In this document: positions 1 through 64,000 of the stretch, in pieces
How the letters are laid out: every line of letters begins with the position of its first letter
How positions within the stretch are numbered: position 1 is the stretch's first letter
Assembly (NCBI GenBank): GCA_963665235.2
Contig: CAXXLX010000001.1
Span: forward strand, 704,001 to 768,000
Length of the DNA: 64,000 bases
Reading direction: 5' to 3'
Source of the DNA: Candidatus Poribacteria bacterium
Lineage (GTDB): Bacteria; Poribacteria; WGA-4E; WGA-3G
The notes under the pieces: model-generated
The model's database searches: none
The model's input: only the letters and a program-made list of their open reading frames with translations
What the model was told of the DNA's origin: nothing
Translations under genes and position numbers: made by a program

Positions 1-109
1 CTTTCGAATTCTTCTCCAGAAGTGTGACTTGCATGCCTTTCGCTTGCAGTCGAATTGCTGCTGCGAGTCCGCCAAAACCTGAACCGATGATGACAATTTT
101 CTTTTTCAT
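1..109 (-). CDS. crtI: Phytoene desaturase (CrtI family), 5' end only; runs off the window
   Basis: Manual translation from the ATG at 109 gives [34 protein letters not shown] (GxGxxG FAD fold typical of CrtI); lies directly downstream of another crtI-family gene. Confidence 0.8.
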
Positions 110-120
110 ATCTCTTCCCT

Positions 121-1611
121 TTAAATCTTCGATGCATAATCTTCCGCGATCAAAGTTGCCGCCATTTTTCCAGACAATATCACCAATGGAATCCCGCCGC
201 CGGGGTGCACCGAACCCCCTGCGAAGTAAAGTCCTTTCAGGACACGACTTCGATTGGGTAGCCGTTTGAATGCAGTGGTTCTGCTATTCGACGATACGCC
301 GTAGATGCTCCCTTGATTGCTGGCATAAAGTTCAGAGAAATCCTCCGGTGTATAGCTCTGCTCCACCTCAATCTGATTGGCGATATCGAAACCGAGCTGC
401 TTTAATCTATCCAAAACAACCGTTCGCATCCGAACCTTCTCCTTTTCCCACATCTGTCCGGGTGCCAAATACGGCATGTTTAACAACACGAACCAATTCT
501 CGGCATCAACCGGTGCGTGTTCCGTATCTGTTTTACTGGTTATAGCGATATAGATAGTCGGCTCATCTGGTACTCGCTGCTGTTTAAAAATCTGCTGAAA
601 TTCCGCATCGTAGTCACTGGAGAAGATAATATTGTGATGTGCCAATGCTGGATACTTCCCCTTAATCCCCCAAAGGAATACCATTCCCGACAACGACGGT
701 TCCAACCGATTTAGTTTCTCGGATTGATGTTGGTGCCCATCAATCAATTCATCATGCGCTATGACTGCGTCAGCCCCACACAAGACATAATCCGTTTCAA
801 GTTTTTCACCGTTAACTTGTACACCACTGATTCGCTTACCATCGTGGCAAATTTTCTCAACCCGTGCCGATGTCCGAATCTGAATCCCTAACCTACATGC
901 CACTGCTTCCAATGCCTCAATCAAACGATATATGCCGCCTTTGATATAGTATCCTCCCAACCCATACTCAATATAGGGAATTATATTAAGGGTTGCCGGT
1001 GCCTGAAACGGATCTGAACCGTTGTAGGTCGCGTAGCGGTCAAACAGCTGAACGAGGCGCGCATCCGAGAAAAAACGGGACACACTTTGATGCACGGTCC
1101 GAAACGGATCGATTTGATGAAGCCTAAACAGTGTCCGAAAATACCGAGGTCGCATGAGTTTCCCGAATTCATGAATCGGTGTAAACATAAAGATTTCCGC
1201 TGTTAGGTCGTGAATACGTTCGGCATACTTCAAGAATCGTGTGTATGCTTCCACATCATCAGGCGATAATGTCTCAATCGCAGATTTCATCTTTGCGTTG
1301 TCGGCACTGGCATCCATCATGGAACCATCCGAAAAAAAGTATCGGCATATCGGGTCAATTGGCACAAAATCGAGATAATCTGACCGCTTAAAACCAGCAA
1401 AATCGAACAGTTCATCAATCACAAAAGGCATCGTTAGCAGAGATGCCCCTGTATCAAATCGGTAGTCCTCCAAAATTACTTCGTTGACCTTCCCACCAAT
1501 TTTCGGATTTTTCTCAAATAATTGGACAGAGAAGCCTAACCGCGCGAGCCGAATCGCGCCGCTTAATGCCCCAAGTCCACCCCCGATAATTGCCACTTCT
1601 TTATTTTCCAT
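121..1611 (-). CDS. Phytoene/carotenoid desaturase family protein (CrtI/CrtD-like)
   Basis: N-terminal IIGGGLGAL...FDTGASL and C-terminal [22 protein letters not shown] motifs; carotenoid gene context. Confidence 0.9.
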
Positions 1612-2284
1612 GCCAAGCTGCCTTCAATTTTTCGTAAAGCATAGCGTTAAAAAGCATTAGCGTAAAGCCATACCCGAAATCCTCAATAGGGATTGTCAGA
1701 ATTCGGTAGCCGCTCTGATACGCCTCACCATACAGAACAACCGGTCGCGCCGTGAGGTAACCGTTGAACACCAAAATCAAACCGGACACAATTCCGAGAT
1801 AGAGATAGGTCTTCGGTTGTAGAAGCAGATTAAGGTTCAATAACATATCTGCCAACCCGACGAGTCCAAAACAAATTAGGACCAGTCCCGTATATTGCTT
1901 ACCTGTCCTAAAAATCCATACACCGAGCGGTAGTGCAGCATATAAAACCGGTCTGATGTACCGAAGGAATTTCAACTGGACTAACCAACTATCGGCCTGC
2001 GGTAGCGTCTCCCATACCAACAAACATCCAAATGGAACGGTAAGAAAAAAGAGCCACTCCCCGATTGGCAAACCTAACACTCGAAAATCGACCGTATACG
2101 CCTCGTTGAACCACCAATGCGAACCAGCCACAATGGCATCCCATATAATATACGGAATCATGACAATTCCAATCACGAGCAGTTTCAATCGCCAGTGTGA
2201 AACGTGTCTAATCTGACGACTGAATTGGGATACAACAGGACCGACAATAATAACAAGATTAAACAGAAGATATTCAAATTTCAT
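1601..2284 (-). CDS. Membrane lycopene cyclase domain protein (fused CrtYc/Yd type)
   Basis: Hydrophobic; two copies of the PI(G/E)(E/D) cyclase motif (LPIGEWLFF, IPIEDFGYGF); overlaps the desaturase start. Confidence 0.85.
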   Translation of the reverse strand: MKFEYLLFNLVIIVGPVVSQFSRQIRHVSHWRLKLLVIGIVMIPYIIWDAIVAGSHWWFNEAYTVDFRVLGLPIGEWLFFLTVPFGCLLVWETLPQADSWLVQLKFLRYIRPVLYAALPLGVWIFRTGKQYTGLVLICFGLVGLADMLLNLNLLLQPKTYLYLGIVSGLILVFNGYLTARPVVLYGEAYQSGYRILTIPIEDFGYGFTLMLFNAMLYEKLKAAWHGK

Positions 2285-2877
2285 TTCTGTCCGCCTGAAC
2301 GTTCAGATTCCAATTTGTCTTTAAGTGTCCGGAGATGGACTTTCTCAGCATCTGTTAGTTTCGCCTTCTCAAGCAAGAACGTAATGATATGTACAACTAA
2401 TTCGGGGGGATATGTATGCATCTGTGAAGGCATCAGTTTGATAATTTTCTTGAAATCGCCTTGGGCATCGTCACCACGGCGGAAAAAGAACGGAAGATGG
2501 TAACAGACTGCCCCGTGAATGAAAATCGCCTCAATGTCTTCTGGCATTTTCTTTAAACCCTTATCCATGATTGCTAAACCGCGCTTTGTCCACTTAAGTT
2601 TGGTATGCGGAAAAAACGCGTGCTTCCCTTTGAGAGTAAAAAGAGCCCCCGTGTAGACCGCTGCGCGGTCAGCGTGCTTCGGTTCCTCTTTTGCAATCTG
2701 TTCAAAAAGTTTGAGTGCCGGTTCAATTTGCTTTTTGTCTTCGAGGGAGGCATGAAATTTTTCTCGTGCACGTTTCAGCAATTCCTCCACCGATTCATCC
2801 GCAGCGATACCGATGAAACACAAGAAAAAAAGTAGGACCCATATCAAGTTTAAATGGATAAATTTATTAAGTTTCAT
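2281..2877 (-). CDS. Secreted helical/TPR-like hypothetical protein in the carotenoid operon
   Basis: Signal-peptide-like N-terminus from the Met at 2877; overlaps both neighbours. Confidence 0.6.
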   Translation of the reverse strand: MKLNKFIHLNLIWVLLFFLCFIGIAADESVEELLKRAREKFHASLEDKKQIEPALKLFEQIAKEEPKHADRAAVYTGALFTLKGKHAFFPHTKLKWTKRGLAIMDKGLKKMPEDIEAIFIHGAVCYHLPFFFRRGDDAQGDFKKIIKLMPSQMHTYPPELVVHIITFLLEKAKLTDAEKVHLRTLKDKLESERSGGQK

Positions 2878-3406
2878 GGCAAAATTTGAGTGTTCGGGTT
2901 TGTGTAACAACACGCTCGAGCGTCAGTTTGAACCAGTAAGTATAATTTTTAGGGTTTTCTTGAACATCCTGTTTTAGCGCGTTTATATTCATCCACTTCC
3001 AATCATCAACTTCGTCCGGATTCGGCACAGGCTGGCCGTTATAGTGTCCAACAAAGACGTGGTCGAGTTCGTGCTCAAATAGGCTATTCTCGAGTTGGAC
3101 GTGATAAATAAAACTAAAAAGCCCGGTCAATTCACAATCGAAACCCATCTCCTCATTGAGTCGTCGTCTTGCTGCGCGATAATAGCTTTCGCCGGGCCGT
3201 GGATGACTACAGCAGGTATTCGTCCACAGTCCACCGGAGTGGTATTTTGTCGATGCCCGTTTCTGAAGCAATAATTCACCTACGGCGTTAAAGACAAAAA
3301 TGGAAAATGCACTGTGTAATTTACCCTCACGATGTGCTTGCAGCTTTTCTTGGGTGCCGATTTCTCTGCCCCTGCGATCGACGAGTATTACATGCTCTTG
3401 TAGCAT
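2867..3406 (-). CDS. idi: Isopentenyl-diphosphate delta-isomerase, type 1
   Basis: LHSAFSIFVF, WTNTCCSHP, EHELDHVF motifs; probable start MLQEH at 3406. Confidence 0.95.
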   Translation of the reverse strand: MLQEHVILVDRRGREIGTQEKLQAHREGKLHSAFSIFVFNAVGELLLQKRASTKYHSGGLWTNTCCSHPRPGESYYRAARRRLNEEMGFDCELTGLFSFIYHVQLENSLFEHELDHVFVGHYNGQPVPNPDEVDDWKWMNINALKQDVQENPKNYTYWFKLTLERVVTQTRTLKFCHET

Positions 3407-3467
3407 TGATATTTGTTTCCTTCGATAATCTTTCAAGTTAAATTAAGGCGTAAATCTCTACGTACAT

Positions 3468-3498
3468 TATTATTACATATTTGTCTATATTTTGTCAA
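3468..3498 (-). promoter_or_regulatory. Putative crt operon promoter with a CarH-type operator
   Basis: Minus strand reads TTGACA-AAATA-TAGACA: two TnnACA motifs 11 bp apart covering the -35, followed by an AT-rich -10. Confidence 0.55.
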
Positions 3499-3578
3499 GA
3501 AATAATTTAGACAATTTTATCGTACATCAATTTTGTATAGAAATTATGTAGGGCAATAGGACAAAATTACGCAACTAA

Positions 3579-4060
3579 TACCATTTCTAATTGAAAATGT
3601 CTCTTTCTTGTAGCCTAAACTTCCAGTTTGTGCTTTGTAGTAGCCTAAACTTCCAGTTTGTGCTTTGTAGTAGCCTAAACTTCCAGTTTGTGCTTTGTAG
3701 TAGCCTAAACTTCCAGTTTGTGCTTTGTAGTAGCCTAAACTTCCAGTTTGTGCTTTGTAGTAGCCTAAACTTCCAGTTTGTGCTTTGTAGTAGCCTAAAC
3801 TTCCAGTTTGTGCTTTGTAGTAGCCTAAACTTCCAGTTTGTGCTTTGTAGTAGCCTAAACTTCCAGTTTGTGCTTTGTAGTAGCCTAAACTTCCAGTTTG
3901 TGCTTTGTAGTAGCCTAAACTTCCAGTTTGTGCTTTGTAGTAGCCTAAACTTCCAGTTTGTGCTTTGTTGTAGCCTAAACTTCCAGTTTGTGCGTTCTTG
4001 TAGCCTAAACTTCCAGTTTGTGCGTTCTTGTAGCCTAAACTTTTAGTTTGGGTCCTCCGT
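3579..4060 (+). repeat. MITE family A copy 1 (right end lost): 15 hairpin cores in 30-bp tandem units
   Basis: Leader TACCATTTCTAATTGAAAATGTCTCTTTCTTG; core TAGCCTAAACTTCCAGTTTG every 30 bp from 3611 to 4031; linker TGCTTTGTAG x11, then variants. Confidence 0.9.
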
Positions 4061-4084
4061 TAAAGGGAATTAATAAAATTTAGA

Positions 4085-4364
4085 TGGGTGTGTAAAGTTT
4101 TTGTACAAGTAGGACTTACGCATTCCCCTCCGCTCCTCTACTAGCGGGATATCGGTATTAGTCCCAGTATTCGGGCAAACAGCCCGCTCTTCAAGGACGA
4201 TATCTTTATAGAAGCACAAAACGCCCACCCCCTCTTAGTCCCAGTATTCGGGCAACCAGCCCGCTCCTCATACTAGGGGAAAACTTTTCAAACTCACGTT
4301 ATACGACACGCCGGGCGATGAATCGCCCTACTACAAACGGGTGTACAAAAACTTTACACACCCA
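4085..4364. mobile_element. MITE family D, 280 bp
   Basis: Perfect 23-bp TIR TGGGTGTGTAAAGTTTTTGTACA; ATTTAGA directly repeated on both sides (4078-4084, 4365-4371); no ORF. Confidence 0.8.
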
Positions 4365-4379
4365 ATTTAGACAAAATTA

Positions 4380-4408
4380 TTGACAGATAGCATATATAAT
4401 GTTATACT
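4380..4408 (+). promoter_or_regulatory. Sigma70-type promoter of the carH/litR gene
   Basis: TTGACA (4380) - 17 bp - TATACT (4403); a second TAGACA lies just upstream. Confidence 0.6.
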
Positions 4409-4448
4409 TGTAAAATAACAAGCGGAAAAACGAAAAAGGAAAAGGCTG

Positions 4449-5399
4449 ATGACAGCTCAACATAAACACGGTATTAAAACTGTCGCTGTTCGGACAGGAT
4501 TAACACAACTTATCATTCGGACATGGGAAAAGCGATACAACGTGGTCACACCGATGCGAACCGAAACGAATCGCAGACTCTATTCCGATGCGGATATATC
4601 ACGACTCACATTGCTTCGTCTAGCGACTGAGACAGGACATAGTATTGGACGAATAGCAAACCTATCGACTGAAGAGCTTCTGAAACTCATTGGAACAGAT
4701 GGGACGGTTATGCAGGCCGCTGCAATTGCTAAAGAGGATGTCTCACAGGAAACATCCCTTCATTTTTACATCGCTTCGTGCATCGCAGCGGTTAAGAGAT
4801 TTGAAATGCAAGTGCTTGAATCAACACTCTTCGCTGCATCAGTTGCATTTAGCCAACCCGTTTTCCTTGAAAAGTTGATTGCCCCGCTAATGCGGGAAAT
4901 TGGTGAACAGTGGAGAGCAGGCACTTTACGCATTGCACATGAACATCTTGCCACCGCAGTTGTCCGGACGCTGTTGGGCAGCATCTCTCAGGGAGCTGAT
5001 GTCCCTGCTGCAACGCCAAATTTAGTGATAGCGACACCGCGGGGCCAACACCACGAAATTGGGGCGTTAATTGCTGGAAAGACTGCAGCGGCACAGGGGT
5101 GGCAAGTTACCTACCTCGGTACCGACCTACCCGCTGAAGAGATTGTAGGGTGTGCAGCGCAAAATGGGGCAAAGGCAATCGGGTTGAGTATCATCTACCC
5201 GACAGATGACCCACATATCGCAAATGAATTACGGAAAATTCGACGCGGAATTCAAAAAGATGTTGTTCTATTTGTCGGAGGGGCGGGGGCAATCGCTTAC
5301 GAGTCTGTCATTAGTGCTATCGGTGCAGTGAGAATCAATGATATGCCGACTTTTTGCACCGAACTTGAAAATCTGCGTGCTCAGCTTATTTTAACCTAA
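4449..5399 (+). CDS. MerR-family cobalamin-binding light-responsive regulator (CarH/LitR-like)
   Basis: MerR HTH (IRTWEKRY...RRLYS), W-x9-EH motif (WRAGTLRIAHEH), B12-binding HHEIG; divergent from the crt genes. Confidence 0.88.
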   Translation: MTAQHKHGIKTVAVRTGLTQLIIRTWEKRYNVVTPMRTETNRRLYSDADISRLTLLRLATETGHSIGRIANLSTEELLKLIGTDGTVMQAAAIAKEDVSQETSLHFYIASCIAAVKRFEMQVLESTLFAASVAFSQPVFLEKLIAPLMREIGEQWRAGTLRIAHEHLATAVVRTLLGSISQGADVPAATPNLVIATPRGQHHEIGALIAGKTAAAQGWQVTYLGTDLPAEEIVGCAAQNGAKAIGLSIIYPTDDPHIANELRKIRRGIQKDVVLFVGGAGAIAYESVISAIGAVRINDMPTFCTELENLRAQLILT

Positions 5400-5545
5400 G
5401 TTGCCACATAGTAGCATAATCTTCCAGATTGTGCATATTTGTGTGCGAATTGGAAGGGAACGGGACAAATATTAGCTAATTATCAGCATATTTTCATTAA
5501 AGACGGTGTTTCCAGGTCTAAAAACTTATAAGTAGCAACTTGCGT
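5394..5545 (+). mobile_element. MITE family B copy 1 (single hairpin unit)
   Basis: TIR ACCTAAGTTGC...GCAACTTGCGT; 7-bp TSD TATTTTA on both sides. Confidence 0.85.
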
Positions 5546-6882
5546 TATTTTACAATAATCCGCTTAACCTGTCCATTGAGCCCCCCCACAGCAAGACTCC
5601 CATCGGTAGGATGGACAATCAAAGCATAAATCCAGCCATCAAGCGCGTCAATCTCATCTATAACCGCTACCGTATCCGGTTCGATGATACGGATACGCCC
5701 ATCAACACAGGTTGCAACGATTTTTGAACCCTCGTTTAACCAAGCAACGTTCAACGTCGCTGCGTCCAGTCTAGCGAACTTGACCATGCGGCCGATAGTT
5801 GGCTGCCAGAGCCGAACTGTCCGGTCATCGCTAGCGGAGGCAATCAGAGGCATCCCTGTATTGCCAGGACGCAGTGCCAGAGCATGCACAGGCATCGTAT
5901 GATTGTTCAGGCTTCTAAGCAGCTCACCAGTTGTCACGTTCCAGACGCGAACATTCCGATCGACTCCTGTACTCACGAGCGTTTCGGCATCTTGCAGGAA
6001 ACAGAGGGACGACACGCCGCGTGAATGCCCTTTCAGGTCTTGAGTCGGGGTACCGGTGCGTAGGTCCCAAAGAATGATGCGTCTGTCCAAACTTGCGGAT
6101 GCAAGTGATACCGTATTCCGCCAAGCCACCGCCATGACAGAATCGCGATGTCCCCGCAGTACACGGAGCGATTTTCCTTCCGGCCATGAAAAAATCTCTA
6201 CAGTGCCTTCAGTTGCTGGATTGCCACCACCAACCGCCACCCGGTCACCACTCGGTGAAAACGCTAGATGATGAACGTTACGCGCTTTTACCTTGATAAT
6301 TCGCTGTAGATTGAGCGTTGGCCAGTCGTAAACGTGCAATCCCGCCTGCGAAGATGCCACAACAGATTTGCCATCAGGAGAAAACGCGAGAGACGTAATC
6401 GGCGGCATAGTAGGAGGTAGGCTCTGCTGGGTCTTCCTAGCCTGCTTTTCAACAAGACTGCCCTGAATTCCCTTCCAATTCCCGTAGTCTGCTCCCGCTT
6501 CAATCCATTTTCGGATGAGGTCGGTTTGCGCTTTCGCTAAAGGCGCGCCTTCCTCTGATGGGGGCATGATACCGGTCTCACCTTCCGCTAAGGTAATACG
6601 CTGGTAAAGCAGGGAATCATCGGGCTCACTTGGGACAATAACCTCTCCGTGCAGGCTCTCCTCAATACCCTTTACGCTATCCAATTGGACACCGCCCTTC
6701 GGTTTCGTCATGGTGCCATTGGCATCCACCTTCGGCGCGCTATGACACCGGAAGCAGCTATTCTGGAGGATAGGCAAAACCTCTGTCTCAAAATCGATGT
6801 CGGTTTTGGAATCTGCTGAGATAACAGGCACAGCAAACATCAGGATAAATACAAAGCAAAATATACAATCTGCTAAATTCAT
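5545..6882 (-). CDS. Planctomycete-type cytochrome c domain + WD40 repeat protein
   Basis: DFETEVLPILQNSCFRCH (CxxCH)...IRKWIEAGA, followed by GH...WD repeats. Confidence 0.85.
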   Translation of the reverse strand: MNLADCIFCFVFILMFAVPVISADSKTDIDFETEVLPILQNSCFRCHSAPKVDANGTMTKPKGGVQLDSVKGIEESLHGEVIVPSEPDDSLLYQRITLAEGETGIMPPSEEGAPLAKAQTDLIRKWIEAGADYGNWKGIQGSLVEKQARKTQQSLPPTMPPITSLAFSPDGKSVVASSQAGLHVYDWPTLNLQRIIKVKARNVHHLAFSPSGDRVAVGGGNPATEGTVEIFSWPEGKSLRVLRGHRDSVMAVAWRNTVSLASASLDRRIILWDLRTGTPTQDLKGHSRGVSSLCFLQDAETLVSTGVDRNVRVWNVTTGELLRSLNNHTMPVHALALRPGNTGMPLIASASDDRTVRLWQPTIGRMVKFARLDAATLNVAWLNEGSKIVATCVDGRIRIIEPDTVAVIDEIDALDGWIYALIVHPTDGSLAVGGLNGQVKRIIVK

Positions 6883-6904
6883 CAGCCTTTTAATTTCCTT
6901 CTAA

Positions 6905-7560
6905 TACCATTTCTAATTGAAAATGTCTCTTTCTTGTAGCCTAAACTTCCAGTTTGTGCACTTTCTTGTAGCCTAAACTTCCAGTTTGTGCACTTTCTTG
7001 TAGCCTAAACTTCCAGTTTGTGCACTTTCTTGTAGCCTAAACTTCCAGTTTGTGCACTTTCTTGTAGCCTAAACTTCCAGTTTGTGCACTTTCTTGTAGC
7101 CTAAACTTCCAGTTTGTGCACTTTCTTGTAGCCTAAACTTCCAGTTTGTGCACTTTCTTGTAGCCTAAACTTCCAGTTTGTGCACTTTCTTGTAGCCTAA
7201 ACTTCCAGTTTGTGCACTTTCTTGTAGCCTAAACTTCCAGTTTGTGCACTTTCTTGTAGCCTAAACTTCCAGTTTGTGCACTTTCTTGTAGCCTAAACTT
7301 CCAGTTTGTGCACTTTCTTGTAGCCTAAACTTCCAGTTTGTGCACTTTCTTGTAGCCTAAACTTCCAGTTTGTGCACTTTCTTGTAGCCTAAACTTCCAG
7401 TTTGTGCACTTTCTTGTAGCCTAAACTTCCAGTTTGTGCACTTTCTTGTAGCCTAAACTTCCAGTTTGTGCACTTTCTTGTAGCCTAAACTTCCAGTTTG
7501 TGCCGTTCTTTGTTTCATTTCTAACAACCGGTAATGATAGAATAATTAATAAAAATGGTA
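6905..7560 (+). repeat. MITE family A copy 2: 18 cores in 32-bp tandem units
   Basis: Ends TACCATTT...AAATGGTA with TAA duplicated; unit TAGCCTAAACTTCCAGTTTGTGCACTTTCTTG, cores 6937-7481. Confidence 0.92.
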
Positions 7561-7563
7561 TAA

Positions 7564-9744
7564 CTAATTATTGTTCACAAATTCGTTGCAGGTTAGCAGA
7601 CTCCACACCATGTCCTCAAGGACCGGGCGTTGCGAATTGGCGGATAGGCTGTCGTCAATATGCTCTTTCCAAAACTGCTGTTCCGTATCCGTTGGATTTC
7701 GGCTGAGCGCTGCGAGATAGAACGCGTTCACAATCTCCATCGGTGATTTTCCGCTTGCTATCAATCTGTCAAGGCGACTCTCCGGAACACCGATGCGAGC
7801 GTTGAGCAGGTCACCGTTGAAGAGATGGAGTTTCCGCTGAAGGCCGCCGGTTGTACCGGTTGAATTTTCGCACGACGTTTCACGGTTGCATCTACCGAGG
7901 ATATCAAGTGCATCCGATTGAATATTCGGATTGGATAATGAGACAGCACGTGTGCCTATCGGTTCGTTGCCGTACACACTCGGTACACCGAGGACATCGG
8001 AAATTGCATCCGCTAGCACCTCCGGTTCAAGCGGTTTTCGGAGTGCATGCGAATAGAAACGTTCATCTGTCCTGTTTTGCGGGAGCGTATTTGCGCTGCG
8101 TGCATAGGTCTCGCTAAGTGCGATACGTCTGAGCATATTCCGTAGGTCGTAACCGTTCGCCACAAAATCGGCTGCAAGTTCCGTTAGTAATTCGGGGTGT
8201 GTAGCCGGATTAGTGGCACGGAAATCATCAACAGGTTCCACAAGGCCGCGTCCCATCATCGCTTTCCACAATCGGTTGACGATGGCTTTGGCGAAATAGG
8301 GGTTGTCTGCCCCTGTTAACCAGTCTACAAGTGCTATTCTGCCATCTGCAACATCGGCAGACAAAAATTGAGTCCCAGGAATTCGCGGTATCGCCTTTTC
8401 GCCAGTTGCTGGATGGATAACCTCACCTGACGGTTTTACCTTAACCACCTGTTCACCCTCTATTTTGGCAAAGATTGCGGCTAACCCGTGATAATCGTCC
8501 TGTGTCCATTTGTCAAGCGGGTGATTATGACAATTAGCGCATCGGAGCCGGGCCCCCATGAAAAGTTCACTCATGAATTCTGCCTGCTCACGTGGACCAT
8601 TGACGGTGCGGTAAAAATTCGCTGGCCCAATGTCGTGGGAATCCCCGGTTGCAAGAATAATAGAACGTGCCATTTCATCATATCCAACCCTGTCGCGTAC
8701 CTGTTCGGAAAGCCATTGGTGATAAACAGCCGCGCCTTGTGTATCGTTATTTTGGGGACGAATCCGTAGCAGTTTCGCCCACTGCAATGTCCAGTACGTG
8801 CTAAACGCATCCGACTGCAGCAAGACATCAACAACCTTTTCCCGTTTATCTCTATCTGTATCTGCAAGAAACGTAGTGACAGCCGCTGGGGTAGGAATTC
8901 GTCCTGTCAAATCGAGTGTCACCCTGCGTAGGAAGGTGGCATCATCAGCAGGCGGAGACACAGGTAAGCGTAACCTTGCAAGCAATTTAAGAATTTCCCC
9001 ATCTATGTTTTCTGTCCTTTTACGGGTATCCTGCGGTATGGGTGTGTCGTTCAAGGGGGCGATGAACTCAAGCGGGACAACCTCTGTAAGATAACGCGCG
9101 ATGATAATGTGTCGCCCGTGGCGATGCACTTTGGCAACGGCATTGACTGCGTCAATCTCAACAGCTGAAGTATCCTCTGGTGTGAAAACAGACCATCGCG
9201 TTACATCTGCTGCGGTCCCGTCTGCAAAATGAGCCGTTGCTCGGAGTTGAATAGGCGTGCCAAGATGCGTTATCACCTGTTTTTTCGGGGATATTTCGAT
9301 ACGTTCCAAACGGCGCAACGTTTCATAACGTGCCCCTTGCTGAATCCAGTTTCGGAGTAATTGCGCGCCTTCGCTATTCTCGTCTAGGACGTGCCCCCCG
9401 CCATGTCTGGTTTGGGCGGTCGGTTTTAGAACAATCAGGCTATCTTCCGGATACATCAGGTTGATGCGTCTTCCAGCAAGCTGCCGAACAATTGCTACAT
9501 AATCCGCTTGTGGATTACCGCCGAAGAGGGATAGTTTAAACTCGCCTCTCCCCGCGGCTGAACCGTGGCATGCCCCTGCATTACATCCAAACTTGGTAAA
9601 AATTGGTATCAAATCGTTTTCAAAGTCAACGCGGGCGATGTTTTGTTCCGATTCAGGATTGCTGTTTGCAAAGGTTGTATTTTCACACAAGAAAAGCGTG
9701 GCTACTAATGTTAATGCTATGAGAACTAGCTGATTTACTTTCAT
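7564..9744 (-). CDS. DUF1549/DUF1553 domain protein (planctomycete type)
   Basis: GCNAGACHG, FLRRVTLDLTGRIPT, CANCHNHP, NRLWKAMMGRGLVEPVDD motifs. Confidence 0.9.
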   Translation of the reverse strand: MKVNQLVLIALTLVATLFLCENTTFANSNPESEQNIARVDFENDLIPIFTKFGCNAGACHGSAAGRGEFKLSLFGGNPQADYVAIVRQLAGRRINLMYPEDSLIVLKPTAQTRHGGGHVLDENSEGAQLLRNWIQQGARYETLRRLERIEISPKKQVITHLGTPIQLRATAHFADGTAADVTRWSVFTPEDTSAVEIDAVNAVAKVHRHGRHIIIARYLTEVVPLEFIAPLNDTPIPQDTRKRTENIDGEILKLLARLRLPVSPPADDATFLRRVTLDLTGRIPTPAAVTTFLADTDRDKREKVVDVLLQSDAFSTYWTLQWAKLLRIRPQNNDTQGAAVYHQWLSEQVRDRVGYDEMARSIILATGDSHDIGPANFYRTVNGPREQAEFMSELFMGARLRCANCHNHPLDKWTQDDYHGLAAIFAKIEGEQVVKVKPSGEVIHPATGEKAIPRIPGTQFLSADVADGRIALVDWLTGADNPYFAKAIVNRLWKAMMGRGLVEPVDDFRATNPATHPELLTELAADFVANGYDLRNMLRRIALSETYARSANTLPQNRTDERFYSHALRKPLEPEVLADAISDVLGVPSVYGNEPIGTRAVSLSNPNIQSDALDILGRCNRETSCENSTGTTGGLQRKLHLFNGDLLNARIGVPESRLDRLIASGKSPMEIVNAFYLAALSRNPTDTEQQFWKEHIDDSLSANSQRPVLEDMVWSLLTCNEFVNNN

Positions 9745-11110
9745 TTGCTTTGTCCTTGTTTTCGTTCTTTCCCAATCTCGGATGGGTTCGTTTCCTCAAT
9801 ACAATATAGATGCGTAAGCGAACGGAGATATGAGCGCATTGTCTGCAGACGGCACCAGATGCGATAAACCCATCATCAAACTCATTCCGGGCGATTAATT
9901 TAAATTCACGCGCCGCACGGATAACGGACACGCGTCCTTCCATGCTGAAAAAGTAGATGTTGCCGCCTGCATATAAGGGGGATGCCCAATGATTTCCGCC
10001 GATACGACCTCTCCATACTGGGTTTCCGTTTTTTGCCTCCACACAAGAAGCCACACCACCCTCGTTAACCATAAACATCAAATCATCTATGATGAGTGGC
10101 GATGGTATTTCAGGGGCCCCTTTGCGATTGCGCCAAACGATATGTGTATCCGTAACATCGCCTGTCCCAGAGGGATTAACCGCTAACAGTAGTTTTTCTA
10201 CGCCGGTTGTAAAGTAGACGAGATTATGTGCAAAAATCGGTCGGCATGCAACGTTCCAACCCCATCCTTCATGTTGAACTCGCCAGAGTTCATCGCCTGT
10301 TTTCGGGTTATAAGAGATTGTGACTTCTGCTGCAGGACTAATCAATTGTTTCCTTCCCTGATAAGTGATGATTGTCGGCGTTGCGTAGGATTTCCTGTTA
10401 TCATTAGGTTTCTCTTTTTTGGTTTTTTCGGTATCGGTAATGCCCTTCGCTCTGAGAACAGCCTCGAAATCTGAGTCAACTTTTCGATGTTCTAACCACA
10501 AAGTGTCGCCCGTATTTTTGTCAAGTGCTGCAACAAACTGTACATCGACACCATCAAAAGTCAGAAATAGTGCGTCTTCATCAATAATTGGCGAAGAAGC
10601 GGGACGCACCCGGTGGTCACAGTTGAGATTTCTCCGTTCCCAAAGTGTATCGCCAGTTTTCGTGTCCAAACAGGCGGTGCCATAAGTGCCGTAATGAACG
10701 TAGATGCGTCCATCCTCTATAACAGGCGTAGGTGATGCATGACTGTTAAGCTCCGCATGTTCGAGTTGCGGCTCTGTTACATCGAACACTTTTATATCGT
10801 GCAAAATATCGCCGCTTTCTAAGTCTACACAGACAGCAAAAAGTTCGCGCCCATCTTCACGCGCGGTTGTTACCCAAATCTGATTCCCCCAAACGACTGG
10901 TGATGAATATCCCTTGTCGTGAATAGGCGTTTTCCAACGGACGTTTTCCGTTTCACTAAATTCGATAGGAAGGTCAGTCGTACTTATCGTGCCATCTCCG
11001 TTTGGGCCACGGAACTGATGCCAATAGTCCTCACCGGTGCAGCTCTGTGGATTCAAACAGGTAAAAGAGAAAACTACCAGCATCAAAACAGTTAAACCAA
11101 ATCTATACAT
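9683..11110 (-). CDS. PQQ-like beta-propeller protein with a frameshifted C-terminus
   Basis: WHQFRGPNG, SSPVVWG, ASPLYAGG repeats; removing two extra T bases near 9828-9843 restores GAVADNALILRSLTHLYCIE ending at an ATGA overlap with the next gene. Confidence 0.85.
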   Translation of the reverse strand: MYRFGLTVLMLVVFSFTCLNPQSCTGEDYWHQFRGPNGDGTISTTDLPIEFSETENVRWKTPIHDKGYSSPVVWGNQIWVTTAREDGRELFAVCVDLESGDILHDIKVFDVTEPQLEHAELNSHASPTPVIEDGRIYVHYGTYGTACLDTKTGDTLWERRNLNCDHRVRPASSPIIDEDALFLTFDGVDVQFVAALDKNTGDTLWLEHRKVDSDFEAVLRAKGITDTEKTKKEKPNDNRKSYATPTIITYQGRKQLISPAAEVTISYNPKTGDELWRVQHEGWGWNVACRPIFAHNLVYFTTGVEKLLLAVNPSGTGDVTDTHIVWRNRKGAPEIPSPLIIDDLMFMVNEGGVASCVEAKNGNPVWRGRIGGNHWASPLYAGGNIYFFSMEGRVSVIRAAREFKLIARNEFDDGFIASGAVCRQCAHISVRLRIYIVLRKRTHPRLGKNENKDKANESKSASSHSINISSHAFLV

Positions 11111-11136
11111 GTCCTCACCTCGTCCGTTATTGTATA

Positions 11137-12228
11137 CTATTCACTTGTGAGTTCCGCCACACAGCGGAAGCCAACCCCAATACTATTGCTCAGATTCGGG
11201 TTCCTCTGCTGTCCGGGTTCAGGTCTTTCCGCGTCCGCATTTAGCCACGGTGGCCCTTGTCCTTGTGGGGGCCCTTGCCCCCGCGGTGGCCTTTGTCCTT
11301 GTGGGGGCCTTTGCCTATTCTCCAATTCTGCGAATTCCACTATAGGGGAGAAACCGGGCGCGGTCGGTTCCAGTTTTAGACGACGTGCAAGCCGTAGGTT
11401 TGCTGGATAGCTGGACCATCCACCGCCTCTTAAGACGCGTTCTGTTCCTATTTCCGGTCCCTTTGGGTTTTCAAGGGCTGAACTGCTGTAATAGTTTTCA
11501 CTGTACCAATCGCTACACCATTCCCAGGCGTTGCCTGTCATATCCCGTAAACCGTAGCCGTTAGCGGGGTATTTCCCAACGGGAGCGGTGTAGGAATAAC
11601 CGTCCTCAGCCCGCTGGCTTGGATTAACCCCAGAAAAGTTGCAGTCCGCCGCTTCAGGTGCCCGATTGCCCCAGGCGTGCCGTTTCCCGGTTAAACCGCC
11701 CCGGGCGGCATATTCCCATTCAGCCTCGGTTGGTAGCCGTTTACCTGCCCATTCGGCGTAGGCCTGGGCATCACTGAAAGTGATACCTACAACGGGATGT
11801 TTATCGGTGGGCGGCGTGAAACCTGCCCCCTGCTGCCCGCGCCTGTCTACCACAACGTCCGCTCTTTCTGCTCTTTCCGCTATCCAATCAGGAACTTGGG
11901 GAGGTAAGGTGCCGTGGTCCGTTTCACTTAAAAACTGCTTATATTGCCCAATTGTCACCTCATACCGGTCCATATAAAAAGCGTCCAATGTCACCTCATG
12001 GACAGGGAGTTCATCTGTCTTTCCTTCCGCAAAAGGGTCGCCCATTTTAAAAGTGCCGGCAGGGACCAACACCATAACCGCGTTGTCCTTCTCCCAGGTA
12101 ATAACCCTGAGCGGTGTATTATCATCGACTTCGGGTTGTGAGGTTTTCGGTTGGTCTGTAATCGTGTCATCCGCGCCACAACCCGCTAAAACAATCGCAA
12201 TTAACACCCCGCACACTAATTTTCTCAT
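11137..12228 (-). CDS. Formylglycine-generating enzyme (SUMF1/FGE-sulfatase) domain lipoprotein
   Basis: Lipobox LAGC; FKMG, RLPTEAEWEYAARGG, DMTGNAWEWC, RGGGW, GFRC; Pro/Gln repeat near the C-terminus. Confidence 0.9.
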   Translation of the reverse strand: MRKLVCGVLIAIVLAGCGADDTITDQPKTSQPEVDDNTPLRVITWEKDNAVMVLVPAGTFKMGDPFAEGKTDELPVHEVTLDAFYMDRYEVTIGQYKQFLSETDHGTLPPQVPDWIAERAERADVVVDRRGQQGAGFTPPTDKHPVVGITFSDAQAYAEWAGKRLPTEAEWEYAARGGLTGKRHAWGNRAPEAADCNFSGVNPSQRAEDGYSYTAPVGKYPANGYGLRDMTGNAWEWCSDWYSENYYSSSALENPKGPEIGTERVLRGGGWSSYPANLRLARRLKLEPTAPGFSPIVEFAELENRQRPPQGQRPPRGQGPPQGQGPPWLNADAERPEPGQQRNPNLSNSIGVGFRCVAELTSE

Positions 12229-12247
12229 ATTCACTTTCCTTTTCCTT

Positions 12248-13642
12248 TTAGGCAACCAATTCCGAAACGACTTTGGCACCGTCAGGGGCGATACGTACCG
12301 GTCTTCCATCAGGCGTATGTAATTCTAGGTGTGGTTCAATGCCGAGTAGCGTATAGATTGTGGCAGCGAGGTCCGAGGGTGTCACCGGATGTTCCTTCGG
12401 AAATTCGCCGAGAGCGTCGCTGCTGCCGATAATCTGCCCGCCTTGCACGCCTCCGCCCGCCAGTACAACACTGAACACGTTAGGCCAGTGGTCACGTCCG
12501 CCTTGTGAGTTAATCTTCGGTGTGCGTCCAAATTCCCCCATAACTACCACGAGCGTCTCCTCCAGCATGCTGCGGTCAGTCAGGTCCTGAATTAACGCGC
12601 TAAAAGCCTTATCAAGGGAGGGCAGATGTGCATGCCGGTCGGTTGGATAACGTTCCTTCAGTGTAAAGATATTCTGATGCGTATCCCAGCCGGTGTGGTT
12701 GACCGTCACGAAGGGCACCCCGCGTTCGACTAACCGCCGTGCAAGTAAACAGCTCAGCCCGATTCCGTTGACCCCACCCATGCCGTATCGCTCGCGGACT
12801 TCTCTGGGTTCACCGGATAGGGTGAATGCTGCCTTCGCTTCAGGCGATGTAATCAGATTATAGGCACGTTCCAGCTCCGGGTCCGGAATTGTTGGCGCGC
12901 CACCGTCTTTAGCATCACTAAATGCATTGAGGGCATCGACGAACTCTCTCCGCCGTGAAAGCCGTTCCAAATCCAATCCCTGATAGAAATCCAGGTCTCT
13001 GACTGTGAAGCTGGACCGCTCTTTAGACTTCCCCGCGCCGCTGCTGACCGAAAATGGACTTGTCGATATAGGCAAATATCCGTTACCGAGTGCCGCGGTC
13101 AAGCCCAAATTGAAATTGGGAATTGCGATGTTAGGCGGTAGACTTGCGGCAAGCGGGTGCTCACCCTCACTGTTTTGAGCGCGGACATGTGCCACAGTAG
13201 CCCCATAAGTCGGATAATCCAACGCTGGAGTTGGTTTATAGCCGGTCATCAAATATTGTGCGGCTAGATTGTGTTCCCCAAGCGGAGAGGTCATAGAGCG
13301 GATAATAGCAAGTTTATCCATCATCCCTGCTGTCCGTTCCATGCATTCGCTGAAACGTATACCCGTGACGTTCGTGGGAATAGTGCCCAGGGGTCCGCGA
13401 ACCTCTTGCGGCGCATCCGGTTTCGGGTCGAAGGTTTCGAGATGACTAGGTCCGCCATCGAGCCATATTAGGATACAGGATTTTGTTTTTGCTGTTGTGT
13501 AGGAGCGAGGTGACCTCGCCCCTACGGCAAAGGCGCGTTGTAGGTGAAAAAAGTCGCCTAGTCCGAGGCCCAATGCTGTCAATCCGCCGACGCGTAGGAA
13601 ATCGCGGCGGTGCATTCCGTCACATCGTTTTGTCGTGTTCAT
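12248..13642 (-). CDS. DUF1501 domain protein (Tat-like signal)
   Basis: RRDFLRVG; WLDGGPSHLETFDPKP, ARRLVERGV, GWDTH, GEFGRTPKIN...GRDHW. Confidence 0.92.
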   Translation of the reverse strand: MNTTKRCDGMHRRDFLRVGGLTALGLGLGDFFHLQRAFAVGARSPRSYTTAKTKSCILIWLDGGPSHLETFDPKPDAPQEVRGPLGTIPTNVTGIRFSECMERTAGMMDKLAIIRSMTSPLGEHNLAAQYLMTGYKPTPALDYPTYGATVAHVRAQNSEGEHPLAASLPPNIAIPNFNLGLTAALGNGYLPISTSPFSVSSGAGKSKERSSFTVRDLDFYQGLDLERLSRRREFVDALNAFSDAKDGGAPTIPDPELERAYNLITSPEAKAAFTLSGEPREVRERYGMGGVNGIGLSCLLARRLVERGVPFVTVNHTGWDTHQNIFTLKERYPTDRHAHLPSLDKAFSALIQDLTDRSMLEETLVVVMGEFGRTPKINSQGGRDHWPNVFSVVLAGGGVQGGQIIGSSDALGEFPKEHPVTPSDLAATIYTLLGIEPHLELHTPDGRPVRIAPDGAKVVSELVA

Positions 13643-13654
13643 TTTCCTCTCCTT

Positions 13655-16600
13655 TTAACGGTCTTCACGTTCACGCTCGGTATCCTTGTCACGGCGCATC
13701 TTTTCTTTGCTGCTCACTGGATTTTTACCTTCAGCTGAAGCAATTGCGAATGCAATTTGAGCAATACCTACCTCTTTTGCTATATCCATTACTTTGACAA
13801 TCTGTTCATGAAGTACATCTCGTTCAGATTCGATAATAAGCGTGGATTTTTGTTCTTCAGGCAATTTGCGGAGGAGTGAAGACATTTCGTCAAACCCTAC
13901 AACGGTTCCATTTAGGAGCATTTTACCCATTTTTCCCTTCTCGGTAGGGTTTTTAATTTCGATTATAGGGTTTTTCTCGTTCAACCATTTTTGTAGGGTA
14001 GCAGGTTTTTCGCCGATTAGGGCACCGACGGCACCGAGGACGTAAGGGTCAGGCTGCAGCATCGGCTGCGCGAGAGCAAAGTTATAAAGCACTTTCCCCT
14101 CTTTAACGATAAGAACTGTTTGTGCTACGTTACGATTCAACCCGTAGCTGCCAGGGCCTTCACGACCATCAGGAGAAATACCGAGTAAAACATCGCGTGG
14201 TATATGCGGTACAATCTTGCTACCATGTTCCGCCAAAGTATCCGGTGTGTTTCCCAAAAACACAACACCGATATGGAATTTCTTTTTAGATTTTTGGGCA
14301 ATTTGAGCGAGCAACCGTGAAACGCCGACCAATCCGCGTAAACCGAGGCGGCTTTCGTCCTGCAAGAAGAGCACGAGCGGTTGTCCATTTGCCTTGGCGA
14401 TGACATCGAACGTTTTTCCCTTTGCTTTACCGTTGATAATCATAGCCTTCAGAGGCGGAAGCTTCTCACCGGGTTGCGGTCCGGAGAAAAGTGCTTTGTT
14501 CTGCACCCGCTTGAATTCAGCTGGATTTTTCACCTGAACGTTCAGTCTACGGGCGCGGTTTTGCCCCTCCGGATTTGCAAGGGCACGGCGGGCTGCCATA
14601 CCTTCTGCATCGTTCAATTTGCCGTCGCCATCTTTGTCAAACCGCTTAATCATTTCTTCACGAGACAAATTCATGAGCTCCTCACGTGATGGAGCCCTTT
14701 CGCGTTCTTTATCTCGTGTGCCTTCGCGGTCTTGTAGCCGTTTCAAGCGTGCCTCTGGTGAGCGTGTGCCTTCCCGTTCTCTATCTTGGTTGCCTTCAGG
14801 GTCCCGTAGTCGCTTCAAGCGTGATTCTGGCGAACGTGCCCCTTCCCGTTCCTTATCTCGTGTGCCTTCCCGTTCTTGCTGCTGCTTCAAACGCGCTTCC
14901 GGTGAAAGTGTGCCTTCACGTTCCTTCATCTGCTTCAAGCGTGCCTCCGGTGAACGCTCCTTTTCGCCTTTGTCGCGCTCCATCTGTTTATCTTCAGCAG
15001 AGCCCATCTTCTGAGAGGTTTCTGCTGTCTTCTTAAGAAGTTTTTCGCCTTCCTCCCAGGTGATACCCATCTCCTCAAGCCATTCGGTTGCCTCTGCTCT
15101 GGAGACTTTTCCACTTTTAACTGCTTCGCGAATTCCAGCAAATTTTTTCGCAATGAGCAACTTATCGTCCAAATCCGTTTCTTTGTATCGCTTCGCCGAT
15201 TCTTCATTTAGCAATTTCTCGAACGTAGTAGTCTCTACATCAATAGCTTGTGCGATGGCACCGAGGAGATGTGGGTCGGTATAAATCATAGGTTGTGCAA
15301 ACGCAAAGTTGTGGAGGACTTTCCCATCTTTAGCGATAATAACTGTCTGTGCCACATTGCGATTCAGTCCATACACGCCAGGCCCTTCACGTCCATCTTG
15401 AGATAGACTGAACTGAAAACGTGTGGCAAATGGACTCACTTCCTTCTTAAAATATTCAGGAAGTTTCACCTTGTCCTCGCTGAGAAATAGGACTGCGATT
15501 TGTAATTGCGCCTCCACCTTATCTAGAATGGGTGCGACCGTATCGGTAAAAATATAGAGTCCCTTAATCCCGACCTCACTGTTGTCTTGCAAGAAAAGCA
15601 GAAGCGGTTTGTCTTCCACAGCAGCAATGATATCGTATGTTTTTTCATCAAAATCACCACCGATGCCGGTCCCTTTCAACGGCGGAAGGTTTTCGCCCGG
15701 CTGCGGGCCAGAAAACACCCGGTTTTCTGGAGACGTATCAAACGTGCTTGGATCTAACACTCTGATGGTTTCTCCCTCTTTGTATTCCTTCTCGCTCTTC
15801 ATTTTCTGCTTTTCAACATTATCAGCCGGTTTTTCCGATTTACCGAAAACCGCCTGTGAGAAAAATGGGAGTTGAACCGTTCGCAGCGGAGCGAGCTGTG
15901 CCATTGCAAGCAGGGGTAGCCCGGTTAAAAGAAGGGTGAGTGTCACAACAAGCAAGCGATGTCGATTTTGACAGTCGAGGCGGCGATTGTTTTTCAGGAT
16001 AGCACTAATCCGAGATTCCAATTGTGAGGGTTGATTTATGCCCAAAGCAAGCGGTATCGCGCGTTCCTTGTGGCGAACTAGGTCCAGCAAACACTGTGCA
16101 TAGCTCTTTCGCGCGCCTGTCAATTGGATAACCCAATCATCACAAATCTGTTCCCGTAAATAGGTGAGTTTTCGGTTAAGTAGATGATAAATCGGATGGA
16201 AAAAGAAGATAGCCCCAACTACGTGTGAAAAGAGATTCGTCAACCAGTCCAGCCGATGTACGTGTGCTAATTCATGGGCGGCAACTAATTCGAACTGCTC
16301 TAGAGCAAGCGTTTCTGGTATCAGGACGCTCGGAGATAGCCACCCGAACGAAATAGGCGACACAATCTGCGCGGAGGTGTAAACGGTCACTTTCCGTTTA
16401 ATATTTAGCTGCTGCGCCAATCGTCGGCACGCTGCCTGATATGCATCACCAGCGATTGAGGCTGTTCGGCGCAGTTGATGGATACGGTACAAGCCAACGC
16501 CTATCCGTCCCAACATGATGAGTGTCCCGATTGCCCATGCACATAGCAGCACATCAATCCATTTCCAATTGGATAGGAAAAAACCGGTTGTCACTGCTTC

Positions 16601-16903
16601 GCTTTCCACAGCCCCTGGCTTTCAACGGCCGCGAGACCAATTGGAGGATTCAACGGGTTGGATTGCGGGCAACACAGCGGATTCTGCCGACATCACTATC
16701 GGCTGAACCGTTCCGAACGAGATAGCTGGCACAGCCTGATTTAACGCAAATAGGATAGGAAGGCTGATTAAAGAAAACAACCATAGCAGATGAACAGTCG
16801 TGTTCGAACGGCGGAAACGGCTGGTAACCCCCCAAATCAAAACACCTAATAGCATCCACTGCCATGAACAGTTGAGTAATGAAAAAAGGATTTGCTTAGT
16901 CAT
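13655..16903 (-). CDS. BlaR1/peptidase M56 family multidomain protein, interrupted by an in-frame TGA at 16622-16624
   Basis: HELAH zinc motif and EQICDDWV; N-terminal segment (start 16903) is in the same frame as ORF 13655-16609; EF-hand-like DKDGDGKL, duplicated GPQPGE domain, ExbD-like tail. Confidence 0.8.
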
Positions 16904-17312
16904 TAGTCTCTCCTTGCAAGGGTTGAGGGACGGATATACCTGCCACCTCCGGTTGATAATCATTAATTAGTTTTTGTAGCCGGTTGAGTTCTACGGGGCT
17001 AGTCTGTCGCACCTCAAGTAACGTGTTCACCAATTTTTCTGCCGAATTGTCAAACAGACGTTCCAGTAAATCGGTGAGCATAGAGTGCGTAATTTCTGTC
17101 TCTTTCACCAAAGGTTGATAAACGAACGTTCGCCCATCAACTTGATGCGACAAAAAACCTTTCTTTTCGAGGCTTTTCATCGTTGTAGCGACGGTGGTAT
17201 ACGCGAGTTTTCGGTCGATGTTATCAAGCACATCGTTGACTGTGGCACGCGTCAGTTTCCACACCACTTTCATCACTTCAAGTTCCAAATGGTGTAATTT
17301 TCGGGGCTTCAT
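16896..17312 (-). CDS. BlaI/MecI/CopY family repressor
   Basis: LELEVMKVVW, AYTTVATTMKSLEKKG, LLERLFDNS; directly upstream of the M56 gene. Confidence 0.92.
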   Translation of the reverse strand: MKPRKLHHLELEVMKVVWKLTRATVNDVLDNIDRKLAYTTVATTMKSLEKKGFLSHQVDGRTFVYQPLVKETEITHSMLTDLLERLFDNSAEKLVNTLLEVRQTSPVELNRLQKLINDYQPEVAGISVPQPLQGETND

Positions 17313-17346
17313 CGTGAGTTCCTCCTCGTTTGTTTTACTACTATAA

Positions 17347-17404
17347 AATACTATTTGTCAATACGGAGTAATAGTATTATACACCCTAGAGAGGCGTTTG
17401 TCAA
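17347..17404 (-). promoter_or_regulatory. Consensus promoter and candidate operator of the blaI-like operon
   Basis: Minus strand TTGACA (17404-17399) - 17 bp - TATAAT (17381-17376); inverted repeat AATACTATT...AATAGTATT (17347-17378) overlaps the -10/+1 region. Confidence 0.65.
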
Positions 17405-17558
17405 GTTAATTTTGCAAAAAAGTGCGGATTTTTACATTTTTTTCGGTATAATTTCGTGAAAAATGCGTAATTTTTACGTTTTTTCATAATTTCTGGTATA
17501 ATTAATTTTAATGAAACTGGAAGAGCCTACTAAAATACCTTCAGAAGAATAGGAGTTC

Positions 17559-17840
17559 TCATGAATAACCGTTTGGGAGCTCTTTTTTATGATAGCGGAC
17601 ATCTTGGATTGGATTTTCAATCTTTTTAACCAAAGAGGTGATTATAACAGCCAAAACTGCTTTCTGGGATTCTGCTTTTTCAACGATAATTTCAACCCAT
17701 TTTTGTTGCGACTCTGAGAGTTCGGTCTAGGTATTGCGCTTCGATTCTGCAAGTTGATAGGCATCTTCTAAAATTGCACGCACGTAACCAAAGAGGTGAT
17801 TATAACAGCCAAAACTGCTTTCTGGGATTCTGCTTATTCA
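17559..17840 (-). pseudogene. Decayed restriction endonuclease N-terminus (SacI-family-like)
   Basis: Manual translation RAILEDAYQLAES..*..AESQKAVLAVIITSLVKK/IENPIQDVRYHKKELPNGYS*, with a stop, a frameshift and a 51-bp duplication; adjacent to the MTase. Confidence 0.55.
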
Positions 17841-18887
17841 CTATTCCTCAAATAGACTCAGTGCTGCAAGCTGTGTATCTGAAACCCGTTGTCGCGCATA
17901 TTCACAGTATTCGGCATTGATGTCATAACCGATATAATGCCTACCTAGTTTTTTACAGGCGACTGCCGTCGAGCCGGACCCCATGAACGGGTCGAGCACG
18001 AGCGCGCCAGCAGGTGTGAGCAGGTGTAAAAACTCCTCCACAACTTCCACCGGATAGATTGCCGGATGCTTATTTCCTTTAACAGCGGCTACTGACGTTT
18101 CAATTACATCTCGCTTGAGTTTATTGCCGTGCATCCGGATAATCGTAAAACCTTTATTCTTGATTTGGAGTGTGCGTCCACCTATCTGTCCACCGAACGG
18201 TTCGGCATGAATACCGCGAATTTTCATCCGAAAACTGTGTGTCTCCCCTCGATGTACCTCTTGGATAACTTTTGTAAGTTCACGTCGTGCGTTGGTTTTC
18301 TCCGCTTCAGATAGTTCAGATTCCGCAATGAGCTCAAAATAGCGCTGCCCGACCTTTGCGCTCGCCTTTTTACGGAACTGCTTCGGTGTTTGCGGCTCCG
18401 CTAAGAAGGCATCAAGGTCATAGAAATAGTCGTCTGACTTTGCAAAGTGGAAGAAAGGCTCCGTGCTACTGACAAGTCGCCGGCGAAACTGACGCGGGGT
18501 CGGATTCCTTTTGACCCAGGTAATCTCGTTGACTAGTTTAACCAAACCTGTTTCTGTCGCTGCAAGGGCAAAACGGTAGGGGACAAGCAACAGATTGCTT
18601 TTCTGATACTTGTCGCCTATGTTGAACACAAGACTGCCATCATCTTTCACAACACGGACACACTCGCGAAAGAGCTCAAGGAGTATACCAATGTATTCAT
18701 TGACATCGGTTTCGTTACCCATACCGCCGCCATAATCGCGCTGTTGAAAATAGGGCGGTGAGGTAATGACCAAGTGAACGCTGCAATCCGGCAACTTCTG
18801 AATGAGTTCAAGATTGTTTCCACAGAGAATTTGGTCAATCGGGAGCGATTTATCAGTATTCTGAAGATTTTCGGATGTGGACAGCAT
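17841..18887 (-). CDS. DNA methyltransferase, N4-C/N6-A beta class
   Basis: TSPPY catalytic motif precedes the LDPFMGSGST SAM-binding motif; HPAIYP. Confidence 0.92.
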   Translation of the reverse strand: MLSTSENLQNTDKSLPIDQILCGNNLELIQKLPDCSVHLVITSPPYFQQRDYGGGMGNETDVNEYIGILLELFRECVRVVKDDGSLVFNIGDKYQKSNLLLVPYRFALAATETGLVKLVNEITWVKRNPTPRQFRRRLVSSTEPFFHFAKSDDYFYDLDAFLAEPQTPKQFRKKASAKVGQRYFELIAESELSEAEKTNARRELTKVIQEVHRGETHSFRMKIRGIHAEPFGGQIGGRTLQIKNKGFTIIRMHGNKLKRDVIETSVAAVKGNKHPAIYPVEVVEEFLHLLTPAGALVLDPFMGSGSTAVACKKLGRHYIGYDINAEYCEYARQRVSDTQLAALSLFEE

Positions 18888-19075
18888 TCTTTAGTTCCTA
18901 ATATTCACGACACTTTGACCAATTTTAGTGCCAGCTTTATGCAACTTAACATTAAATAGTCTAACCGAAATTCCGGTAAATGTCAAGTTTTTTAAGATTT
19001 CTCCAAAAACCCGCGTCATGCCATTTGCCATTAAGCCAAAAAACTTTACGATGGACAGAACACGCAGCACACCCC

Positions 19076-21328
19076 TCAATCAATTGAAATCTCCTCAGTT
19101 GAATGCACAAACAACACGTCATTCACACCTTCATACCGGAGGAGTATGTCCCTTAACTTGTCGGAACGGAGGTCTTCCTGTGTTAATCCGAGGATGATGA
19201 GGTCGGCTTGGGCGGAGCGGTATATCACCTCCTGCTCTAAATCTTCCGCGTCTTCATAAGAGATAGAGGTGACATTTTGTGCTGAAATCGGCAGGCGTCC
19301 CTCTTTGATTAAGGTTGCTAGCTCGTCTTCTGCCTCCCGTTCAGTATCGGTGGCACTGGTGCATGCGAAAAGTTGAATTTTAGCGCGTTTCCACTGTGGG
19401 TGGCCGACAATAATATATGCAAGCAATAACATCATCGGTGTGTTTGCTAAGTTCTCCTCTGTTACCCAGATATGAATTGAGGAGTGGTAGCCGAATCGGT
19501 ATTTCGTTGAGCGCAGGATAAGGAGATTGAACAGGGACTCTACGGTGAGGCGAGCTCCCAGCTCAATTTCGCTAATCTCCTCCGGTTCAGCCTCGTCGAA
19601 TTCAAGGAGGATACAATTGTTGGCGAGCCCGGAGATTCCTGGCATTTGCAATACTTGCGTCAAAGCCCCTTGGAAGGTCGGACTAATAAGCGAATCGACA
19701 AAAACGCCTGCTCCGCTGACCTCTGTCTGCTGGACCAGTTCTTCAACGGAGATGCGCGCTTCAATTTCGCTAAGAAAAGAGTATTCCCCCTGGAAGAGTT
19801 GGATGAATTGTCCGAACCCGTGCCTATGACAGAGAAACCGGAGCAGGTCGAAGTGTCCGAGCCGGCGTTCACCGAATCGGTTTACAGCGACAATCGAGGG
19901 GCGCCATCCCGCTTCGGATAGGTTCGCTCGACTTTTCTGTGAGGTAATATGTAGCCACCGGGTGAGTTGGAACATCGTGCCTTGGAATATCGCCGCTAAA
20001 CCGCGCTGTTCCTTGTGCGTCCGCCGAAGTCCGAGATAAATACTCCCCATTAGAAAGATGGCGATGGATGCGTAGAGGACGCTTATTTGAATCATCATAA
20101 AACCGCACATCACGGCACCTAACAGCGACACGTACCAGCGGGAGTGAAAGGTCGGACGGTAAGAGGGGCTGCCGGCGAAATGCTCAAGGAACGAGACAAG
20201 ACAGAGCGCACCATAGGTCACTATGAAAAACATCGTGAGGATTTGTGCAATTAAATCCAGTTCTCCGATGGCGACGAAAACTAACGCAATCGCACCGGAT
20301 AGACAGGTCGCATTTACCGGTTCTTTCCGTTTCCCGGTACCTTTTGCCATTAAACGGTTCAGCGGCGGAAACGGCATCACCTTATCACGTGCAAGGGCTT
20401 GAAGCGTTCTAGGTGCCACCATAATTGAACCGATGGCGGAGGAGAGGGAGGCCGCGCCCAATCCGATGTAAATTGCGGGCCCCCATAGGGCGATTTTTGT
20501 CATGATAAAATTATCCTCGGCGAGGTCTGTGGGGATTGCACTCCGGTCAAGTTTAATAGCAACCAAGATGTATACAATCATGCCCGTGACAGTTGCAACG
20601 ATGGTGCCGAGCGGAATACTTCTTTGCGGATTCTTCAAATCCCCCGACAATCCTAGCCCGGCGGTCATGCCGGTAAAGGCGGGAAAACACGTTGCGAAAA
20701 TTATGCCGAAAGCATCAGGGTTTTCAATCGGGGTCAAGGCATTGGTAGCATCCGGGTCTATTGTGGTTTTGCCGAATAGGAAGGTGATAATCGACAACCC
20801 AAGTATCATACTTACTGCCCACAGCACCCCTACGCCGAGGTCAGCACCTTTTGTTAGCATCAGAACGAGGAGCAGCAGGATACAAGGAATGCTTATATAG
20901 CGAGAGTCAATTTCCAATTGATGTGTGGTTTCAAGCCAACTATAGAGCGGTTGAAAAGCTTCCGAGAAGGCGACTATATAAAATGCAACAGAGATGGCTT
21001 CCGAAAGATATAGCGCAATTCCGATTGCACCACCGATGCTTGTCCCGAACGAACGGCTCACAATATAGTAGGCACCGCCACCTGCCACCCGACGGTTCGT
21101 GGCTATCTCAGCCACTGCCAATGCTGTGGGAATTGTCACCAGATGACCGAGCCCGATAATCGCAAGGCTCCCCCAAAGCCCAGCGTGCCCGACTGCATAA
21201 CCGAAACGCAAAAACAGGATGGCACCGAGAATAGTGTTAATTGCGGCTAAAAAGACAGGCGCGGTGCCAAACCCGTGCTCCTGTTCATGAGAATCCGCAG
21301 CGCGGTTTCCGTTGGACTTTGAGGACAT
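19076..21328 (-). CDS. Amino acid permease / cation-chloride cotransporter (SLC12-like)
   Basis: ILGAILFLR, GGGAYYIVSRSFG, FPAFTGMTAGLGLSGDLKNP motifs plus a soluble C-terminal domain. Confidence 0.88.
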   Translation of the reverse strand: MSSKSNGNRAADSHEQEHGFGTAPVFLAAINTILGAILFLRFGYAVGHAGLWGSLAIIGLGHLVTIPTALAVAEIATNRRVAGGGAYYIVSRSFGTSIGGAIGIALYLSEAISVAFYIVAFSEAFQPLYSWLETTHQLEIDSRYISIPCILLLLVLMLTKGADLGVGVLWAVSMILGLSIITFLFGKTTIDPDATNALTPIENPDAFGIIFATCFPAFTGMTAGLGLSGDLKNPQRSIPLGTIVATVTGMIVYILVAIKLDRSAIPTDLAEDNFIMTKIALWGPAIYIGLGAASLSSAIGSIMVAPRTLQALARDKVMPFPPLNRLMAKGTGKRKEPVNATCLSGAIALVFVAIGELDLIAQILTMFFIVTYGALCLVSFLEHFAGSPSYRPTFHSRWYVSLLGAVMCGFMMIQISVLYASIAIFLMGSIYLGLRRTHKEQRGLAAIFQGTMFQLTRWLHITSQKSRANLSEAGWRPSIVAVNRFGERRLGHFDLLRFLCHRHGFGQFIQLFQGEYSFLSEIEARISVEELVQQTEVSGAGVFVDSLISPTFQGALTQVLQMPGISGLANNCILLEFDEAEPEEISEIELGARLTVESLFNLLILRSTKYRFGYHSSIHIWVTEENLANTPMMLLLAYIIVGHPQWKRAKIQLFACTSATDTEREAEDELATLIKEGRLPISAQNVTSISYEDAEDLEQEVIYRSAQADLIILGLTQEDLRSDKLRDILLRYEGVNDVLFVHSTEEISID

Positions 21329-21351
21329 AATGAATACCCCTTTTCATAGTT

Positions 21352-23331
21352 TTAGAATTTTCCAAAAACGCGTACGAAAATTTCCATAAAATTCTGGTCA
21401 TTGACTTCGCCCACTGCACGCTGATCGATGTACCGTGCCCCGATGTGTAGAAAAAGTTGTTTCCGATAGGCGAGGAAACTTTTTTCCATTTCAGCTAGTA
21501 GGGCTTGACGCACAAAATCGTTATCGTTTACTAACATATCATTGAATAAGAGAATCTGTCCGCCCCCAGTAAGTTTGATAGTCTTCGTGAACTGATAGAC
21601 AACTTTCAGAATGAATGCGGAAGCCATATCGCGCACATAAGCCCTTTCAATCTGGCGTAATCGGAGGCGGCGTGAAATGAATTCGCCATCAATTTCTGCA
21701 GCAAAAGCTAGGTCTACAAGGCGGTCCTCCGCCATCCTGAAACCGTTGCGCACAGTATATTTGAACATCGGGCTAATTTCCAATGACTTGGAGGGCCGCA
21801 GGCGGTACAAGGTTTTGAAAATACCGACTTCGTAATGTTCATTATCCCTATCAAAATCGATGTCGTATTGCAGCTTAGCGCGGGCGGTTGTGATCATTCG
21901 GTCAATCCCGTGATATTCCCAAGTGATTTTAGCAGTGTTAATTAGGTCGTTTTGCATCAGTAGCGGGTCTTTACGGCGTTTTTCTACTTCGGTGCCCCCC
22001 TCAACCCCGAAGAATTGCAGGTCTCCCGCTGCTTCCATTTGTTGAATTTCCGGGTCAGAACGATAGAGACGTTCATTTTGTCTGCCCAGAAATCCAGCAA
22101 AATACCATGTTTCATCAGGGATGCTATCCTTAACGAGTTTGAGTTCGTTCTCGAAAATAAGTGAGGAGGCTCTTTCGAGGCGGCGTTTGTAAACCGTGTT
22201 AACGAACCCCTTTTTTGAAGATGGAGTATCTCGGAATCTTAGGTTTTTTTCGACCTGTAGACCGATGTCCAGATCGAGGGTTCCCGTATCCCGTTTCATC
22301 TTACGGTTCATCAAAAGGCGTATACCTTTCAATCCGATGTCAAATTCGTAATTCGGTTCCTTATCATTTTCTTCCTCGTCCCTGATGCCGTTGTTGTTCC
22401 GGTCGCTTTCATCTAGGAAATCCTCATCGACATCAAAGAGCAGGATGTCGTCTTCATAATCGAAGGTACCGTTGTTATTCTTATCCAGGTCCCCTGGAAT
22501 AATCAGAGAAGGCGGGTCAGCAAACGTGTTATCGGTGTATCTGTCCTGGTCATCGTTATCGCCGACTGCGTGGTCAGCATCGAATCGGGGTCCAACGCGG
22601 AACGCCTCTGCTTGAAAGAGCGTGTCGCCGACAGTTCGGAACGCCTTGAAGACGGTTGTTGTTGCATCAAAACGTGCACGTGCATTTTTTCCCAACGCGC
22701 TTTTAGGCGTTACCGCAACCTCCGCTTTCACCCCGTAGTTGGTGAAATTGGTTTCCATATCCACTGACCATACGGGGGTTCCCCGGAAATACCAGGAGAG
22801 CCCTAACTGTGACTTACCAAACTTCGTGACTTGACGTAAACCGATGCCCGACCCCTCTGTTTGTGATTCTTGACCGTTCAGACGGTTGAGGGTGCCTGGA
22901 ACCATGAGAATTGTCCAATCGGTGCGGTTAGAACGCACCTCCCAACGGATACCGTCCAAATCGATTCGATCGAAGGTGAACTTCGTGAAAGTGGTCGGGA
23001 CTTCACCAAGGCTGAGGATATTTTTGACACCGCCGGCGGTTTCCTCTATCACCATAACGCTATGAAAACCGCGGCGAAAGAGCCGGTCAAAATCAAAATT
23101 GTCTTTCCGTATACGTTCCTCCTCTGTGTCAGCGAGGAAGTTGCGTCTATTTGTGAAATCGTATTCAACACGTCCGGACAAAAACAATTTGCCGAATAGA
23201 CTGTAGACATCCTCTGCTTCACTCCAGCTGGCGAAAAAACAGCAGAGCCCGACGAGCATAGACACTAGAAAACATTTAACGTAAGAACGGCGAGGACTCA
23301 ACCGTTTTAAAGGGGCTGTTTTTGTGTCCAT
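21352..23331 (-). CDS. Secreted/outer-membrane hypothetical protein with DxNNNG Ca-binding-like loops
   Basis: Signal peptide; DLDKNNNG and DRNNNG loops; beta-strand pattern ending in Phe. Confidence 0.6.
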   Translation of the reverse strand: MDTKTAPLKRLSPRRSYVKCFLVSMLVGLCCFFASWSEAEDVYSLFGKLFLSGRVEYDFTNRRNFLADTEEERIRKDNFDFDRLFRRGFHSVMVIEETAGGVKNILSLGEVPTTFTKFTFDRIDLDGIRWEVRSNRTDWTILMVPGTLNRLNGQESQTEGSGIGLRQVTKFGKSQLGLSWYFRGTPVWSVDMETNFTNYGVKAEVAVTPKSALGKNARARFDATTTVFKAFRTVGDTLFQAEAFRVGPRFDADHAVGDNDDQDRYTDNTFADPPSLIIPGDLDKNNNGTFDYEDDILLFDVDEDFLDESDRNNNGIRDEEENDKEPNYEFDIGLKGIRLLMNRKMKRDTGTLDLDIGLQVEKNLRFRDTPSSKKGFVNTVYKRRLERASSLIFENELKLVKDSIPDETWYFAGFLGRQNERLYRSDPEIQQMEAAGDLQFFGVEGGTEVEKRRKDPLLMQNDLINTAKITWEYHGIDRMITTARAKLQYDIDFDRDNEHYEVGIFKTLYRLRPSKSLEISPMFKYTVRNGFRMAEDRLVDLAFAAEIDGEFISRRLRLRQIERAYVRDMASAFILKVVYQFTKTIKLTGGGQILLFNDMLVNDNDFVRQALLAEMEKSFLAYRKQLFLHIGARYIDQRAVGEVNDQNFMEIFVRVFGKF

Positions 23332-23380
23332 ATTTTATCATTTTCCCAGAAAATCTTTTAGCGAAACCGATCTCCGGGGT

Positions 23381-26300
23381 TTACCTTAAAATATCCTCTG
23401 GTCCGTAAGATTCAGTGAAAGTCGTCCAAATTCCGGTGCGTTTATCGAGGCGGCTCAAGCCGCGATAGGTGCCGAACCAGACATACGTGCTGCCAATATC
23501 CATGGAAAGTATACCGTTATGGGCTAATCCCTCTTCGCGCGTGTAAGTTGTCCAGGTATTCGTCAACTGGTTGAACCTGCTGACACCTGCATTATAGGTG
23601 CCAATCCACACGTCTGTGCCATCAACCCCGATAGTGGTAACCTTGTTGCTTGCGAGTCCATCGTCTGTCGTATAGGTTTGCCAAACGTCCGAGGTCCCAC
23701 CGAGGACATCCTTAGTCTTTTCATTATAAAGCGTTACCCCTCGGTTGCTGCCAAACCAGACACGATTGCCATCAATTGCGATACAACTGACTTCATTGCT
23801 CACGAGTCCATCTTCGGTTTTGAGCGTTTTCCAGATGTCACGCCCGATATCATATCTGCTGACCCCGCGGCGCGTTCCGACCCAGACATGTTTCTGGCTC
23901 GCCGTGATACACCAAATTTCATCGGTAACTAATGATTCCGCGAACTCTTTGGATACAGCCGATGGTTGAATTGCAGAACCGGACGTATAAGCAATCCAAG
24001 CATTGAGGTCATCTGAAGTTCGCGGATATTTACCGAGCCCAGAATTCGTGCCTACCCAGATATTATTACCGTCAGTGCTAACAGATGTGACATTATTCGC
24101 GGGCAATCCGTGTTCAGTTTTGTATTGAGTCCAGCGAAGTGCAAGCTTATCAAAACGGTTTGCACCGTCTCGGGTGCCAACCCAAACATATTGCTGGTCA
24201 ACAACAATAGAGCTAACAGCGTTATCGGAGAGCATACCGCGTGATTTGGGGCGATGCCGATGCCAGTGCCCATTGTGTGTTGCTATCTCTTCTGCCCCCC
24301 CTGTCTGCTTATAGTTTTTCCATGTTCCTAAGACCATGTCGTACCGAGACAAACCGCTGTCTGTTCCGACCCATACAAAACGTTCGTCTGTATCCACAGT
24401 GCGGATGGTCCGTCCAGAAAGCGTTGGCAACGGTGGAAAAGGTGTCCAAGATTCTTTCTGTTTGTCATAACGGGAGAGCCCCCGTATCGTTCCAACCCAC
24501 ACATAGTTTTCGTCAACTGCCAGCGCGTATTCTCCTACATGATTATGCAGCAGCCCTTTGATGTCTTTAAACGTTGTCCATGTACCGGAGGCGAAATGAA
24601 AACGCCTGAGTCCATCGTTCGGTGCGGCTAACCAGAGCGAGTCACCGTCTGCAGCTAACTCAAGCGTCCCACGCCCTGACGTGATTGTCGTCCACTCCTT
24701 ATTGTGTCTGTCGTATCGGGTGACCACATTATCCCAAGGTCTGTATTGTATCCAAACATCGTTCTCTGTTGCGATGATGCGTCTAATGGTTTTGGCAGCG
24801 AGCACGTCATTGGTTGAAAACGTGGCCCATCTCTTTTCCTTTTTATCGTATCTTGACAACGGCCGGTTGCTGCCTCTATCGTGTTCGGAGCGGGCCACCC
24901 AAATGAAATCTTCATCAATCGTAATCCATTCGGTACCTCTCCCTGCTAACCCATCTCTCGGTGTGAATTCCTTCCATTCCTTCGTATCTTCATTGTACCG
25001 CGTGAGACTATGTCCGGACCCGAACCATACCTCCGGCCCATCAACAGCGAGTCCCCTTAGTCTTTCATGTTCCTCTCTCCTATCCGGTTGGGTGACAATC
25101 TCCCATGTGCCGGTTGCTTTATCATAACGGTTTAGAGCCATCCCAACCATCGGTATAATCCAGACGCTCTTTTCACTGACAGCAATTTTGTCGAGGTCGT
25201 CTACAGAGAGTCCATCTTTCATTGTAAAATGTTGCCACGTATCCAAGGCTTTATCATAGCGGAGGGCACCGAAGTCTGTTGTGAACCACACTGCGTCTTT
25301 ATCTACATACGTCCAGCGCAACGTTGTCATAGTTTTTTTCAGGGTAGAGTGGAAAATATCCAGACGTGTGAAACGTTGCCAGGTTTTTGTCGGCCGGTGA
25401 AACCGTAAAATACCCCCGTTCCGCGAAGTGCGCCAGTTGGAAAACCATACATAATCCCCATCGAATTTGATATGTGAAGTGCGGGTTTCAAGTAAGGGTT
25501 CGCGCACGGGTCGGGAGAGATGCGCCACCTCTTCGCCATTTTTCACAGCATATTCAATGAGCCCGGTAGCGGTCGCTAACCACAGTTTTCCGTTGTTATC
25601 ACAAACGATATCGCGAATGTTATACTGTTTTCCGAGGGAGTTCCATTTTCTAGTTGCAATCGTGTAACTTCGCATCCCCTGCGGTGTACCGACCCAAAGG
25701 ACACCCTCCCGATAAGCAAGGGCTGTGATATTAGCCGTAGTTAACTGTTCCTTAGCAGTGGGTTCTAAAGGTATAGGTATCCAACGCTGCTGCGTGCTGT
25801 CATATTTTGCGAGTCCTCCCTGTGTCCCTGCCCAAAGCGTCCTCTCCACGGAAAGCAGAACATTCACGTAAGGTTTCTGAAGTCCTTCGGCAATCCGATA
25901 CATCTGCTTATCCGCGATTGAATAGGACCACACCCCCTCTACGCCACCGAACCACACATTTCCATCATGAAAAAGGACAGACAATATCAGCGGGTTTTTG
26001 GGGGTATCGGGCAGTGGAAGGGACATCCATTTTTGGATTTTTGTGTCATACATCGCCGGGCCCGAGTTGGTGCCAAGATAGAGCTGTTCTTGAACGTTTG
26101 AATCCTGCTGCGCGGCAGCTACTGCTGTTACAAAGGCTTCGCCTTGTGTGGGAAAGTGAAAAGTCCACTGTCCGCCTGGGTATGTGCACGAACCGAGTCC
26201 TCGCGCTGTCCCAATCCAGATTTGCCTCGGGTTGGGTAACCCAACCCCTACACTCGTATGCGTGGCAACTTCACTGAAGTCGTTCTGTTGCAATTCGCTT

Positions 26301-27607
26301 GTGTGTGCTGCGACATGTACGGACATGACGTACGGGGTTGGCAGCCCATCCTCTTTAGAGATGACCTCCCAAGTCCGCGTGTGGGGGGTGTAAATTGAGA
26401 TACCAGCGACTGTCGCCATATAGAGGTTCCCATCAGCATCGTGCGTTATACCTCGGACATCGTTATCCGCCAAAAAATCTGCTTGTTTGTAACGTGTCCA
26501 GGCACCGGTAACCTTATCAAAGCGGCTGACTCCATCCTCTTTACTTGCAAACCAGACATTATCCCCCTGTGTCGTAATCCAACTGACATGATTACTAGAC
26601 AAACCATCTGCCTTTGTGTAATGCACCCAGGTATTGACCGGTTTGATGAAACGGTGCACACCTGCATTAGCAGTTCCGAACCAGACCTGAAACCCATCCG
26701 AGCGGATAGAGGTGATAAAATCGCTTTTCAACAGATCGGTTTTGGTATACGTTTTGATGAACGTCTGGTCGACCTGATTATATTGACTGACTCCCCTGTA
26801 TTGTGTACCGAACCAAACGCTGTTCTCATCTACAGCAATAGTGGCAATTTCGTTATCTATCAACCCATCCGATTTTGTGTAGTTATTCCAGGAGTCTGTA
26901 TCTCGGTGGTATCGACTAACGCCACCCTTGCTGAATCTCGGATCATCGTCCCATCCATGCGGGTCCGGATTTATTTCCCTATCCGTACCGACCCATACGT
27001 ACTCCGGTTCCACGGCGATAGTTGTAACCACTCTGCTAATTAAGCCATCTTTGCGGGTACGAACTGCCCAGCTGTCTATCGTTTTGTCGTACCGGTTCAA
27101 GCCGTTAGATGTGCCGAACCAGACATAGTTTCCATCCACAGCAATAGAGGACACCTGATCGCTTGCGAGCCCATCGGTACTCCGGAAGGTTGAAAAAGTA
27201 TCGGTATCGGTGTTATAGCGGCTCACACCTTCATCTGTAGCGAACCAGACCCATTTACCATCAACTGCAACGGCGTTCACGGTATCATTTGCCAATCCAT
27301 TTTCCATTGTGTAGTGGTGCCATGTGTTTTGGAGACGTTTCCAGCGCGAGACCCCTTTCTCCGTTGCCACCCATACGTTATCTGAATCCGCTGCAATACA
27401 GTTGACTTCGTTGCTGATAAGCGTCCGTTCTACAGGCCACGTCTTTTTGGGTTTTGAATTTGCAGGCGTTTCGGATTGCGGATCGGTGATTCCAAGGGGA
27501 CCACACCCTATAAGTAAAAGGAGGTATATTAGCAATAGTAGTGGCGATACAACTGAACGTTGGAATCGTTCAATACAGAAATCGTTTTCTTGTGCTTGTT
27601 TTATCAC
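23381..27607 (-). CDS. Large beta-propeller repeat lipoprotein (two-component-regulator propeller type)
   Basis: LLLIGC lipobox; many DGL.S..V..I..D...VWFGT..GVSRY repeats. Confidence 0.85.
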   Translation of the reverse strand: MIKQAQENDFCIERFQRSVVSPLLLLIYLLLLIGCGPLGITDPQSETPANSKPKKTWPVERTLISNEVNCIAADSDNVWVATEKGVSRWKRLQNTWHHYTMENGLANDTVNAVAVDGKWVWFATDEGVSRYNTDTDTFSTFRSTDGLASDQVSSIAVDGNYVWFGTSNGLNRYDKTIDSWAVRTRKDGLISRVVTTIAVEPEYVWVGTDREINPDPHGWDDDPRFSKGGVSRYHRDTDSWNNYTKSDGLIDNEIATIAVDENSVWFGTQYRGVSQYNQVDQTFIKTYTKTDLLKSDFITSIRSDGFQVWFGTANAGVHRFIKPVNTWVHYTKADGLSSNHVSWITTQGDNVWFASKEDGVSRFDKVTGAWTRYKQADFLADNDVRGITHDADGNLYMATVAGISIYTPHTRTWEVISKEDGLPTPYVMSVHVAAHTSELQQNDFSEVATHTSVGVGLPNPRQIWIGTARGLGSCTYPGGQWTFHFPTQGEAFVTAVAAAQQDSNVQEQLYLGTNSGPAMYDTKIQKWMSLPLPDTPKNPLILSVLFHDGNVWFGGVEGVWSYSIADKQMYRIAEGLQKPYVNVLLSVERTLWAGTQGGLAKYDSTQQRWIPIPLEPTAKEQLTTANITALAYREGVLWVGTPQGMRSYTIATRKWNSLGKQYNIRDIVCDNNGKLWLATATGLIEYAVKNGEEVAHLSRPVREPLLETRTSHIKFDGDYVWFSNWRTSRNGGILRFHRPTKTWQRFTRLDIFHSTLKKTMTTLRWTYVDKDAVWFTTDFGALRYDKALDTWQHFTMKDGLSVDDLDKIAVSEKSVWIIPMVGMALNRYDKATGTWEIVTQPDRREEHERLRGLAVDGPEVWFGSGHSLTRYNEDTKEWKEFTPRDGLAGRGTEWITIDEDFIWVARSEHDRGSNRPLSRYDKKEKRWATFSTNDVLAAKTIRRIIATENDVWIQYRPWDNVVTRYDRHNKEWTTITSGRGTLELAADGDSLWLAAPNDGLRRFHFASGTWTTFKDIKGLLHNHVGEYALAVDENYVWVGTIRGLSRYDKQKESWTPFPPLPTLSGRTIRTVDTDERFVWVGTDSGLSRYDMVLGTWKNYKQTGGAEEIATHNGHWHRHRPKSRGMLSDNAVSSIVVDQQYVWVGTRDGANRFDKLALRWTQYKTEHGLPANNVTSVSTDGNNIWVGTNSGLGKYPRTSDDLNAWIAYTSGSAIQPSAVSKEFAESLVTDEIWCITASQKHVWVGTRRGVSRYDIGRDIWKTLKTEDGLVSNEVSCIAIDGNRVWFGSNRGVTLYNEKTKDVLGGTSDVWQTYTTDDGLASNKVTTIGVDGTDVWIGTYNAGVSRFNQLTNTWTTYTREEGLAHNGILSMDIGSTYVWFGTYRGLSRLDKRTGIWTTFTESYGPEDILR

Positions 27608-27631
27608 TTCTCCCTTTTCCTTTATAGGTTA

Positions 27632-27843
27632 TACCATTTTTATTAATTATTCTATCATTACCGATTGTTAGAAATGAAACGGAGAACGACCCAAACTGGA
27701 AGTTTATGCTACAATAAAGAGGCACAAACTGGAAGTTTATGCTACAATAAAGAGGCACAAACTGGAAGTTTATGCTACAATAAAGAGGCACAAACTGGAA
27801 GTTTATGCTACAATAAAGAGACATTTTCAATTTAGAAATGGTA
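27632..27843 (-). repeat. MITE family A copy 3 (reverse orientation): 4 cores in 33-bp units
   Basis: Same leader and trailer as copies 2 and 4 on the minus strand; TTA duplicated; core TAGCATAAACTTCCAGTTTG, linker TGCCTCTTTATTG. Confidence 0.9.
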
Positions 27844-27853
27844 TTATATTATA

Positions 27854-28205
27854 CTATAGTTTGGACAATATCTGTCCGGTGGATCCCCGATTTTCAAAGC
27901 ATTTCTGATTTTTCTCAAAGTTGCTCACACACGGGCAACTTGTAGAAAATAGACTCGAATGCTCGGAAGCGCAGCCCCAGCGGGGCGGTATCTTTATAGA
28001 AAACCCAACCACACCACAACCTAGCCCCAGCGGGGCGGTATCTTTATAGATTTTACCCAAACCCCTCTTCTTTCCGCGTCCTCTGCGGCCTCTGTGCCTT
28101 CCGTGATTCAGACAACACAAGCAAACTCCACCCTTCCACCCTTCCACCCTTCCACCTATCCCTTTGACAATAACGTTACGCCCCCTAAAATTGTCCAAAG
28201 TTTAG
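27854..28205 (+). mobile_element. MITE family C copy 1 (two GCCCCAGCGGGGC hairpins)
   Basis: Ends CTATAGTTTGGACA...TGTCCAAAGTTTAG; 9-bp TSD TATATTATA. Confidence 0.85.
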
Positions 28206-28255
28206 TATATTATACCATGAAAAAAAACCGTACGAAAATTTCCATCAATGTCGCT

Positions 28256-28510
28256 CTATCCCACTTGAATCAGTTTGAACTTTGCGTTTGCCTCTTCTGC
28301 ACCGACGAAACGACTATAAATTGCAACATGGCTGAGCGTGCCTTCCCAATTCCTGCCGCCGCTTGCCTCATCGCCGAAAAGGAACGGATATAATGTCCAA
28401 TTGCTGAAGTCCCCCTGAATTCCGCTGCCGGTGTAGACCTGTTCTCCATCAATATAGCAGTAGATGTTCCCCGAAAAATAGCTGACGATGACGTGCATCG
28501 GTTTACCTGC
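28256..28510 (-). pseudogene. C-terminal LamG-like fragment of the DUF5060/PKD gene, cut off by the IS605 insertion
   Basis: AGKPMHVIVSY...FGDEASGGRNWEGTLSHVAIYSR joins in frame to ...FGKIE at 30505 when the IS is removed. Confidence 0.8.
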
Positions 28511-28544
28511 GTGATACTCACAACGCCTAAAGGCGTGTGCTTCT

Positions 28545-29825
28545 TTACCGCCTCTTGGACGGTTTACTTGATATGAGTCCCGAAAACGGTGACCACGAAT
28601 CAAGTCTACATAGGTTCGGATTATACCTGATACCTACGGGGGATACCACCACCCCGACTACAGGGTTAAAAAGGTAACCCTGATACGCTGTGAGAATATT
28701 ACTCGCACCCACTACATCTCTATGACCGTGCCACCCGCATTTGGGGCATTTATATTTTCGTTTGACTGGTTTTTTGCGATTACCGCAACTTGGGCAGGTT
28801 TGAGAGGTATAGGCTTCGTTTTGGGTATCAACTTTGATACCAAGTGCTTTTGCTTTGTAGGTAATCATCTCTCTAAACTGAGAGAATGCCCACTGGTGTA
28901 ACTTCTCATTGGTTTTTCTACCGTAGTTTATGGATTGTCGGATATGCTTAATATCACCAATAACAATCGTTTCTATCTTTCGCTCTCGGCAAGTAGAAAC
29001 AAAACGTGATGTGATTTTGTGTCGCATGTCACGTAACTGCGACGCTATTTTTGCCAGGAGTTTATCTTTAGCGCGCTTAAGTTTTTTCCAACGCCGACTG
29101 CCTCGCTTGCATCTTGAGAGTTTACGGTTGAGACCCCCTTTGGACTTCTCGCGATACCGCACTTTACTGCGGTGTTCTCGTCCGTTGTAGATTTCGGCAG
29201 TGATACCGTCGAAAGCAGTGATTGGGTGTATTTCACCCATATCGACTGCAACGGCTGTCCCGTGTTTTATCTTTGGCTGTTTCGGTTGTGTTTGGTACGT
29301 TGCATGGAACTCATACGCTTTTGTTATTTTGTTGTAGACAAGGGATACTTCGGTTGGCACAATCTTATGGAATTTCTTGTCAAGCTTGATATAGAGGGCT
29401 TCCCGTCCTTGACCCATAGACAATCGGAGTCTGCCATGTTTATAGGTGATACCCGTTGCACGCCAGGTGAAAGTGTGGAATTTATATGTCCGTTTCGGCG
29501 GCTTTGCCTTGGGATTAGATTGTTTATTCGAAAAGAAAGAACGCCTCGCACCGCAATAGTCGTCTATAACTGCCTGAACAGAATGGGCATGGCAGGGATA
29601 CCGCTTAAACTTAAGATATTTCTTGAGGCCAGCGTCCGACAACCAAAAACCCTTTTTGTTGTATGTTCTAAACGCAAGTGATACCGTTTTGGAATAGATT
29701 CGCCCACCGAGACGATTTATCGCGTCTAATTCCGCTGTCGGTTTTGCTGTTGCTATAATGTAGGTTCGAAACGTTTTGGTATCCTTTTTAGACATGCTTT
29801 TGGTCCTCAATATACTTTTTGACAA
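28545..29825 (-). CDS. tnpB: TnpB RNA-guided endonuclease
   Basis: RuvC-I AVDMGE, IVIGDI, NEAYTSQTCPSCG...CPKCG zinc ribbon, RuvC-III HRDVVGA. Confidence 0.92.
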   Translation of the reverse strand: MSKSILRTKSMSKKDTKTFRTYIIATAKPTAELDAINRLGGRIYSKTVSLAFRTYNKKGFWLSDAGLKKYLKFKRYPCHAHSVQAVIDDYCGARRSFFSNKQSNPKAKPPKRTYKFHTFTWRATGITYKHGRLRLSMGQGREALYIKLDKKFHKIVPTEVSLVYNKITKAYEFHATYQTQPKQPKIKHGTAVAVDMGEIHPITAFDGITAEIYNGREHRSKVRYREKSKGGLNRKLSRCKRGSRRWKKLKRAKDKLLAKIASQLRDMRHKITSRFVSTCRERKIETIVIGDIKHIRQSINYGRKTNEKLHQWAFSQFREMITYKAKALGIKVDTQNEAYTSQTCPSCGNRKKPVKRKYKCPKCGWHGHRDVVGASNILTAYQGYLFNPVVGVVVSPVGIRYNPNLCRLDSWSPFSGLISSKPSKRR

Positions 29826-30201
29826 CTTCTAAGGAGGTGCTACCTACAGATGATATAAATTTAGAACGCGTCCACAAACAAGGCAAGCGAGATTTTAGGA
29901 ATGCCAACTCCTCACGTAACACCCTAGAGGTAAACCCTTTTATCAGCCCAACCGTCCGTGTAACTGGCACTTTTGGGGTGTTTTCTATTATCATAAGCAC
30001 GGGGTCTTCCATAACCTCGCTGGCACACACCTTAAAATCTAACTCGGTTTGTTTAGAACAGATTAGATGGTGCAAGCGTTTTTGTATCGGTTCGGTTAAA
30101 ACTTGGTGCCGATACTTCGGACACCAGACGACATGATACTGACAACTGTAAACAAGGTTTGTCTCGGAGGACCAATGCTTTTCTCCATTCTTAATAAACA
30201 T
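29788..30201 (-). CDS. tnpA: IS200-type Y1 transposase TnpA with a degenerate HUH motif
   Basis: YHVVWCPKYR, KGFTSR, LWTRS, YIEDQ; DPVL in place of DHVH. Confidence 0.88.
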   Translation of the reverse strand: MFIKNGEKHWSSETNLVYSCQYHVVWCPKYRHQVLTEPIQKRLHHLICSKQTELDFKVCASEVMEDPVLMIIENTPKVPVTRTVGLIKGFTSRVLREELAFLKSRLPCLWTRSKFISSVGSTSLEVVKKYIEDQKHV

Positions 30202-30243
30202 TAGACGTTATAATGATTTAATCAGAATACGCCTGTGAACCTT

Positions 30244-30309
30244 GTAGGGGTGAGGTCCCCTCGCCCTATAAACATGATTTCAAATCGGGCGGGGAAACCC
30301 CGCCCCTAC
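30244..30309. repeat. GTAG-type REP doublet inside the IS605 element
   Basis: GTAGGGGTGAGG..CCTCGCCC and GGGCGGGG..CCCCGCCCCTAC in inverted arrangement. Confidence 0.7.
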
Positions 30310-30504
30310 GCCCCGCACCTGCTAACGAAACAGAGGACTACAATTAAACCGGCATAATGTCTATTATACTATATCCCTTATCTGTTAGTTTCTATAATAG
30401 AGTATAACACATTTCCCATAAAAAGTCAAACGATTTGATTACAGATGCACGAGAGACGCGGGTTGGCCCCAAGTCTAAAGACTTGGGATTGTTAAGGGAG
30501 TCCC

Positions 30505-32575
30505 TTCAATTTTGCCGAAAGAAAATTCGCCACCGAGGCCGTTTTCTCCAGTGCGGGGTGTCCGGAGACGCATCGCAAAACGGTTGCCATCCTGTCCCAA
30601 AGTGAAGTTTCGATGGGTGATATCGCTGGAAAACGAGATAATCCGTGCCGGGCCGCTCTGATTCAAATTATCTGTTGTAACGACGCATTCAAGCGTTAGC
30701 TGATTGTGCCGTTGGCACGCTGCGAGGAGCGTCTCGTTTACACTCTTAGCGAGAAATGCCCCATCGGTTAGGTTCAGCTGCCCATCCTCAATTGATGCGT
30801 TGTCACGGGGTTCAATTTCATTCTGTCCTTTGCGCGTTATGCCAGGAAAACACAAGTCCATCGCGTGAGCAGGGGAATTCTGTGTGTGTTCCAATATCAG
30901 CTGGTGTTGCTGGTAACACATCAATAGTAAGAGCAGTTGTTGATGTTGTGCCTTCCGCGTCGGTGACGTGGAGCGTGGCGGTGTATTGTCCAAGGCTTTC
31001 GTAGACGTGCGTGGGATTGGATTTATCGGATGTTGTGCCATCTCCGAAATCCCAGTGTTGTGTCAAATCCCCCGTAGCGGAGAAGTTCACCGTGAGCGGG
31101 GCACTGCCTTGAACGACATCAGTCGACACTTTCGCCTCAGGACGCAGTTTTTCGCCCGGTGCATAAGGTGTAAAGCGGTATGCAAAATCGCTGGACGGCG
31201 AAGTAAACGTATATTCCCCTGGTTGCGCTGTCCCAATAGGCAATATTTTCATATTCCATGTATCCACGGCATCAATTTTATAGGGTCGGTCCCCGTGGAG
31301 GTCCACTGTGATTGTTTGCGGTTCAGTCGTGTAAACTAGATAATATTCACCCTGCTTGGCAAGGATGTATCGTCCTGCATCATCACCAATCGGTTCAAGC
31401 GTATCAAACGGTGGGGCATCCGCCATGAAATCTTTGAGGAATGCGATGCGTGGCGGACTTTCACCGCGAAGCATTCCGCCCTTTGCCCACCATAGTAGGT
31501 CTTCAGGGTGTTTGTACGTTTCGCCGTGGCCGACGTAGCATCCCGACACGGTGCCTGCCCAAAAGTGTTGGACCATCTGTTGTGCCGTGATATTTCCCCA
31601 ACCGTGTGGAATATCCCCCTCATAGCGGCATTCATCGTAGATAACCGGTTTTCCGTATTGGCCGCGATAGCGGATACCGTGCGCCATGTTTGATGTTTGG
31701 ATACTCGTGTGTGTCACCCACGGTTTGCTGTGGTCATACCAACGCCTACAGTTGTGAATTCCGCGTAATCGCTGGTATGGGTCATGGTCCCGGATGATTT
31801 GGAAAAAGCGGTCCCAGTCGGGTTCCGATTTTGCGGGCATGATGTCATACTCATTAGCAAGCGACCACCAGACGTTTCGGAAGGCAGCTAATCGTGCGAC
31901 GGCATATCGGATGTAGCGGTCATCACTTTCGGCATCCATGTTTTCAAAATTCCATCGGTCATAGGTGTGAAAAAGGATAATGTCGGCTTCAATACCGAGG
32001 TCTAACAGGTCTTGGACACGTTGTTCGAAATGCCGCCAGAATACAGGATTGAACTTTGTGAAGTTCCACTCCGTTAGCGGTTTTCCTTCAAACGGATAGT
32101 AAACCGGTTCATTCTTGTTGTAGACATAATCCTTCGGAAAGATACACATCCGTATTTTGTTGAAGGGGGAATTGACGAGCGTTTGCAGTGTCTGTTTCTC
32201 CATCGTCTTCCCTTGATGTGCCCAGGCATAACAGGTTGTCCCGAACTGATGGTACGGTGTGCCATCGGCATAACGAAGATAGAAATTTTTATGAACGTGC
32301 ACGGGCCCGTGGTTCGTTTCAGACGGTTCGATGCATGTGAACTGTCCTGTTTTGCCATTGAGTTGGGCACTATTACTTTTTGTGGTATAGGTCCATTCGC
32401 CAGGTTCGTCGGGCATGAATCGGATTTTGTAAATTCCGTTTCCATCGTAGAAACCGTGTGGTTCAAAAGTCTGCTCGTTCCGTTTAAATTCGGCTGTCAA
32501 TTCAACGTCAACAAATGGGTTTCCTATGTCCGGTCCATCTAATGTTAGCTCATATATTCCCCAACGTTCAACCAT
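30505..32575 (-). pseudogene. DUF5060/DUF4038/DUF5605 glycoside-hydrolase-like protein with PKD and LamG domains; frameshifted (~30825) and IS-interrupted
   Basis: GFYDGNGIYKIRFMP, GTTCYAW, WSLANEYD, WDFGDG (PKD); LamG-like sequence continues in another frame to the IS boundary. The 585-aa ORF 30818-32575 may still be expressed. Confidence 0.75.
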
Positions 32576-32855
32576 AGCGTCCTCCAGTATTCGGGCACCA
32601 GCCCGCTCCTAATTCTGTTTGTGTTGCGTCCAAGTATCCGCGAATGAAATGTTTGAATCATAGGCTTCCGCTCACCTGCCACCGTTGTTGCAGGTGTGAA
32701 AGTTAAAATTCTAGTTTGGAATTACACGTGTTGAAACAGTATACCTGAAAAATAGATGTGCGTCAAGAAAATTGAATTTACTTTGCAGTTTAATAAGGCG
32801 AATCTAAGGAAAAACGAACCGCAGGGATAGCGTACGGAGAATGCTTACTACCATA

Positions 32856-33085
32856 ACCTAAGTTGCCACATAGTAGCATAATCTTCCAGATTGTGCATAT
32901 TTGTGTGCACATAGTAGCATAATCTTCCAGATTGTGCATATTTGTGTGCACATAGTAGCATAATCTTCCAGATTGTGCATATTTGTGTGCACATAGTAGC
33001 ATAATCTTCCAGATTGTGCATATTTGTGTGCACATAGTAGCATAATCTTCCAGATTGTGCATATTTGTGTGCAAATTGGAAGTGG
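32856..33085 (+). repeat. MITE family B copy 2 (right end lost): 5 x 41-bp units
   Basis: Unit CACATAGTAGCATAATCTTCCAGATTGTGCATATTTGTGTG; GTAG at 32873, 32914, 32955, 32996, 33037. Confidence 0.9.
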
Positions 33086-33131
33086 CCATTTAGTTTTCGA
33101 TATTTTTCGCCGGTTTTTTAACAAACCTCTT

Positions 33132-33330
33132 CTATGGTTTGGATAATATCAGTCCGGTTGATGCCCGGTTTTCAAAGCATTTCTGATTTTTCTCAAAGTT
33201 CCTCACACAAGTCCAACTTGTAGAAAATAGACTCGAATGCACGCAAGCGCAGCCCCATCGGGGCGGAATGTTTATAGAAGCACACAACCACCCCACAACC
33301 TAGCCCCATCGGGGCGGAATGTTTATAGGA
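33132..33330 (+). mobile_element. MITE family C partial copy (left half)
   Basis: Aligns by eye with 27854-28050, including two GCCCCATCGGGGC hairpins. Confidence 0.75.
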
Positions 33331-33490
33331 TTCGATAATTGCCAGCGTTGCCAATCGCCAATTTACAATCCGCGAAATACGTGTAATCCGCGATTTGCAA
33401 GGCGAATTTAAGGAAAAACGAACCATAGGGATAGCGTACGGAGAATGCTTACTACCATAACCTAAGTTGCCACATAGTAGCATAATCTTC

Positions 33491-34731
33491 ATGAAGATTA
33501 AGAAATTAATTCGGTAATTTCTGTTTTTATGTTATCCTATTGTCCCAGGAGGTATTGTCTTATGTCAAAACGCCATGAACTTGAACTCAGTAAAGATGAA
33601 CGCCAAAGACTGATTGAACTCCGCGATACAGGGGAACCCGCTTATCTTCGGGAACGTGCGGCTGCCCTGCTAAAGATAGCCGCGGGAACTTCTCCACACA
33701 AAGTCGCCCTCAAAGGGCTGCTAAAGAAGCGAGATCCGGACACTGTTTATGCCTGGCTTCGCCGATACCAAGAAGAGGGCATTCAAGGATTGTTTCATAG
33801 ACCGGGCCGTGGCCGCAAACCCGCGTTCGCCCCCAAATCCCCCGAAGAAGCAGAAACCGAGGCGTTGACGGCTATAGGACAAGACCCGGGACAAGTCAAG
33901 GCACATCAAACGCGCTGGACGCTTCGCACGGTTGGCGAGGTTGTGCCGTGGCTTGCTAATATCTCTGTGCCGGGTATCCATCAAATCTTCTCACGCCTGG
34001 GCATCAGCTATAAGCGTGCTAGACTGTATTTGCAGAGTCCGGATACAGACTATGCCAAGAAAATCGAACGGATACAGCAAGTTTTAGAAGAGACCCATCA
34101 AAACCCACAGAACACGGCTGTGCTTTATCAAGATGAGTTCTCATTTTACCGAAACCCCACTATAGCAAAAGACTGGGCACAGACAGGGACAAAAACGCCA
34201 TTAGCCCATCAGAGTTATCAATCGGATAAAACTATTTATGGTATCGGTGCTATGAACCCCCATACAGGAGACGTTGTTTATCAGCAAGTGCCAAGCTGCA
34301 CAGTTGTAGCCCTCCATACATTTTATACCGAGATTTGCCAACGCTATCCCGACAAGCAACGGATTTATCTTATCCAAGATAATCGGGCGATACATTTTCA
34401 CGCCAATTTGATGGAGGCACTGCTGCCGCAATCGGTCTCCTTTGTGAAACCGACCCCGCCGAATTGGACCGGAAAACTTTCCGAGAAAATCGGTGAACTG
34501 ACAAAACTCCCGATTGAAATAGTGCAGCTGCCGACTTATGCGCCGTGGACAAATCCGATTGAGAAGTTATGGCGATGGGTGCGGCAATCGGTTCTGCATA
34601 TCCATCGCCTCTGCGATGAGTGGGAGACCCTCAAAGACAAGGTGCTTGACTTTATGACACAGTTTAGAGGCGGCTCACAAGCATTGCTACGCTATGTCGG
34701 ATTATTACCGAATTAATAAATTAATCTTCAT
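33491..34731 (+). mobile_element. IS630-family insertion sequence
   Basis: 28-bp TIR ATGAAGATTAAnnnATTAATTCGGTAAT (3 mismatches) enclosing a single transposase ORF. Confidence 0.9.
33562..34716 (+). CDS. IS630-family DDE transposase
   Basis: HTH with PGRGRKP; YQDEF, QDNRAIH, LPTYAPWTNPIEKLW catalytic motifs; AGGAGG RBS. Confidence 0.93.
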   Translation: MSKRHELELSKDERQRLIELRDTGEPAYLRERAAALLKIAAGTSPHKVALKGLLKKRDPDTVYAWLRRYQEEGIQGLFHRPGRGRKPAFAPKSPEEAETEALTAIGQDPGQVKAHQTRWTLRTVGEVVPWLANISVPGIHQIFSRLGISYKRARLYLQSPDTDYAKKIERIQQVLEETHQNPQNTAVLYQDEFSFYRNPTIAKDWAQTGTKTPLAHQSYQSDKTIYGIGAMNPHTGDVVYQQVPSCTVVALHTFYTEICQRYPDKQRIYLIQDNRAIHFHANLMEALLPQSVSFVKPTPPNWTGKLSEKIGELTKLPIEIVQLPTYAPWTNPIEKLWRWVRQSVLHIHRLCDEWETLKDKVLDFMTQFRGGSQALLRYVGLLPN

Positions 34732-35089
34732 CCAGATTGTGCATATTTGTGTGCACATAGTAGCATAATCTTCCAGATTGTGCATATTTGTGTGCACATA
34801 GTAGCATAATCTTCCAGATTGTGCATATTTGTGTGCAAATTGGAAGTGAACGGGACAAATATTAGCTAATTCTCAGCATATTTTCAGTAAAGCCGGTGTT
34901 TCCAGGTCTAAAAACTTATAAGTAGCAACTTGGGTTACCATATCTGCCCCATATCGTGCAGCACACAACCGAAACTGCACGCTTTCGTGCAGTTTATCAA
35001 CTGAGAGCCGTGATGTATAGACTTCAGATATTGGCATAGAAATTGCATATCATTTGATAGACATGCAAAAAGCAATTTGGAGGTCTCTT

Positions 35090-37405
35090 ATGAAAACACT
35101 TACTCCCCTTTTACGACAAAAGTTACAGGTTTTTCTCATTTTCATCGGTATAGCAGTGATACCGTGTGTTGCATTTGGACTTGAACCCATCGCTACGATT
35201 GGACAGCCGGTGCCTGAAGCACATGTCTTCCTTACGAATGATACGTTCCTTCGGGTCGTTCCAACACACCTTCAGGTTGTTGATATCGATATGAAAGAGG
35301 TCATAGCTGAATTCGGTGAGCGAACATATCTCAGCGATGTCGTGTTTAACCCGACCGGTTCACATGTCGCAATTCTAAACTATTCTACCGATACGGAGAA
35401 AACTACTGTAAACATCTGGGATGTTAACGCTAGAGAACAGATAAACGCGCTGGAGATAGAGGAAGAGAGCCGTATTTTTGATAACGCTGCTTTTAGTCCA
35501 ACACAACCTATATTGGCTCTCCCTATCGCTCGCGACATCCATTTATGGAACTGGCAGAATGGGGAGATTGTCGGAAAACTGATACGCGAAAATATGTCTA
35601 CTGGGGAGGCAATGATTTTCACGCCAGATGGCAACTATCTTATCATATCCACGTGGCAGCCGGGTATTGAGGTGTGGAACGTTGAAACCCGGCAGCTACA
35701 AGGACGGTATGAGGAACAGATTGTGCATCGGTTTGACACCTTGGCAATCAGTCCCGATGGCACAACGGTAGCGGCATTCGAAGAAAATTCAAATTTAATT
35801 TATGTTTGGAATGTGGAGACGCAACGACTGTTATGGCGCGAAAAGAATGGAATCAGCAGAATTTCAGATGTTGTCTTCAGTCCAGATAGCCAACGTTTGT
35901 ATGTTTCAAGTTGGACAGGTGGGTTACAGAGGTCTGGTGCTACTCCCTGGAAAGGTTGGGATGATAAAGTGCGCGTCTGGGATGTTAAATCGGGACAACA
36001 GATAGATACATTCGGCACCAAGTTTCATTATTTAGAAGCGATAACCCTCTCGCCGGATGAGAAAACTGTGCTCCTGCAATATTCGGATGTTGTTGTGCTA
36101 TGGGATATAGTGCAAAAGAAACTGCTGAACGTGTGGGCAGATTTTGTCGGACGCTGGAGAACTATTAGCAACTTGAGCCCTGATGGAAAAACCGTGGTCA
36201 CAATGTCTCGACAGTTTATTAAGACATGGGATGTTGCGTCCCAACAGATGGGTCTACTCATTTCTGCCGAGGACTATATGTTTGAAGGGTTTGCAATCTC
36301 TCCCGATAGCCAAAAAATCGCAGTGAGTAAAGAACCCTTGTTTGAGTTATACGACATTCGGACCGGTGAAGTTGAAACGCAATTTTCGGAGTACCTCTCA
36401 GCAGATTATGAAATCGCCTTCAGTCCCTCCGGCAGATGGATTGCAGTGGTTGATCTTTGGGGTGCTCTTATTATCTTTGACACTAAAAATCCGGGAAAAA
36501 AGCATGAACTTAATGTAAACTTGCCTATTGACAGACACTACTGCTATCAGCTCGCTTTCAGTAAAGATGGGACATATTTGGCAGCCTCCAGCCGGACAAA
36601 ACAGAATAATATCTATAAAGATTGGGTTCTGTTATGGCGGTTTGAGCGCGATACATTTACCTTTCGATACGCTTGGCGAGTGCCAGAACCCCTTGATGCA
36701 TCCCTCGCCTTTACAACCAGTCCCGATGGTTCGACAGTGTTAGCAGGCTCCGATGAGGAAAAAATCCGAATTTGGAAAATCTTGTCAGGCGGTTCTACAC
36801 TTTTAACAACGTTGAATGCAAAGGGACCGGGGCGATTTAGTTCAGCGGGTTCAATGCAATTTAGTCCAGATGGCCGCTATCTTTTTGTAAACCAAGATAG
36901 GCGTTTTCAAATCTGGGACTGGCAGACAAACAGGCCTATCGATCATGCTTCGCTTCCATATTTTAGTGCACTCAGTCAGGATGGGACTTTGTTGCTTTCA
37001 CCGGATTATATAACCGGACAATATGAGATATGGGATATAAGGAACGTCCTATCCCTCCTCCCCTATTCGGTTGAACCCCGCGGCAAGCGGCTTGTCACCC
37101 TCGGACAGATAAAACGGGCTCAACTCCTGCAAAACTTTCCGAACCCGTTCAACCCAGAGACCTGGATACCGTTTCGGCTTGCGACCGAAAGTCTTGTCAC
37201 CATTCGTATCTATACCCCCACCGGGAAGTTGGTCAGAACGTTATCCCCCGGACTCACGTCCGCCGGAGCACATGCATCACAAGCAAAGGCTGTGCACTGG
37301 GATGGGCGCAATGACGCGGGTGAACAGGTTAGCAGCGGTGTCTATCTTTATACTATCGATGCCGGTGGTTTCTCCGATACGCGCAAAATGTTGATAAAAA
37401 AATAA
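35090..37405 (+). CDS. Secreted WD40-repeat protein with C-terminal FlgD-Ig/sorting domain
   Basis: FSPDG/WD repeats; VEPRGKRLVTLGQIKR then QNFPNPFNPETWIPF...WDGRNDAGEQVSSGVY. Confidence 0.9.
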   Translation: MKTLTPLLRQKLQVFLIFIGIAVIPCVAFGLEPIATIGQPVPEAHVFLTNDTFLRVVPTHLQVVDIDMKEVIAEFGERTYLSDVVFNPTGSHVAILNYSTDTEKTTVNIWDVNAREQINALEIEEESRIFDNAAFSPTQPILALPIARDIHLWNWQNGEIVGKLIRENMSTGEAMIFTPDGNYLIISTWQPGIEVWNVETRQLQGRYEEQIVHRFDTLAISPDGTTVAAFEENSNLIYVWNVETQRLLWREKNGISRISDVVFSPDSQRLYVSSWTGGLQRSGATPWKGWDDKVRVWDVKSGQQIDTFGTKFHYLEAITLSPDEKTVLLQYSDVVVLWDIVQKKLLNVWADFVGRWRTISNLSPDGKTVVTMSRQFIKTWDVASQQMGLLISAEDYMFEGFAISPDSQKIAVSKEPLFELYDIRTGEVETQFSEYLSADYEIAFSPSGRWIAVVDLWGALIIFDTKNPGKKHELNVNLPIDRHYCYQLAFSKDGTYLAASSRTKQNNIYKDWVLLWRFERDTFTFRYAWRVPEPLDASLAFTTSPDGSTVLAGSDEEKIRIWKILSGGSTLLTTLNAKGPGRFSSAGSMQFSPDGRYLFVNQDRRFQIWDWQTNRPIDHASLPYFSALSQDGTLLLSPDYITGQYEIWDIRNVLSLLPYSVEPRGKRLVTLGQIKRAQLLQNFPNPFNPETWIPFRLATESLVTIRIYTPTGKLVRTLSPGLTSAGAHASQAKAVHWDGRNDAGEQVSSGVYLYTIDAGGFSDTRKMLIKK

Positions 37406-37418
37406 TTGGAGGTCTCTT

Positions 37419-39725
37419 ATGAAAACACTTACTCCCCTTTTACGACAAAAGTTACAGATTGTTCTCGTTTTCATCAGTATAGCAGCGATACCGTGTGTTG
37501 CGTTTAGTCTCGAACCTATCGCTACGATTGGACAGATTGGCCCGAAATCACATGCCTTCCTTACGAATGATACGCTCCTGCGGGTTGTTCCAACACACAT
37601 TGAGGTCGTTGATACCGATACTGGTGAGGTTATAGATGAATTCGGCAAGCTGAGATACCTCAACGATGCAGTGTTTAGCCCGACCAATTCGCACGCCGCA
37701 CTTCTAAGCTATTCTCGTGATACGGAGAAAACTATTATAAACATCTGGGATGTTAACGCCAGGGAACAGATAAACGCGCTGGAAATAGAGGGGCGCATTT
37801 TTGATAAAGCTGCCTTTAGTCCGACACAACCTATATTTGTGTTCCCTATCGCCCGCGAAATCTATTTATGGAACTGGCAGAATGGGGAGATTGTCGGAAA
37901 ACTGATACGCGAAAATATGTCTTCTGAGCAGGCACTGGTTTTCACGCCAGATGGAAACCATCTTATCATATCCACCCGGCAGCCGGGTATTGAGGTGTGG
38001 GACGTTGAAACCCGGCAGCTACAAGGATGGTATAAGAAACAGATTACGCATCGGCTTAACAACTTGACAATCAGTCCCGATGGCACAACGGTAGCGGCAT
38101 TCGAAGAAAATTCAAATTCACGCTTAATTTATGTTTGGGATGTGGGGACACAAGAGCTGTTATGGCGCGAAATAAGCGGCATTGGTAGAATTTCAGATGC
38201 TGTCTTCAGTCCAGATAGCCAACGTTTGTATGTAGCGAGTCAGACAGGCGCGCTGCAGAGGACAGGGGCTACTCCCTTCAAAGGTTGGGATGATAAAGTT
38301 CGCGTCTGGGATGTTAAATCGGGACAACAGTTGGATACATTCGGGCCCTCGTTTCATGATTTAGAAGCGATAACCCTCTCGCCGGATGGGCAAACGGTGC
38401 TCCTGCAATATTTCGATGCTGTCGTGCTATGGGATATAGCGCAAAAGAAACAGCAGCGTGTATGGACAGATTTTATCGGAAATCCGTGGTCCATTGGTGG
38501 ATTGAGCCCTGATGGAAAAACTGTAGTTGTAGTATCTCCACATTCTATTAAGACGTGGAATGTTACTTCACGGCGGATGGATTTATTCGTCTCTGCTGGA
38601 GACTATATGTTTGAAGAGTTCACAATCTCTCCCGACAGTCAAAAAATCGCTATTGGCAAATCTCCGTGGCTTGAACTACGCGATATTCAGACCGGTAAGG
38701 TTGAAACACGATTTCCACATCACATCACTGGTGCTAATCAGACAACCTTCAGTCCGTCTGGTAGATGGATTGTGGTGGTTGATTCCCGGCGTGATCTTCT
38801 GATCTTTGACGTAAAAAATCCTGATAAAATCCACAGAGTGCGTCCACGAGTCGAGCAGGAGACCGCAAATCTTTATCGGACTGCCTTCAGTGAAAATGGT
38901 GAATACCTTGTTGCTTCCGGAGAGACAGGAAGGAATAATCAGGAGAAATACTGGATTCTGTTGTGGAAACGCGAAGGCGACACCTTTGAATTTCAATATG
39001 CCTGGAACATTCCACAATGGGATACAAGTTTAGCACAAACGCTCACCCTCGCTTCTACTGAGGATGGCACAACGGTAGTGGCAGTCGCAGGACTAAAAAA
39101 TACCCAAATATGGGAAATTCTACCTAACACCGCTCAACTTGTAACAACACTGTTAGACACGAATGCGCCTATACATTTTAGTGCTGATAAGCGATACCTT
39201 CTTACTGATGGGAGTGATGACGAACTCCAGATATGGCATTGGCAAACAAATACGCCCATTAATCATCCATCAATATTGGGCTATTGGGCACTTAGTCAAG
39301 ATGGCTCTGCTCTTGCATCGTACAGTATGGGAAGATGCCGGATTTGGGATGCAACAAAAATCTTGCCTTCTCACTCCGAACTTACTGCTGTGGAACCGAA
39401 GGGTAAACAGCTCGTCACGCTTGGACAGATAAAGCGGGCTCAACTCCTACAGAACTTTCCGAACCCTTTCAACCCAGAGACCTGGATACCGTTTCGGCTT
39501 GCGACCGAAAGTCTTGTCACCATTCGTATCTATACCCCCACCGGGAAGTTGGTTAGAACGTTGTCCCCCGGACTCATGTCCGCCGGAGCACATGCATCAC
39601 AAGAAAAGGCGGTTCACTGGGATGGCCGCAATGACGCGGGCGAACAAGTTAGCAGCGGAGTCTATCTTTATACTATCAACGCCGGCGACTTCTCCGATAC
39701 GCGCAAAATGCTGATAAAAAAATGA
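37419..39725 (+). CDS. Tandem paralogue of the WD40 + FlgD-Ig protein
   Basis: Near-identical N- and C-termini to 35090-37405; diverged propeller. Confidence 0.9.
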   Translation: MKTLTPLLRQKLQIVLVFISIAAIPCVAFSLEPIATIGQIGPKSHAFLTNDTLLRVVPTHIEVVDTDTGEVIDEFGKLRYLNDAVFSPTNSHAALLSYSRDTEKTIINIWDVNAREQINALEIEGRIFDKAAFSPTQPIFVFPIAREIYLWNWQNGEIVGKLIRENMSSEQALVFTPDGNHLIISTRQPGIEVWDVETRQLQGWYKKQITHRLNNLTISPDGTTVAAFEENSNSRLIYVWDVGTQELLWREISGIGRISDAVFSPDSQRLYVASQTGALQRTGATPFKGWDDKVRVWDVKSGQQLDTFGPSFHDLEAITLSPDGQTVLLQYFDAVVLWDIAQKKQQRVWTDFIGNPWSIGGLSPDGKTVVVVSPHSIKTWNVTSRRMDLFVSAGDYMFEEFTISPDSQKIAIGKSPWLELRDIQTGKVETRFPHHITGANQTTFSPSGRWIVVVDSRRDLLIFDVKNPDKIHRVRPRVEQETANLYRTAFSENGEYLVASGETGRNNQEKYWILLWKREGDTFEFQYAWNIPQWDTSLAQTLTLASTEDGTTVVAVAGLKNTQIWEILPNTAQLVTTLLDTNAPIHFSADKRYLLTDGSDDELQIWHWQTNTPINHPSILGYWALSQDGSALASYSMGRCRIWDATKILPSHSELTAVEPKGKQLVTLGQIKRAQLLQNFPNPFNPETWIPFRLATESLVTIRIYTPTGKLVRTLSPGLMSAGAHASQEKAVHWDGRNDAGEQVSSGVYLYTINAGDFSDTRKMLIKK

Positions 39726-39765
39726 CAAAGGTTTTGGCACTACACAAAAAAGGAGATGCTTGAAC

Positions 39766-40830
39766 ATGAAAACGCAAAAATGGATTGTGCTTATTTTAGC
39801 GTTATTTTTGCTGCCGTATTATATTGTTCCATGTCCGAGTTATGGACAGCGAAAAAGCAAAATATATTGGACAGAAACGGGGAGAATCAAACGGGCAAAC
39901 CTCGACGGTTCTGAGATAGAAGATGTCCTAACGGAAACATTTTCTACCCGCGACCTTGCTCTGGATTTACGCAACCGGAAGATATATTGGACGGAAGGGC
40001 CGACAGCAGCTAAGATTCGCCGCGCAACGCTCGATGGGTTCAATGTCGAAAACATTGTTACCGGATTTGAGCTGCCACCTGACGTGGAACGTGTCACTGT
40101 AAGTTGCCGTAATAGGAAGTGTGAGGGCACAGCCTTACTCAAAGATGGGGCCCCTATTAAAATTCCTCATGAATTGCTACTTAACCCATACTGCCTCGCT
40201 ATAGATACTAACGCTGACAAAATATATTGGGCAAATTGGTACTTAAGATCAATTCTGCGGGGGAATCTTGACGGCTCCGATAGAAAAGAGCTTCCTATTA
40301 GAGAACAAAATTTACCACTAATGCGAACAATTGGTGCCCTGAATATCGAACTAGATTTAAAAGCAGGAAAGATGTACTGGACTGACGCGTGGTACAGTAG
40401 AATCACACGGGCGAATCTTGATGGCTCTGATCCTGAAGACCTTATAGCCGGACTGCGGTCGGTGTACGGCTTCGCGTTGGACCTTCATGCCCGGAAGATG
40501 TACTGGTCCAACACCTCTACCGGCAAAATTCAGCGGGCAGATCTTGATGGAAATAACATTGAAGACCTCGTTACAGAATTGAAGTTCTCACCCGATATCT
40601 TTCTAGACCTACAGGCCCACAAAATATATTGGGTAAACAGGGATTTGAGTACCGGAATAGGTAAAATCCAGCGCGCAAACTTTGATGGTTCCAACGTCAC
40701 AGATATTCTTACGGGATTAAATGAACCCTTTGCTATCGTTTTGGACCCCGGCGAAACTGACGGTGTTACCCCCGTTATCCCTGATGCAAATCAGCTAACA
40801 ACTACTTGGGCAAATGTGAAGTTCCAGTAG
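39766..40830 (+). CDS. LDL-receptor class B (YWTD) repeat secreted protein
   Basis: KIYWT...IQRANLDGS repeats; tail LTTTWANVKFQ. Confidence 0.9.
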   Translation: MKTQKWIVLILALFLLPYYIVPCPSYGQRKSKIYWTETGRIKRANLDGSEIEDVLTETFSTRDLALDLRNRKIYWTEGPTAAKIRRATLDGFNVENIVTGFELPPDVERVTVSCRNRKCEGTALLKDGAPIKIPHELLLNPYCLAIDTNADKIYWANWYLRSILRGNLDGSDRKELPIREQNLPLMRTIGALNIELDLKAGKMYWTDAWYSRITRANLDGSDPEDLIAGLRSVYGFALDLHARKMYWSNTSTGKIQRADLDGNNIEDLVTELKFSPDIFLDLQAHKIYWVNRDLSTGIGKIQRANFDGSNVTDILTGLNEPFAIVLDPGETDGVTPVIPDANQLTTTWANVKFQ

Positions 40831-40926
40831 GTTTAGGACTTACGATGTCGGGTTTTCTTTAACCTATAAACTGTGCAGGCCGCCTACACGGTCCGTAAAG
40901 TTTTTGTCAAAAGGAGATGCTTGAAC

Positions 40927-41883
40927 ATGAAAACGCAAAAATGGATTGTGCTTATTTTAGCGTTATTTTTGCTGCCGTATTATATTGTTCCATGTCCGAG
41001 TTATGGACAGCGAAAAAGCAAAATATATTGGTCAGAAACGGGGAAAATCAGACGTGCCAATCTCGACGGTTCTGAAGCGGAAGATGTCCTAACCGAAACA
41101 TCTTCTACTCGCGACCTTGCTCTGGATTTACGCAACCGTAAGATATATTGGGTGGAAGGGCCGACAGCTAAGATTCGACGCGCGACGCTCGATGGATTCA
41201 ATATTAAAAACATCGTCGCTGAAATTCCTCATGAATTGCTAATTAACCCGTACTGCATTGCCATAGATGCTGACGCTGACAAAATATATTGGGCAAACTG
41301 GCGCTTGGATTCAATTCAGCGGGCAAATCTTGACGGCTCCAATAGCAAAGCACTTCCTATTAGAGAACAAAATTTACCAATAAACCGAGCAGTTCGGGCC
41401 CTGAACATCCAACTAGATTTAAAAGCAGGAAAGATGTACTGGACTGACGTTTGGAATGCTGGAATCACACGGGCGAATCTTGATGGCTCTGATACTGAAG
41501 ACCTTATCACCGGACTGCTGACAGTGTACGGCTTAGCATTGGACCTTCGCGCCCGGAAGATGTACTGGTCTAACACCTCTACCGGCAAAATTCAGCGGGC
41601 AGATCTTGATGGAAATAACGTTGAAACCCTCGTCACAGGATTAAAGTTCTCACCCGATATCCTTCTGGATCTGTGGTCTCGCGAAATATATTGGACAGAC
41701 AGGGATTTGGATACCGGGATAGGTAAAATCCAACGCGCAAACTTTGATGGTTCCAATGTCATAGATATTATTACAGGATTGAATAAACCCTTTGCTATCG
41801 CTTTGGACCCCGGCGAAACTTACGATGTTGCTCCCGGTGCAGAGAAGTTGACAACAACTTGGGCAAACGTGAAGTTCCAATAG
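40927..41883 (+). CDS. Tandem paralogue YWTD-repeat protein
   Basis: Same signal peptide and tail; lacks the ~28-aa Cys-containing insert of the first copy. Confidence 0.9.
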   Translation: MKTQKWIVLILALFLLPYYIVPCPSYGQRKSKIYWSETGKIRRANLDGSEAEDVLTETSSTRDLALDLRNRKIYWVEGPTAKIRRATLDGFNIKNIVAEIPHELLINPYCIAIDADADKIYWANWRLDSIQRANLDGSNSKALPIREQNLPINRAVRALNIQLDLKAGKMYWTDVWNAGITRANLDGSDTEDLITGLLTVYGLALDLRARKMYWSNTSTGKIQRADLDGNNVETLVTGLKFSPDILLDLWSREIYWTDRDLDTGIGKIQRANFDGSNVIDIITGLNKPFAIALDPGETYDVAPGAEKLTTTWANVKFQ

Positions 41884-41896
41884 GTTTACTGTAGTT

Positions 41897-41936
41897 ATGA
41901 AGATTAAAAAATTAATTCGGTAATTGCTGTTTTTAT
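41897..41936 (+). mobile_element. Solo IS630 left end
   Basis: Matches 33491-33530 at 38 of 40 positions. Confidence 0.8.
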
Positions 41937-41963
41937 CAAAAATCCGTAACCCGTATTGTGCCA

Positions 41964-42354
41964 CAATCATCCAGATTGTGCCCATAGTAGCATAATCATC
42001 CAGATTGTGCGTAGTAGCATAATCATCCAGATTGTGCGTAGTAGCATAATCATCCAGATTGTTAGTAGCATAATCATCCAGATTGTGCGTAGTAGCATAA
42101 TCATCCAGATTGTGCGTAGTAGCATAATCATCCAGATTGTGCGTAGTAGCATAATCATCCAGATTGTGCGTAGTAGCATAATCATCCAGATTGTGCGTAG
42201 TAGCATAATCATCCAGATTGTGCGTAGTAGCATAATCATCCAGATTGTGCGTAGTAGCATAATCATCCAGATTGTGCGTAGTAGCATAATCATCCAGATT
42301 GTGCGTAGTAGCATAATCATCCAGATTGTGCGTAGTGGCATAATCTTCCAGATT
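41964..42354 (+). repeat. Tandem array of 27-bp hairpin units (13 units, one 3 bp short, plus degenerate ends)
   Basis: Unit GTAGTAGCATAATCATCCAGATTGTGC. Confidence 0.92.
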
Positions 42355-42499
42355 CCCTCTTCCATCCTTCCACTCTTCCCTCTATCATAGGACAAAAACT
42401 TTACACACTTGTGTTCAATTTTTTTGTTGCACAACAGTCCGAAAATTGCTATGATAGTTGCAAAGATAAGCACACCTCTTTTGATTTTCGGAGGAACGC

Positions 42500-43630
42500 A
42501 TGAACAACTACCGTATTGCAATTATCGGTCTGGGCGGCATGGGCGGTCATCATGCCCAGGCAGTACAGCAGGAGGCGAACTGTGAACTCGTTGCTGGTGC
42601 AGAAATTGTCCCGGAACGGGCGAAGGCATGGAGCGAACGTTTCGGTGTCAAAGCCATCTATGACGACTACGAGAAGATGCTGGATGAACAGCAACCGGAT
42701 ATTGTTATCGTGCCGACGCATGCCCCGATGCACTACCCGCCAACGATTGCCGCAGCACAGCGCGGCATCCATGTCTTTTGTGAAAAACCGATTGCACTCA
42801 ACCTTATTCAAGCGGATGAAATGGTTGAAACCTGTCAACGAAATAACGTCAAATTTGCCATTAACCACATCAAACGCGCTAGTCCATACAATCAGCATGT
42901 GTTTTCACTCATTGACAAAGGTGAACTGGGGCAAGTCCTGCTGATGAAGGCAACAGACAAAGGGGGCCGCAAGGTCGGCAATTCGCTGATGGAGATGGGC
43001 ACACACCTCTACGACTGGCTGCGACTCTTCGGCGGCGATGTGGAGTGGACACATGCACATCTTGTGCAAATGGGTGGACGCGAGTCAACCGTAGCAGACA
43101 TTAAACATACCCAAGAGGTTCATCCGCATGATAGGGATGCGGGAATTGTCCTCGGTGAACGGGGGCATGCCTCTTTTCGGTTCAAGAACGGTATTCATGC
43201 GGATGTCCAGTTCCTCGCTCAACCCCAGACCAACGATAATGCGTACGGCATTGATATTATCGGCACTGAGGGAAGAATTGCTATCCGAGAAAGTGTCGGC
43301 ACGACGATGTTTATTCATAAAGGACAACATCAGACCCCCGCTGAAACATGGCAACGTGTTCGTCTGCCCGATGAAGACCTTGATGAACACGGAAAGCCGA
43401 GAGATAAGGGCGCGGTCCGGTTGCTACTGCAACGGCTCATGCTCCGCGACCTCATCGAAGCGATTACGGAGGACCGTGAACCGTTCGCAAGCGGTAAGGA
43501 TGGACGGGATTGCCTTGAGATGATTCATGCAACCTGGGAATCGCATCGGCAGGGAGCCCGAGTGTATATGCCGCTTACGCCACGCGAACATCCGCTTGAG
43601 CGATGGCTGCAAGCAGAGAGGAATATATAA
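42500..43630 (+). CDS. Gfo/Idh/MocA family oxidoreductase
   Basis: IIGLGGMG, HVFCEKP, EMGTHLYD. Confidence 0.92.
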   Translation: MNNYRIAIIGLGGMGGHHAQAVQQEANCELVAGAEIVPERAKAWSERFGVKAIYDDYEKMLDEQQPDIVIVPTHAPMHYPPTIAAAQRGIHVFCEKPIALNLIQADEMVETCQRNNVKFAINHIKRASPYNQHVFSLIDKGELGQVLLMKATDKGGRKVGNSLMEMGTHLYDWLRLFGGDVEWTHAHLVQMGGRESTVADIKHTQEVHPHDRDAGIVLGERGHASFRFKNGIHADVQFLAQPQTNDNAYGIDIIGTEGRIAIRESVGTTMFIHKGQHQTPAETWQRVRLPDEDLDEHGKPRDKGAVRLLLQRLMLRDLIEAITEDREPFASGKDGRDCLEMIHATWESHRQGARVYMPLTPREHPLERWLQAERNI

Positions 43631-43869
43631 TGAAATGTCCACGATGTGGTTCAGAGAACATCATGCCCAATTTGCGAATTCGTGATCGCTACGAGCGTGG
43701 TTTGGGACAAAGCTTAGAGGTGGAAGTGAAAGGAAACCCTAATGCCCTATTTTTTAAGAAGACGCATAGAGAAGCGTTAAGAGCTACTGTTTGTGGCGAA
43801 TGTGGGAACGTAGGGCTTTCTGTTGAGAATCCGAAGGGATTATGGGAAACTTATACCATTTCTAATTGA
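43630..43869 (+). CDS. Small zinc-ribbon protein; stop codon supplied by the MITE
   Basis: CPRC...CGEC; ATG overlaps the upstream stop; last residues TISN* are encoded by the family A leader. Confidence 0.7.
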   Translation: MKCPRCGSENIMPNLRIRDRYERGLGQSLEVEVKGNPNALFFKKTHREALRATVCGECGNVGLSVENPKGLWETYTISN

Positions 43870-44280
43870 AAATGTCTCTTTCTTGTAGCATAAACTTCCA
43901 GTTTGTGCGGTTCTAGTATCATAAACTTCCAGTTTGTGCGGTTCTAGTATCATAAACTTCCAGTTTGTGCGGTTCTAGTATCATAAACTTCCAGTTTGTG
44001 CGGTTCTAGTATCATAAACTTCCAGTTTGTGCGGTTCTAGTATCATAAACTTCCAGTTTGTGCGGTTCTAGTATCATAAACTTCCAGTTTGTGCGGTTCT
44101 AGTATCATAAACTTCCAGTTTGTGCGGTTCTAGTATCATAAACTTCCAGTTTGTGCGGTTCTAGTATCATAAACTTCCAGTTTGTGCGGTTCTAGTATCA
44201 TAAACTTCCAGTTTGGGTCTTCCGTTCTCCGTTTCATTTCTAAACAACCGGTAATGATAGAATAATTAATAAAAATGGTA
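43854..44280 (+). repeat. MITE family A copy 4: 11 cores in 31-bp units
   Basis: TACCATTT...AAATGGTA with TTA TSD; unit TATCATAAACTTCCAGTTTGTGCGGTTCTAG, cores 43886-44196. Confidence 0.92.
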
Positions 44281-44469
44281 TTACTCCCAAAGAGAAGAAC
44301 CCGACTAACCCACCGCAAGTGTGGAGGGAATAGGTATTTTAAAATAAATTTGACTTTTCACGCGAATTGTTGCATAATAGTATTGTATGAAAAATAGGGA
44401 CAGGACAATAGCCTGCAAAGAAACCTGACACACCCACGACCCGATTTCCAATAACATCCTCAGGGAGCC

Positions 44470-45933
44470 TTGATGGAATCAGCCAGCTTGCAGTTCAAAC
44501 GTTTTATTTTTATCTTAATTGATGGGGCCCCCTACGAAATTTTTAGAACGTTGCTTGAAAATGGCGACCTTCCGAACATTAAGAAGTACGTTGTGGAGTG
44601 CGGTAGTTTAAACAAAGCCGTCACTGTTTTTCCATCAACAACCGGTCCCGCCTTTATTCCGTTCTTTATGGGATTGTTTCCCGGCACCGCAAATGTCCCT
44701 GGGATTCGGTGGTTATCCAAATCGAAGTTTCGGAATCCACATCGATTCAAGCGGCCCGGTATCTGTAGTTATATGGGGCTTGATGGGTTGCGTTTTGAGG
44801 ACGATTTACCTTCAGGTTTCCCAACGCTTTTTGACCTCTTGTCGCCAGCGAGTAATATTTACAATTTGCTCGCTCGCGGGTGCCCCCCCGCTAAAAATCT
44901 GGCACGTCGAATTAAACCGCTTATCTATACCTACGCCCACTTTGCACATCGCTGGCGATTCGTCAATCAAATTGCGGTACGACACTTACACAGAGCTGTT
45001 GAAACAGATGACAAATTTGTGATGTGCCTCTTCCCCGCAGTTGATACGTTTTCACACCTGACACATATACAATCCCCCCAAGTCCTTGAGACGTACCGAG
45101 AAGTTGACACCGCAATTGGACACCTCATCCACAGTTTGCAAAAGGCAAATACCCTCCAAGAGACGTTGATCCTGATTAGTAGCGACCACGGCATGACCGA
45201 CACACATACACACCTCGATGTCGTTCAGCATTTGGATAAGGGCGGGTGGCGATGCCTACACTATCCAAAGATTTGGCGGCACGGTGCCGTATCTGCCAGC
45301 ATGGTCTCCGGAAACGGGATGACACACCTCTATTTCAAAAACAGTACAGACAAAAAGGGGTGGGGCCCGCGAACCTCTTTTGAAGAACTTAATCATCAGG
45401 GGGTCACTGAACATCTGCTGCAATTGGAAGGATTAGCACTTATTGCAGGGCAAAGCGAGACCGGAGGCATCGTCGTTCAAAGTCGAACTGGACAGGGGCG
45501 GATTTCCTATCAGCAGCCCGATGCAAACGGACAACGTGTGCCTACGTCTTTCTCTTACCAGTTTGAAGGCACCGACCCACTCGGGTACGGTGTTCCGTAT
45601 CAGAATCTCTCCTCACAAGAAACGCTCCAGCAGACGTACGATAGTCCGTACCCGGATGCAATTGTCCAATTATGGCAAATTTTTAAGAGTGAACGCACCG
45701 GGGACCTCATCCTCAGCGCAGAGAGCGGTTACGATTTACGGGCCCGTTATGAAATTCCGAAACATCATGCGACACACGGTGCCCTACTCGCGGAACATCT
45801 GCATATCCCACTTGCCACAAATTACCCGATTGCTGAACAGTACATCCGTTCTGTTGATATTTTTCCGACGGTGCTAAGTCTAATGGGACACACTCCCGAA
45901 GTGGATACCATTGATGGAAATGTTGTGGTGTGA
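44470..45933 (+). CDS. Alkaline phosphatase superfamily (nucleotide pyrophosphatase/phosphodiesterase) protein
   Basis: ILIDG, FPSTTGP, DTFSH, SSDHG, THG metal-ligand motifs. Confidence 0.88.
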   Translation: MMESASLQFKRFIFILIDGAPYEIFRTLLENGDLPNIKKYVVECGSLNKAVTVFPSTTGPAFIPFFMGLFPGTANVPGIRWLSKSKFRNPHRFKRPGICSYMGLDGLRFEDDLPSGFPTLFDLLSPASNIYNLLARGCPPAKNLARRIKPLIYTYAHFAHRWRFVNQIAVRHLHRAVETDDKFVMCLFPAVDTFSHLTHIQSPQVLETYREVDTAIGHLIHSLQKANTLQETLILISSDHGMTDTHTHLDVVQHLDKGGWRCLHYPKIWRHGAVSASMVSGNGMTHLYFKNSTDKKGWGPRTSFEELNHQGVTEHLLQLEGLALIAGQSETGGIVVQSRTGQGRISYQQPDANGQRVPTSFSYQFEGTDPLGYGVPYQNLSSQETLQQTYDSPYPDAIVQLWQIFKSERTGDLILSAESGYDLRARYEIPKHHATHGALLAEHLHIPLATNYPIAEQYIRSVDIFPTVLSLMGHTPEVDTIDGNVVV

Positions 45934-45985
45934 GCTAAGTACATACCTATCTTCGGCATCACCTAGTAGCGCGTTCTATATCCTA

Positions 45986-46278
45986 ACGCAAGTTGCCACA
46001 TAGTAGCATAATCTTCCAGATTGTGCATATTTGTGTGCGAATTGGAAGTGAACGGGACAAATATTAGCTAATTCTCAGCATATTTTCATTATAGCCGGTG
46101 TTTCCAGGTCTAAAAACTTATAAGTAACCTAAGTTGCCACATAGTAGCATAATCTTCCAGATTGTGCATATTTGTGTGCGAATTGGAAGTGAACGGGACA
46201 AATATTAGCTAATTCTCAGCATATTTTCATTATAGCCGGTGTTTCCAGGTCTAAAAACTTATAAGTAGCAACTTGGGT
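45986..46278 (+). mobile_element. MITE family B copy 4, head-to-tail dimer
   Basis: 141-bp body repeated (second start 46127); single right TIR; TSD TATCCTA around the dimer. Confidence 0.88.
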
Positions 46279-46367
46279 TATCCTATTTGAAAAATTATGC
46301 ACCTTTTCTCGCCTGGCCCGCGTCATTATATACGAACAACTGAAGATACGTTTTCTGGAGGCATCTA

Positions 46368-47627
46368 GTGGAAAATGACGATGTTGCGTTAATCCAACGC
46401 ATTCTTTTAGGGGATGAGACCGCGTTTGAAAATTTGGTGAAAAAATACCAAAAGCAGGTTCATGCACAGGCATGGCGAAAAACAGGGGATTTCCATATCG
46501 CTGAAGATATTACACAGGAAGCCTTCCTGCGCGTTTATCAGAAGCTGGAAACCTTAGAAGAGCCAGAACAGTTTCAAGGATGGCTCTATAAGATAGTCAA
46601 TCACCTCTGTATTGCATGGTTCCGAAAAAAGCCCAAATCGCTGGAAGAAATAGACATATCGGAGACAGAAGCGGAGGCATATTCCCGGTATGTCGCATCG
46701 GAACATGCGAAAACGACTGCACAGACGCAACGCGACCTGGTCAAAAAACTGCTTACGAAACTCAAAGAGAGTGAGCAGGAGGTCATCACACTCCACTACT
46801 TTGAAGAGATGACCTCTTCAGAGATAGGCACGTATTTAGGCATATCCGAAAATACGGTTAAGAGCCGCATCCGCCGTGCAAGGCAGCGGTTGAAAACGTA
46901 CGAATTTATGATTCGAGAGGCATTAGATATTACAATTGAGGGGGGACACCGTTCCCAACATCAAGTCAAAGGAGAAATTAGCATGACAAGAGATGATACC
47001 GAAAAAACGCAGCGGAGTCTGACTGAGGAAGAAATTGCGGAAGTTCGTGAATTGATGAAAACGGAAGTTCGTGAACTGATGAAAACAGAATTTCGCGAAT
47101 GGATACCATCTATCATTGCGGAATTAAAAACTCGCCGTCCTGAACATGCGCTTCGAGCTTTTGAAGACGCTCTTGTAGATCGAGATGAGGCAGAGGCATT
47201 TAAAACGTTAACTACGCTTCCCGCAGGTGCTGAAAATTACGTAGCCTGGGGGTATCTCGGTGCATATCGAGTTGCTAGTGACAGCCCGTCGTCGCGCATC
47301 GCATTTTGGACAGGTGGCGTTGATAGTTTCCTAGCGAGAGCCCCGGATGCTGACATTGTCAATTTTGCGACCCTCTTCACAAACCCAACCGTAGTTGCCG
47401 TTATAAGACAGTTAGTGACGGGTGAAAAAGCGGTCGCAGAGCTGGCACAGGAGAGTGGTATTTCAGAAAATGAGATAGAGAAAGCTGTCGCGTTGCTAAT
47501 CGACTCCAAATTAGCAGCATGCACGAAGGACAATCTCATTGAACCGATAAACGATGTCATCTCCTTCTTCCTGAACTTTGTGAGTATGACAAGCGTACAT
47601 CTCGAACACATCGAACCTGGGAATTAA
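46368..47627 (+). CDS. ECF sigma-70 factor with a long C-terminal extension (wHTH-like)
   Basis: AEDITQEAF, WLYKI, region 4 EIGTYLGISENTVKSRIRRAR; ~230 extra residues. Confidence 0.88.
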   Translation: MENDDVALIQRILLGDETAFENLVKKYQKQVHAQAWRKTGDFHIAEDITQEAFLRVYQKLETLEEPEQFQGWLYKIVNHLCIAWFRKKPKSLEEIDISETEAEAYSRYVASEHAKTTAQTQRDLVKKLLTKLKESEQEVITLHYFEEMTSSEIGTYLGISENTVKSRIRRARQRLKTYEFMIREALDITIEGGHRSQHQVKGEISMTRDDTEKTQRSLTEEEIAEVRELMKTEVRELMKTEFREWIPSIIAELKTRRPEHALRAFEDALVDRDEAEAFKTLTTLPAGAENYVAWGYLGAYRVASDSPSSRIAFWTGGVDSFLARAPDADIVNFATLFTNPTVVAVIRQLVTGEKAVAELAQESGISENEIEKAVALLIDSKLAACTKDNLIEPINDVISFFLNFVSMTSVHLEHIEPGN

Positions 47628-47868
47628 ATAGGTTGGGCGGCACTTGGACTTGTAGCGGAACGTTTGCTCCGAGACAGAAGATAAGTGCCGCTTTTTTTCT
47701 TGATTTTTTTAATCGGAGGTGTTATCATTTAGCGAATGGCAATTGGCGATTGGCAATTAGCAAGAAGGTTGTGATGCTAACCAGATATCTGAAGAGCATC
47801 AGACCCCAAGCCATTAGCCATAAGCCAGCGAGGTTTCCAACAGTCATAAGCCAAGTGAGGGTAATTTG

Positions 47869-48618
47869 ATGAAAACAACACGGAAAATTGTTGCAATTGG
47901 CGGGGGCGAGATTAAAGACCTGGAAACCGCCACCATCGACAAACGCATCGTTGAGTTGACCGGTAAAACACGTCCAAAGGCACTTTTTATTCCGACCGCT
48001 AGTGGCGACGCTCCTGGATACATTGAGACCTTTGCGGCGCGGTACGGGGGCGACTTCGGATGTGAAACATGCACCCTCACCCTAATTCAAAACCCGCCTA
48101 CATTTGAGGAGATGTCAACGTTGGTATTAGATTCAGATCTAATCTATGTTGGCGGTGGGAATACCTATAGGATGATGAAAATATGGCGGCGGTTGGGAGT
48201 GGACACTCTGTTAGCAGAGGCTGCGTCCCGGGGTATTGTCCTATCGGGTCTTAGTGCAGGCGCGATTTGCTGGTTCAAATACGGTCATAGTGATTCTCGC
48301 GCCTTCTCCAGCAGCGCGGAGTGGAACTATATCCGCGTCAGTGGATTGGGATTCATCAATGCAATATATTGTCCGCATTACCATAGCGAGAAGCGGGAGG
48401 CAGCATTTTCACAAATGCTTGCAAAACGGGGGGGTATCGGAATCGCCTGTGACAACAACGCTGCAATTGAGATTGTTGGCGAGCAGTACCGTGTGCTCAC
48501 CTCTGCGTCGAATGCAAAGGCATATAAACTCTTCAAACGTGGCGGGCAGGTCGTTACTGTAGAATTACCGCAAAACAGTGAATATACGCCTTTAGCCAAT
48601 CTCCTGAGACGAAAATAA
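47869..48618 (+). CDS. Peptidase E (S51) family
   Basis: FIPTASGD, IYVGGGNT, GLSAGAICW, CPHY. Confidence 0.9.
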   Translation: MKTTRKIVAIGGGEIKDLETATIDKRIVELTGKTRPKALFIPTASGDAPGYIETFAARYGGDFGCETCTLTLIQNPPTFEEMSTLVLDSDLIYVGGGNTYRMMKIWRRLGVDTLLAEAASRGIVLSGLSAGAICWFKYGHSDSRAFSSSAEWNYIRVSGLGFINAIYCPHYHSEKREAAFSQMLAKRGGIGIACDNNAAIEIVGEQYRVLTSASNAKAYKLFKRGGQVVTVELPQNSEYTPLANLLRRK

Positions 48619-48639
48619 AAATATATAATGGGCAGGGCA

Positions 48640-50100
48640 CTAGTGCGACGCGACACGCGGTATCATCTGTGGGTGTGCGTAAACAGTTGCGTCGAAACTC
48701 TTTTGCACAAGTTCCCACTTGATAGCTTGATAATCGGGATGTTCAGAAAGGTCGGTGTGTTCCCACGGGTCATTGTCAAGGTCATACAGTTCGCAAATCC
48801 CTTTTTGGTGGTACACAATGAGTTTCCATCGTCGGTCTCGATACATCGTTGCGTGAGTTTGGTCGGATGTCGCCAGTGCACCGAAAAATTCACATCGGAC
48901 AGCCTCCCGGTGTTGATGAATTGGTGTGTCCCCGCGCAAGAGAGACGCGAGCGAGCGGCCCTGGACATAATACGGTATATCTATCCCTAACACCTCGTAC
49001 AGGGTAGGAACGATGTCAAGGAGCTCAACGAGGACATCGCTTTTAACGTTTTGTAAAAAATGGGATGGCCATGAAATGATAAGCGGTACCCTTGCTAATC
49101 CTTCGTAAAACCTGCATCCTTTGTATGCTAATCCGTGGTCGCCAAGTGATTCGCCGTGGTCAGAAGTGAATATGATGATTGTGTTTTCACGAAGATCTTC
49201 AGCGTCAAGATAATCGAGGATGCGTCCAAATTCATGGTCAACCTGTTCAATCATGGCGTAATAGGATGCCTGCATCTTCTTATCGTCCCATTCAGAAGGG
49301 GGTTTCGCCTGCGACTGAAAGTCGATACCCGCTGCTGTTAATTTTGACTGAAAGGGTATATCGCTTTCCTGAAAGTGTGCCCCGGGTAATGTTTCTGGGT
49401 CATAGCGACGGTAATATTCCCAAGGTGCGTCAAACCCCGGATGCGGGTCGAAGGGATTGATATTTAGCATCCACGGTTGATTTTTCCTGCGATTTTTCCT
49501 GATAAATTCAATAGTTTTTTCGGTGCACCAATAGGTTTGATGGAGATGCGGTGGGATATTATCGCAATCAGGGGTCGGTTCAGGAAATCGGCCCGTATTC
49601 TTCTTCGGTTTTTGGACGACGACTCGCTGTCTCAAGAGTTCACCCAGTTCTACATCTTGTGTGCGTAACCACTCTGCGTATTCGTGCCCGAATGCGTTCG
49701 GTTTTCCGTGGTCGTGACTATATTGGAAGTAGCGATAACCGTCGTTGACGCGGTGTTCCTGTCCATCAAAAGCACTTGCGAGGTGGAGCTTGCCGATTAA
49801 TCCGCAGTCGTATCCATCTTGGGCGAGGGCATGAGAAATCAGCCGGTCTTCGTAGTATTTGGGAAAAACGGGGTTGCCGTTGCCGGTGACGCTGATAGCT
49901 GAAGGGTACATACCTGTCATAAAACTTGCACGGGACGGGGTGCAGATAGGAGATTGGCAGTACGCATGGGTGAATGCGACTGACTGCTGGACAAATTCGT
50001 CAACTCTTGGGGTGTGTATATGCGGGTTTCCTAGCGCACCGATGGTGTCAAAACGTTGTTGGTCTGTGCAATACCATAATATATTTGGGCGTTTTTCCAT
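48640..50100 (-). CDS. Sulfatase
   Basis: PNILWYCTDQQR, CTPSRAS (CxPxR), GKLH, TSDHG. Confidence 0.93.
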   Translation of the reverse strand: MEKRPNILWYCTDQQRFDTIGALGNPHIHTPRVDEFVQQSVAFTHAYCQSPICTPSRASFMTGMYPSAISVTGNGNPVFPKYYEDRLISHALAQDGYDCGLIGKLHLASAFDGQEHRVNDGYRYFQYSHDHGKPNAFGHEYAEWLRTQDVELGELLRQRVVVQKPKKNTGRFPEPTPDCDNIPPHLHQTYWCTEKTIEFIRKNRRKNQPWMLNINPFDPHPGFDAPWEYYRRYDPETLPGAHFQESDIPFQSKLTAAGIDFQSQAKPPSEWDDKKMQASYYAMIEQVDHEFGRILDYLDAEDLRENTIIIFTSDHGESLGDHGLAYKGCRFYEGLARVPLIISWPSHFLQNVKSDVLVELLDIVPTLYEVLGIDIPYYVQGRSLASLLRGDTPIHQHREAVRCEFFGALATSDQTHATMYRDRRWKLIVYHQKGICELYDLDNDPWEHTDLSEHPDYQAIKWELVQKSFDATVYAHPQMIPRVASH

Positions 50101-50270
50101 TTTTTACTCCTTTTTTGCGATGGTCTTTCCGTTTATCGATTATTTTATCAAATGTTTAGTTTCTGGTTAAGCAAAATTTTGTGTTCCGGAATTTTCGCTT
50201 GAAGGAGAACGGGTTAGGCTGGTATACTATTGTCAAAGATTTCATTGCAGGCCTAAAACTGGAGATTTTT

Positions 50271-51758
50271 ATGAAACCATTAATAGTTGTGAATATGAAC
50301 GCGCTGAGAGAGGTCTATGCGGCGGAGGCGTTGGATATTCAAAAAGCGATTGAAGCCTTCGCGCAGGCACATGACGCGAACGTGCTCGACATCGACGCGG
50401 CATACCGAGCGAAGACTGGACACCCTATTTCAGTACCAGCGTATCCTAATACTGCCCTAACAACCATAGCAAAGGAAATCAAAGCTGAAATACGCTCACA
50501 CATGGGGAATCAATTGGATACGCTCATATTGGTTGGAGATGAGACTGCTATTCCGATGTGGGAAGTCTATCTGGATGAAACGCCTATTCACACCGATTCC
50601 TTCTATGCGGATTTGGATGGCGATGGTTTGCCAGAAGTTGTCACGACACGAGTCCTCGGGAATGCCGATGCAATACAGCGACAATTGTGTGAAACCGCTC
50701 CAATTGGGGGGCCGGTGTCCACAATTCTGTGTTCGGAGGATACCCGCATACATTTGGAAACGCAGCGGTTTCTCGACGCGCTTACACAACAGGGACATGA
50801 GGTAGGAGTGCTCGGTAGAGGGGGTGAGCAATGCCTGCCGCAGTCAGATTTGATAATTCATTTCGGGCATGGAAGTCCGAAAAGTCTGAGTAATAGATTT
50901 GGGGAAACCTTTGTGTCAGCGGAAGGTATGCCAACATTGTCGCGTCATCCCATTGCGATTGTCGATGGGTGCGCCACCACGCCGCCCGGTTCAGCATTAC
51001 TCCGCGCATTTTTGAACAACGGTTGCCGTGCTTATCTCGGCAGCACTGCAACTGTGGCAGGAATGATTCCGGCACGTTACACCAATCAAATAGTGATGCA
51101 TTTTCTGGACGCTTACGAAGCGCATCCGTCGTGGCCCGTGGCGAAACTCCTCACTGCAGCACGCACCAAATACGCTACAGTCAATCGTCTTGCCGAGGCG
51201 TTATTGGAACTTGAACAGGTAGGGTCTATCCCTCAGCTCGAGCGGGGGACAAACACACACCTGCTGACGTTTCTTGAATGGCATGCTTACGGGTCACCTT
51301 ATGCCCGTTTACATCAAGGGGAGGCGCAGCGAGTTTTTAATCGGCACCCTTTGGTCCAATCTCCAGTATCCCCGCAAACAGCGGAACAAAATGGGGTTGA
51401 GGTGACCTTCGAGTTAAAAAGCACAGATGGTAAACCGATTCTTTTCCTTCGGGCAGATTGGTTGAATTCGGTTTCAGCTTGGCTCATCGTTAAGGTTCAA
51501 CAAAATGGACAGGTTTTACACCAGTTGCATGGAGCTACGAACATTATCTATCAGCATTTGGAAGACATTTGTGTCGGCGGTTATGTGGATGGAGATATGT
51601 ATCACGCTTATTGGTTATTGCCGCTGCAGCGAGAGGTAGGGCAAAACCGCCTGCGCGTCGAATTCTCTAACGGCAGAAACGGCAGAGTGGTAGTTTTACC
51701 CGAATCTGCCGTAAACATCTGGCCTGAATGGGAGACGATTTCTGCTCCCGAGGCATAG
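50271..51758 (+). CDS. Peptidase C25 (gingipain)-like protein
   Basis: ILVGD, DSFYADLDGDGLPE, HFGHGS (His) and DGCAT (Cys) dyad-like motifs. Confidence 0.65.
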   Translation: MKPLIVVNMNALREVYAAEALDIQKAIEAFAQAHDANVLDIDAAYRAKTGHPISVPAYPNTALTTIAKEIKAEIRSHMGNQLDTLILVGDETAIPMWEVYLDETPIHTDSFYADLDGDGLPEVVTTRVLGNADAIQRQLCETAPIGGPVSTILCSEDTRIHLETQRFLDALTQQGHEVGVLGRGGEQCLPQSDLIIHFGHGSPKSLSNRFGETFVSAEGMPTLSRHPIAIVDGCATTPPGSALLRAFLNNGCRAYLGSTATVAGMIPARYTNQIVMHFLDAYEAHPSWPVAKLLTAARTKYATVNRLAEALLELEQVGSIPQLERGTNTHLLTFLEWHAYGSPYARLHQGEAQRVFNRHPLVQSPVSPQTAEQNGVEVTFELKSTDGKPILFLRADWLNSVSAWLIVKVQQNGQVLHQLHGATNIIYQHLEDICVGGYVDGDMYHAYWLLPLQREVGQNRLRVEFSNGRNGRVVVLPESAVNIWPEWETISAPEA

Positions 51759-51833
51759 TTTTTACAACGTGCGCTTGATAATAAATATCCGTTTGCTCTA
51801 AACCTTTTTCATCGCGAAAAAAGCGGTATAATT

Positions 51834-51858
51834 GTAGCATAAACTTCCTAGTTTGTGC
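51834..51858 (+). repeat. Solo copy of the GTAG hairpin core
   Basis: GTAGCATAAACT-TCCT-AGTTTGTGC with no MITE ends, between convergent genes. Confidence 0.75.
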
Positions 51859-51999
51859 TGTTTTTTGCTAAAACTACCAGAGAACGCTGTAGGTCAAAAC
51901 TTTTTTTCAAACTCGCGTTTTTTGCACCAAAATGGCAGTCGGCAAGAGGGGGTGATTGATTTTTTAGACACCCCTCTTAACCGATAGCCGATAGCCGTA

Positions 52000-54570
52000 T
52001 TACCGATTGGCACCGAAATCAAGTTCTTTCGCAGGGCGGACTACCCACTGTTCGAAAACAGATTTGAACGACCGTGCCTTTTCACCGAGATGGAGATATT
52101 GGATGCCGTTCAACGGAATGGAAACCTCTCCGTAGATTGGTGACCGTCCAAACAGCGTGTCGCCTTTAACCTCAACAGGTTCAAAAATCAGTACCGGATT
52201 GTGGATGAGCGTGAAGCGGACTTCGGACTGCTCAGCTGTTGGCTTATGATGACCCGTGGCTTCTTTCTGTTCCGCCTGTCCGTTCGGGGTTACAGGGGGG
52301 TCTGAATTCTCAAGTGTCTCAGCACTAATATCAACGACGCGTGTTATAAGGTCTATAGGCATAGAAAGTTTTCGCAACTTTGAATCGAACCGAATTGTGT
52401 GTTCATTGATGCTTATTAATTTACCGCGCTTTAGGTCGCCGTTGTTTGCTTCAATGATATGGTTTGGTGGATTGTCCCGGTTGAAACGTGGGACGGTTAG
52501 GGCGCGTTCCAATTTTACATCTAACTTCTTAGGTTGCGTTTCAAGCGGGTCGAAGAGAAGTTCAACGCCACGCTTAAGTGCAACAGCGTCATTTTCAGCG
52601 AATTCTCTGCCGACTACTACCATTGCCCCTTCTAAGGCATCTAGGTGGTCCCCTTTGTCCGTTTTTATAGTTATTCTCAGGCCACCATCTTTAGTTCTGT
52701 TGAGGTTAGCATTAAGGATTCTGCCATCTTCCAAAATGATTCTATGTTTATCACCGCCGGTAATAGTGATAGGATTTCGGTTTTCCTTTCGGGCATGGGT
52801 TTTTTCGCGAGTAAACTCAATACCCTTAATATGCTTTGTATCCAGGCGGGTCGACTTGATAAACGGTGAACGGAAATTGACAGAAGTTTCATCGTAAGTC
52901 AAAATTTGACACGGGATGACTTCTCCGTTTTTCAGATGCATCAGATGCGGGAACATCTTGACATCAAAAGGTTGTAGTCTGGAGATATGTTTATTGTGAC
53001 GTTCTATGCGAGGAGATAGGGTGTTAGCAAAACGTACAGGTTTTGCTGAGCCGATAGGTTGCCATTGGATGGTTACAGCATTCTGAGCATGTCCGTCATG
53101 AGGGTGAGGAGACCCCGCCCCTACAGTGGATGCATCCTCATTGTTAAATATAACGTGCCCCCGTAGACTTCCGGAGGGGAAAAACATTTTGTCGTAATCT
53201 TTGGCTGGGGCTTTCGTTTTGGTTTTAGCGTTAAGCCGAAGGTGTGCCGCCCCGTTGAGCGAGCAGGTTATCGGTTCATCCGAGAAGGCTGTCTGTAGGA
53301 CAATACTCTCCGGGTTCAATTGCACAATCTGTCCCTGTATAGCAGTTCCATCGATGTAGGTCAATGCCCTATATCCATCGACGGCTGTCAATTTTCTGCC
53401 GGGCTGCACGACGCGGTCGACCTGTTTGATTTCGATATTTTGACGTGTGCCATCCGTATCGAGGACGTACGCTCGGTTTTTCTCAACAAACAATTTGCCT
53501 GGGTGGATTTCACCATTCATCATGTGTACGCGTGATTTTGAAAAGTCAACTTTCTGGTCTTTCGCGTCAGCCGACCGTTTATAGACTCTTAGCCTTTGGA
53601 CTGTTAGGTCTCCGCCTCGGTTATAGATATAGAGTCCGGCGGTTTCCACGGTGGGTTGCACCTCTTCCAATTTCAGGAGCAAATTGCCGTTCAAGTCAAA
53701 GACCTTTAGGGTGTTAGTGTCCTGATTATAAGTGATTCGCAATCGAAAGCTTCGGCGGTTCGGCTTAATCGTCAACACAGGTTCAAACAGGGTGCCTTGA
53801 ACGACGACAAGTTCATTGACCCATGTTTCCAGTCGCAGTGCCTCGTAGAGGTTTTTACCGAGGGAGAAGACGAACCCAGGGGGACGTGTCGTAGATGCTA
53901 ATTCGAGGTCAATTTCAAAATGTTTAGGCCAGGATAATGGCTTGAAAATACTCGTTTTCGCTTTATTTGTGTAGGGATGTCCCCCACGTTCGGCGTGCCA
54001 TCCAGCATGTTGAGTATTATTATCGTCTCGCCCCAGGCGGTTGAGCACATTTTCCTCGTTGACAGGATTCGGAACAGAGCTTCTACGGTTAGTTGATTGC
54101 CAAGCGGATAACTGAGAGCCGTCAAAGATAAGATTGGTATGTTCTTGGTTTTCAAGCATATAAATTGCTTCGCGCTTCACGCGAAACTGGCCGTAACGTT
54201 TATTGGAAAAGAGAAGAGTATTTTCATCTGAATCGATAATGTCCGCTGTCCAGATATCGCCGGCTACGGTCCCGACGCGAAAGGTGCCACTATCGGATAC
54301 GCTCTGTTTTTTTATTTCGGCGTTCGGGGTAGGTTTCTCCTTGTTAGGGAAAACGATTGAATCCAAAACGTTAACGTCAAGCACAAGTTCGTCAGAAAAG
54401 TAGTCGGATGCCCATCGAATTTTTCCTAGCTTGCTGTCTAACAGTTTTCCTGGAAGGGAATCTCCATTTTTCCAAAACAGCACTGTTTCTTGGGCGTTTG
54501 TGACTGTAGGAAACCAGGTCCCCGTGAGTATGATGATTATAACCAATATGTTTTTTAGATAGTGTAGCAT
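52000..54570 (-). CDS. Secreted hypothetical protein with repeated NG(D/E)..G beta modules
   Basis: 856-aa ORF with a signal peptide. Confidence 0.7.
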   Translation of the reverse strand: MLHYLKNILVIIIILTGTWFPTVTNAQETVLFWKNGDSLPGKLLDSKLGKIRWASDYFSDELVLDVNVLDSIVFPNKEKPTPNAEIKKQSVSDSGTFRVGTVAGDIWTADIIDSDENTLLFSNKRYGQFRVKREAIYMLENQEHTNLIFDGSQLSAWQSTNRRSSVPNPVNEENVLNRLGRDDNNTQHAGWHAERGGHPYTNKAKTSIFKPLSWPKHFEIDLELASTTRPPGFVFSLGKNLYEALRLETWVNELVVVQGTLFEPVLTIKPNRRSFRLRITYNQDTNTLKVFDLNGNLLLKLEEVQPTVETAGLYIYNRGGDLTVQRLRVYKRSADAKDQKVDFSKSRVHMMNGEIHPGKLFVEKNRAYVLDTDGTRQNIEIKQVDRVVQPGRKLTAVDGYRALTYIDGTAIQGQIVQLNPESIVLQTAFSDEPITCSLNGAAHLRLNAKTKTKAPAKDYDKMFFPSGSLRGHVIFNNEDASTVGAGSPHPHDGHAQNAVTIQWQPIGSAKPVRFANTLSPRIERHNKHISRLQPFDVKMFPHLMHLKNGEVIPCQILTYDETSVNFRSPFIKSTRLDTKHIKGIEFTREKTHARKENRNPITITGGDKHRIILEDGRILNANLNRTKDGGLRITIKTDKGDHLDALEGAMVVVGREFAENDAVALKRGVELLFDPLETQPKKLDVKLERALTVPRFNRDNPPNHIIEANNGDLKRGKLISINEHTIRFDSKLRKLSMPIDLITRVVDISAETLENSDPPVTPNGQAEQKEATGHHKPTAEQSEVRFTLIHNPVLIFEPVEVKGDTLFGRSPIYGEVSIPLNGIQYLHLGEKARSFKSVFEQWVVRPAKELDFGANR

Positions 54571-54587
54571 TGCTTTTCTCCTGATAT

Positions 54588-55700
54588 CTACCTTTCGTAG
54601 ATGGGTAGAAGTCGATAGTTCAAAGCTAAGGTAAGGACTGCCATGCCTGTGCCGTACGCTTTGCCGTAGGAGCTGTGGAAGCTTCCATCCTCCTGTTGCA
54701 TTTTTTGAAGTCGCTCAATAGTGCGTTGATTCCACGCTTGCCACGCTTCAAAATCGCTTTGAAATAGTGCCTGCGCCATATAGTATAAGGTGTAGAACAT
54801 GTAGCCACCCCTGAGATTACTATAGTTTGCTCTGCGTTTGATAAATTCGGCAGTCGCTTTGTATTCTGGGGTGTCTGTCCTTTTTCCAATTGCATAGACA
54901 AGCGTCGCAATTGCGGAACGGGTAAGTCCATCGCCGTGGCTCCCTGAAGGGGTATAGGAGACCCCGCCGCCTTGCATTGTGCAGGTTTGAAAAAAGTTCA
55001 ACGCCTTGTTGATAGCTTCATTGGGAATTTCAATACCGGCGTTTCGTGCACCGAGGATTCCCATTAGTACGGTACCAGCAACGGTTGTATCTGCGTCTCG
55101 TGCTTGTGGACCATAACGCCAAGCCCCCCAGGGATTCTTTTCTTGGGCGGTGAGGGCACATCTTACTGAAAGTTCCAAAGCGTCACTGAGGGTTCGCCTC
55201 TGATTTTGGGGTGTGTCACTATCCTCCTTATAGAGCAGTTCTTCGCTAACCGCACCGTACGCCTCGGAGAGTGCTAACATAGCAAACCCGTGATGGTACA
55301 TTGAAGCGTGCCCACTTGTTCCTACGTAGCCTGTTTTGGCGTTCTGCTTGCTGATAATGTTCCGCAAGGCTTTACGGATATGTGTGGCATAAGGTCCGTA
55401 ATCCGGGTCTTCCCCACTTGCCATCAATGCCATGACGCAAATGCCTGTTATACCCGGCCCGTTCTGCGTTCCTGCCCAACTTCCATTCTCCAATTGGGTG
55501 CTAGCGAGGTATCGCAAGCTTCGGTCGTTGATGCTTCTAACCGCTGGCGGGACACCTGTACCATAGCGGAGAGTTGGAGCTTGGGCGTAAGTGAAGTCAC
55601 CGAAAAAGATGGATAGCAGTAGGAATACCCCGGAAAATCCGATAAGGTAGTAGGCATTCCCGGTAAGACCGTCACCTGTTTTTCTGTATTTAGTTTCCAC
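54588..55700 (-). CDS. Prenyltransferase/squalene oxidase repeat protein
   Basis: QLENGSW, YHHGFAMLALSEAYG, GAWRY, QQEDGSF repeats. Confidence 0.85.
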   Translation of the reverse strand: METKYRKTGDGLTGNAYYLIGFSGVFLLLSIFFGDFTYAQAPTLRYGTGVPPAVRSINDRSLRYLASTQLENGSWAGTQNGPGITGICVMALMASGEDPDYGPYATHIRKALRNIISKQNAKTGYVGTSGHASMYHHGFAMLALSEAYGAVSEELLYKEDSDTPQNQRRTLSDALELSVRCALTAQEKNPWGAWRYGPQARDADTTVAGTVLMGILGARNAGIEIPNEAINKALNFFQTCTMQGGGVSYTPSGSHGDGLTRSAIATLVYAIGKRTDTPEYKATAEFIKRRANYSNLRGGYMFYTLYYMAQALFQSDFEAWQAWNQRTIERLQKMQQEDGSFHSSYGKAYGTGMAVLTLALNYRLLPIYER

Positions 55701-55818
55701 TGTTTATCTCCTCACAGTTTCATAAGAATTTTTGTAGTTGGGTTGAACACGCCGAAGGTTTCCATACATGCATTCGGCAAGAAACCCGACACTTGATTTT
55801 AGGCTCATGTAAAGAATA

Positions 55819-56443
55819 CTGTAGTTTGGACACTATCTGTCCGGTTGATGCCCGATTTTCAAAGTATTTCTGATTTTTCTCTAAGTTCCTCACACAAGTC
55901 CAACTTGTAGAAAATAGACTCGAATGCGCGGAAGCGCAGCCCCAGCGGGGCGGTATCTTTATAGAAAACACAACCACACCACAAACTAGCCCCAGCGGGG
56001 CGGTATCTTTATAGAAAACACAACCACACCACAAACTAGCCCCAGCGGGGCGGTATCTTTATAGAAAACACAACCACACCACAAACTAGCCCCAGCGGGG
56101 CGGTATCTTTATAGAAAACACAACCACACCACAAACTAGCCCCAGCGGGGCGGTATCTTTATAGAAAACACAACCACACCACAAACTAGCCCCAGCGGGG
56201 CGGTATCTTTATAGAAAACACAAGAGCGGGGCGGTATCTTTATAGAAAACACAACCACACCACAAACTAGCCCCAGCGGGGCGGTATCTTTATAGATTTT
56301 AGCCAAACCCCTCTTCTTTCCGCGTCCTCTGCGTTCTCTGTGCCTTCCGTGATTCAGACAACACAAGCAAACTCCACCCTTCCATTCTTCCACCTATCCC
56401 TTTGACAATAACGTTACGCCCCCTAAAATTGTCCAAAGTTTAG
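55819..56443 (+). mobile_element. MITE family C copy with an expanded 50-bp array (8 cores, one truncated)
   Basis: TSD TAAAGAATA; unit GCCCCAGCGGGGCGGTATCTTTATAGAAAACACAACCACACCACAAACTA from 55939. Confidence 0.9.
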
Positions 56444-56545
56444 TAAAGAATAAGTGCATAAGAAAATTTAACCCTTGTGGCCATTGCGTTTATTAGAACG
56501 ATCGCACACATCTTTAACATGAGCCGATTTTATATCTTGTTTCCA

Positions 56546-58083
56546 TTATTCATAAAGTCGCCTCAAAAAACTCAGTATCTCAGGATTCATCTTTATGAAT
56601 ATTTCGGCAACCATCATGTGAAGTCCCTCCGCGCTCAACGAGAAAAGCGTCAGCTGTGCCCCCGTTGTTTCTAACTGTTTCCGGTGTGTCTCCTTCAAAA
56701 GCAGCAACGCGTCTATGGAGGTCACAACCAGTGCCTGCGAAGCCTGCGTCTGGAAAACCTGTCTTTCGGTTTGGCGTTCGGTATATTGCCGATAAGCCTC
56801 ATCAGAGAGCACATTTTTGATTGCCCGTTGGTAAAGCGGATGACTCGTAAGGTCGGGCAGTTCAGGCCCACGCCATCGTTTACCCATAACCGTTTCGTCC
56901 GCCAACTTCTTCTTCAGGACTTCGAACTGTTCAGTAGCCTGTTCGCGAGGCAATTTTGCATCATGAATCTATTCGAGCTCAGATGAGGCATCAATATAGT
57001 TGATTTTTTTCTCAATATCCAGCTTTTGCGCTTCAATAGCTCGTTGGATTACATCCTTGATAACCCCTTGTAAATGCGGTTTTCCTGTTCCCTGAGCGTT
57101 CCTAGCTGTTGTTCGTATGTGCTGTTAATATAGCGTCTGCCAGCTCCGACAGTTGAGATTCGCGGGAGCTTTCTTCCGTTTCATTAGGAAGGACTTGCAC
57201 CAACCTCCCTTAGCATTTTTCAGTCTTAATCAATCCGCTCCAGATTTTTATCTGATTTGGAGTCAATATTGGCTGTAGTGATATTTTCAATCCATCAGAT
57301 AGAAATCCCAACTTCGCGCTGTAAATTATAGCTGGTAAACATATATGCTACGGGTGGTTCCAGCGAATGCGCTATTATTGTGTCAAGCAGTAATTTGAGC
57401 ACATCCTCGCGTTGCTCGTGGTTCAGACTGAGGGTTTCGTCGAGGAACGCTGTTAGGAAGTGAGCGCCCGTTTGCCGTGCCTGCTGTTGCCGATTCTCGA
57501 TAAACTCTATATAATCGTGAAGCTGCGTTTCGGTTAGATGCTTCGCGAAGGCTGCCTTGCTATCAGGTTCTGACAACAACAATGCTATTATCGCCAACAT
57601 ACCGCCTTTTTGTAATTTCGCTCCTAGATTTCTCGGTTCCAACACAGCGAGTACTTCAAGAAGCGACTGATAGAGTGCCTCCACAGAAGATTTTTCCAAT
57701 TTGTAACGCTTGCCTATATCTCCAGTGACGTGCTTAAGGGGTCTCTCGATAACACGAATTATATTGTCTCTGCCGGCATCGCCCGTTTTGCTCATTATAA
57801 TCTGCTTGAAGTGCTCTCCATTATCAATGATAATAACAGGTCTACCGACTCGATCAACGTATCCCTTTTTGCTGGTACTCATCAGATAGAGTCCTGCGGG
57901 GAGCCTATCGAATTGATAGTGACCTTCGGCATCCGTTTTTACTGTAACTACCTTGTTATTTGTATCAGCAATCTGAACCTCAACCCCCTCAATTGGGTTC
58001 TGTTCTGGGGTTGTATCAACAGCAGTCCCATGGAGGGTGCCGCCGTTCGGCACTTGCAGCAAGTTCTCTTCTACAAAAGTCAA
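56546..58083 (-). pseudogene. Fragmented paralogue of 58112-59722
   Basis: ORFs 57295-58083 and 56546-56953 match the N- and C-parts of the neighbour; several frameshifts and a stop lie between them. Confidence 0.8.
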
Positions 58084-58111
58084 CGTTATATCGCCTCAAA
58101 TACGGGTGTAT

Positions 58112-59722
58112 CTACTGTGTAAGTGGGTTCGCCAATCCGCCTTGTTCAAGGGCATCCTGATACCAAGGCATGAGAATCTCGGGGCCTGTTCTTAGAATAA
58201 GTTCAGTCTGCATCATTTCCAAGCCCTCCAGACTCAACGAGAGAAGTGTCACCTGCGCTGCCGTTGTTTCCAGCTGTTTCCGTTGTGTCCTTTTCAAGAG
58301 CAGTCCCGTATCTATGTATACCACTAACATATCACGGGCAGCTTCTGATTGGAAAACCTGGCGTTCGATTTGACGGGCGACATATTCCGAATATGCCTCA
58401 TCAGGAAGTACATCTTTGATCGCCTGTTGGTAGAGCGGATGATTTGTAATGTTGTACAGCTCCGCTCCGCCCCACAGCTTGTTAGGCCAGCTTTCGTCCG
58501 CCAACGTTTTCTTCATCGCTTCAAGTCCCTTAACAGCCTGTTCGCGAGGCATATTTTGCTTTAGGACCCCCCCTAAAAAGTTGTGTAAGTCAAGCAGGTA
58601 CCTAAACTTTGCGTTGTCGTTCTGTTTTCGCACTTCAATGTATTGTTGGAGCACCCCTTTGGTAACGACTTCCAAACGTTTTTCTGCCATTTCGTTAAGC
58701 GGTCCAAGCTGTTGTGTATGTAGTCCCAGGATTGCTTCTGCCAAGTGCCAACGTGGCGGTTTGAATTCGGTCTGAAGTGCATCTGGAAACGTCTCCCTAT
58801 TTCCCTTTTCGAAAATCACCACGCCTTCCCAAATTTCTGCTTGTGTTGGGGTCAATACCGGATCGAGAGATATATTCAATTGTCCCCGTAGTAAATTTAC
58901 GACTTTCGTCTGTAAAGAGAGTTCGTTAAATATACCTATAACATCCTCCACTGTATCATAACTGATTGTGTCATTCAGCAATGCTGTAACATTTTCGCGT
59001 TGCTTGTGTGTCAACCAGAGTAATTGGTCTAGGAATGCTGTTATGAAGTGAGCGGCTGCTTGCCGAACTCTCTTTTGCCGTACCTTGATGAAATCTATAT
59101 AATCCTGAATCTGCGTTTCGGTTAGATGTTTCTCGAATGCTGGCCTGCAATCGGGGTGCGACAACAACCCCATAATCAACCCGGGGACTCCCCCGTCTGC
59201 TGTTTCTAAGACGGCATCCATGTTTCGGTTCGTCTCCTCAAGCACAGTATTGAGTGCCTCAAGAATGGACTGATGGAATGCTTTAACGATACGCTCGTCT
59301 AGATTGTAACGTTCACCGATACTTTCAGCGATGTATTGAAACATCCGCTCGGTAAGACGTTCCTCTATATCGTCCCGTTTTGTTATTTTAAGCTGAACGA
59401 AGTGGTCTCCGCCATTAACGATTGTAACAGCCTTACCGACTCGCTCATTATATCCCCTTTTGTGGATATTCATCAGATAGCGTCCGGCGGGGAGGTTATC
59501 GAATTTATATTCACCTTTGGCATCGGTTTTGACTGTGAACACCTTATTATCTGTCCCAACAATATTAACTGTAACGCCTTCGATAGGGTTCCGTTCTGGG
59601 GTTGTGTCAACAACAGTGCCCCGGACGGTTCCGCCGTTCAGCGCGTTTTCTTGTGCAAAGGCAACGCTTGTGAATATAGCGATACAAACAGTGATTATTA
59701 GTCCCAAAATAGAACGGTTCAT
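58112..59722 (-). CDS. Secreted protein with a carboxypeptidase-regulatory-like (prealbumin-fold) domain
   Basis: Signal peptide; GTVRGTVVD...PIEGVTV...TDAKGEYKFDNLPAGRY. Confidence 0.75.
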   Translation of the reverse strand: MNRSILGLIITVCIAIFTSVAFAQENALNGGTVRGTVVDTTPERNPIEGVTVNIVGTDNKVFTVKTDAKGEYKFDNLPAGRYLMNIHKRGYNERVGKAVTIVNGGDHFVQLKITKRDDIEERLTERMFQYIAESIGERYNLDERIVKAFHQSILEALNTVLEETNRNMDAVLETADGGVPGLIMGLLSHPDCRPAFEKHLTETQIQDYIDFIKVRQKRVRQAAAHFITAFLDQLLWLTHKQRENVTALLNDTISYDTVEDVIGIFNELSLQTKVVNLLRGQLNISLDPVLTPTQAEIWEGVVIFEKGNRETFPDALQTEFKPPRWHLAEAILGLHTQQLGPLNEMAEKRLEVVTKGVLQQYIEVRKQNDNAKFRYLLDLHNFLGGVLKQNMPREQAVKGLEAMKKTLADESWPNKLWGGAELYNITNHPLYQQAIKDVLPDEAYSEYVARQIERQVFQSEAARDMLVVYIDTGLLLKRTQRKQLETTAAQVTLLSLSLEGLEMMQTELILRTGPEILMPWYQDALEQGGLANPLTQ

Positions 59723-60666
59723 CTGTTTACCTCAGCTAGGCCGGTCTGCCACTCTTTGCCTCTCTTACCTGCGTAGAGCATAACGTATGTGTCACCGATG
59801 TGGAGGATTTGGCCTGTCAACACGCCATCACAATCAAACGCTTCAGGGTCATCCGATGGGGTGAATATGGGATTGGAAGGGTTCGGCTCGAAGGTGCAAA
59901 AATCACGAGTCCGTACATGTCCAATCCGCCAGACTTCGCCATCGTATCCCCCATAAAGGATATGGAAGTACTGCGGTCCTTTGAACAGTTCGGTTTCCCG
60001 AACGGCTTGTCTGTCCCAAGCTTGTCCGCTCCCGGTGAAAACGGGATTCGCTGGATTTTTTGTGACAACTGCTGGATTGCTCGTCGGCGCGGTTGCGTGG
60101 CACATCGTCAACCCCTCACCGAACGACTGTGTCGCTTTTCCCGTATAAACGATATGAATCGTGTCGCCATCCACAGCGACAGAGGGATGCGTAGCACCGT
60201 GTCGTTCATGTTCGGTATCCGCAGAGATGACAGGCGTTGGTTGGACGCGCCGCCATTTGCCAAGGTCGCCATTGCTCACAAGCAAACCGGTCTGTTCAGG
60301 GGTCGTTTTTCCTTTACCGCGATAGTACATGTAGAACTTACCATCAGCAGGGTTTCGGAAGGGAAACGGATACTCGACAGCTGCATTATCGAAACCGTCG
60401 GCTGAAGGTTCCAAAATAGGATTGCGTGCATCCTGTGTGATGCTAGTAATGCTATGAATAGGCGCAGTTGCGTGCATCATCAGCCAACGGACGTTTTCCG
60501 GTTCACGTTTACACCAGATGTAGTGTAAGGTATCCTCAACAATGATAGCATGTGTCGCTGCTGCCCAGAGAGGTGGCGGCAGGGAGATAATAGGATTGCC
60601 CCCCGCTATTCTCTTGAAACTGGCAAATACCTCAAACCGGATAGCCTCTTTTTGCACATCAGCCAT
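59719..60666 (-). CDS. Five-bladed beta-propeller glycosidase-like protein
   Basis: Repeated NPI/NPV...(W/F)D blades and YMYYRG, LYGG, LYAG strands; start MADVQ at 60666 behind GGAGGAG. Confidence 0.65.
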   Translation of the reverse strand: MADVQKEAIRFEVFASFKRIAGGNPIISLPPPLWAAATHAIIVEDTLHYIWCKREPENVRWLMMHATAPIHSITSITQDARNPILEPSADGFDNAAVEYPFPFRNPADGKFYMYYRGKGKTTPEQTGLLVSNGDLGKWRRVQPTPVISADTEHERHGATHPSVAVDGDTIHIVYTGKATQSFGEGLTMCHATAPTSNPAVVTKNPANPVFTGSGQAWDRQAVRETELFKGPQYFHILYGGYDGEVWRIGHVRTRDFCTFEPNPSNPIFTPSDDPEAFDCDGVLTGQILHIGDTYVMLYAGKRGKEWQTGLAEVNR

Positions 60667-60692
60667 CGATTTCTCCTCCGTTAAAAGTCCTA

Positions 60693-61069
60693 CTATAGTT
60701 TGGACACTATCTGTGAGACAGGTGCCCGATTTCAAAGCATCGCTGATTTTTCTCTAAGTTCTTCACACAAATACAAACAGTAGAAAATAGACCTAATGTG
60801 CGAAAGTGCGGTTTCCCCAGCGGGACGAAATGTCTATAGAAAACCCAAACAACATACAAACTAGCCCCAGCGGGGCGGAATGTTTATAGAATGTTGGAAA
60901 CCATTGGTTTATGGAAACCATTAGCAGTTAGCAAGAGGATTGTGATGCTAAGCCTATCTCTGCTGCGCGTCAAAACCCGCTTCCCCTCTTCCACCTTCCA
61001 TTCTTCCACCCTTCCACCTATCCGTTTGACAAGAACGTTGTGCCTCCCTAAAATTGGTCCAAAGTTTAG
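60693..61069 (+). mobile_element. Diverged MITE family C copy
   Basis: CTATAGTTTGGACA...GTCCAAAGTTTAG; flanks TAAAAGTCCTA / TAAAAGTACTA. Confidence 0.8.
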
Positions 61070-64000
61070 TAAAAGTACTATTTTCCCTTCTAGCGTGTTG
61101 AAATAGGTGTCCAATCCCTGTCGAAATTCTTCGGGTAATACGCGTCCCGCCTTACCTATTGCCTGTTTGGGTGAACGTTTTTCAATAAAAGCTTCTCCGC
61201 TGTCATCACCCTCTCCGGTGAGCCCTAATGCGGCGGCTAATGCTGCGAGTGCTTGCGCGCCACCGCCGGGTGCCCCACCGCCGCCGCCACCGCCGGGTGT
61301 ATTCGGGAGGCGTCGCGTTTCAAGGAGGATTTCAATCACTTCCGAAATAGCGGCGATTGCCTCCGGTCCGGTGTCAGGTCTTGCGAGGATTGATTCAGCT
61401 TCGTCCATAACTTCAGCGGCTCTGCTAACCTTTACAAATTGCCCTTGAATCAGCGGTTCATGTGCGTTCGGCAATAGACTGATTTCGCGTGCTATTTCGA
61501 GGGTATCCTCTGCAAGCTCGTATTGCGTATCGCTTAAGGCATCGCTTCGTTCAAAATATGTATCCGCATTGAGTGCCTCTTTTGCGTGTTCAAGCTCGCG
61601 CGTCTCTTCGCGTAATTGAATTTCGCGATTGAGAACGCGCAACACCTTTAGGATAATTTCTGGGGGTAGGTTCGGCAGATTGACGAGCCCCCCCTGTCCT
61701 GGCTGTCCTTCTGGTAGCGGTCCGACCAGTTGTTCTGCCCAGCGGTCAAGCATATCCGCCAAATATTCCGCCTCTATAGTCGATTGTCCGACAAAATTCC
61801 TGCTAATTGCGTTGGCAAGGTCTCGCATCTGGGTGGCGACAGAGGCATCTTCCATCTCTGCAAGGACACGCAAGTAGTTTGGAGAGGGACGGCGGTCGGT
61901 ATATGCTGACATATCCTGGATAATAGTATTCACTTTTTTCAATTCTGCCGTCTCAAGTTCACCTAAACGTTTCCGTGCGTCCTGATTGTCCGCTGCGTTA
62001 TTTGCGAGACCGAAGCTGTCCAAATTGTTAAGGTCTACCGCAATATCAATCTGTTTTCGGGAGGCGGCTTTCAGCCGTTTGACGAACGTGCTGTTTTCAA
62101 ACCCGACGAGTAGTCTTTTCATCTCATCCGATAACTTAGCAAAGGCATCGAGCAATTCCTGCTGTTCTTCGACAGCTTCTATTACAAGCTCGGATGCCTG
62201 TGGGGTTTCCGTGTCCTGATTCTGGTCTTGGTCGTCCCTGCCGCTTCCTTTTAGGGTAGTGGTCGGAATACTCATTCCGCCGACAATCTGCGGGGGTTGT
62301 CCGCCCGCGGGTTTATCTGCTTTGTTAAATCCTGATTCAACATCTCCTACGCCGGGTGTGGGATTCTTCGGTGAAAACCCCGGTTTTCCCTCTGTTGGCG
62401 GTTTACTCCGGTCCACGCCTGCTCCCTCCCCTTGTTCGTTCGGATCATCGGGTGTTTCATCTGCTGTTTCCGGAATGTTTTTTCCTTCCGGACCATATTT
62501 CTTGATATCATCCTCTGAGCCGCTGGATGCGTTATCTGATTTGCCGGCTGCTGCTGGCTGCTGACTATCAGTTTCTGAAGAGCTCGGATTTTGCTGACTA
62601 CTCCCTTCCGACTGTTGGCTGCTACTCTGGCCCGGGGCTTCAGCTGCTTGGGCAAGTAGGTCCGCGACAGAGGGCATCCGCTTTTCTGCTATTTCCTCTA
62701 ACTGTTTGAGCATTTTAGCCCAGGATTGGAGTCGGTCCGGATCGAATTCATCGTTTTTGGCTGCTTCTTGGAGCAGTTCTCCTCCGGAATCGATGAGGCT
62801 CTCAAGTTTTGCTGCGTTAGCGCGTTCAGCCGCGGCTTGATTCTGTAGTTTTTTGCGCTGTGCGGGGTCATCAAGAGCTTCAGCCGGCAGGTCGCGCAGT
62901 TCACGATTAGTTTGATGTAGTTGCAATTCTTTATCGCGGACATCCTCCGCTGCGCCTGCCCAAAGTTGCATCTGTCCGATAAGCCATTTGAAGTGTTCAG
63001 CGGGTGTCAGCACATGTATTACAAGTTGAGGGGAATAGACGCGTTGACGGTTCGGGAAATAATCTTCCGCAAAAGCCCGCAAACGTAGGCTCTGGGGACG
63101 GACGTTTTCACGTTCTACAGAAAATGTGGCAGGAACAATCAGTGCTTCCGAAGTAGGCGTTCCAGATGATACGGTTTTTTCGCCGCTATCTGGGTTCGGA
63201 TTTTGGATAGGGTTCGGAATACCTTGCCATTCCAAACCGATGTGCTTCACGCCGAAATCATCGCCTGCTTGGAGCTCAAAGGCAAGGACTTCTGTAGAGA
63301 GAATAACCTGATTATGCTTTAGTCTGTTTATAGCGACCGTCGGTGCGACATCGTCTTCCACATCAAACTGTAGCACCTGCGGTTCGCTTGCCGTGAGGCC
63401 AAAGCGGTCTTTCCATGTGAGGTGCATCTCCGTCGTTGTGTCTACCGCTATTGGTTCTGTTATAACACGCGCGCCCGCCACCTGTTGTGGCTGATTGTTT
63501 AGCGTCGCCTCAGCGAGTTCGCGCGTTGTGGTAGCTTCTAACGTGGCAGTACTCCCCTTCACTAAATTGACTATTCCGCCGCGTACGTCTGCTATTTGCG
63601 GTTCATCCCGTTGGAGGTAGTCGGGCAGTTGCACCTTGGCAATGAGTTCTTTAAGTGCAGGTCTTAGCTTCGGTTCGATAGGAATTGCCCGGCGTGCGTC
63701 TCCGATGCGAAGTTTAACGCTGCCATCCTCTGTTTGGGGTGGTACTTGAAATTTGTAGGTCTCGTCCGCTCGGGTCGCAACTATAGGGGTCTGTTTTTCA
63801 TATCGTGCTTCCCCCGATTCAGGTTTCCAGGGTGAGTCATCTTTTAGTCGTGCTTCCACATCAAAAGGTTCAGCGTAGGCTACGACGCGAAGATCCGGTT
63901 CACCTTCCAATTGCGCGAAGGTGTAGCGTGACACGTCCCGCCAGGGAGTTAACCATCGCGCGAAGGTATTCCAGCTCGGCGCGGGAATCAGGAATGCCCC
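60884..64000 (-). CDS. Large coiled-coil hypothetical protein (5' end outside the window); C-terminus reads into the MITE
   Basis: ORF >1000 aa; AGDDFGVK and LPEEFRQGLDTYF motifs; last ~60 aa are encoded by family C sequence. Confidence 0.75.
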   Translation of the reverse strand, partial: GAFLIPAPSWNTFARWLTPWRDVSRYTFAQLEGEPDLRVVAYAEPFDVEARLKDDSPWKPESGEARYEKQTPIVATRADETYKFQVPPQTEDGSVKLRIGDARRAIPIEPKLRPALKELIAKVQLPDYLQRDEPQIADVRGGIVNLVKGSTATLEATTTRELAEATLNNQPQQVAGARVITEPIAVDTTTEMHLTWKDRFGLTASEPQVLQFDVEDDVAPTVAINRLKHNQVILSTEVLAFELQAGDDFGVKHIGLEWQGIPNPIQNPNPDSGEKTVSSGTPTSEALIVPATFSVERENVRPQSLRLRAFAEDYFPNRQRVYSPQLVIHVLTPAEHFKWLIGQMQLWAGAAEDVRDKELQLHQTNRELRDLPAEALDDPAQRKKLQNQAAAERANAAKLESLIDSGGELLQEAAKNDEFDPDRLQSWAKMLKQLEEIAEKRMPSVADLLAQAAEAPGQSSSQQSEGSSQQNPSSSETDSQQPAAAGKSDNASSGSEDDIKKYGPEGKNIPETADETPDDPNEQGEGAGVDRSKPPTEGKPGFSPKNPTPGVGDVESGFNKADKPAGGQPPQIVGGMSIPTTTLKGSGRDDQDQNQDTETPQASELVIEAVEEQQELLDAFAKLSDEMKRLLVGFENSTFVKRLKAASRKQIDIAVDLNNLDSFGLANNAADNQDARKRLGELETAELKKVNTIIQDMSAYTDRRPSPNYLRVLAEMEDASVATQMRDLANAISRNFVGQSTIEAEYLADMLDRWAEQLVGPLPEGQPGQGGLVNLPNLPPEIILKVLRVLNREIQLREETRELEHAKEALNADTYFERSDALSDTQYELAEDTLEIAREISLLPNAHEPLIQGQFVKVSRAAEVMDEAESILARPDTGPEAIAAISEVIEILLETRRLPNTPGGGGGGGAPGGGAQALAALAAALGLTGEGDDSGEAFIEKRSPKQAIGKAGRVLPEEFRQGLDTYFNTLEGKIVLLLNFGPILGRHNVLVKRIGGRVEEWKVEEGKRVLTRSRDRLSITILLLTANGFHKPMVSNIL

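Follow-up and report, generated by a model that had tools for sequence, protein, structure and literature searches.

One short hairpin recurs in ten places of the window (the whole stretch analysed, 64,000 nucleotides from a Candidatus Poribacteria genome of the sponge-symbiont type), singly or in head-to-tail arrays and in different surroundings. This raises the question of what kind of repeat the hairpin is, and whether an enzyme that acts on it or slippage and unequal exchange has multiplied it.

The hairpin in the window and in the genome

The pattern GTAGCMTAAWCTTCCAGWTTGTGC, with at most two mismatches, has 68 matches in the window and none in each of 100 dinucleotide shuffles; with some 1,374 copies genome-wide, the repeated core (24 nt) is real. 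All ten places named in an earlier, sequence-only reading were recovered to within 1-3 bases. The copy that it had noted at 33477 is indeed present, but its loop is split by a 1.24-kb IS630-family element, and the supposed solo copy at 51834 lies within a member of a third MITE family, C. In the list below, brackets give the range, period and copy number from Tandem Repeats Finder, with which the arrays were located.

3579..4061, + strand: MITE A, right end truncated; left end 3579-3609, preceded by TAA at 3576-3578; 15 cores at 3610-4053, period 30, weak-stem GTAGCC variant (3603-4050, period 30, 14.9 copies)
5394..5545, + strand: MITE B, 152 bp; one core at 5411-5434; 7-bp duplication TATTTTA on both sides
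6905..7560, + strand: MITE A, complete, 656 bp; target duplication TAA/TAA; 18 cores, 17 units identical, period 32 (6929-7510, period 32, 18.2 copies)
27632..27843, - strand: MITE A, complete; 4 cores, period 33; TTA/TTA at 27629-27631 and 27844-27846 (27692-27820, period 33, 3.9 copies)
32856..33084, + strand: MITE B, left part, right part missing; 5-unit array, period 41 (32867-33073, period 41, 5.0 copies)
33460..34935, + strand: MITE B, loop of its first hairpin interrupted by an insertion sequence; two more units at 34760-34824; 7-bp duplication TACCATA on both sides (34731-34837, period 41, 2.6 copies)
33490..34731, + strand: IS630-family insertion sequence, 1.24 kb, in the hairpin loop, boundaries accurate to about 1-2 bases; transposase ORF 33529-34716
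41965..42354, + strand: 27-bp array of a B-type core with a 5-nt loop, without an intact MITE shell (14.5 copies)
43854..44280, + strand: MITE A, complete; target duplication TTA/TTA; 11 cores, period 31, with GTAG in the first unit and GTAT in the amplified units (43880-44215, period 31, 10.8 copies)
45986..46278, + strand: two MITE B fused head to tail, one core each; outer 7-bp duplication TATCCTA (45990-46267, period 141, 2.0 copies)
51766..51919, + strand: MITE C, 154 bp; one core with a 4-nt loop at 51835-51859; 5-bp flanks mismatched

An IS630-end-like motif is found closely upstream of the 27-bp array (about 41897-41925). The window also contains a TnpB gene (28545-29825), which is part of an IS200/IS605 unit some 700 bp away.

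Searched genome-wide, an exact 21-nt pattern gave 1,078 matches, versus 0 for a reversed control. With up to four substitutions allowed, the core has 1,374 matches at 303 loci, of which 128 are solo and 175 are, as assembled, head-to-tail arrays of 2-27 units. Nearly all loci (289/303) sit outside long ORFs, and 69 of these 289 (24%) lie between divergent genes, compared to a background of 11%. There is no preferred orientation relative to the neighbouring genes (94 same, 92 opposite). The last unit of an array is commonly degenerate, with a TTT loop (80 copies).

The hairpin is a REP

The core starts with GTAG, followed by a 9-bp stem that counts in the G of GTAG, and has a 3-nt loop. Across 71 distinct variants 90.9% of the stem cells pair, and 21 both-side changes were counted against 6.8 +/- 2.4 in shuffles, none of 500 shuffles reaching the observed value. 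This covariation, located at stem pairs 6-22, 10-18 and 4-24, bears out the proposal of a GTAG hairpin conserved in structure; the A-T to T-A swap said to distinguish the A and B cores is found at pair 10-18. As single-stranded DNA the hairpin folds at -5.1 to -5.3 kcal/mol, and the B-type core has a folding z of -4.8. The loop sequence varies freely between species (TCC, TTT, GTT, GCC), and comparison of the hairpin with Rfam matched no family.

A search for a RAYT or Y1 gene bordered by the motif was successful in the relatives. In four of five sister genomes the hairpin flanks a RAYT-like Y1 (HUH) gene of about 248 aa, and in records titled Candidatus Poribacteria it does so at 28 of 46 loci; these loci hold 134 hairpin matches, against 0 in 20 shuffles. 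The profile score of the gene (57-68 bits) is below the curated RAYT threshold of 80. Among solved structures its sole match is E. coli TnpA-REP (4ER8, E 1.1e-5), and the alignment lines up the HUH and Tyr motifs of the RAYT-like protein. Since the hairpin flanks such a gene in the relatives, it behaves as a REP, as had been suggested: the core is a repetitive extragenic palindrome (REP) of the GTAG type and part of a REP/RAYT system of this bacterial family.

The cognate gene was not found in the assembly of the present genome, which is an estimated 92.6% complete; the gene could therefore be located in DNA that was not assembled. The genome does have a resident but non-cognate RAYT (136 bits versus the cut-off of 80) and a further single-copy Y1 gene, and these two could act on the arrays in trans.

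Three MITE families carry the hairpin

The hairpin resides in three MITE families, with target duplications of 3 bp (A), 7 bp (B) and 5 bp (C). In family A, 119 of 130 paired copies carry the same 3-bp TWA duplication on either side, and the 7-bp duplication of family B is identical in 47 of 64 copies, which confirms A and B as unrelated shells; for family C the duplication is identical in 34 of 83 copies. Most family A arrays are preceded by a conserved 31-nt leader, and the leader is one half and the tail the other half of a MITE that has TIRs and a target duplication. No autonomous element with family A ends was found when searched for. Of 60 other genomes of the bacterial family that were compared, 20 also have the left end of family A, and at three of five family A loci inspected in relatives the copy is complete (112-115 bp) and holds a single unit.

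The unit number varies from copy to copy (1-27), and hence amplification takes place in place, as the sequence-only reading had it. It had also held that only the core and a linker are amplified, but B and C have been duplicated as whole elements too (periods 92-160 bp), so amplification is not confined to the core. The B hairpin is equally stable, yet B has a median of one unit; shell context thus outweighs the hairpin itself.

Anatomy of the arrays

The linkers, 3-18 nt long, had been taken to be specific to each locus. In 145 arrays there are 55 distinct modal linkers, but these are related T/C-rich variants of NCTTTATY, GTTCTT, TTTCTT and TTTGTA, largely copied from the MITE leader. The hairpin is far better conserved than the linker across arrays. 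The dinucleotide CT occurs in 110 of the 145 modal linkers, versus 91.6 +/- 4.6 after shuffling, a weak test because the linkers share descent.

The commonest unit type makes up most of an array, and homogeneity is 100% in many of the arrays. From one fifth of the arrays to the next, the proportion of non-modal units stays even (0.37, 0.36, 0.28, 0.33 and 0.38), which indicates that there is no polarity. Units can be interleaved (e.g. ABBABBABAB), and some are internally deleted or truncated. In arrays of at least two units, the stability of the hairpin shows no correlation with the number of units (rho -0.05, P 0.48). Copy numbers of 27, 18 and 15 are attained where the lower stem is broken, and of 11 and 7 where GTAT replaces GTAG.

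Tandem arrays are a general feature of the genome. A second, GC-rich GTAG REP, to which the resident RAYT belongs and which has no MITE shell, also forms arrays; of its 450 copies, arranged in 159 clusters, 82 clusters hold at least two copies, and 6 are of mixed orientation. The linkers of this second REP are copies of the unique 5' flank. Arrays of 5 and 26 units flank the resident RAYT, and the long RAYT of relatives is also bordered by arrays. The duplicated unit of either REP class has one boundary within 0-3 nt of the hairpin 3' end and a second one that is variable; such an anchored end fits cutting by an enzyme at the hairpin side as well as stalling of a polymerase.

Four sister genomes, three of which have the RAYT-like gene, contain 53-102 hairpin copies each, mostly single or in inverted pairs 34-35 nt apart. 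Head-to-tail dimers are found in 27 of 100 other, independently assembled genomes of the bacterial family; this genome has 849 dimers, versus 41 in the next richest of these relatives (G106).

How the arrays may have grown

We favour, at a probability of about 60%, that in this lineage a REP is carried in MITEs and has been expanded by slippage or unequal exchange and not by its REP enzyme. The hairpin lies within at least three unrelated TIR/TSD families, whose ordinary cut- or copy-and-paste transposition would have spread it. A unit made up of the hairpin and 3-18 nt of the leader or tail next to it would then have expanded in place, above all within family A, into minisatellite-like arrays, probably through slippage or a template switch during replication and subsequent unequal exchange between sister strands; the REP enzyme would not have driven this expansion. 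Such growth is favoured over HUH rolling-circle copying because units are non-polar, interleaved and sometimes truncated, because weak-stem and GTAT units have grown, and because the second REP forms arrays without a MITE shell. That the cognate gene was not detected here despite homogeneous arrays also counts for it. Ordinary slippage does not explain the excess of 849 dimers.

In the two-tier scheme proposed from the sequence, a Y1/HUH enzyme cuts beside the hairpins and either copies the units or rejoins them in head-to-tail order, and the MITEs merely carry them; the enzyme could be the resident RAYT or the other Y1 protein acting in trans, or the cognate one before its loss. The scheme can draw on the head-to-tail arrays of every GTAG or xTAG hairpin class seen here, on the arrays beside the resident RAYT and the long RAYT of relatives, on the CT enrichment in the linkers and on the unit boundary fixed at the hairpin 3' end. 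RAYTs are described to cut at CT 5' or 3' of the REP and to perform strand transfer in vitro (PMC8266576), and Bertels and Rainey invoked a "second mechanism" to account for REP clusters in tandem (PMC3116915). Nevertheless, no cognate enzyme was detected in the genome with by far the most arrays, whereas sister genomes, three of four with the gene, have mostly single copies or inverted pairs. The lack of polarity, the truncated or imprecise units and the unit numbers unrelated to stability also speak against a rolling-circle amplifier. The broken-stem and GTAT arrays are further evidence against amplification by a REP enzyme, since changes at the last GTAG positions or stem mismatches strongly reduce cleavage by the RAYTs studied in PMC8266576. 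We therefore regard the scheme as unlikely.

A host function under selection, with unit number tuned per locus, appears distinctly improbable. The hairpins could be protein-binding or nucleoid-structuring sites, terminators or insulators, or transcript-stabilising elements, in line with their extragenic position, their enrichment between divergent genes and the conservation of hairpin over linker; such roles have been hypothesised for REPs (PMC3733652), and promoter activity is described for the BrickBuilt element (PMC4596501). However, there is no gene-orientation preference and no Rfam match, single units suffice in relatives, and the free loop sequence speaks against a protein that reads the loop, such as CsrA. 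That the arrays or their lengths are a long-read assembly artefact of a repeat-rich, metagenome-derived genome is very improbable: short contigs of public runs do stop at the repeats, some arrays have odd truncated units and a metagenome contig collection gave no exact two-unit match, but the 175 arrays have unique flanking sequence, 55 different linkers, and MITE ends and target duplications that are in order, and comparable arrays recur in the independently assembled relatives (e.g. G106). Hardly credible, finally, is a CRISPR-like or other guide-RNA array. The resemblance lies in the leader, the regularly spaced hairpin repeats and the common degenerate last repeat, besides the TnpB gene in the window. 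Unlike in CRISPR arrays, the "spacers" measure only 3-18 nt and are related between arrays, one unit type predominates, and leader and tail are the halves of a MITE; Rfam gave no match, and TnpB is part of the nearby IS200/IS605 unit.

Relation to known repeats

The sequence-only reading knew of no description of this arrangement, which is too strong, since both halves are already in print: tandem REP clusters with reiterated flanks (PMC3733652, PMC3116915) and a minisatellite within a MITE (PMC4596501). The REP of Stenotrophomonas maltophilia, which together with its RAYT is termed a "REPtron", is described as 23 nt long with a perfect 8-bp stem and a 3-nt loop (PMC8266576, PMC3733652). The present hairpin shares with such systems, as described there, the GTAG directly 5' of a short stem-loop, the hundreds of extragenic copies and the compensatory stem changes; in the sister genomes the repeats flanking the Y1/HUH gene are in inverted orientation, and inverted doublets occur as well. 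It differs in that the cognate enzyme scores below the RAYT threshold and was not found here, in that an in-frame REP copy lies within the enzyme gene at 25 of 46 loci, and in that most copies in this genome are in TIR/TSD MITEs and direct arrays, not in REPIN doublets.

Tandem REP or REPIN clusters are described to adjoin RAYT genes (PMC3116915, PMC3733652), and for P. fluorescens SBW25 16 ordered clusters are given, the largest consisting of four REPINs (PMC3116915). Here there are 175 arrays of up to 27 units plus the 82 clusters of the second class; single REPs rather than REPINs are repeated, and arrays of the AT-rich class lie within MITEs. BrickBuilt, an intergenic MITE of Porphyromonas gingivalis with 19 copies, has 23-nt units without spacer; like the arrays here it is a short-unit minisatellite of variable unit number between a leader and a tail with inverted-repeat ends, although by its description the unit is not presented as a REP with a cognate RAYT (PMC4596501), and here one unit occurs in three unrelated shells and outside shells.

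A GTAG REP hairpin in three MITE types and about 175 arrays is an extreme yet recognisable variant of known bacterial repeat biology. The BOX elements of Streptococcus pneumoniae are mobile-looking too, and in their boxA-boxB(n)-boxC structure the middle module is variably tandem-repeated. To our knowledge they have no GTAG hairpin or RAYT link, and they differ from the present arrays in sequence, host and module size.

A structurally constrained GTAG hairpin

The ten places at which the sequence-only reading had noticed a GTAG hairpin all exist, and the 24-nt core GTAGCMTAAWCTTCCAGWTTGTGC is matched 68 times in the window with at most two mismatches, against none in any of 100 dinucleotide shuffles. 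In the core, G4 of the GTAG pairs with C24, so that the stem measures 9 bp, including a single T-G pair, and closes on a 3-nt loop. As single-stranded DNA the canonical A-type core folds at -5.3 kcal/mol and the B-type core at -5.1 kcal/mol (z -4.8), and the GTAGCC variant that occurs in two of the window arrays folds at only -1.9 kcal/mol. The genome-wide search that had been suggested for this motif yielded 1,078 matches to a 21-nt pattern (reversed control: 0) in an assembly of 5.31 Mb and four contigs, with an estimated completeness of 92.6%. A looser search (at most four substitutions) gave 1,374 core copies at 303 loci, i.e. 128 solo copies and 175 arrays of 2-27 units with 32 and 30 bp as the top periods; unit numbers here and below are as assembled, since short contigs from four of 16 public runs end at the repeats and none spans an array. 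With gene positions approximated by long ORFs rather than by a gene caller, 289 of the 303 loci are extragenic, and no preferred orientation of the hairpin relative to the neighbouring genes, approximated in the same way, was seen.

The hairpin is under structural constraint, and it is the structure rather than the sequence that is kept. In an alignment of 71 distinct variants, taken both from the window and from loci of relatives, a related and biased sample in that the variants were picked by likeness to one sequence, 90.9% of the cells hold standard pairs, and changes on both sides of a pair were found in 21 cells versus 6.8 +/- 2.4 after shuffling, a value not attained once in 500 shuffles. 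When the 3' partner is shifted by 1-3 columns, the pairing falls to 21-43%. Covariation is seen at pairs 6-22 (A-T to G-C), 4-24 and 10-18, the last being the compensatory A-T to T-A swap between A-type and B-type cores that had been read from the window, and which is thereby confirmed. The loop differs among species (TCC, TTT, GTT, GCC, GTG, GTC). Since it is free to vary, a CsrA-type site or a CsrB/RsmZ-type decoy, as suggested by the GGA in the opposite-strand loops, was dropped as an explanation. Comparison of the window with Rfam returned no family at the gathering score.

A regional strand bias along contig 1 looked significant in a runs test on all loci (88 runs versus 117 +/- 7.6), but it arose because split arrays entered the count several times; on independent family A copies the test was non-significant (48 versus 52 +/- 5, P 0.25). 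No clear replichores were found in the GC skew, and the orientation of the hairpin does not switch at dnaA (contig C1:690,635-691,126).

Arrays within three families of MITEs

The arrays that Tandem Repeats Finder detects in the window are the following.

Tandem arrays in the window (Tandem Repeats Finder)
3603-4050, tandem array, period 30 bp
6929-7510, tandem array, period 32 bp
27692-27820, tandem array, period 33 bp
32867-33073, tandem array, period 41 bp
34731-34837, tandem array, period 41 bp
41965-42354, tandem array, period 27 bp
43880-44215, tandem array, period 31 bp
45990-46267, tandem array, period 141 bp

The shells around the hairpins are three real MITE families, with terminal inverted repeats (TIRs), target-site duplications, many copies and no coding capacity. 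Family A is made up of TACCATTTCTAATTGAAAATGTCTCTTTMTT, the array, a degenerate last unit and a tail of about 65 nt that ends in AAATGGTA; its 130 paired copies each hold 1-27 units. The 3-bp flanks (TWA) are identical in 119 of the 130 (TAA/TAA 61, TTA/TTA 55, GTA/GTA 2, TCA/TCA 1), where about half would be expected by chance, TAA and TTA being nearly equal in frequency. Family B has the ends ACCTAAGTTGCCAC and GTAGCAACTTGGGT and a 7-bp duplication that is identical in 47 of 64 paired copies, so that the different duplication lengths proposed for the first two families (3 and 7 bp) hold. Family C, with the ends AACGTGAGCTTGA and TCAAACTCGCGTT, gives a weaker result than either, its 5-bp duplication being identical in 34 of 83 paired copies. 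The shortest copies are also the commonest, at 112 bp for family A, about 152 bp for B and about 153 bp for C. The copy that had been taken for a solo hairpin is present, but lies inside a family C MITE.

Target duplications of 3 bp with the sequence TWA are characteristic of certain IS5-family and PIF/Harbinger elements. Between pairs of family A, B or C ends lying 0.9-3.5 kb apart in this genome only host genes situated between neighbouring MITEs were found, and no autonomous element; we therefore infer mobilisation by DDE transposases from the TIRs and the target duplications.

The 145 arrays with at least three cores and a modal period of at most 45 bp have between them 55 different modal linkers, 3-18 nt long (8 nt in 74 arrays, 6 nt in 30). 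These linkers are not free and locus-specific, as had been supposed, but related and T/C-rich, mostly variants of NCTTTATY, GTTCTT, TTTCTT or TTTGTA. The 8-nt form equals the final 7 nt of the family A leader (CTTTATT/CTTTCTT) plus 0-2 nt 3' of the hairpin, and the repeat unit is thus the hairpin with a short bit of its own flank. Nor is core plus linker the only part amplified: families B and C are also doubled in their entirety, at periods of 92-160 bp. With these corrections the structural description in the sequence-only reading was largely right.

A CRISPR array was rejected as a reading, as the linkers measure 3-18 nt versus the unique spacers of about 25-40 nt expected and one unit type dominates each array; what resembles a CRISPR leader and tail are the two halves of a MITE. 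The arrays do give spurious ORFs, of 144-151 aa at 3591-4046 and 41956-42390, of as much as 186 aa elsewhere in the genome and of 100-190 aa across several arrays, and could be mistaken in automatic annotation for genes, or for CRISPRs. Peaks of sequencing depth at the MITE ends are repeat pile-ups, and an RNA-library contig touching a MITE end was rejected as a sign of transcription. Scans of metagenome contigs gave 0 matches with a unique 26-nt flank and 0 with a two-unit pattern.

A REP with RAYT-like genes in related genomes

The Y1 transposase family has 13 matches in this genome, most of which are IS200/IS605 TnpA genes. One match is a genuine resident RAYT (C1:831715-832197), which scores 136 bits against NCBIfam REP_Tyr_transpos (curated cut-off 80) and has arrays of another, GC-rich GTAG REP on either side. 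The AT-rich hairpin was found within 2 kb of a Y1 gene at none of the 12 matches examined.

In a search of five sister genomes, four contained a weaker RAYT match (57-68 bits, below the cut-off of 80) in an open frame of 249-272 aa, with the AT-rich hairpin on both sides of the gene. An alignment-based search retrieved 46 related loci, nearly all in records titled Candidatus Poribacteria, of which 28 have flanking hairpins; in total the 46 loci hold 134 hairpin matches versus 0 in 20 shuffles. Upstream copies are mostly on the strand of the gene and downstream copies mostly on the opposite one, which is the classical layout of a REPtron. The suggested look for RAYT or Y1 genes flanked by the motif thus turned up a candidate in relatives, but not in the genome that prompted it: an orthologue of the long RAYT was found there neither by genome search nor by tblastn (at 92.6% completeness), and no cognate RAYT flanked by this REP was found in the same genome.

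Across 25 sequences, the protein encoded at these loci shows little or no variation in its HUH motif (NHVH) and in YxLNNPVKxGLV. Its sole match among solved structures is the E. coli TnpA-REP (4ER8, E 1.1e-5), and Pfam Y1_Tnp scores 20.5-27.4 bits in three of four sequences (cut-off 23). The structure predicted from the 25-sequence alignment is too poor for use (mean pLDDT 46.8, pTM 0.31). Since the score lies under the curated RAYT threshold and the model is unusable, we label the protein RAYT-like, not a proven RAYT. In 25 of the 46 loci the gene itself contains a copy of its own REP, at +459 to +480 on the opposite strand (e.g. 1963-1986 in locus L041 and near 1966 in L038), and this copy, whose in-frame translation is QT(K)SLCY, lies between the HUH motif and the Tyr helix.

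To judge from these sequence features, the hairpin belongs to the GTAG-type REPs: it is a palindrome with a 5' GTAG, has a high extragenic copy number, shows compensatory changes and flanks a RAYT-like gene in relatives. It occurs in 18 of 40 other genomes, 17 of 24 from the same family and 1 of 16 from other families of the order. In four sister genomes a looser pattern gave 53-102 copies each, and among the matches listed nearly all were singletons or inverted pairs 34-35 nt apart, i.e. REPIN-like doublets. Of 60 other genomes from the same bacterial family, 20 carry the left end of MITE family A, in up to 149 copies, and three of five such loci inspected hold complete elements, 112-115 bp long and with one unit each. 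The arrays are not limited to this assembly, since 27 of 100 other genomes also contain head-to-tail dimers; this genome has 849, the next two 41 and 17.

How the arrays grow

We consider it probable (about 0.6) that the arrays grow by slippage or template switching, followed by unequal exchange, as in ordinary minisatellites. The units are arranged head to tail with periods of 27-41 bp, 1-27 to a family A copy, and the variants are interleaved (e.g. ABBABBABAB, AABCAADBABCDDDCC), some units carrying internal deletions. Polarity is lacking: by fifths of the array the share of non-modal units, over 92 arrays, is 0.37, 0.36, 0.28, 0.33 and 0.38. Among arrays, the number of units is unrelated to the stability of the hairpin (rho -0.05, P 0.48), and the largest arrays (27, 18 and 15 units, two of the three in the window) consist of units with a broken lower stem. 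GTAT units form arrays of 11 (window 43885-44218) and 7 copies, and the B hairpin is equally stable, yet its median unit number is 1. Though the cognate enzyme was not found in this genome, homogeneity reaches 100% in many arrays, which implies that these are young or under constant turnover. The rolling-circle amplification put forward in the sequence-only reading finds no support in this absence of polarity, in the amplification of GTAT and broken-stem units, or in a genome in which the cognate enzyme was not found.

In a different, and in our view unlikely, explanation a Y1/HUH enzyme acting in trans, either the resident non-cognate RAYT or another single-copy Y1, would cut CT-type sites beside the hairpins and rejoin the strands of sister copies. 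Several observations speak for an enzyme. The GC-rich REP (GTAGGAGCGTGCTGTGCACGCGA), which has a resident RAYT and is without a MITE shell, forms head-to-tail arrays too: of its 450 copies genome-wide, 82 of 159 clusters hold at least two, all but 6 of these 82 are head to tail, and the periods are locus-specific (25-92 bp). The unique 5' flank is repeated in the linkers of this REP, and TCTTCT is conserved 5' of the GTAG.

GC-rich REP arrays flanking the resident RAYT
1200-2500 of extracted locus L010 (genome G000, C1:831.5-833.1 kb), arrays of 5 and of 26 units on the two sides of the gene

Arrays with a period of about 50 bp are formed by a third hairpin class as well, which has xTAG, a GC stem of 5 bp (for instance GCCCCAGCGGGGC or GTCCCGTAGGGAC), and then TATCTTTATAGAA.

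Arrays of the third hairpin class (found at many loci)
55938-56296, window
4120-4290, 33250-33330 and 27960-28020, window
1963-2632, extracted locus L007

One such array directly abuts a single-copy Y1 gene of 161 aa (C1:1178413-1178898), which suggests that the two are a second REPtron-like pair. In both the AT-rich and the GC-rich REP, the unit has one boundary 0-3 nt past the hairpin and another whose position is variable. CT, the dinucleotide cut by the RAYTs studied (PMC8266576), is present in 110 of 145 linkers versus 91.6 +/- 4.6 after shuffling, a weak test given the common descent of the linkers. Slippage alone does not account for this genome's 20-fold excess of arrays. If true, growth by a Y1/HUH enzyme in trans would supply the "second mechanism" long sought for REP clusters, and one hairpin would support a three-layer nested mobile system, composed of Y1/HUH activity, MITE vehicles of DDE type and an IS630-family element whose insertions fall in the loop. 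Minisatellite-type growth remains our preferred reading, and this genome, with natural "mutant" units (GTAT, broken stem) that were amplified all the same, makes the question of enzyme or slippage directly testable.

Relation to known repeat systems

BOX elements are an analogue of the elements described here. Bertels and Rainey (PMC3116915) report 16 REPIN clusters in tandem, flanking sequence included, situated beside RAYT genes among other sites, from which "a second mechanism" was inferred; in BrickBuilt (Klein et al., PMC4596501) a 23-nt minisatellite lies between leader and tail subunits with inverted ends. Each half of the arrangement, tandem REP clusters and a minisatellite in a MITE, is thus already in print. 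A literature search for REPs or MITEs of Poribacteria found none, the one paper that names both Poribacteria and repetitive extragenic palindromes being a general review. What appears to be new is that one REP is housed in three unrelated MITE families, that arrays form on such a scale, that the cognate enzyme is apparently absent from the most array-rich of the genomes searched, and that a long RAYT-like protein has a REP in its own reading frame. The repeat system is real and striking, and is best placed with the themes of REP/RAYT and of the MITE-borne minisatellite.

The formation of ordered tandem REP clusters has been an open question since 2011 (PMC3116915), and this genome offers an extreme natural case, in which one REP class, its cognate enzyme not found, makes 175 arrays and a second class with a resident RAYT is also arrayed. 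It indicates that a REP can escape dependence on a RAYT by riding ordinary MITEs, and it provides a first outline of REP/RAYT biology for an uncultivated, sponge-associated phylum.

Insertions at and around the hairpin elements

An IS630-family insertion sequence of 1,239 bp is present in six near-full-length copies, all six of which lie in the loop of a GTAG hairpin.

Near-full-length IS630-family copies
33490-34731, window
C1:1687075-1688313, contig of this genome
C1:1853470-1854708, contig of this genome
C1:2925535-2926781, contig of this genome
C1:3591523-3592761, contig of this genome
C4:10439-11678, contig of this genome

Five of the host hairpins are AT-rich REPs, in both orientations, and one is a GTAGGCGYGCTTT-type palindrome. 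The short end motif occurs in 39 copies, many with the same flanks, and a derivative of the element sits in a hairpin loop of a sister genome (locus L086). Loop-specific insertion into REPs is familiar from IS1397/ISKpn1; to our knowledge it has no precedent in IS630.

At least 15 copies of MITE A, in both orientations, occupy the same TWA within a different repeated element, whose flanks are ...CAGTTCGCAAC on one side and CATAACAGAGAACCAAAACATTTTT... on the other.

Examples of MITE A inside the repeated element
C1:1136298, 1313042, 1546908, 2653637, 2999751 and 4300400, contig of this genome
C2:428937 and 849541, contig of this genome

Either MITE A strongly prefers this target, or the two form a composite that is copied in one piece. 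The left flank of MITE B (about 60 bp, including the 7-bp TACCATA) occurs twice, about 600 bp apart (32795-32872 and 33399-33476), and probably records a local segmental duplication in which the flank and the left part of the MITE were copied together. On the minus strand the window also carries an IS200/IS605-type unit, consisting of tnpA (29788-30201) and a tnpB of the RNA-guided-nuclease type (28545-29825); the unit (28545-30201) is unlinked to the MITE A copy that lies 700 bp downstream.

Follow-up and report, generated by a model that had tools for sequence, protein, structure and literature searches.

Integration by mariner, Tc1 and IS630 elements is described as strictly directed to TA and as proceeding with a 2-bp stagger (PMC5481204, in its available text). 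According to the same text, the target DNA of mariner/Tc1 transposases is bent by 147 degrees and carries flipped-out adenines, and bendable palindromic sites are favoured (PMC5481204). ISs that target REPs include IS1397 and ISKpn1 (IS3 family), IS621, ISPpu9, ISPpu10 and ISPa11 (IS110 family) and ISRm22 (IS4 family). The survey that describes them covers five families, namely IS3, IS110, IS4, IS256 and IS5, and the string IS630 is absent from its available text (PMC1525189). Recognition of structure has been suggested for IS1272 of Staphylococcus aureus, because its new insertions fall into inverted-repeat (potential stem-loop) structures of differing sequence (PMC5678879, in its available text). 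In our search of openly accessible literature, there was no report of an IS630-family element that targets REPs or hairpins, and no report of a 1-bp duplication made by a DNA transposon.

The locus described here lies in a window (the whole stretch of 64,000 nucleotides that was analysed) from the genome of a Candidatus Poribacteria bacterium. It contains an IS630-family IS that separates the two halves of a REP unit at the head of a tandem array. Its features, in window coordinates, are as follows.

33476..33490, + strand: left half of the split REP unit, with a GTAG head, the left arm GCATAATCT, the loop base T and C33490 (first copy of the duplicated base)
33483..33500, strand not applicable: 18-bp perfect palindrome TAATCTTCATGAAGATTA at the left junction, formed by the REP arm TAATCTTC and the IS tip ATGAAGATTA, with a 7-bp stem
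33491..34731, + strand: complete IS of the IS630 family, 1241 bp, its boundaries given by 6 full copies (99-100% identity) with different flanks
33491..33518, + strand: left terminal inverted repeat ATGAAGATTAAGAAATTAATTCGGTAAT, matching the right end at 25/28 positions
33562..34716, + strand: transposase gene, 384 aa, sole ORF of the IS
34426..34512, + strand: codons for residues ~289-317, the extra ~25 aa between the second D and the E (alignment A1; pairwise gap against the CTAG-targeting sister)
34704..34731, - strand: right terminal inverted repeat, reverse complement of ATGAAGATTAATTTATTAATTCGGTAAT
34732..34742, + strand: right half of the split REP unit, with C34732 (second copy of the duplicated base), the loop base C and the right arm AGATTGTGC
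34743..34843, + strand: remaining tandem array, 2.6 further 41-bp units

An IS630-family element in the loop of a REP hairpin

The boundaries of the IS are independently supported by public short-read unitigs, which end at 33491 and 34731. Mismatches between its terminal inverted repeats are confined to positions 12-14 of 28, and the transposase stop codon (34714-34716) falls within the right repeat. The transposase has HTH domains at approximately residues 29-154, followed by a DDE_3 catalytic domain with D191, D273 and E334, of which the two aspartates are invariant and the glutamate is nearly invariant in alignment A1. It matches the Pfam family DDE_3 with 74.4 bits (cut-off 28.6), in addition to HTH_32/29/28/23, and the NCBIfam family NF033545 "IS630 family transposase" with 175.5 bits (cut-off 100). 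A sequence search of solved structures returned only a spurious Sel1 match, and therefore a fold search was used instead. With an AlphaFold2 model of the transposase (pLDDT 85.8, pTM 0.60), the best PDB matches are chains of the Mos1 mariner transpososome (E 8e-8, probability 1.0). By protein and fold, the element belongs to the IS630 family (Tc1/mariner/IS630 superfamily), yet it departs from this family in its target site. The spacing between the second D and the E is 60 residues, which is atypical for the IS630 family, and the extra stretch of ~25 aa is modelled with low confidence (pLDDT 62-66).

The uninterrupted unit of the array, GCATAATCTTCCAGATTGTGC, is 100% identical across the 5.0 + 2.6 neighbouring copies, with the copies on the left side located at 32867-33073 and an array period of 41 bp. 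The IS occupies the first array unit, on the conserved upstream-flank side. Within each unit (GTAGCATAATCTTCCAGATTGTGC), a GTAG head precedes a hairpin that has a 9-bp stem, one pair of which is G-T, and a 3-nt TCC loop. As DNA, the uninterrupted unit folds at -5.3 kcal/mol (z -4.05), and 0 of 200 shuffled sequences fold as well. A GTAG head, head-to-tail arrays and G-T pairs belong to the anatomy of GTAG-type REPs, as given in the available text of PMC2817692 (Table 1) and PMC3733652. The split unit agrees with the description of this type in its GTAG head, its stem-loop and its high copy number. No match was obtained when the 64-kb window was scanned against Rfam at gathering thresholds.

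The left junction joins GCATAATCTTC to ATGAAGATTAAG at 33490/33491, and the right junction joins TTAATCTTCAT to CCAGATTGTGC at 34731/34732. Placed together, the flanks read TTC+CCAG (..CTTC-IS-CCAG..), as compared with TTCCAG in the empty unit (..CTTCCAG..). Thus, the duplication amounts to a single C (33490 and 34732) and does not involve TA. The duplicated C is the middle base of the TCC loop, and hence the dyad centre of the hairpin. A sequence-only reading of this DNA had placed the insertion within the TCC loop of the array hairpin and had quoted the strings at both junctions, and in these respects it agrees with the sequence. It had also stated that no TA duplication is present, which is correct for TA but overlooks the single duplicated base. 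The 18-bp perfect palindrome that it reported at the left junction is real. Its fold is weak (-3.4 kcal/mol, z -2.6), and that of the right junction does not surpass shuffled sequences (z -0.15). Contigs from four public runs were compared with positions 33100-35100 and contained no empty-site joint. The duplication is therefore deduced from paralogous units, since an empty and an occupied version of the same locus were not seen as a pair.

Copies of the element in the same genome

There are about 1,180 class-1 REP hairpins in this genome, with the consensus GTAGCATAA[A/T]CTTCCAG[T/A]TTGTGC. The genome also yields 13 Y1_Tnp matches and contains at least 10 genes for Y1 transposases (RAYT-like). 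Inverted arrays that belong to another REP class lie on both sides of one Y1 transposase gene (C1:831796-832125), and none of the genes for Y1 transposases is found within 900 bp of a class-1 REP. The REP classes whose stems are rich in G+C, about 170 copies in all, carry 0 insertions, with 1.3 expected.

The copies of the IS comprise six full copies (99-100% identity), one that is 3'-truncated, one that is split by another IS and three that are degraded. All 11 copies that retain an end abut the centre of a REP loop, exact to the base. Class-1 REPs of the AATC or AAAC subtype have received ten of these insertions, and the eleventh has gone to a different REP, where the junctions read GTAGGCGCGCTTTG-IS-GAAAGCACGCCTAC. 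A solo left end of 22 nt within an array (C1:853165) likewise abuts a class-1 loop. Only a 40-bp remnant of an end, at window positions 41897-41936, is doubtful, being located next to an array but outside a loop. The orientation of the IS relative to the REP is one way in 6 cases and the other way in 5, as expected of a symmetric target. Further copies at ordinary TA sites would have spoken against the sequence-only reading, but all others in the genome are found at hairpin loop centres, and a TA duplication is present in none of the 7 copies that have both ends.

The duplicated base tracks the local loop, being C in TCC, T in TTT and G in TTTGAAA, and an unoccupied CTTTTAG unit adjoins an occupied CTTT-IS-TTAG unit. 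Thus, the extra base is derived from the target and is not carried by the IS. We also considered other boundaries, in which the IS would run from TGAAG to CTTCA with a duplication of TA or TNA, or would have asymmetric ends. In the Poribacteria copies, an A and a T invariably adjoin the tips but are missing from unoccupied loops (TCC, TTT, GAT and others), and these alternatives were therefore rejected for them. A composite element carrying REP halves was likewise ruled out, since REP classes and array contexts vary around identical IS copies. This genome also contains MITEs of 126-312 bp that share the tips of the IS, some of them in REP loops and some not.

About 1,200 REP loop centres in 5.31 Mb correspond to a probability of 2.3e-4 per insertion (0.02% of the genome). 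Chance cannot account for 11 of 11 copies at such positions, as the resulting probability is negligible. Perhaps, however, insertion is non-specific and only those copies persist that have landed in harmless REPs. This possibility draws on the fact that REPs are intergenic and presumably neutral landing sites, and on the location of 6 of 7 copies in the first or second unit of an array (simulated P 0.01), which could reflect loss of interior copies by recombination between units. We nevertheless consider such survivorship highly improbable: the share of the genome taken up by loop centres is far below that of neutral intergenic space, the position is base-exact in all 11 copies with a consistent 1-nt duplication, and other IS630-type elements of the same genome persist outside REP centres.

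Relatives in other genomes and canonical families

Related elements that are 65-78% identical in DNA, with transposases up to 83% identical, are found in many Poribacteria genomes. The set of copies analysed has 66 members with distinct 20+20-nt flanks from 21 Candidatus Poribacteria genomes, and hairpins were called strong if 6 or more of the 8 positions beyond the loop were paired. Strong hairpins surround 52 of the 66 copies, and the bases that flank the IS are identical in 45 of these, complementary in 5 and otherwise in 2. A further 8 copies have the same flanking base but shorter stems (5 of them are the 5-bp GTCCC/GGGAC stems of genome G017), which brings the number of copies in either kind of hairpin to 60 of 66. 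In the remaining 6, the left flank is unrelated to the right one, an arrangement that recombination between copies would be expected to produce. In an earlier subset, the flanking bases were identical in 28 of 34 copies, as compared with about 0.3 expected (p 4e-10). Flanks of the form TA-IS-TA occur in 1 of the 66 Poribacteria copies (G015). The REP-targeting IS630 proposed by the sequence-only reading is therefore upheld beyond this genome, with relatives that are 65-83% identical also residing at hairpin centres in 20 further genomes.

The targets of these relatives include GTCCC-GTA-GGGAC, GAATGCC-ATA-GGCATTC and CCCCCTT-GAT-AAGGGGG. Unoccupied sites nearby fit the gain of 1 nt, examples being CCCGTAGGG in G017 and CTGTTAG in G032, and the unoccupied GCAAACT-GTN-AGTTTGC loops of G032 are GTN in 7 of the 7 examined. 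Copies are located in hairpins in 10 of 10 cases in G017, 12 of 12 in G102 and 10 of 10 in G054. The ten copies of G054 encode the same protein (identical scores) and occupy five unrelated hairpin sequences, all of them with 3-nt loops. Among the sequence comparisons made here, these copies provide the strongest argument that shape may be read in preference to sequence.

The rule of identical flanking bases is broken in 7 of the 52 copies that are flanked by strong hairpins. The C2 copy that is split by another IS reads TGG-IS-CCA where TTC-IS-CCA is expected, and two independent copies in G032 read CTGT-IS-ACAG. In both arrangements, the bases at one IS end are the complement of those at the other end. 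This outcome is what fold-back synthesis would give, with a hairpin arm primed on its partner arm and the IS end beyond, and a later quasipalindrome correction would give the same outcome. Recombination between inverted IS copies was ruled out as the source of TGG-IS-CCA because the left arm retains its own T/C wobble base. Hybrid flanks of the type produced by inverted-copy recombination are found in G023, G062 and G083.

Such junctions bear on the possibility that targeting is assisted by the host, in which case the transposase itself would not read structure. Instead, the element would be tethered by a host factor that binds REPs, or would insert into single-stranded REP hairpins at replication forks. 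Host proteins are known to bind REPs (PMC2817692; gyrase, PMC3733652; both in their available text), the genome encodes the RAYT-like transposases noted above, and the resemblance of the complementary-base junctions to fold-back-templated repair implies that hairpins form in vivo. However, the exact centre base is always used in different REP families and different genera, which a tether of variable distance would not achieve. The split of 6 versus 5 in orientation reveals no bias, and hence no strand-specific signature of single-stranded DNA. Moreover, canonical IS630 elements of the same cell are not drawn to REPs. We therefore judge a host-assisted route to be quite unlikely.

Three canonical IS630-type families, two of them present in this genome, have TA or CTAG flanks in 12 of 12 copies. 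Family C (this genome, 1229 bp, D-to-E spacing 41) is flanked by CTAG on both sides in 4 of 4 complete copies, and family B (this genome, DD34E) by TA on both sides in 3 of 3. The third is a sister family from G053 and G071 (DD35E), whose protein is 37% identical and whose 5 copies all read CTA-IS-TAG, with no hairpin flanks. One copy of family C is nested inside a copy of the hairpin-targeting IS.

The D-to-E spacing is 57-69 in the hairpin-associated clade, versus 41, 34 and 35 in family C, family B and the sister family, respectively. The sister lacks the extra ~25 residues (289-317), and so do many relatives that are 35-45% identical. When P0123, a transposase that lacks the extra residues, was searched in 151 Poribacteria genomes, the result was mainly the hairpin-targeting clade plus the sister family of G053 and G071. 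There may be a link between these residues and the type of target, which we consider a lead that comes from one phylogenetic contrast and concerns a stretch modelled with low confidence.

Relatives of the transposase with an identity of 61% or above form at least 120 protein clusters. In a metagenome scan, all measurable relatives have the extra residues, with a D-to-E spacing of 57-69 in 42 loci (4 were not measurable). The relatives with this extended spacing are 35-60% identical, come from soil, sediment and freshwater, and often have palindromic flanks. Nearly all of 45 more remote relatives from metagenomes have T at -2 and A at +2, and strong palindromes surround 17 of them, where about 0.1% would be expected per site. 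The flanking bases are identical in 11 of these 45, which is close to the prediction for independence, and the pairs of flanking bases (left-right) are G-A in 10, T-T in 7, and A-T, T-A and G-C in 6 each. The 1-nt duplication is thereby established for the Poribacteria clade only, and insertion in the distant relatives may follow another scheme, for example one in which 4-nt loops are cut at the apex without duplication.

Recognition of shape or sequence

The tip ATGAAG[A/T]TTAA is conserved throughout the clade, including elements located in unrelated hairpins, and the sister family that uses CTAG/TA bears the near-identical tip ATGAAC..GTTCAT. Since the tip is conserved whatever the target, even in the CTAG-targeting sister, the IS ends are not adapted to this repeat. 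There is nevertheless some likeness between tip and target. The AATC subtype of REP matches the IS tip at 8 of 8 positions, in register with the insertion point, and has received 5 of 11 insertions, whereas its share among class-1 REPs is 10.5% (post hoc binomial p 0.004; 0.016 when two sites that resemble each other are counted as one). Loops with TTTT are also over-hit, with 2 of 6 insertions versus about 5% (post hoc). A sequence bias on top of structural targeting is plausible. The link between IS ends and repeat core that the sequence-only reading had entertained is only weakly favoured, as the excess of AATC targets speaks for it and the clade-wide conservation of the tip speaks against it.

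IS30 is known to target its own inverted repeats. By analogy, targeting might be directed by sequence, in which case the REP arm TAA[A/T]CTTC would copy the terminal sequence of the transposase's own element and REPs would serve as pseudo-ends. The match and over-use of the AATC subtype are in keeping with this idea, as is the presence of the same A/T polymorphism in IS tips and REP arms. However, the class-2 REP target in this genome has only CTT in common with the tip, the single IS species in G054 uses five unrelated hairpin sequences, and the targets in G017, G134 and G102 lack similarity to tips that are themselves the same. In addition, almost the same tips are carried by the sister that targets CTAG. 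Targeting by sequence is thus, in our estimation, rather unlikely.

The most likely reading is that of a REP-loop-targeting IS630 lineage that is guided by structure. What is documented here is the position of the insertion, the duplication of 1 nt, the membership in the IS630 family and the recurrence of the pattern in further copies and genomes. Probably, the element is an active IS630-family IS whose integration takes place at the dyad centre of short REP-type hairpins in place of TA, and without the 2-bp stagger. Where the loop has 3 nt, each strand would be joined just 5' of the central base, such that this base would become duplicated (1 nt) and the halves of the hairpin would flank the element. 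Perhaps the target is recognised by its shape, not by its sequence, either as the apex of an extruded cruciform or hairpin or as a palindrome centre that is easily kinked. The extra ~25 residues between the second D and the E could be what changed the handling of the target. A stagger of 0-1 bp, as proposed here from sequence, would be unusual for a DDE transpososome. Landing in REPs would keep the element out of genes, which would explain the persistence of about a dozen identical copies.

A broader proposal can be held only tentatively, and we regard it as possible more than probable. A branch of the Tc1/mariner/IS630 group would have given up the recognition of TA, with a transpososome that attacks cruciform apices or a kinked palindrome centre (0-/1-nt stagger), enabled by the ~25-residue insertion, and this branch would be widespread, as judged from the protein clusters and the metagenomic relatives given above.

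The element resembles canonical IS630/Tc1/mariner elements (IS630, Mos1) in its NF033545 and DDE_3 matches, its architecture of HTH and RNase-H-like DDE domains, its Mos1-like predicted fold, its short terminal inverted repeats, its nature as a single small element and the presence of related MITEs in the genome. Unlike them, it has no requirement for TA, duplicates 1 nt and targets the dyad centre of hairpins, and its D-to-E spacing is 60 versus 34-41 in the canonical relatives examined. The transposase of IS1272 belongs to a different family, IS1182. Both elements target inverted-repeat structures of differing sequence, but IS1272 is reported to replace the target inverted repeat and to leave no duplication (PMC5678879, in its available text), whereas the present IS retains the two halves of the hairpin and duplicates one base. 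As with the REP-targeting ISs described in the available text of PMC1525189, (nearly) all copies are inside REP palindromes at a fixed position and genes are spared. In contrast to those ISs, the one described here accepts REPs of unrelated sequence and invariably inserts at the centre of the loop.

Integration strictly at TA, with a stagger of 2 bp, is regarded as the hallmark of the mariner/Tc1/IS630 superfamily, and the re-aiming of its transposases is a stated goal of structural work (PMC5481204, in its available text). A natural lineage that uses hairpin centres and duplicates a single base, together with close canonical relatives and a discrete candidate determinant, offers an experimental handle on how target choice is encoded. 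IS630 would become the sixth IS family on the list of REP-targeting elements, as that list stands in the available text of PMC1525189. In Poribacteria, REP arrays presumably offer places where the element can land safely, and hairpin extrusion in vivo may have left its trace in the complementary-base junctions.

Hairpin arrays and their surroundings

Seven tandem arrays within the 64-kb window share a GTAG-headed hairpin core, with a period of 27-41 bp, up to 18 units and 96-100% identity between units. This is an unusually high density of head-to-tail REP arrays for a single 64-kb window.

GTAG-core arrays and conserved array flanks (window coordinates)
3603-4050, array 1
6929-7510, array 2
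27692-27820, array 3
32867-33073, array 4
34731-34837, array 5
41965-42354, array 6
43880-44215, array 7
32796-32866 and 33400-33470, conserved upstream flank of AATC-type arrays
33074-33130 and 34844-34900, conserved downstream flank of AATC-type arrays
45990-46267, further region listed with the array-flank modules

Arrays of the AATC arm subtype lie inside a bigger repeated module whose flanks are conserved on both the upstream and downstream sides, and AAAC-type arrays elsewhere have a separate conserved upstream flank (..CTAATTGAAAATGTCTC). The arrays may be components of larger units, which are possibly transcribed.

The window also has another kind of hairpin repeat, in which GCCCC-ATC/AGC-GGGGC precedes ..ATGTTTATAG. 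It is present at 33250-33320 and at 55938-56296, forming an array with a period of 50 bp in the latter place. It resembles the hairpin module that is hit by a related IS in another genome (G017), and neither of these two regions holds an IS copy. In addition, a Y1 transposase gene of the IS200/IS605 or RAYT-like type (29800-30153, minus strand, 107 bits) is located 3.3 kb from the IS630-family element and is adjoined by GTAGGGG..-type hairpins at about 30244 and 30309.

Remnants, MITEs and nested copies

A 40-bp left-end remnant of a related IS (41897-41936) directly adjoins the array with a 27-bp period, and no REP loop borders this remnant on its outer side. The same genome carries MITEs of 126-312 bp that share the ATGAAG[A/T]TTAA tips of the hairpin-targeting IS. 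Several are found at REP loop centres, some of them in rare GCGCGC-type REPs, for which the per-copy rate of hits is far above that for class-1 REPs, the GTAG-headed type split by the IS at window position 33491.

Example MITEs (contig C1)
604999-605145
674890-675036
3581536-3581664

On contig C2, a canonical IS630-type element of 1229 bp with a CTAG target (853589-854817) has interrupted one of the hairpin-targeting IS copies, where it is nested at a CTAG in that copy's transposase gene. At two loci of genome G038 (L035 and L059), REP halves alternate with short solo IS ends beside full IS copies, a pattern that looks like nested or repeated insertion into one hairpin family.

Position of the IS within arrays

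Genome-wide, and with the copy at window position 33491 included, six of seven arrays carry the IS in one of the two units nearest the conserved upstream flank (simulated P 0.01). One possible cause of this edge bias is the loss of interior copies via unit-to-unit recombination. Another possibility is that hairpin extrusion is easier at array ends.
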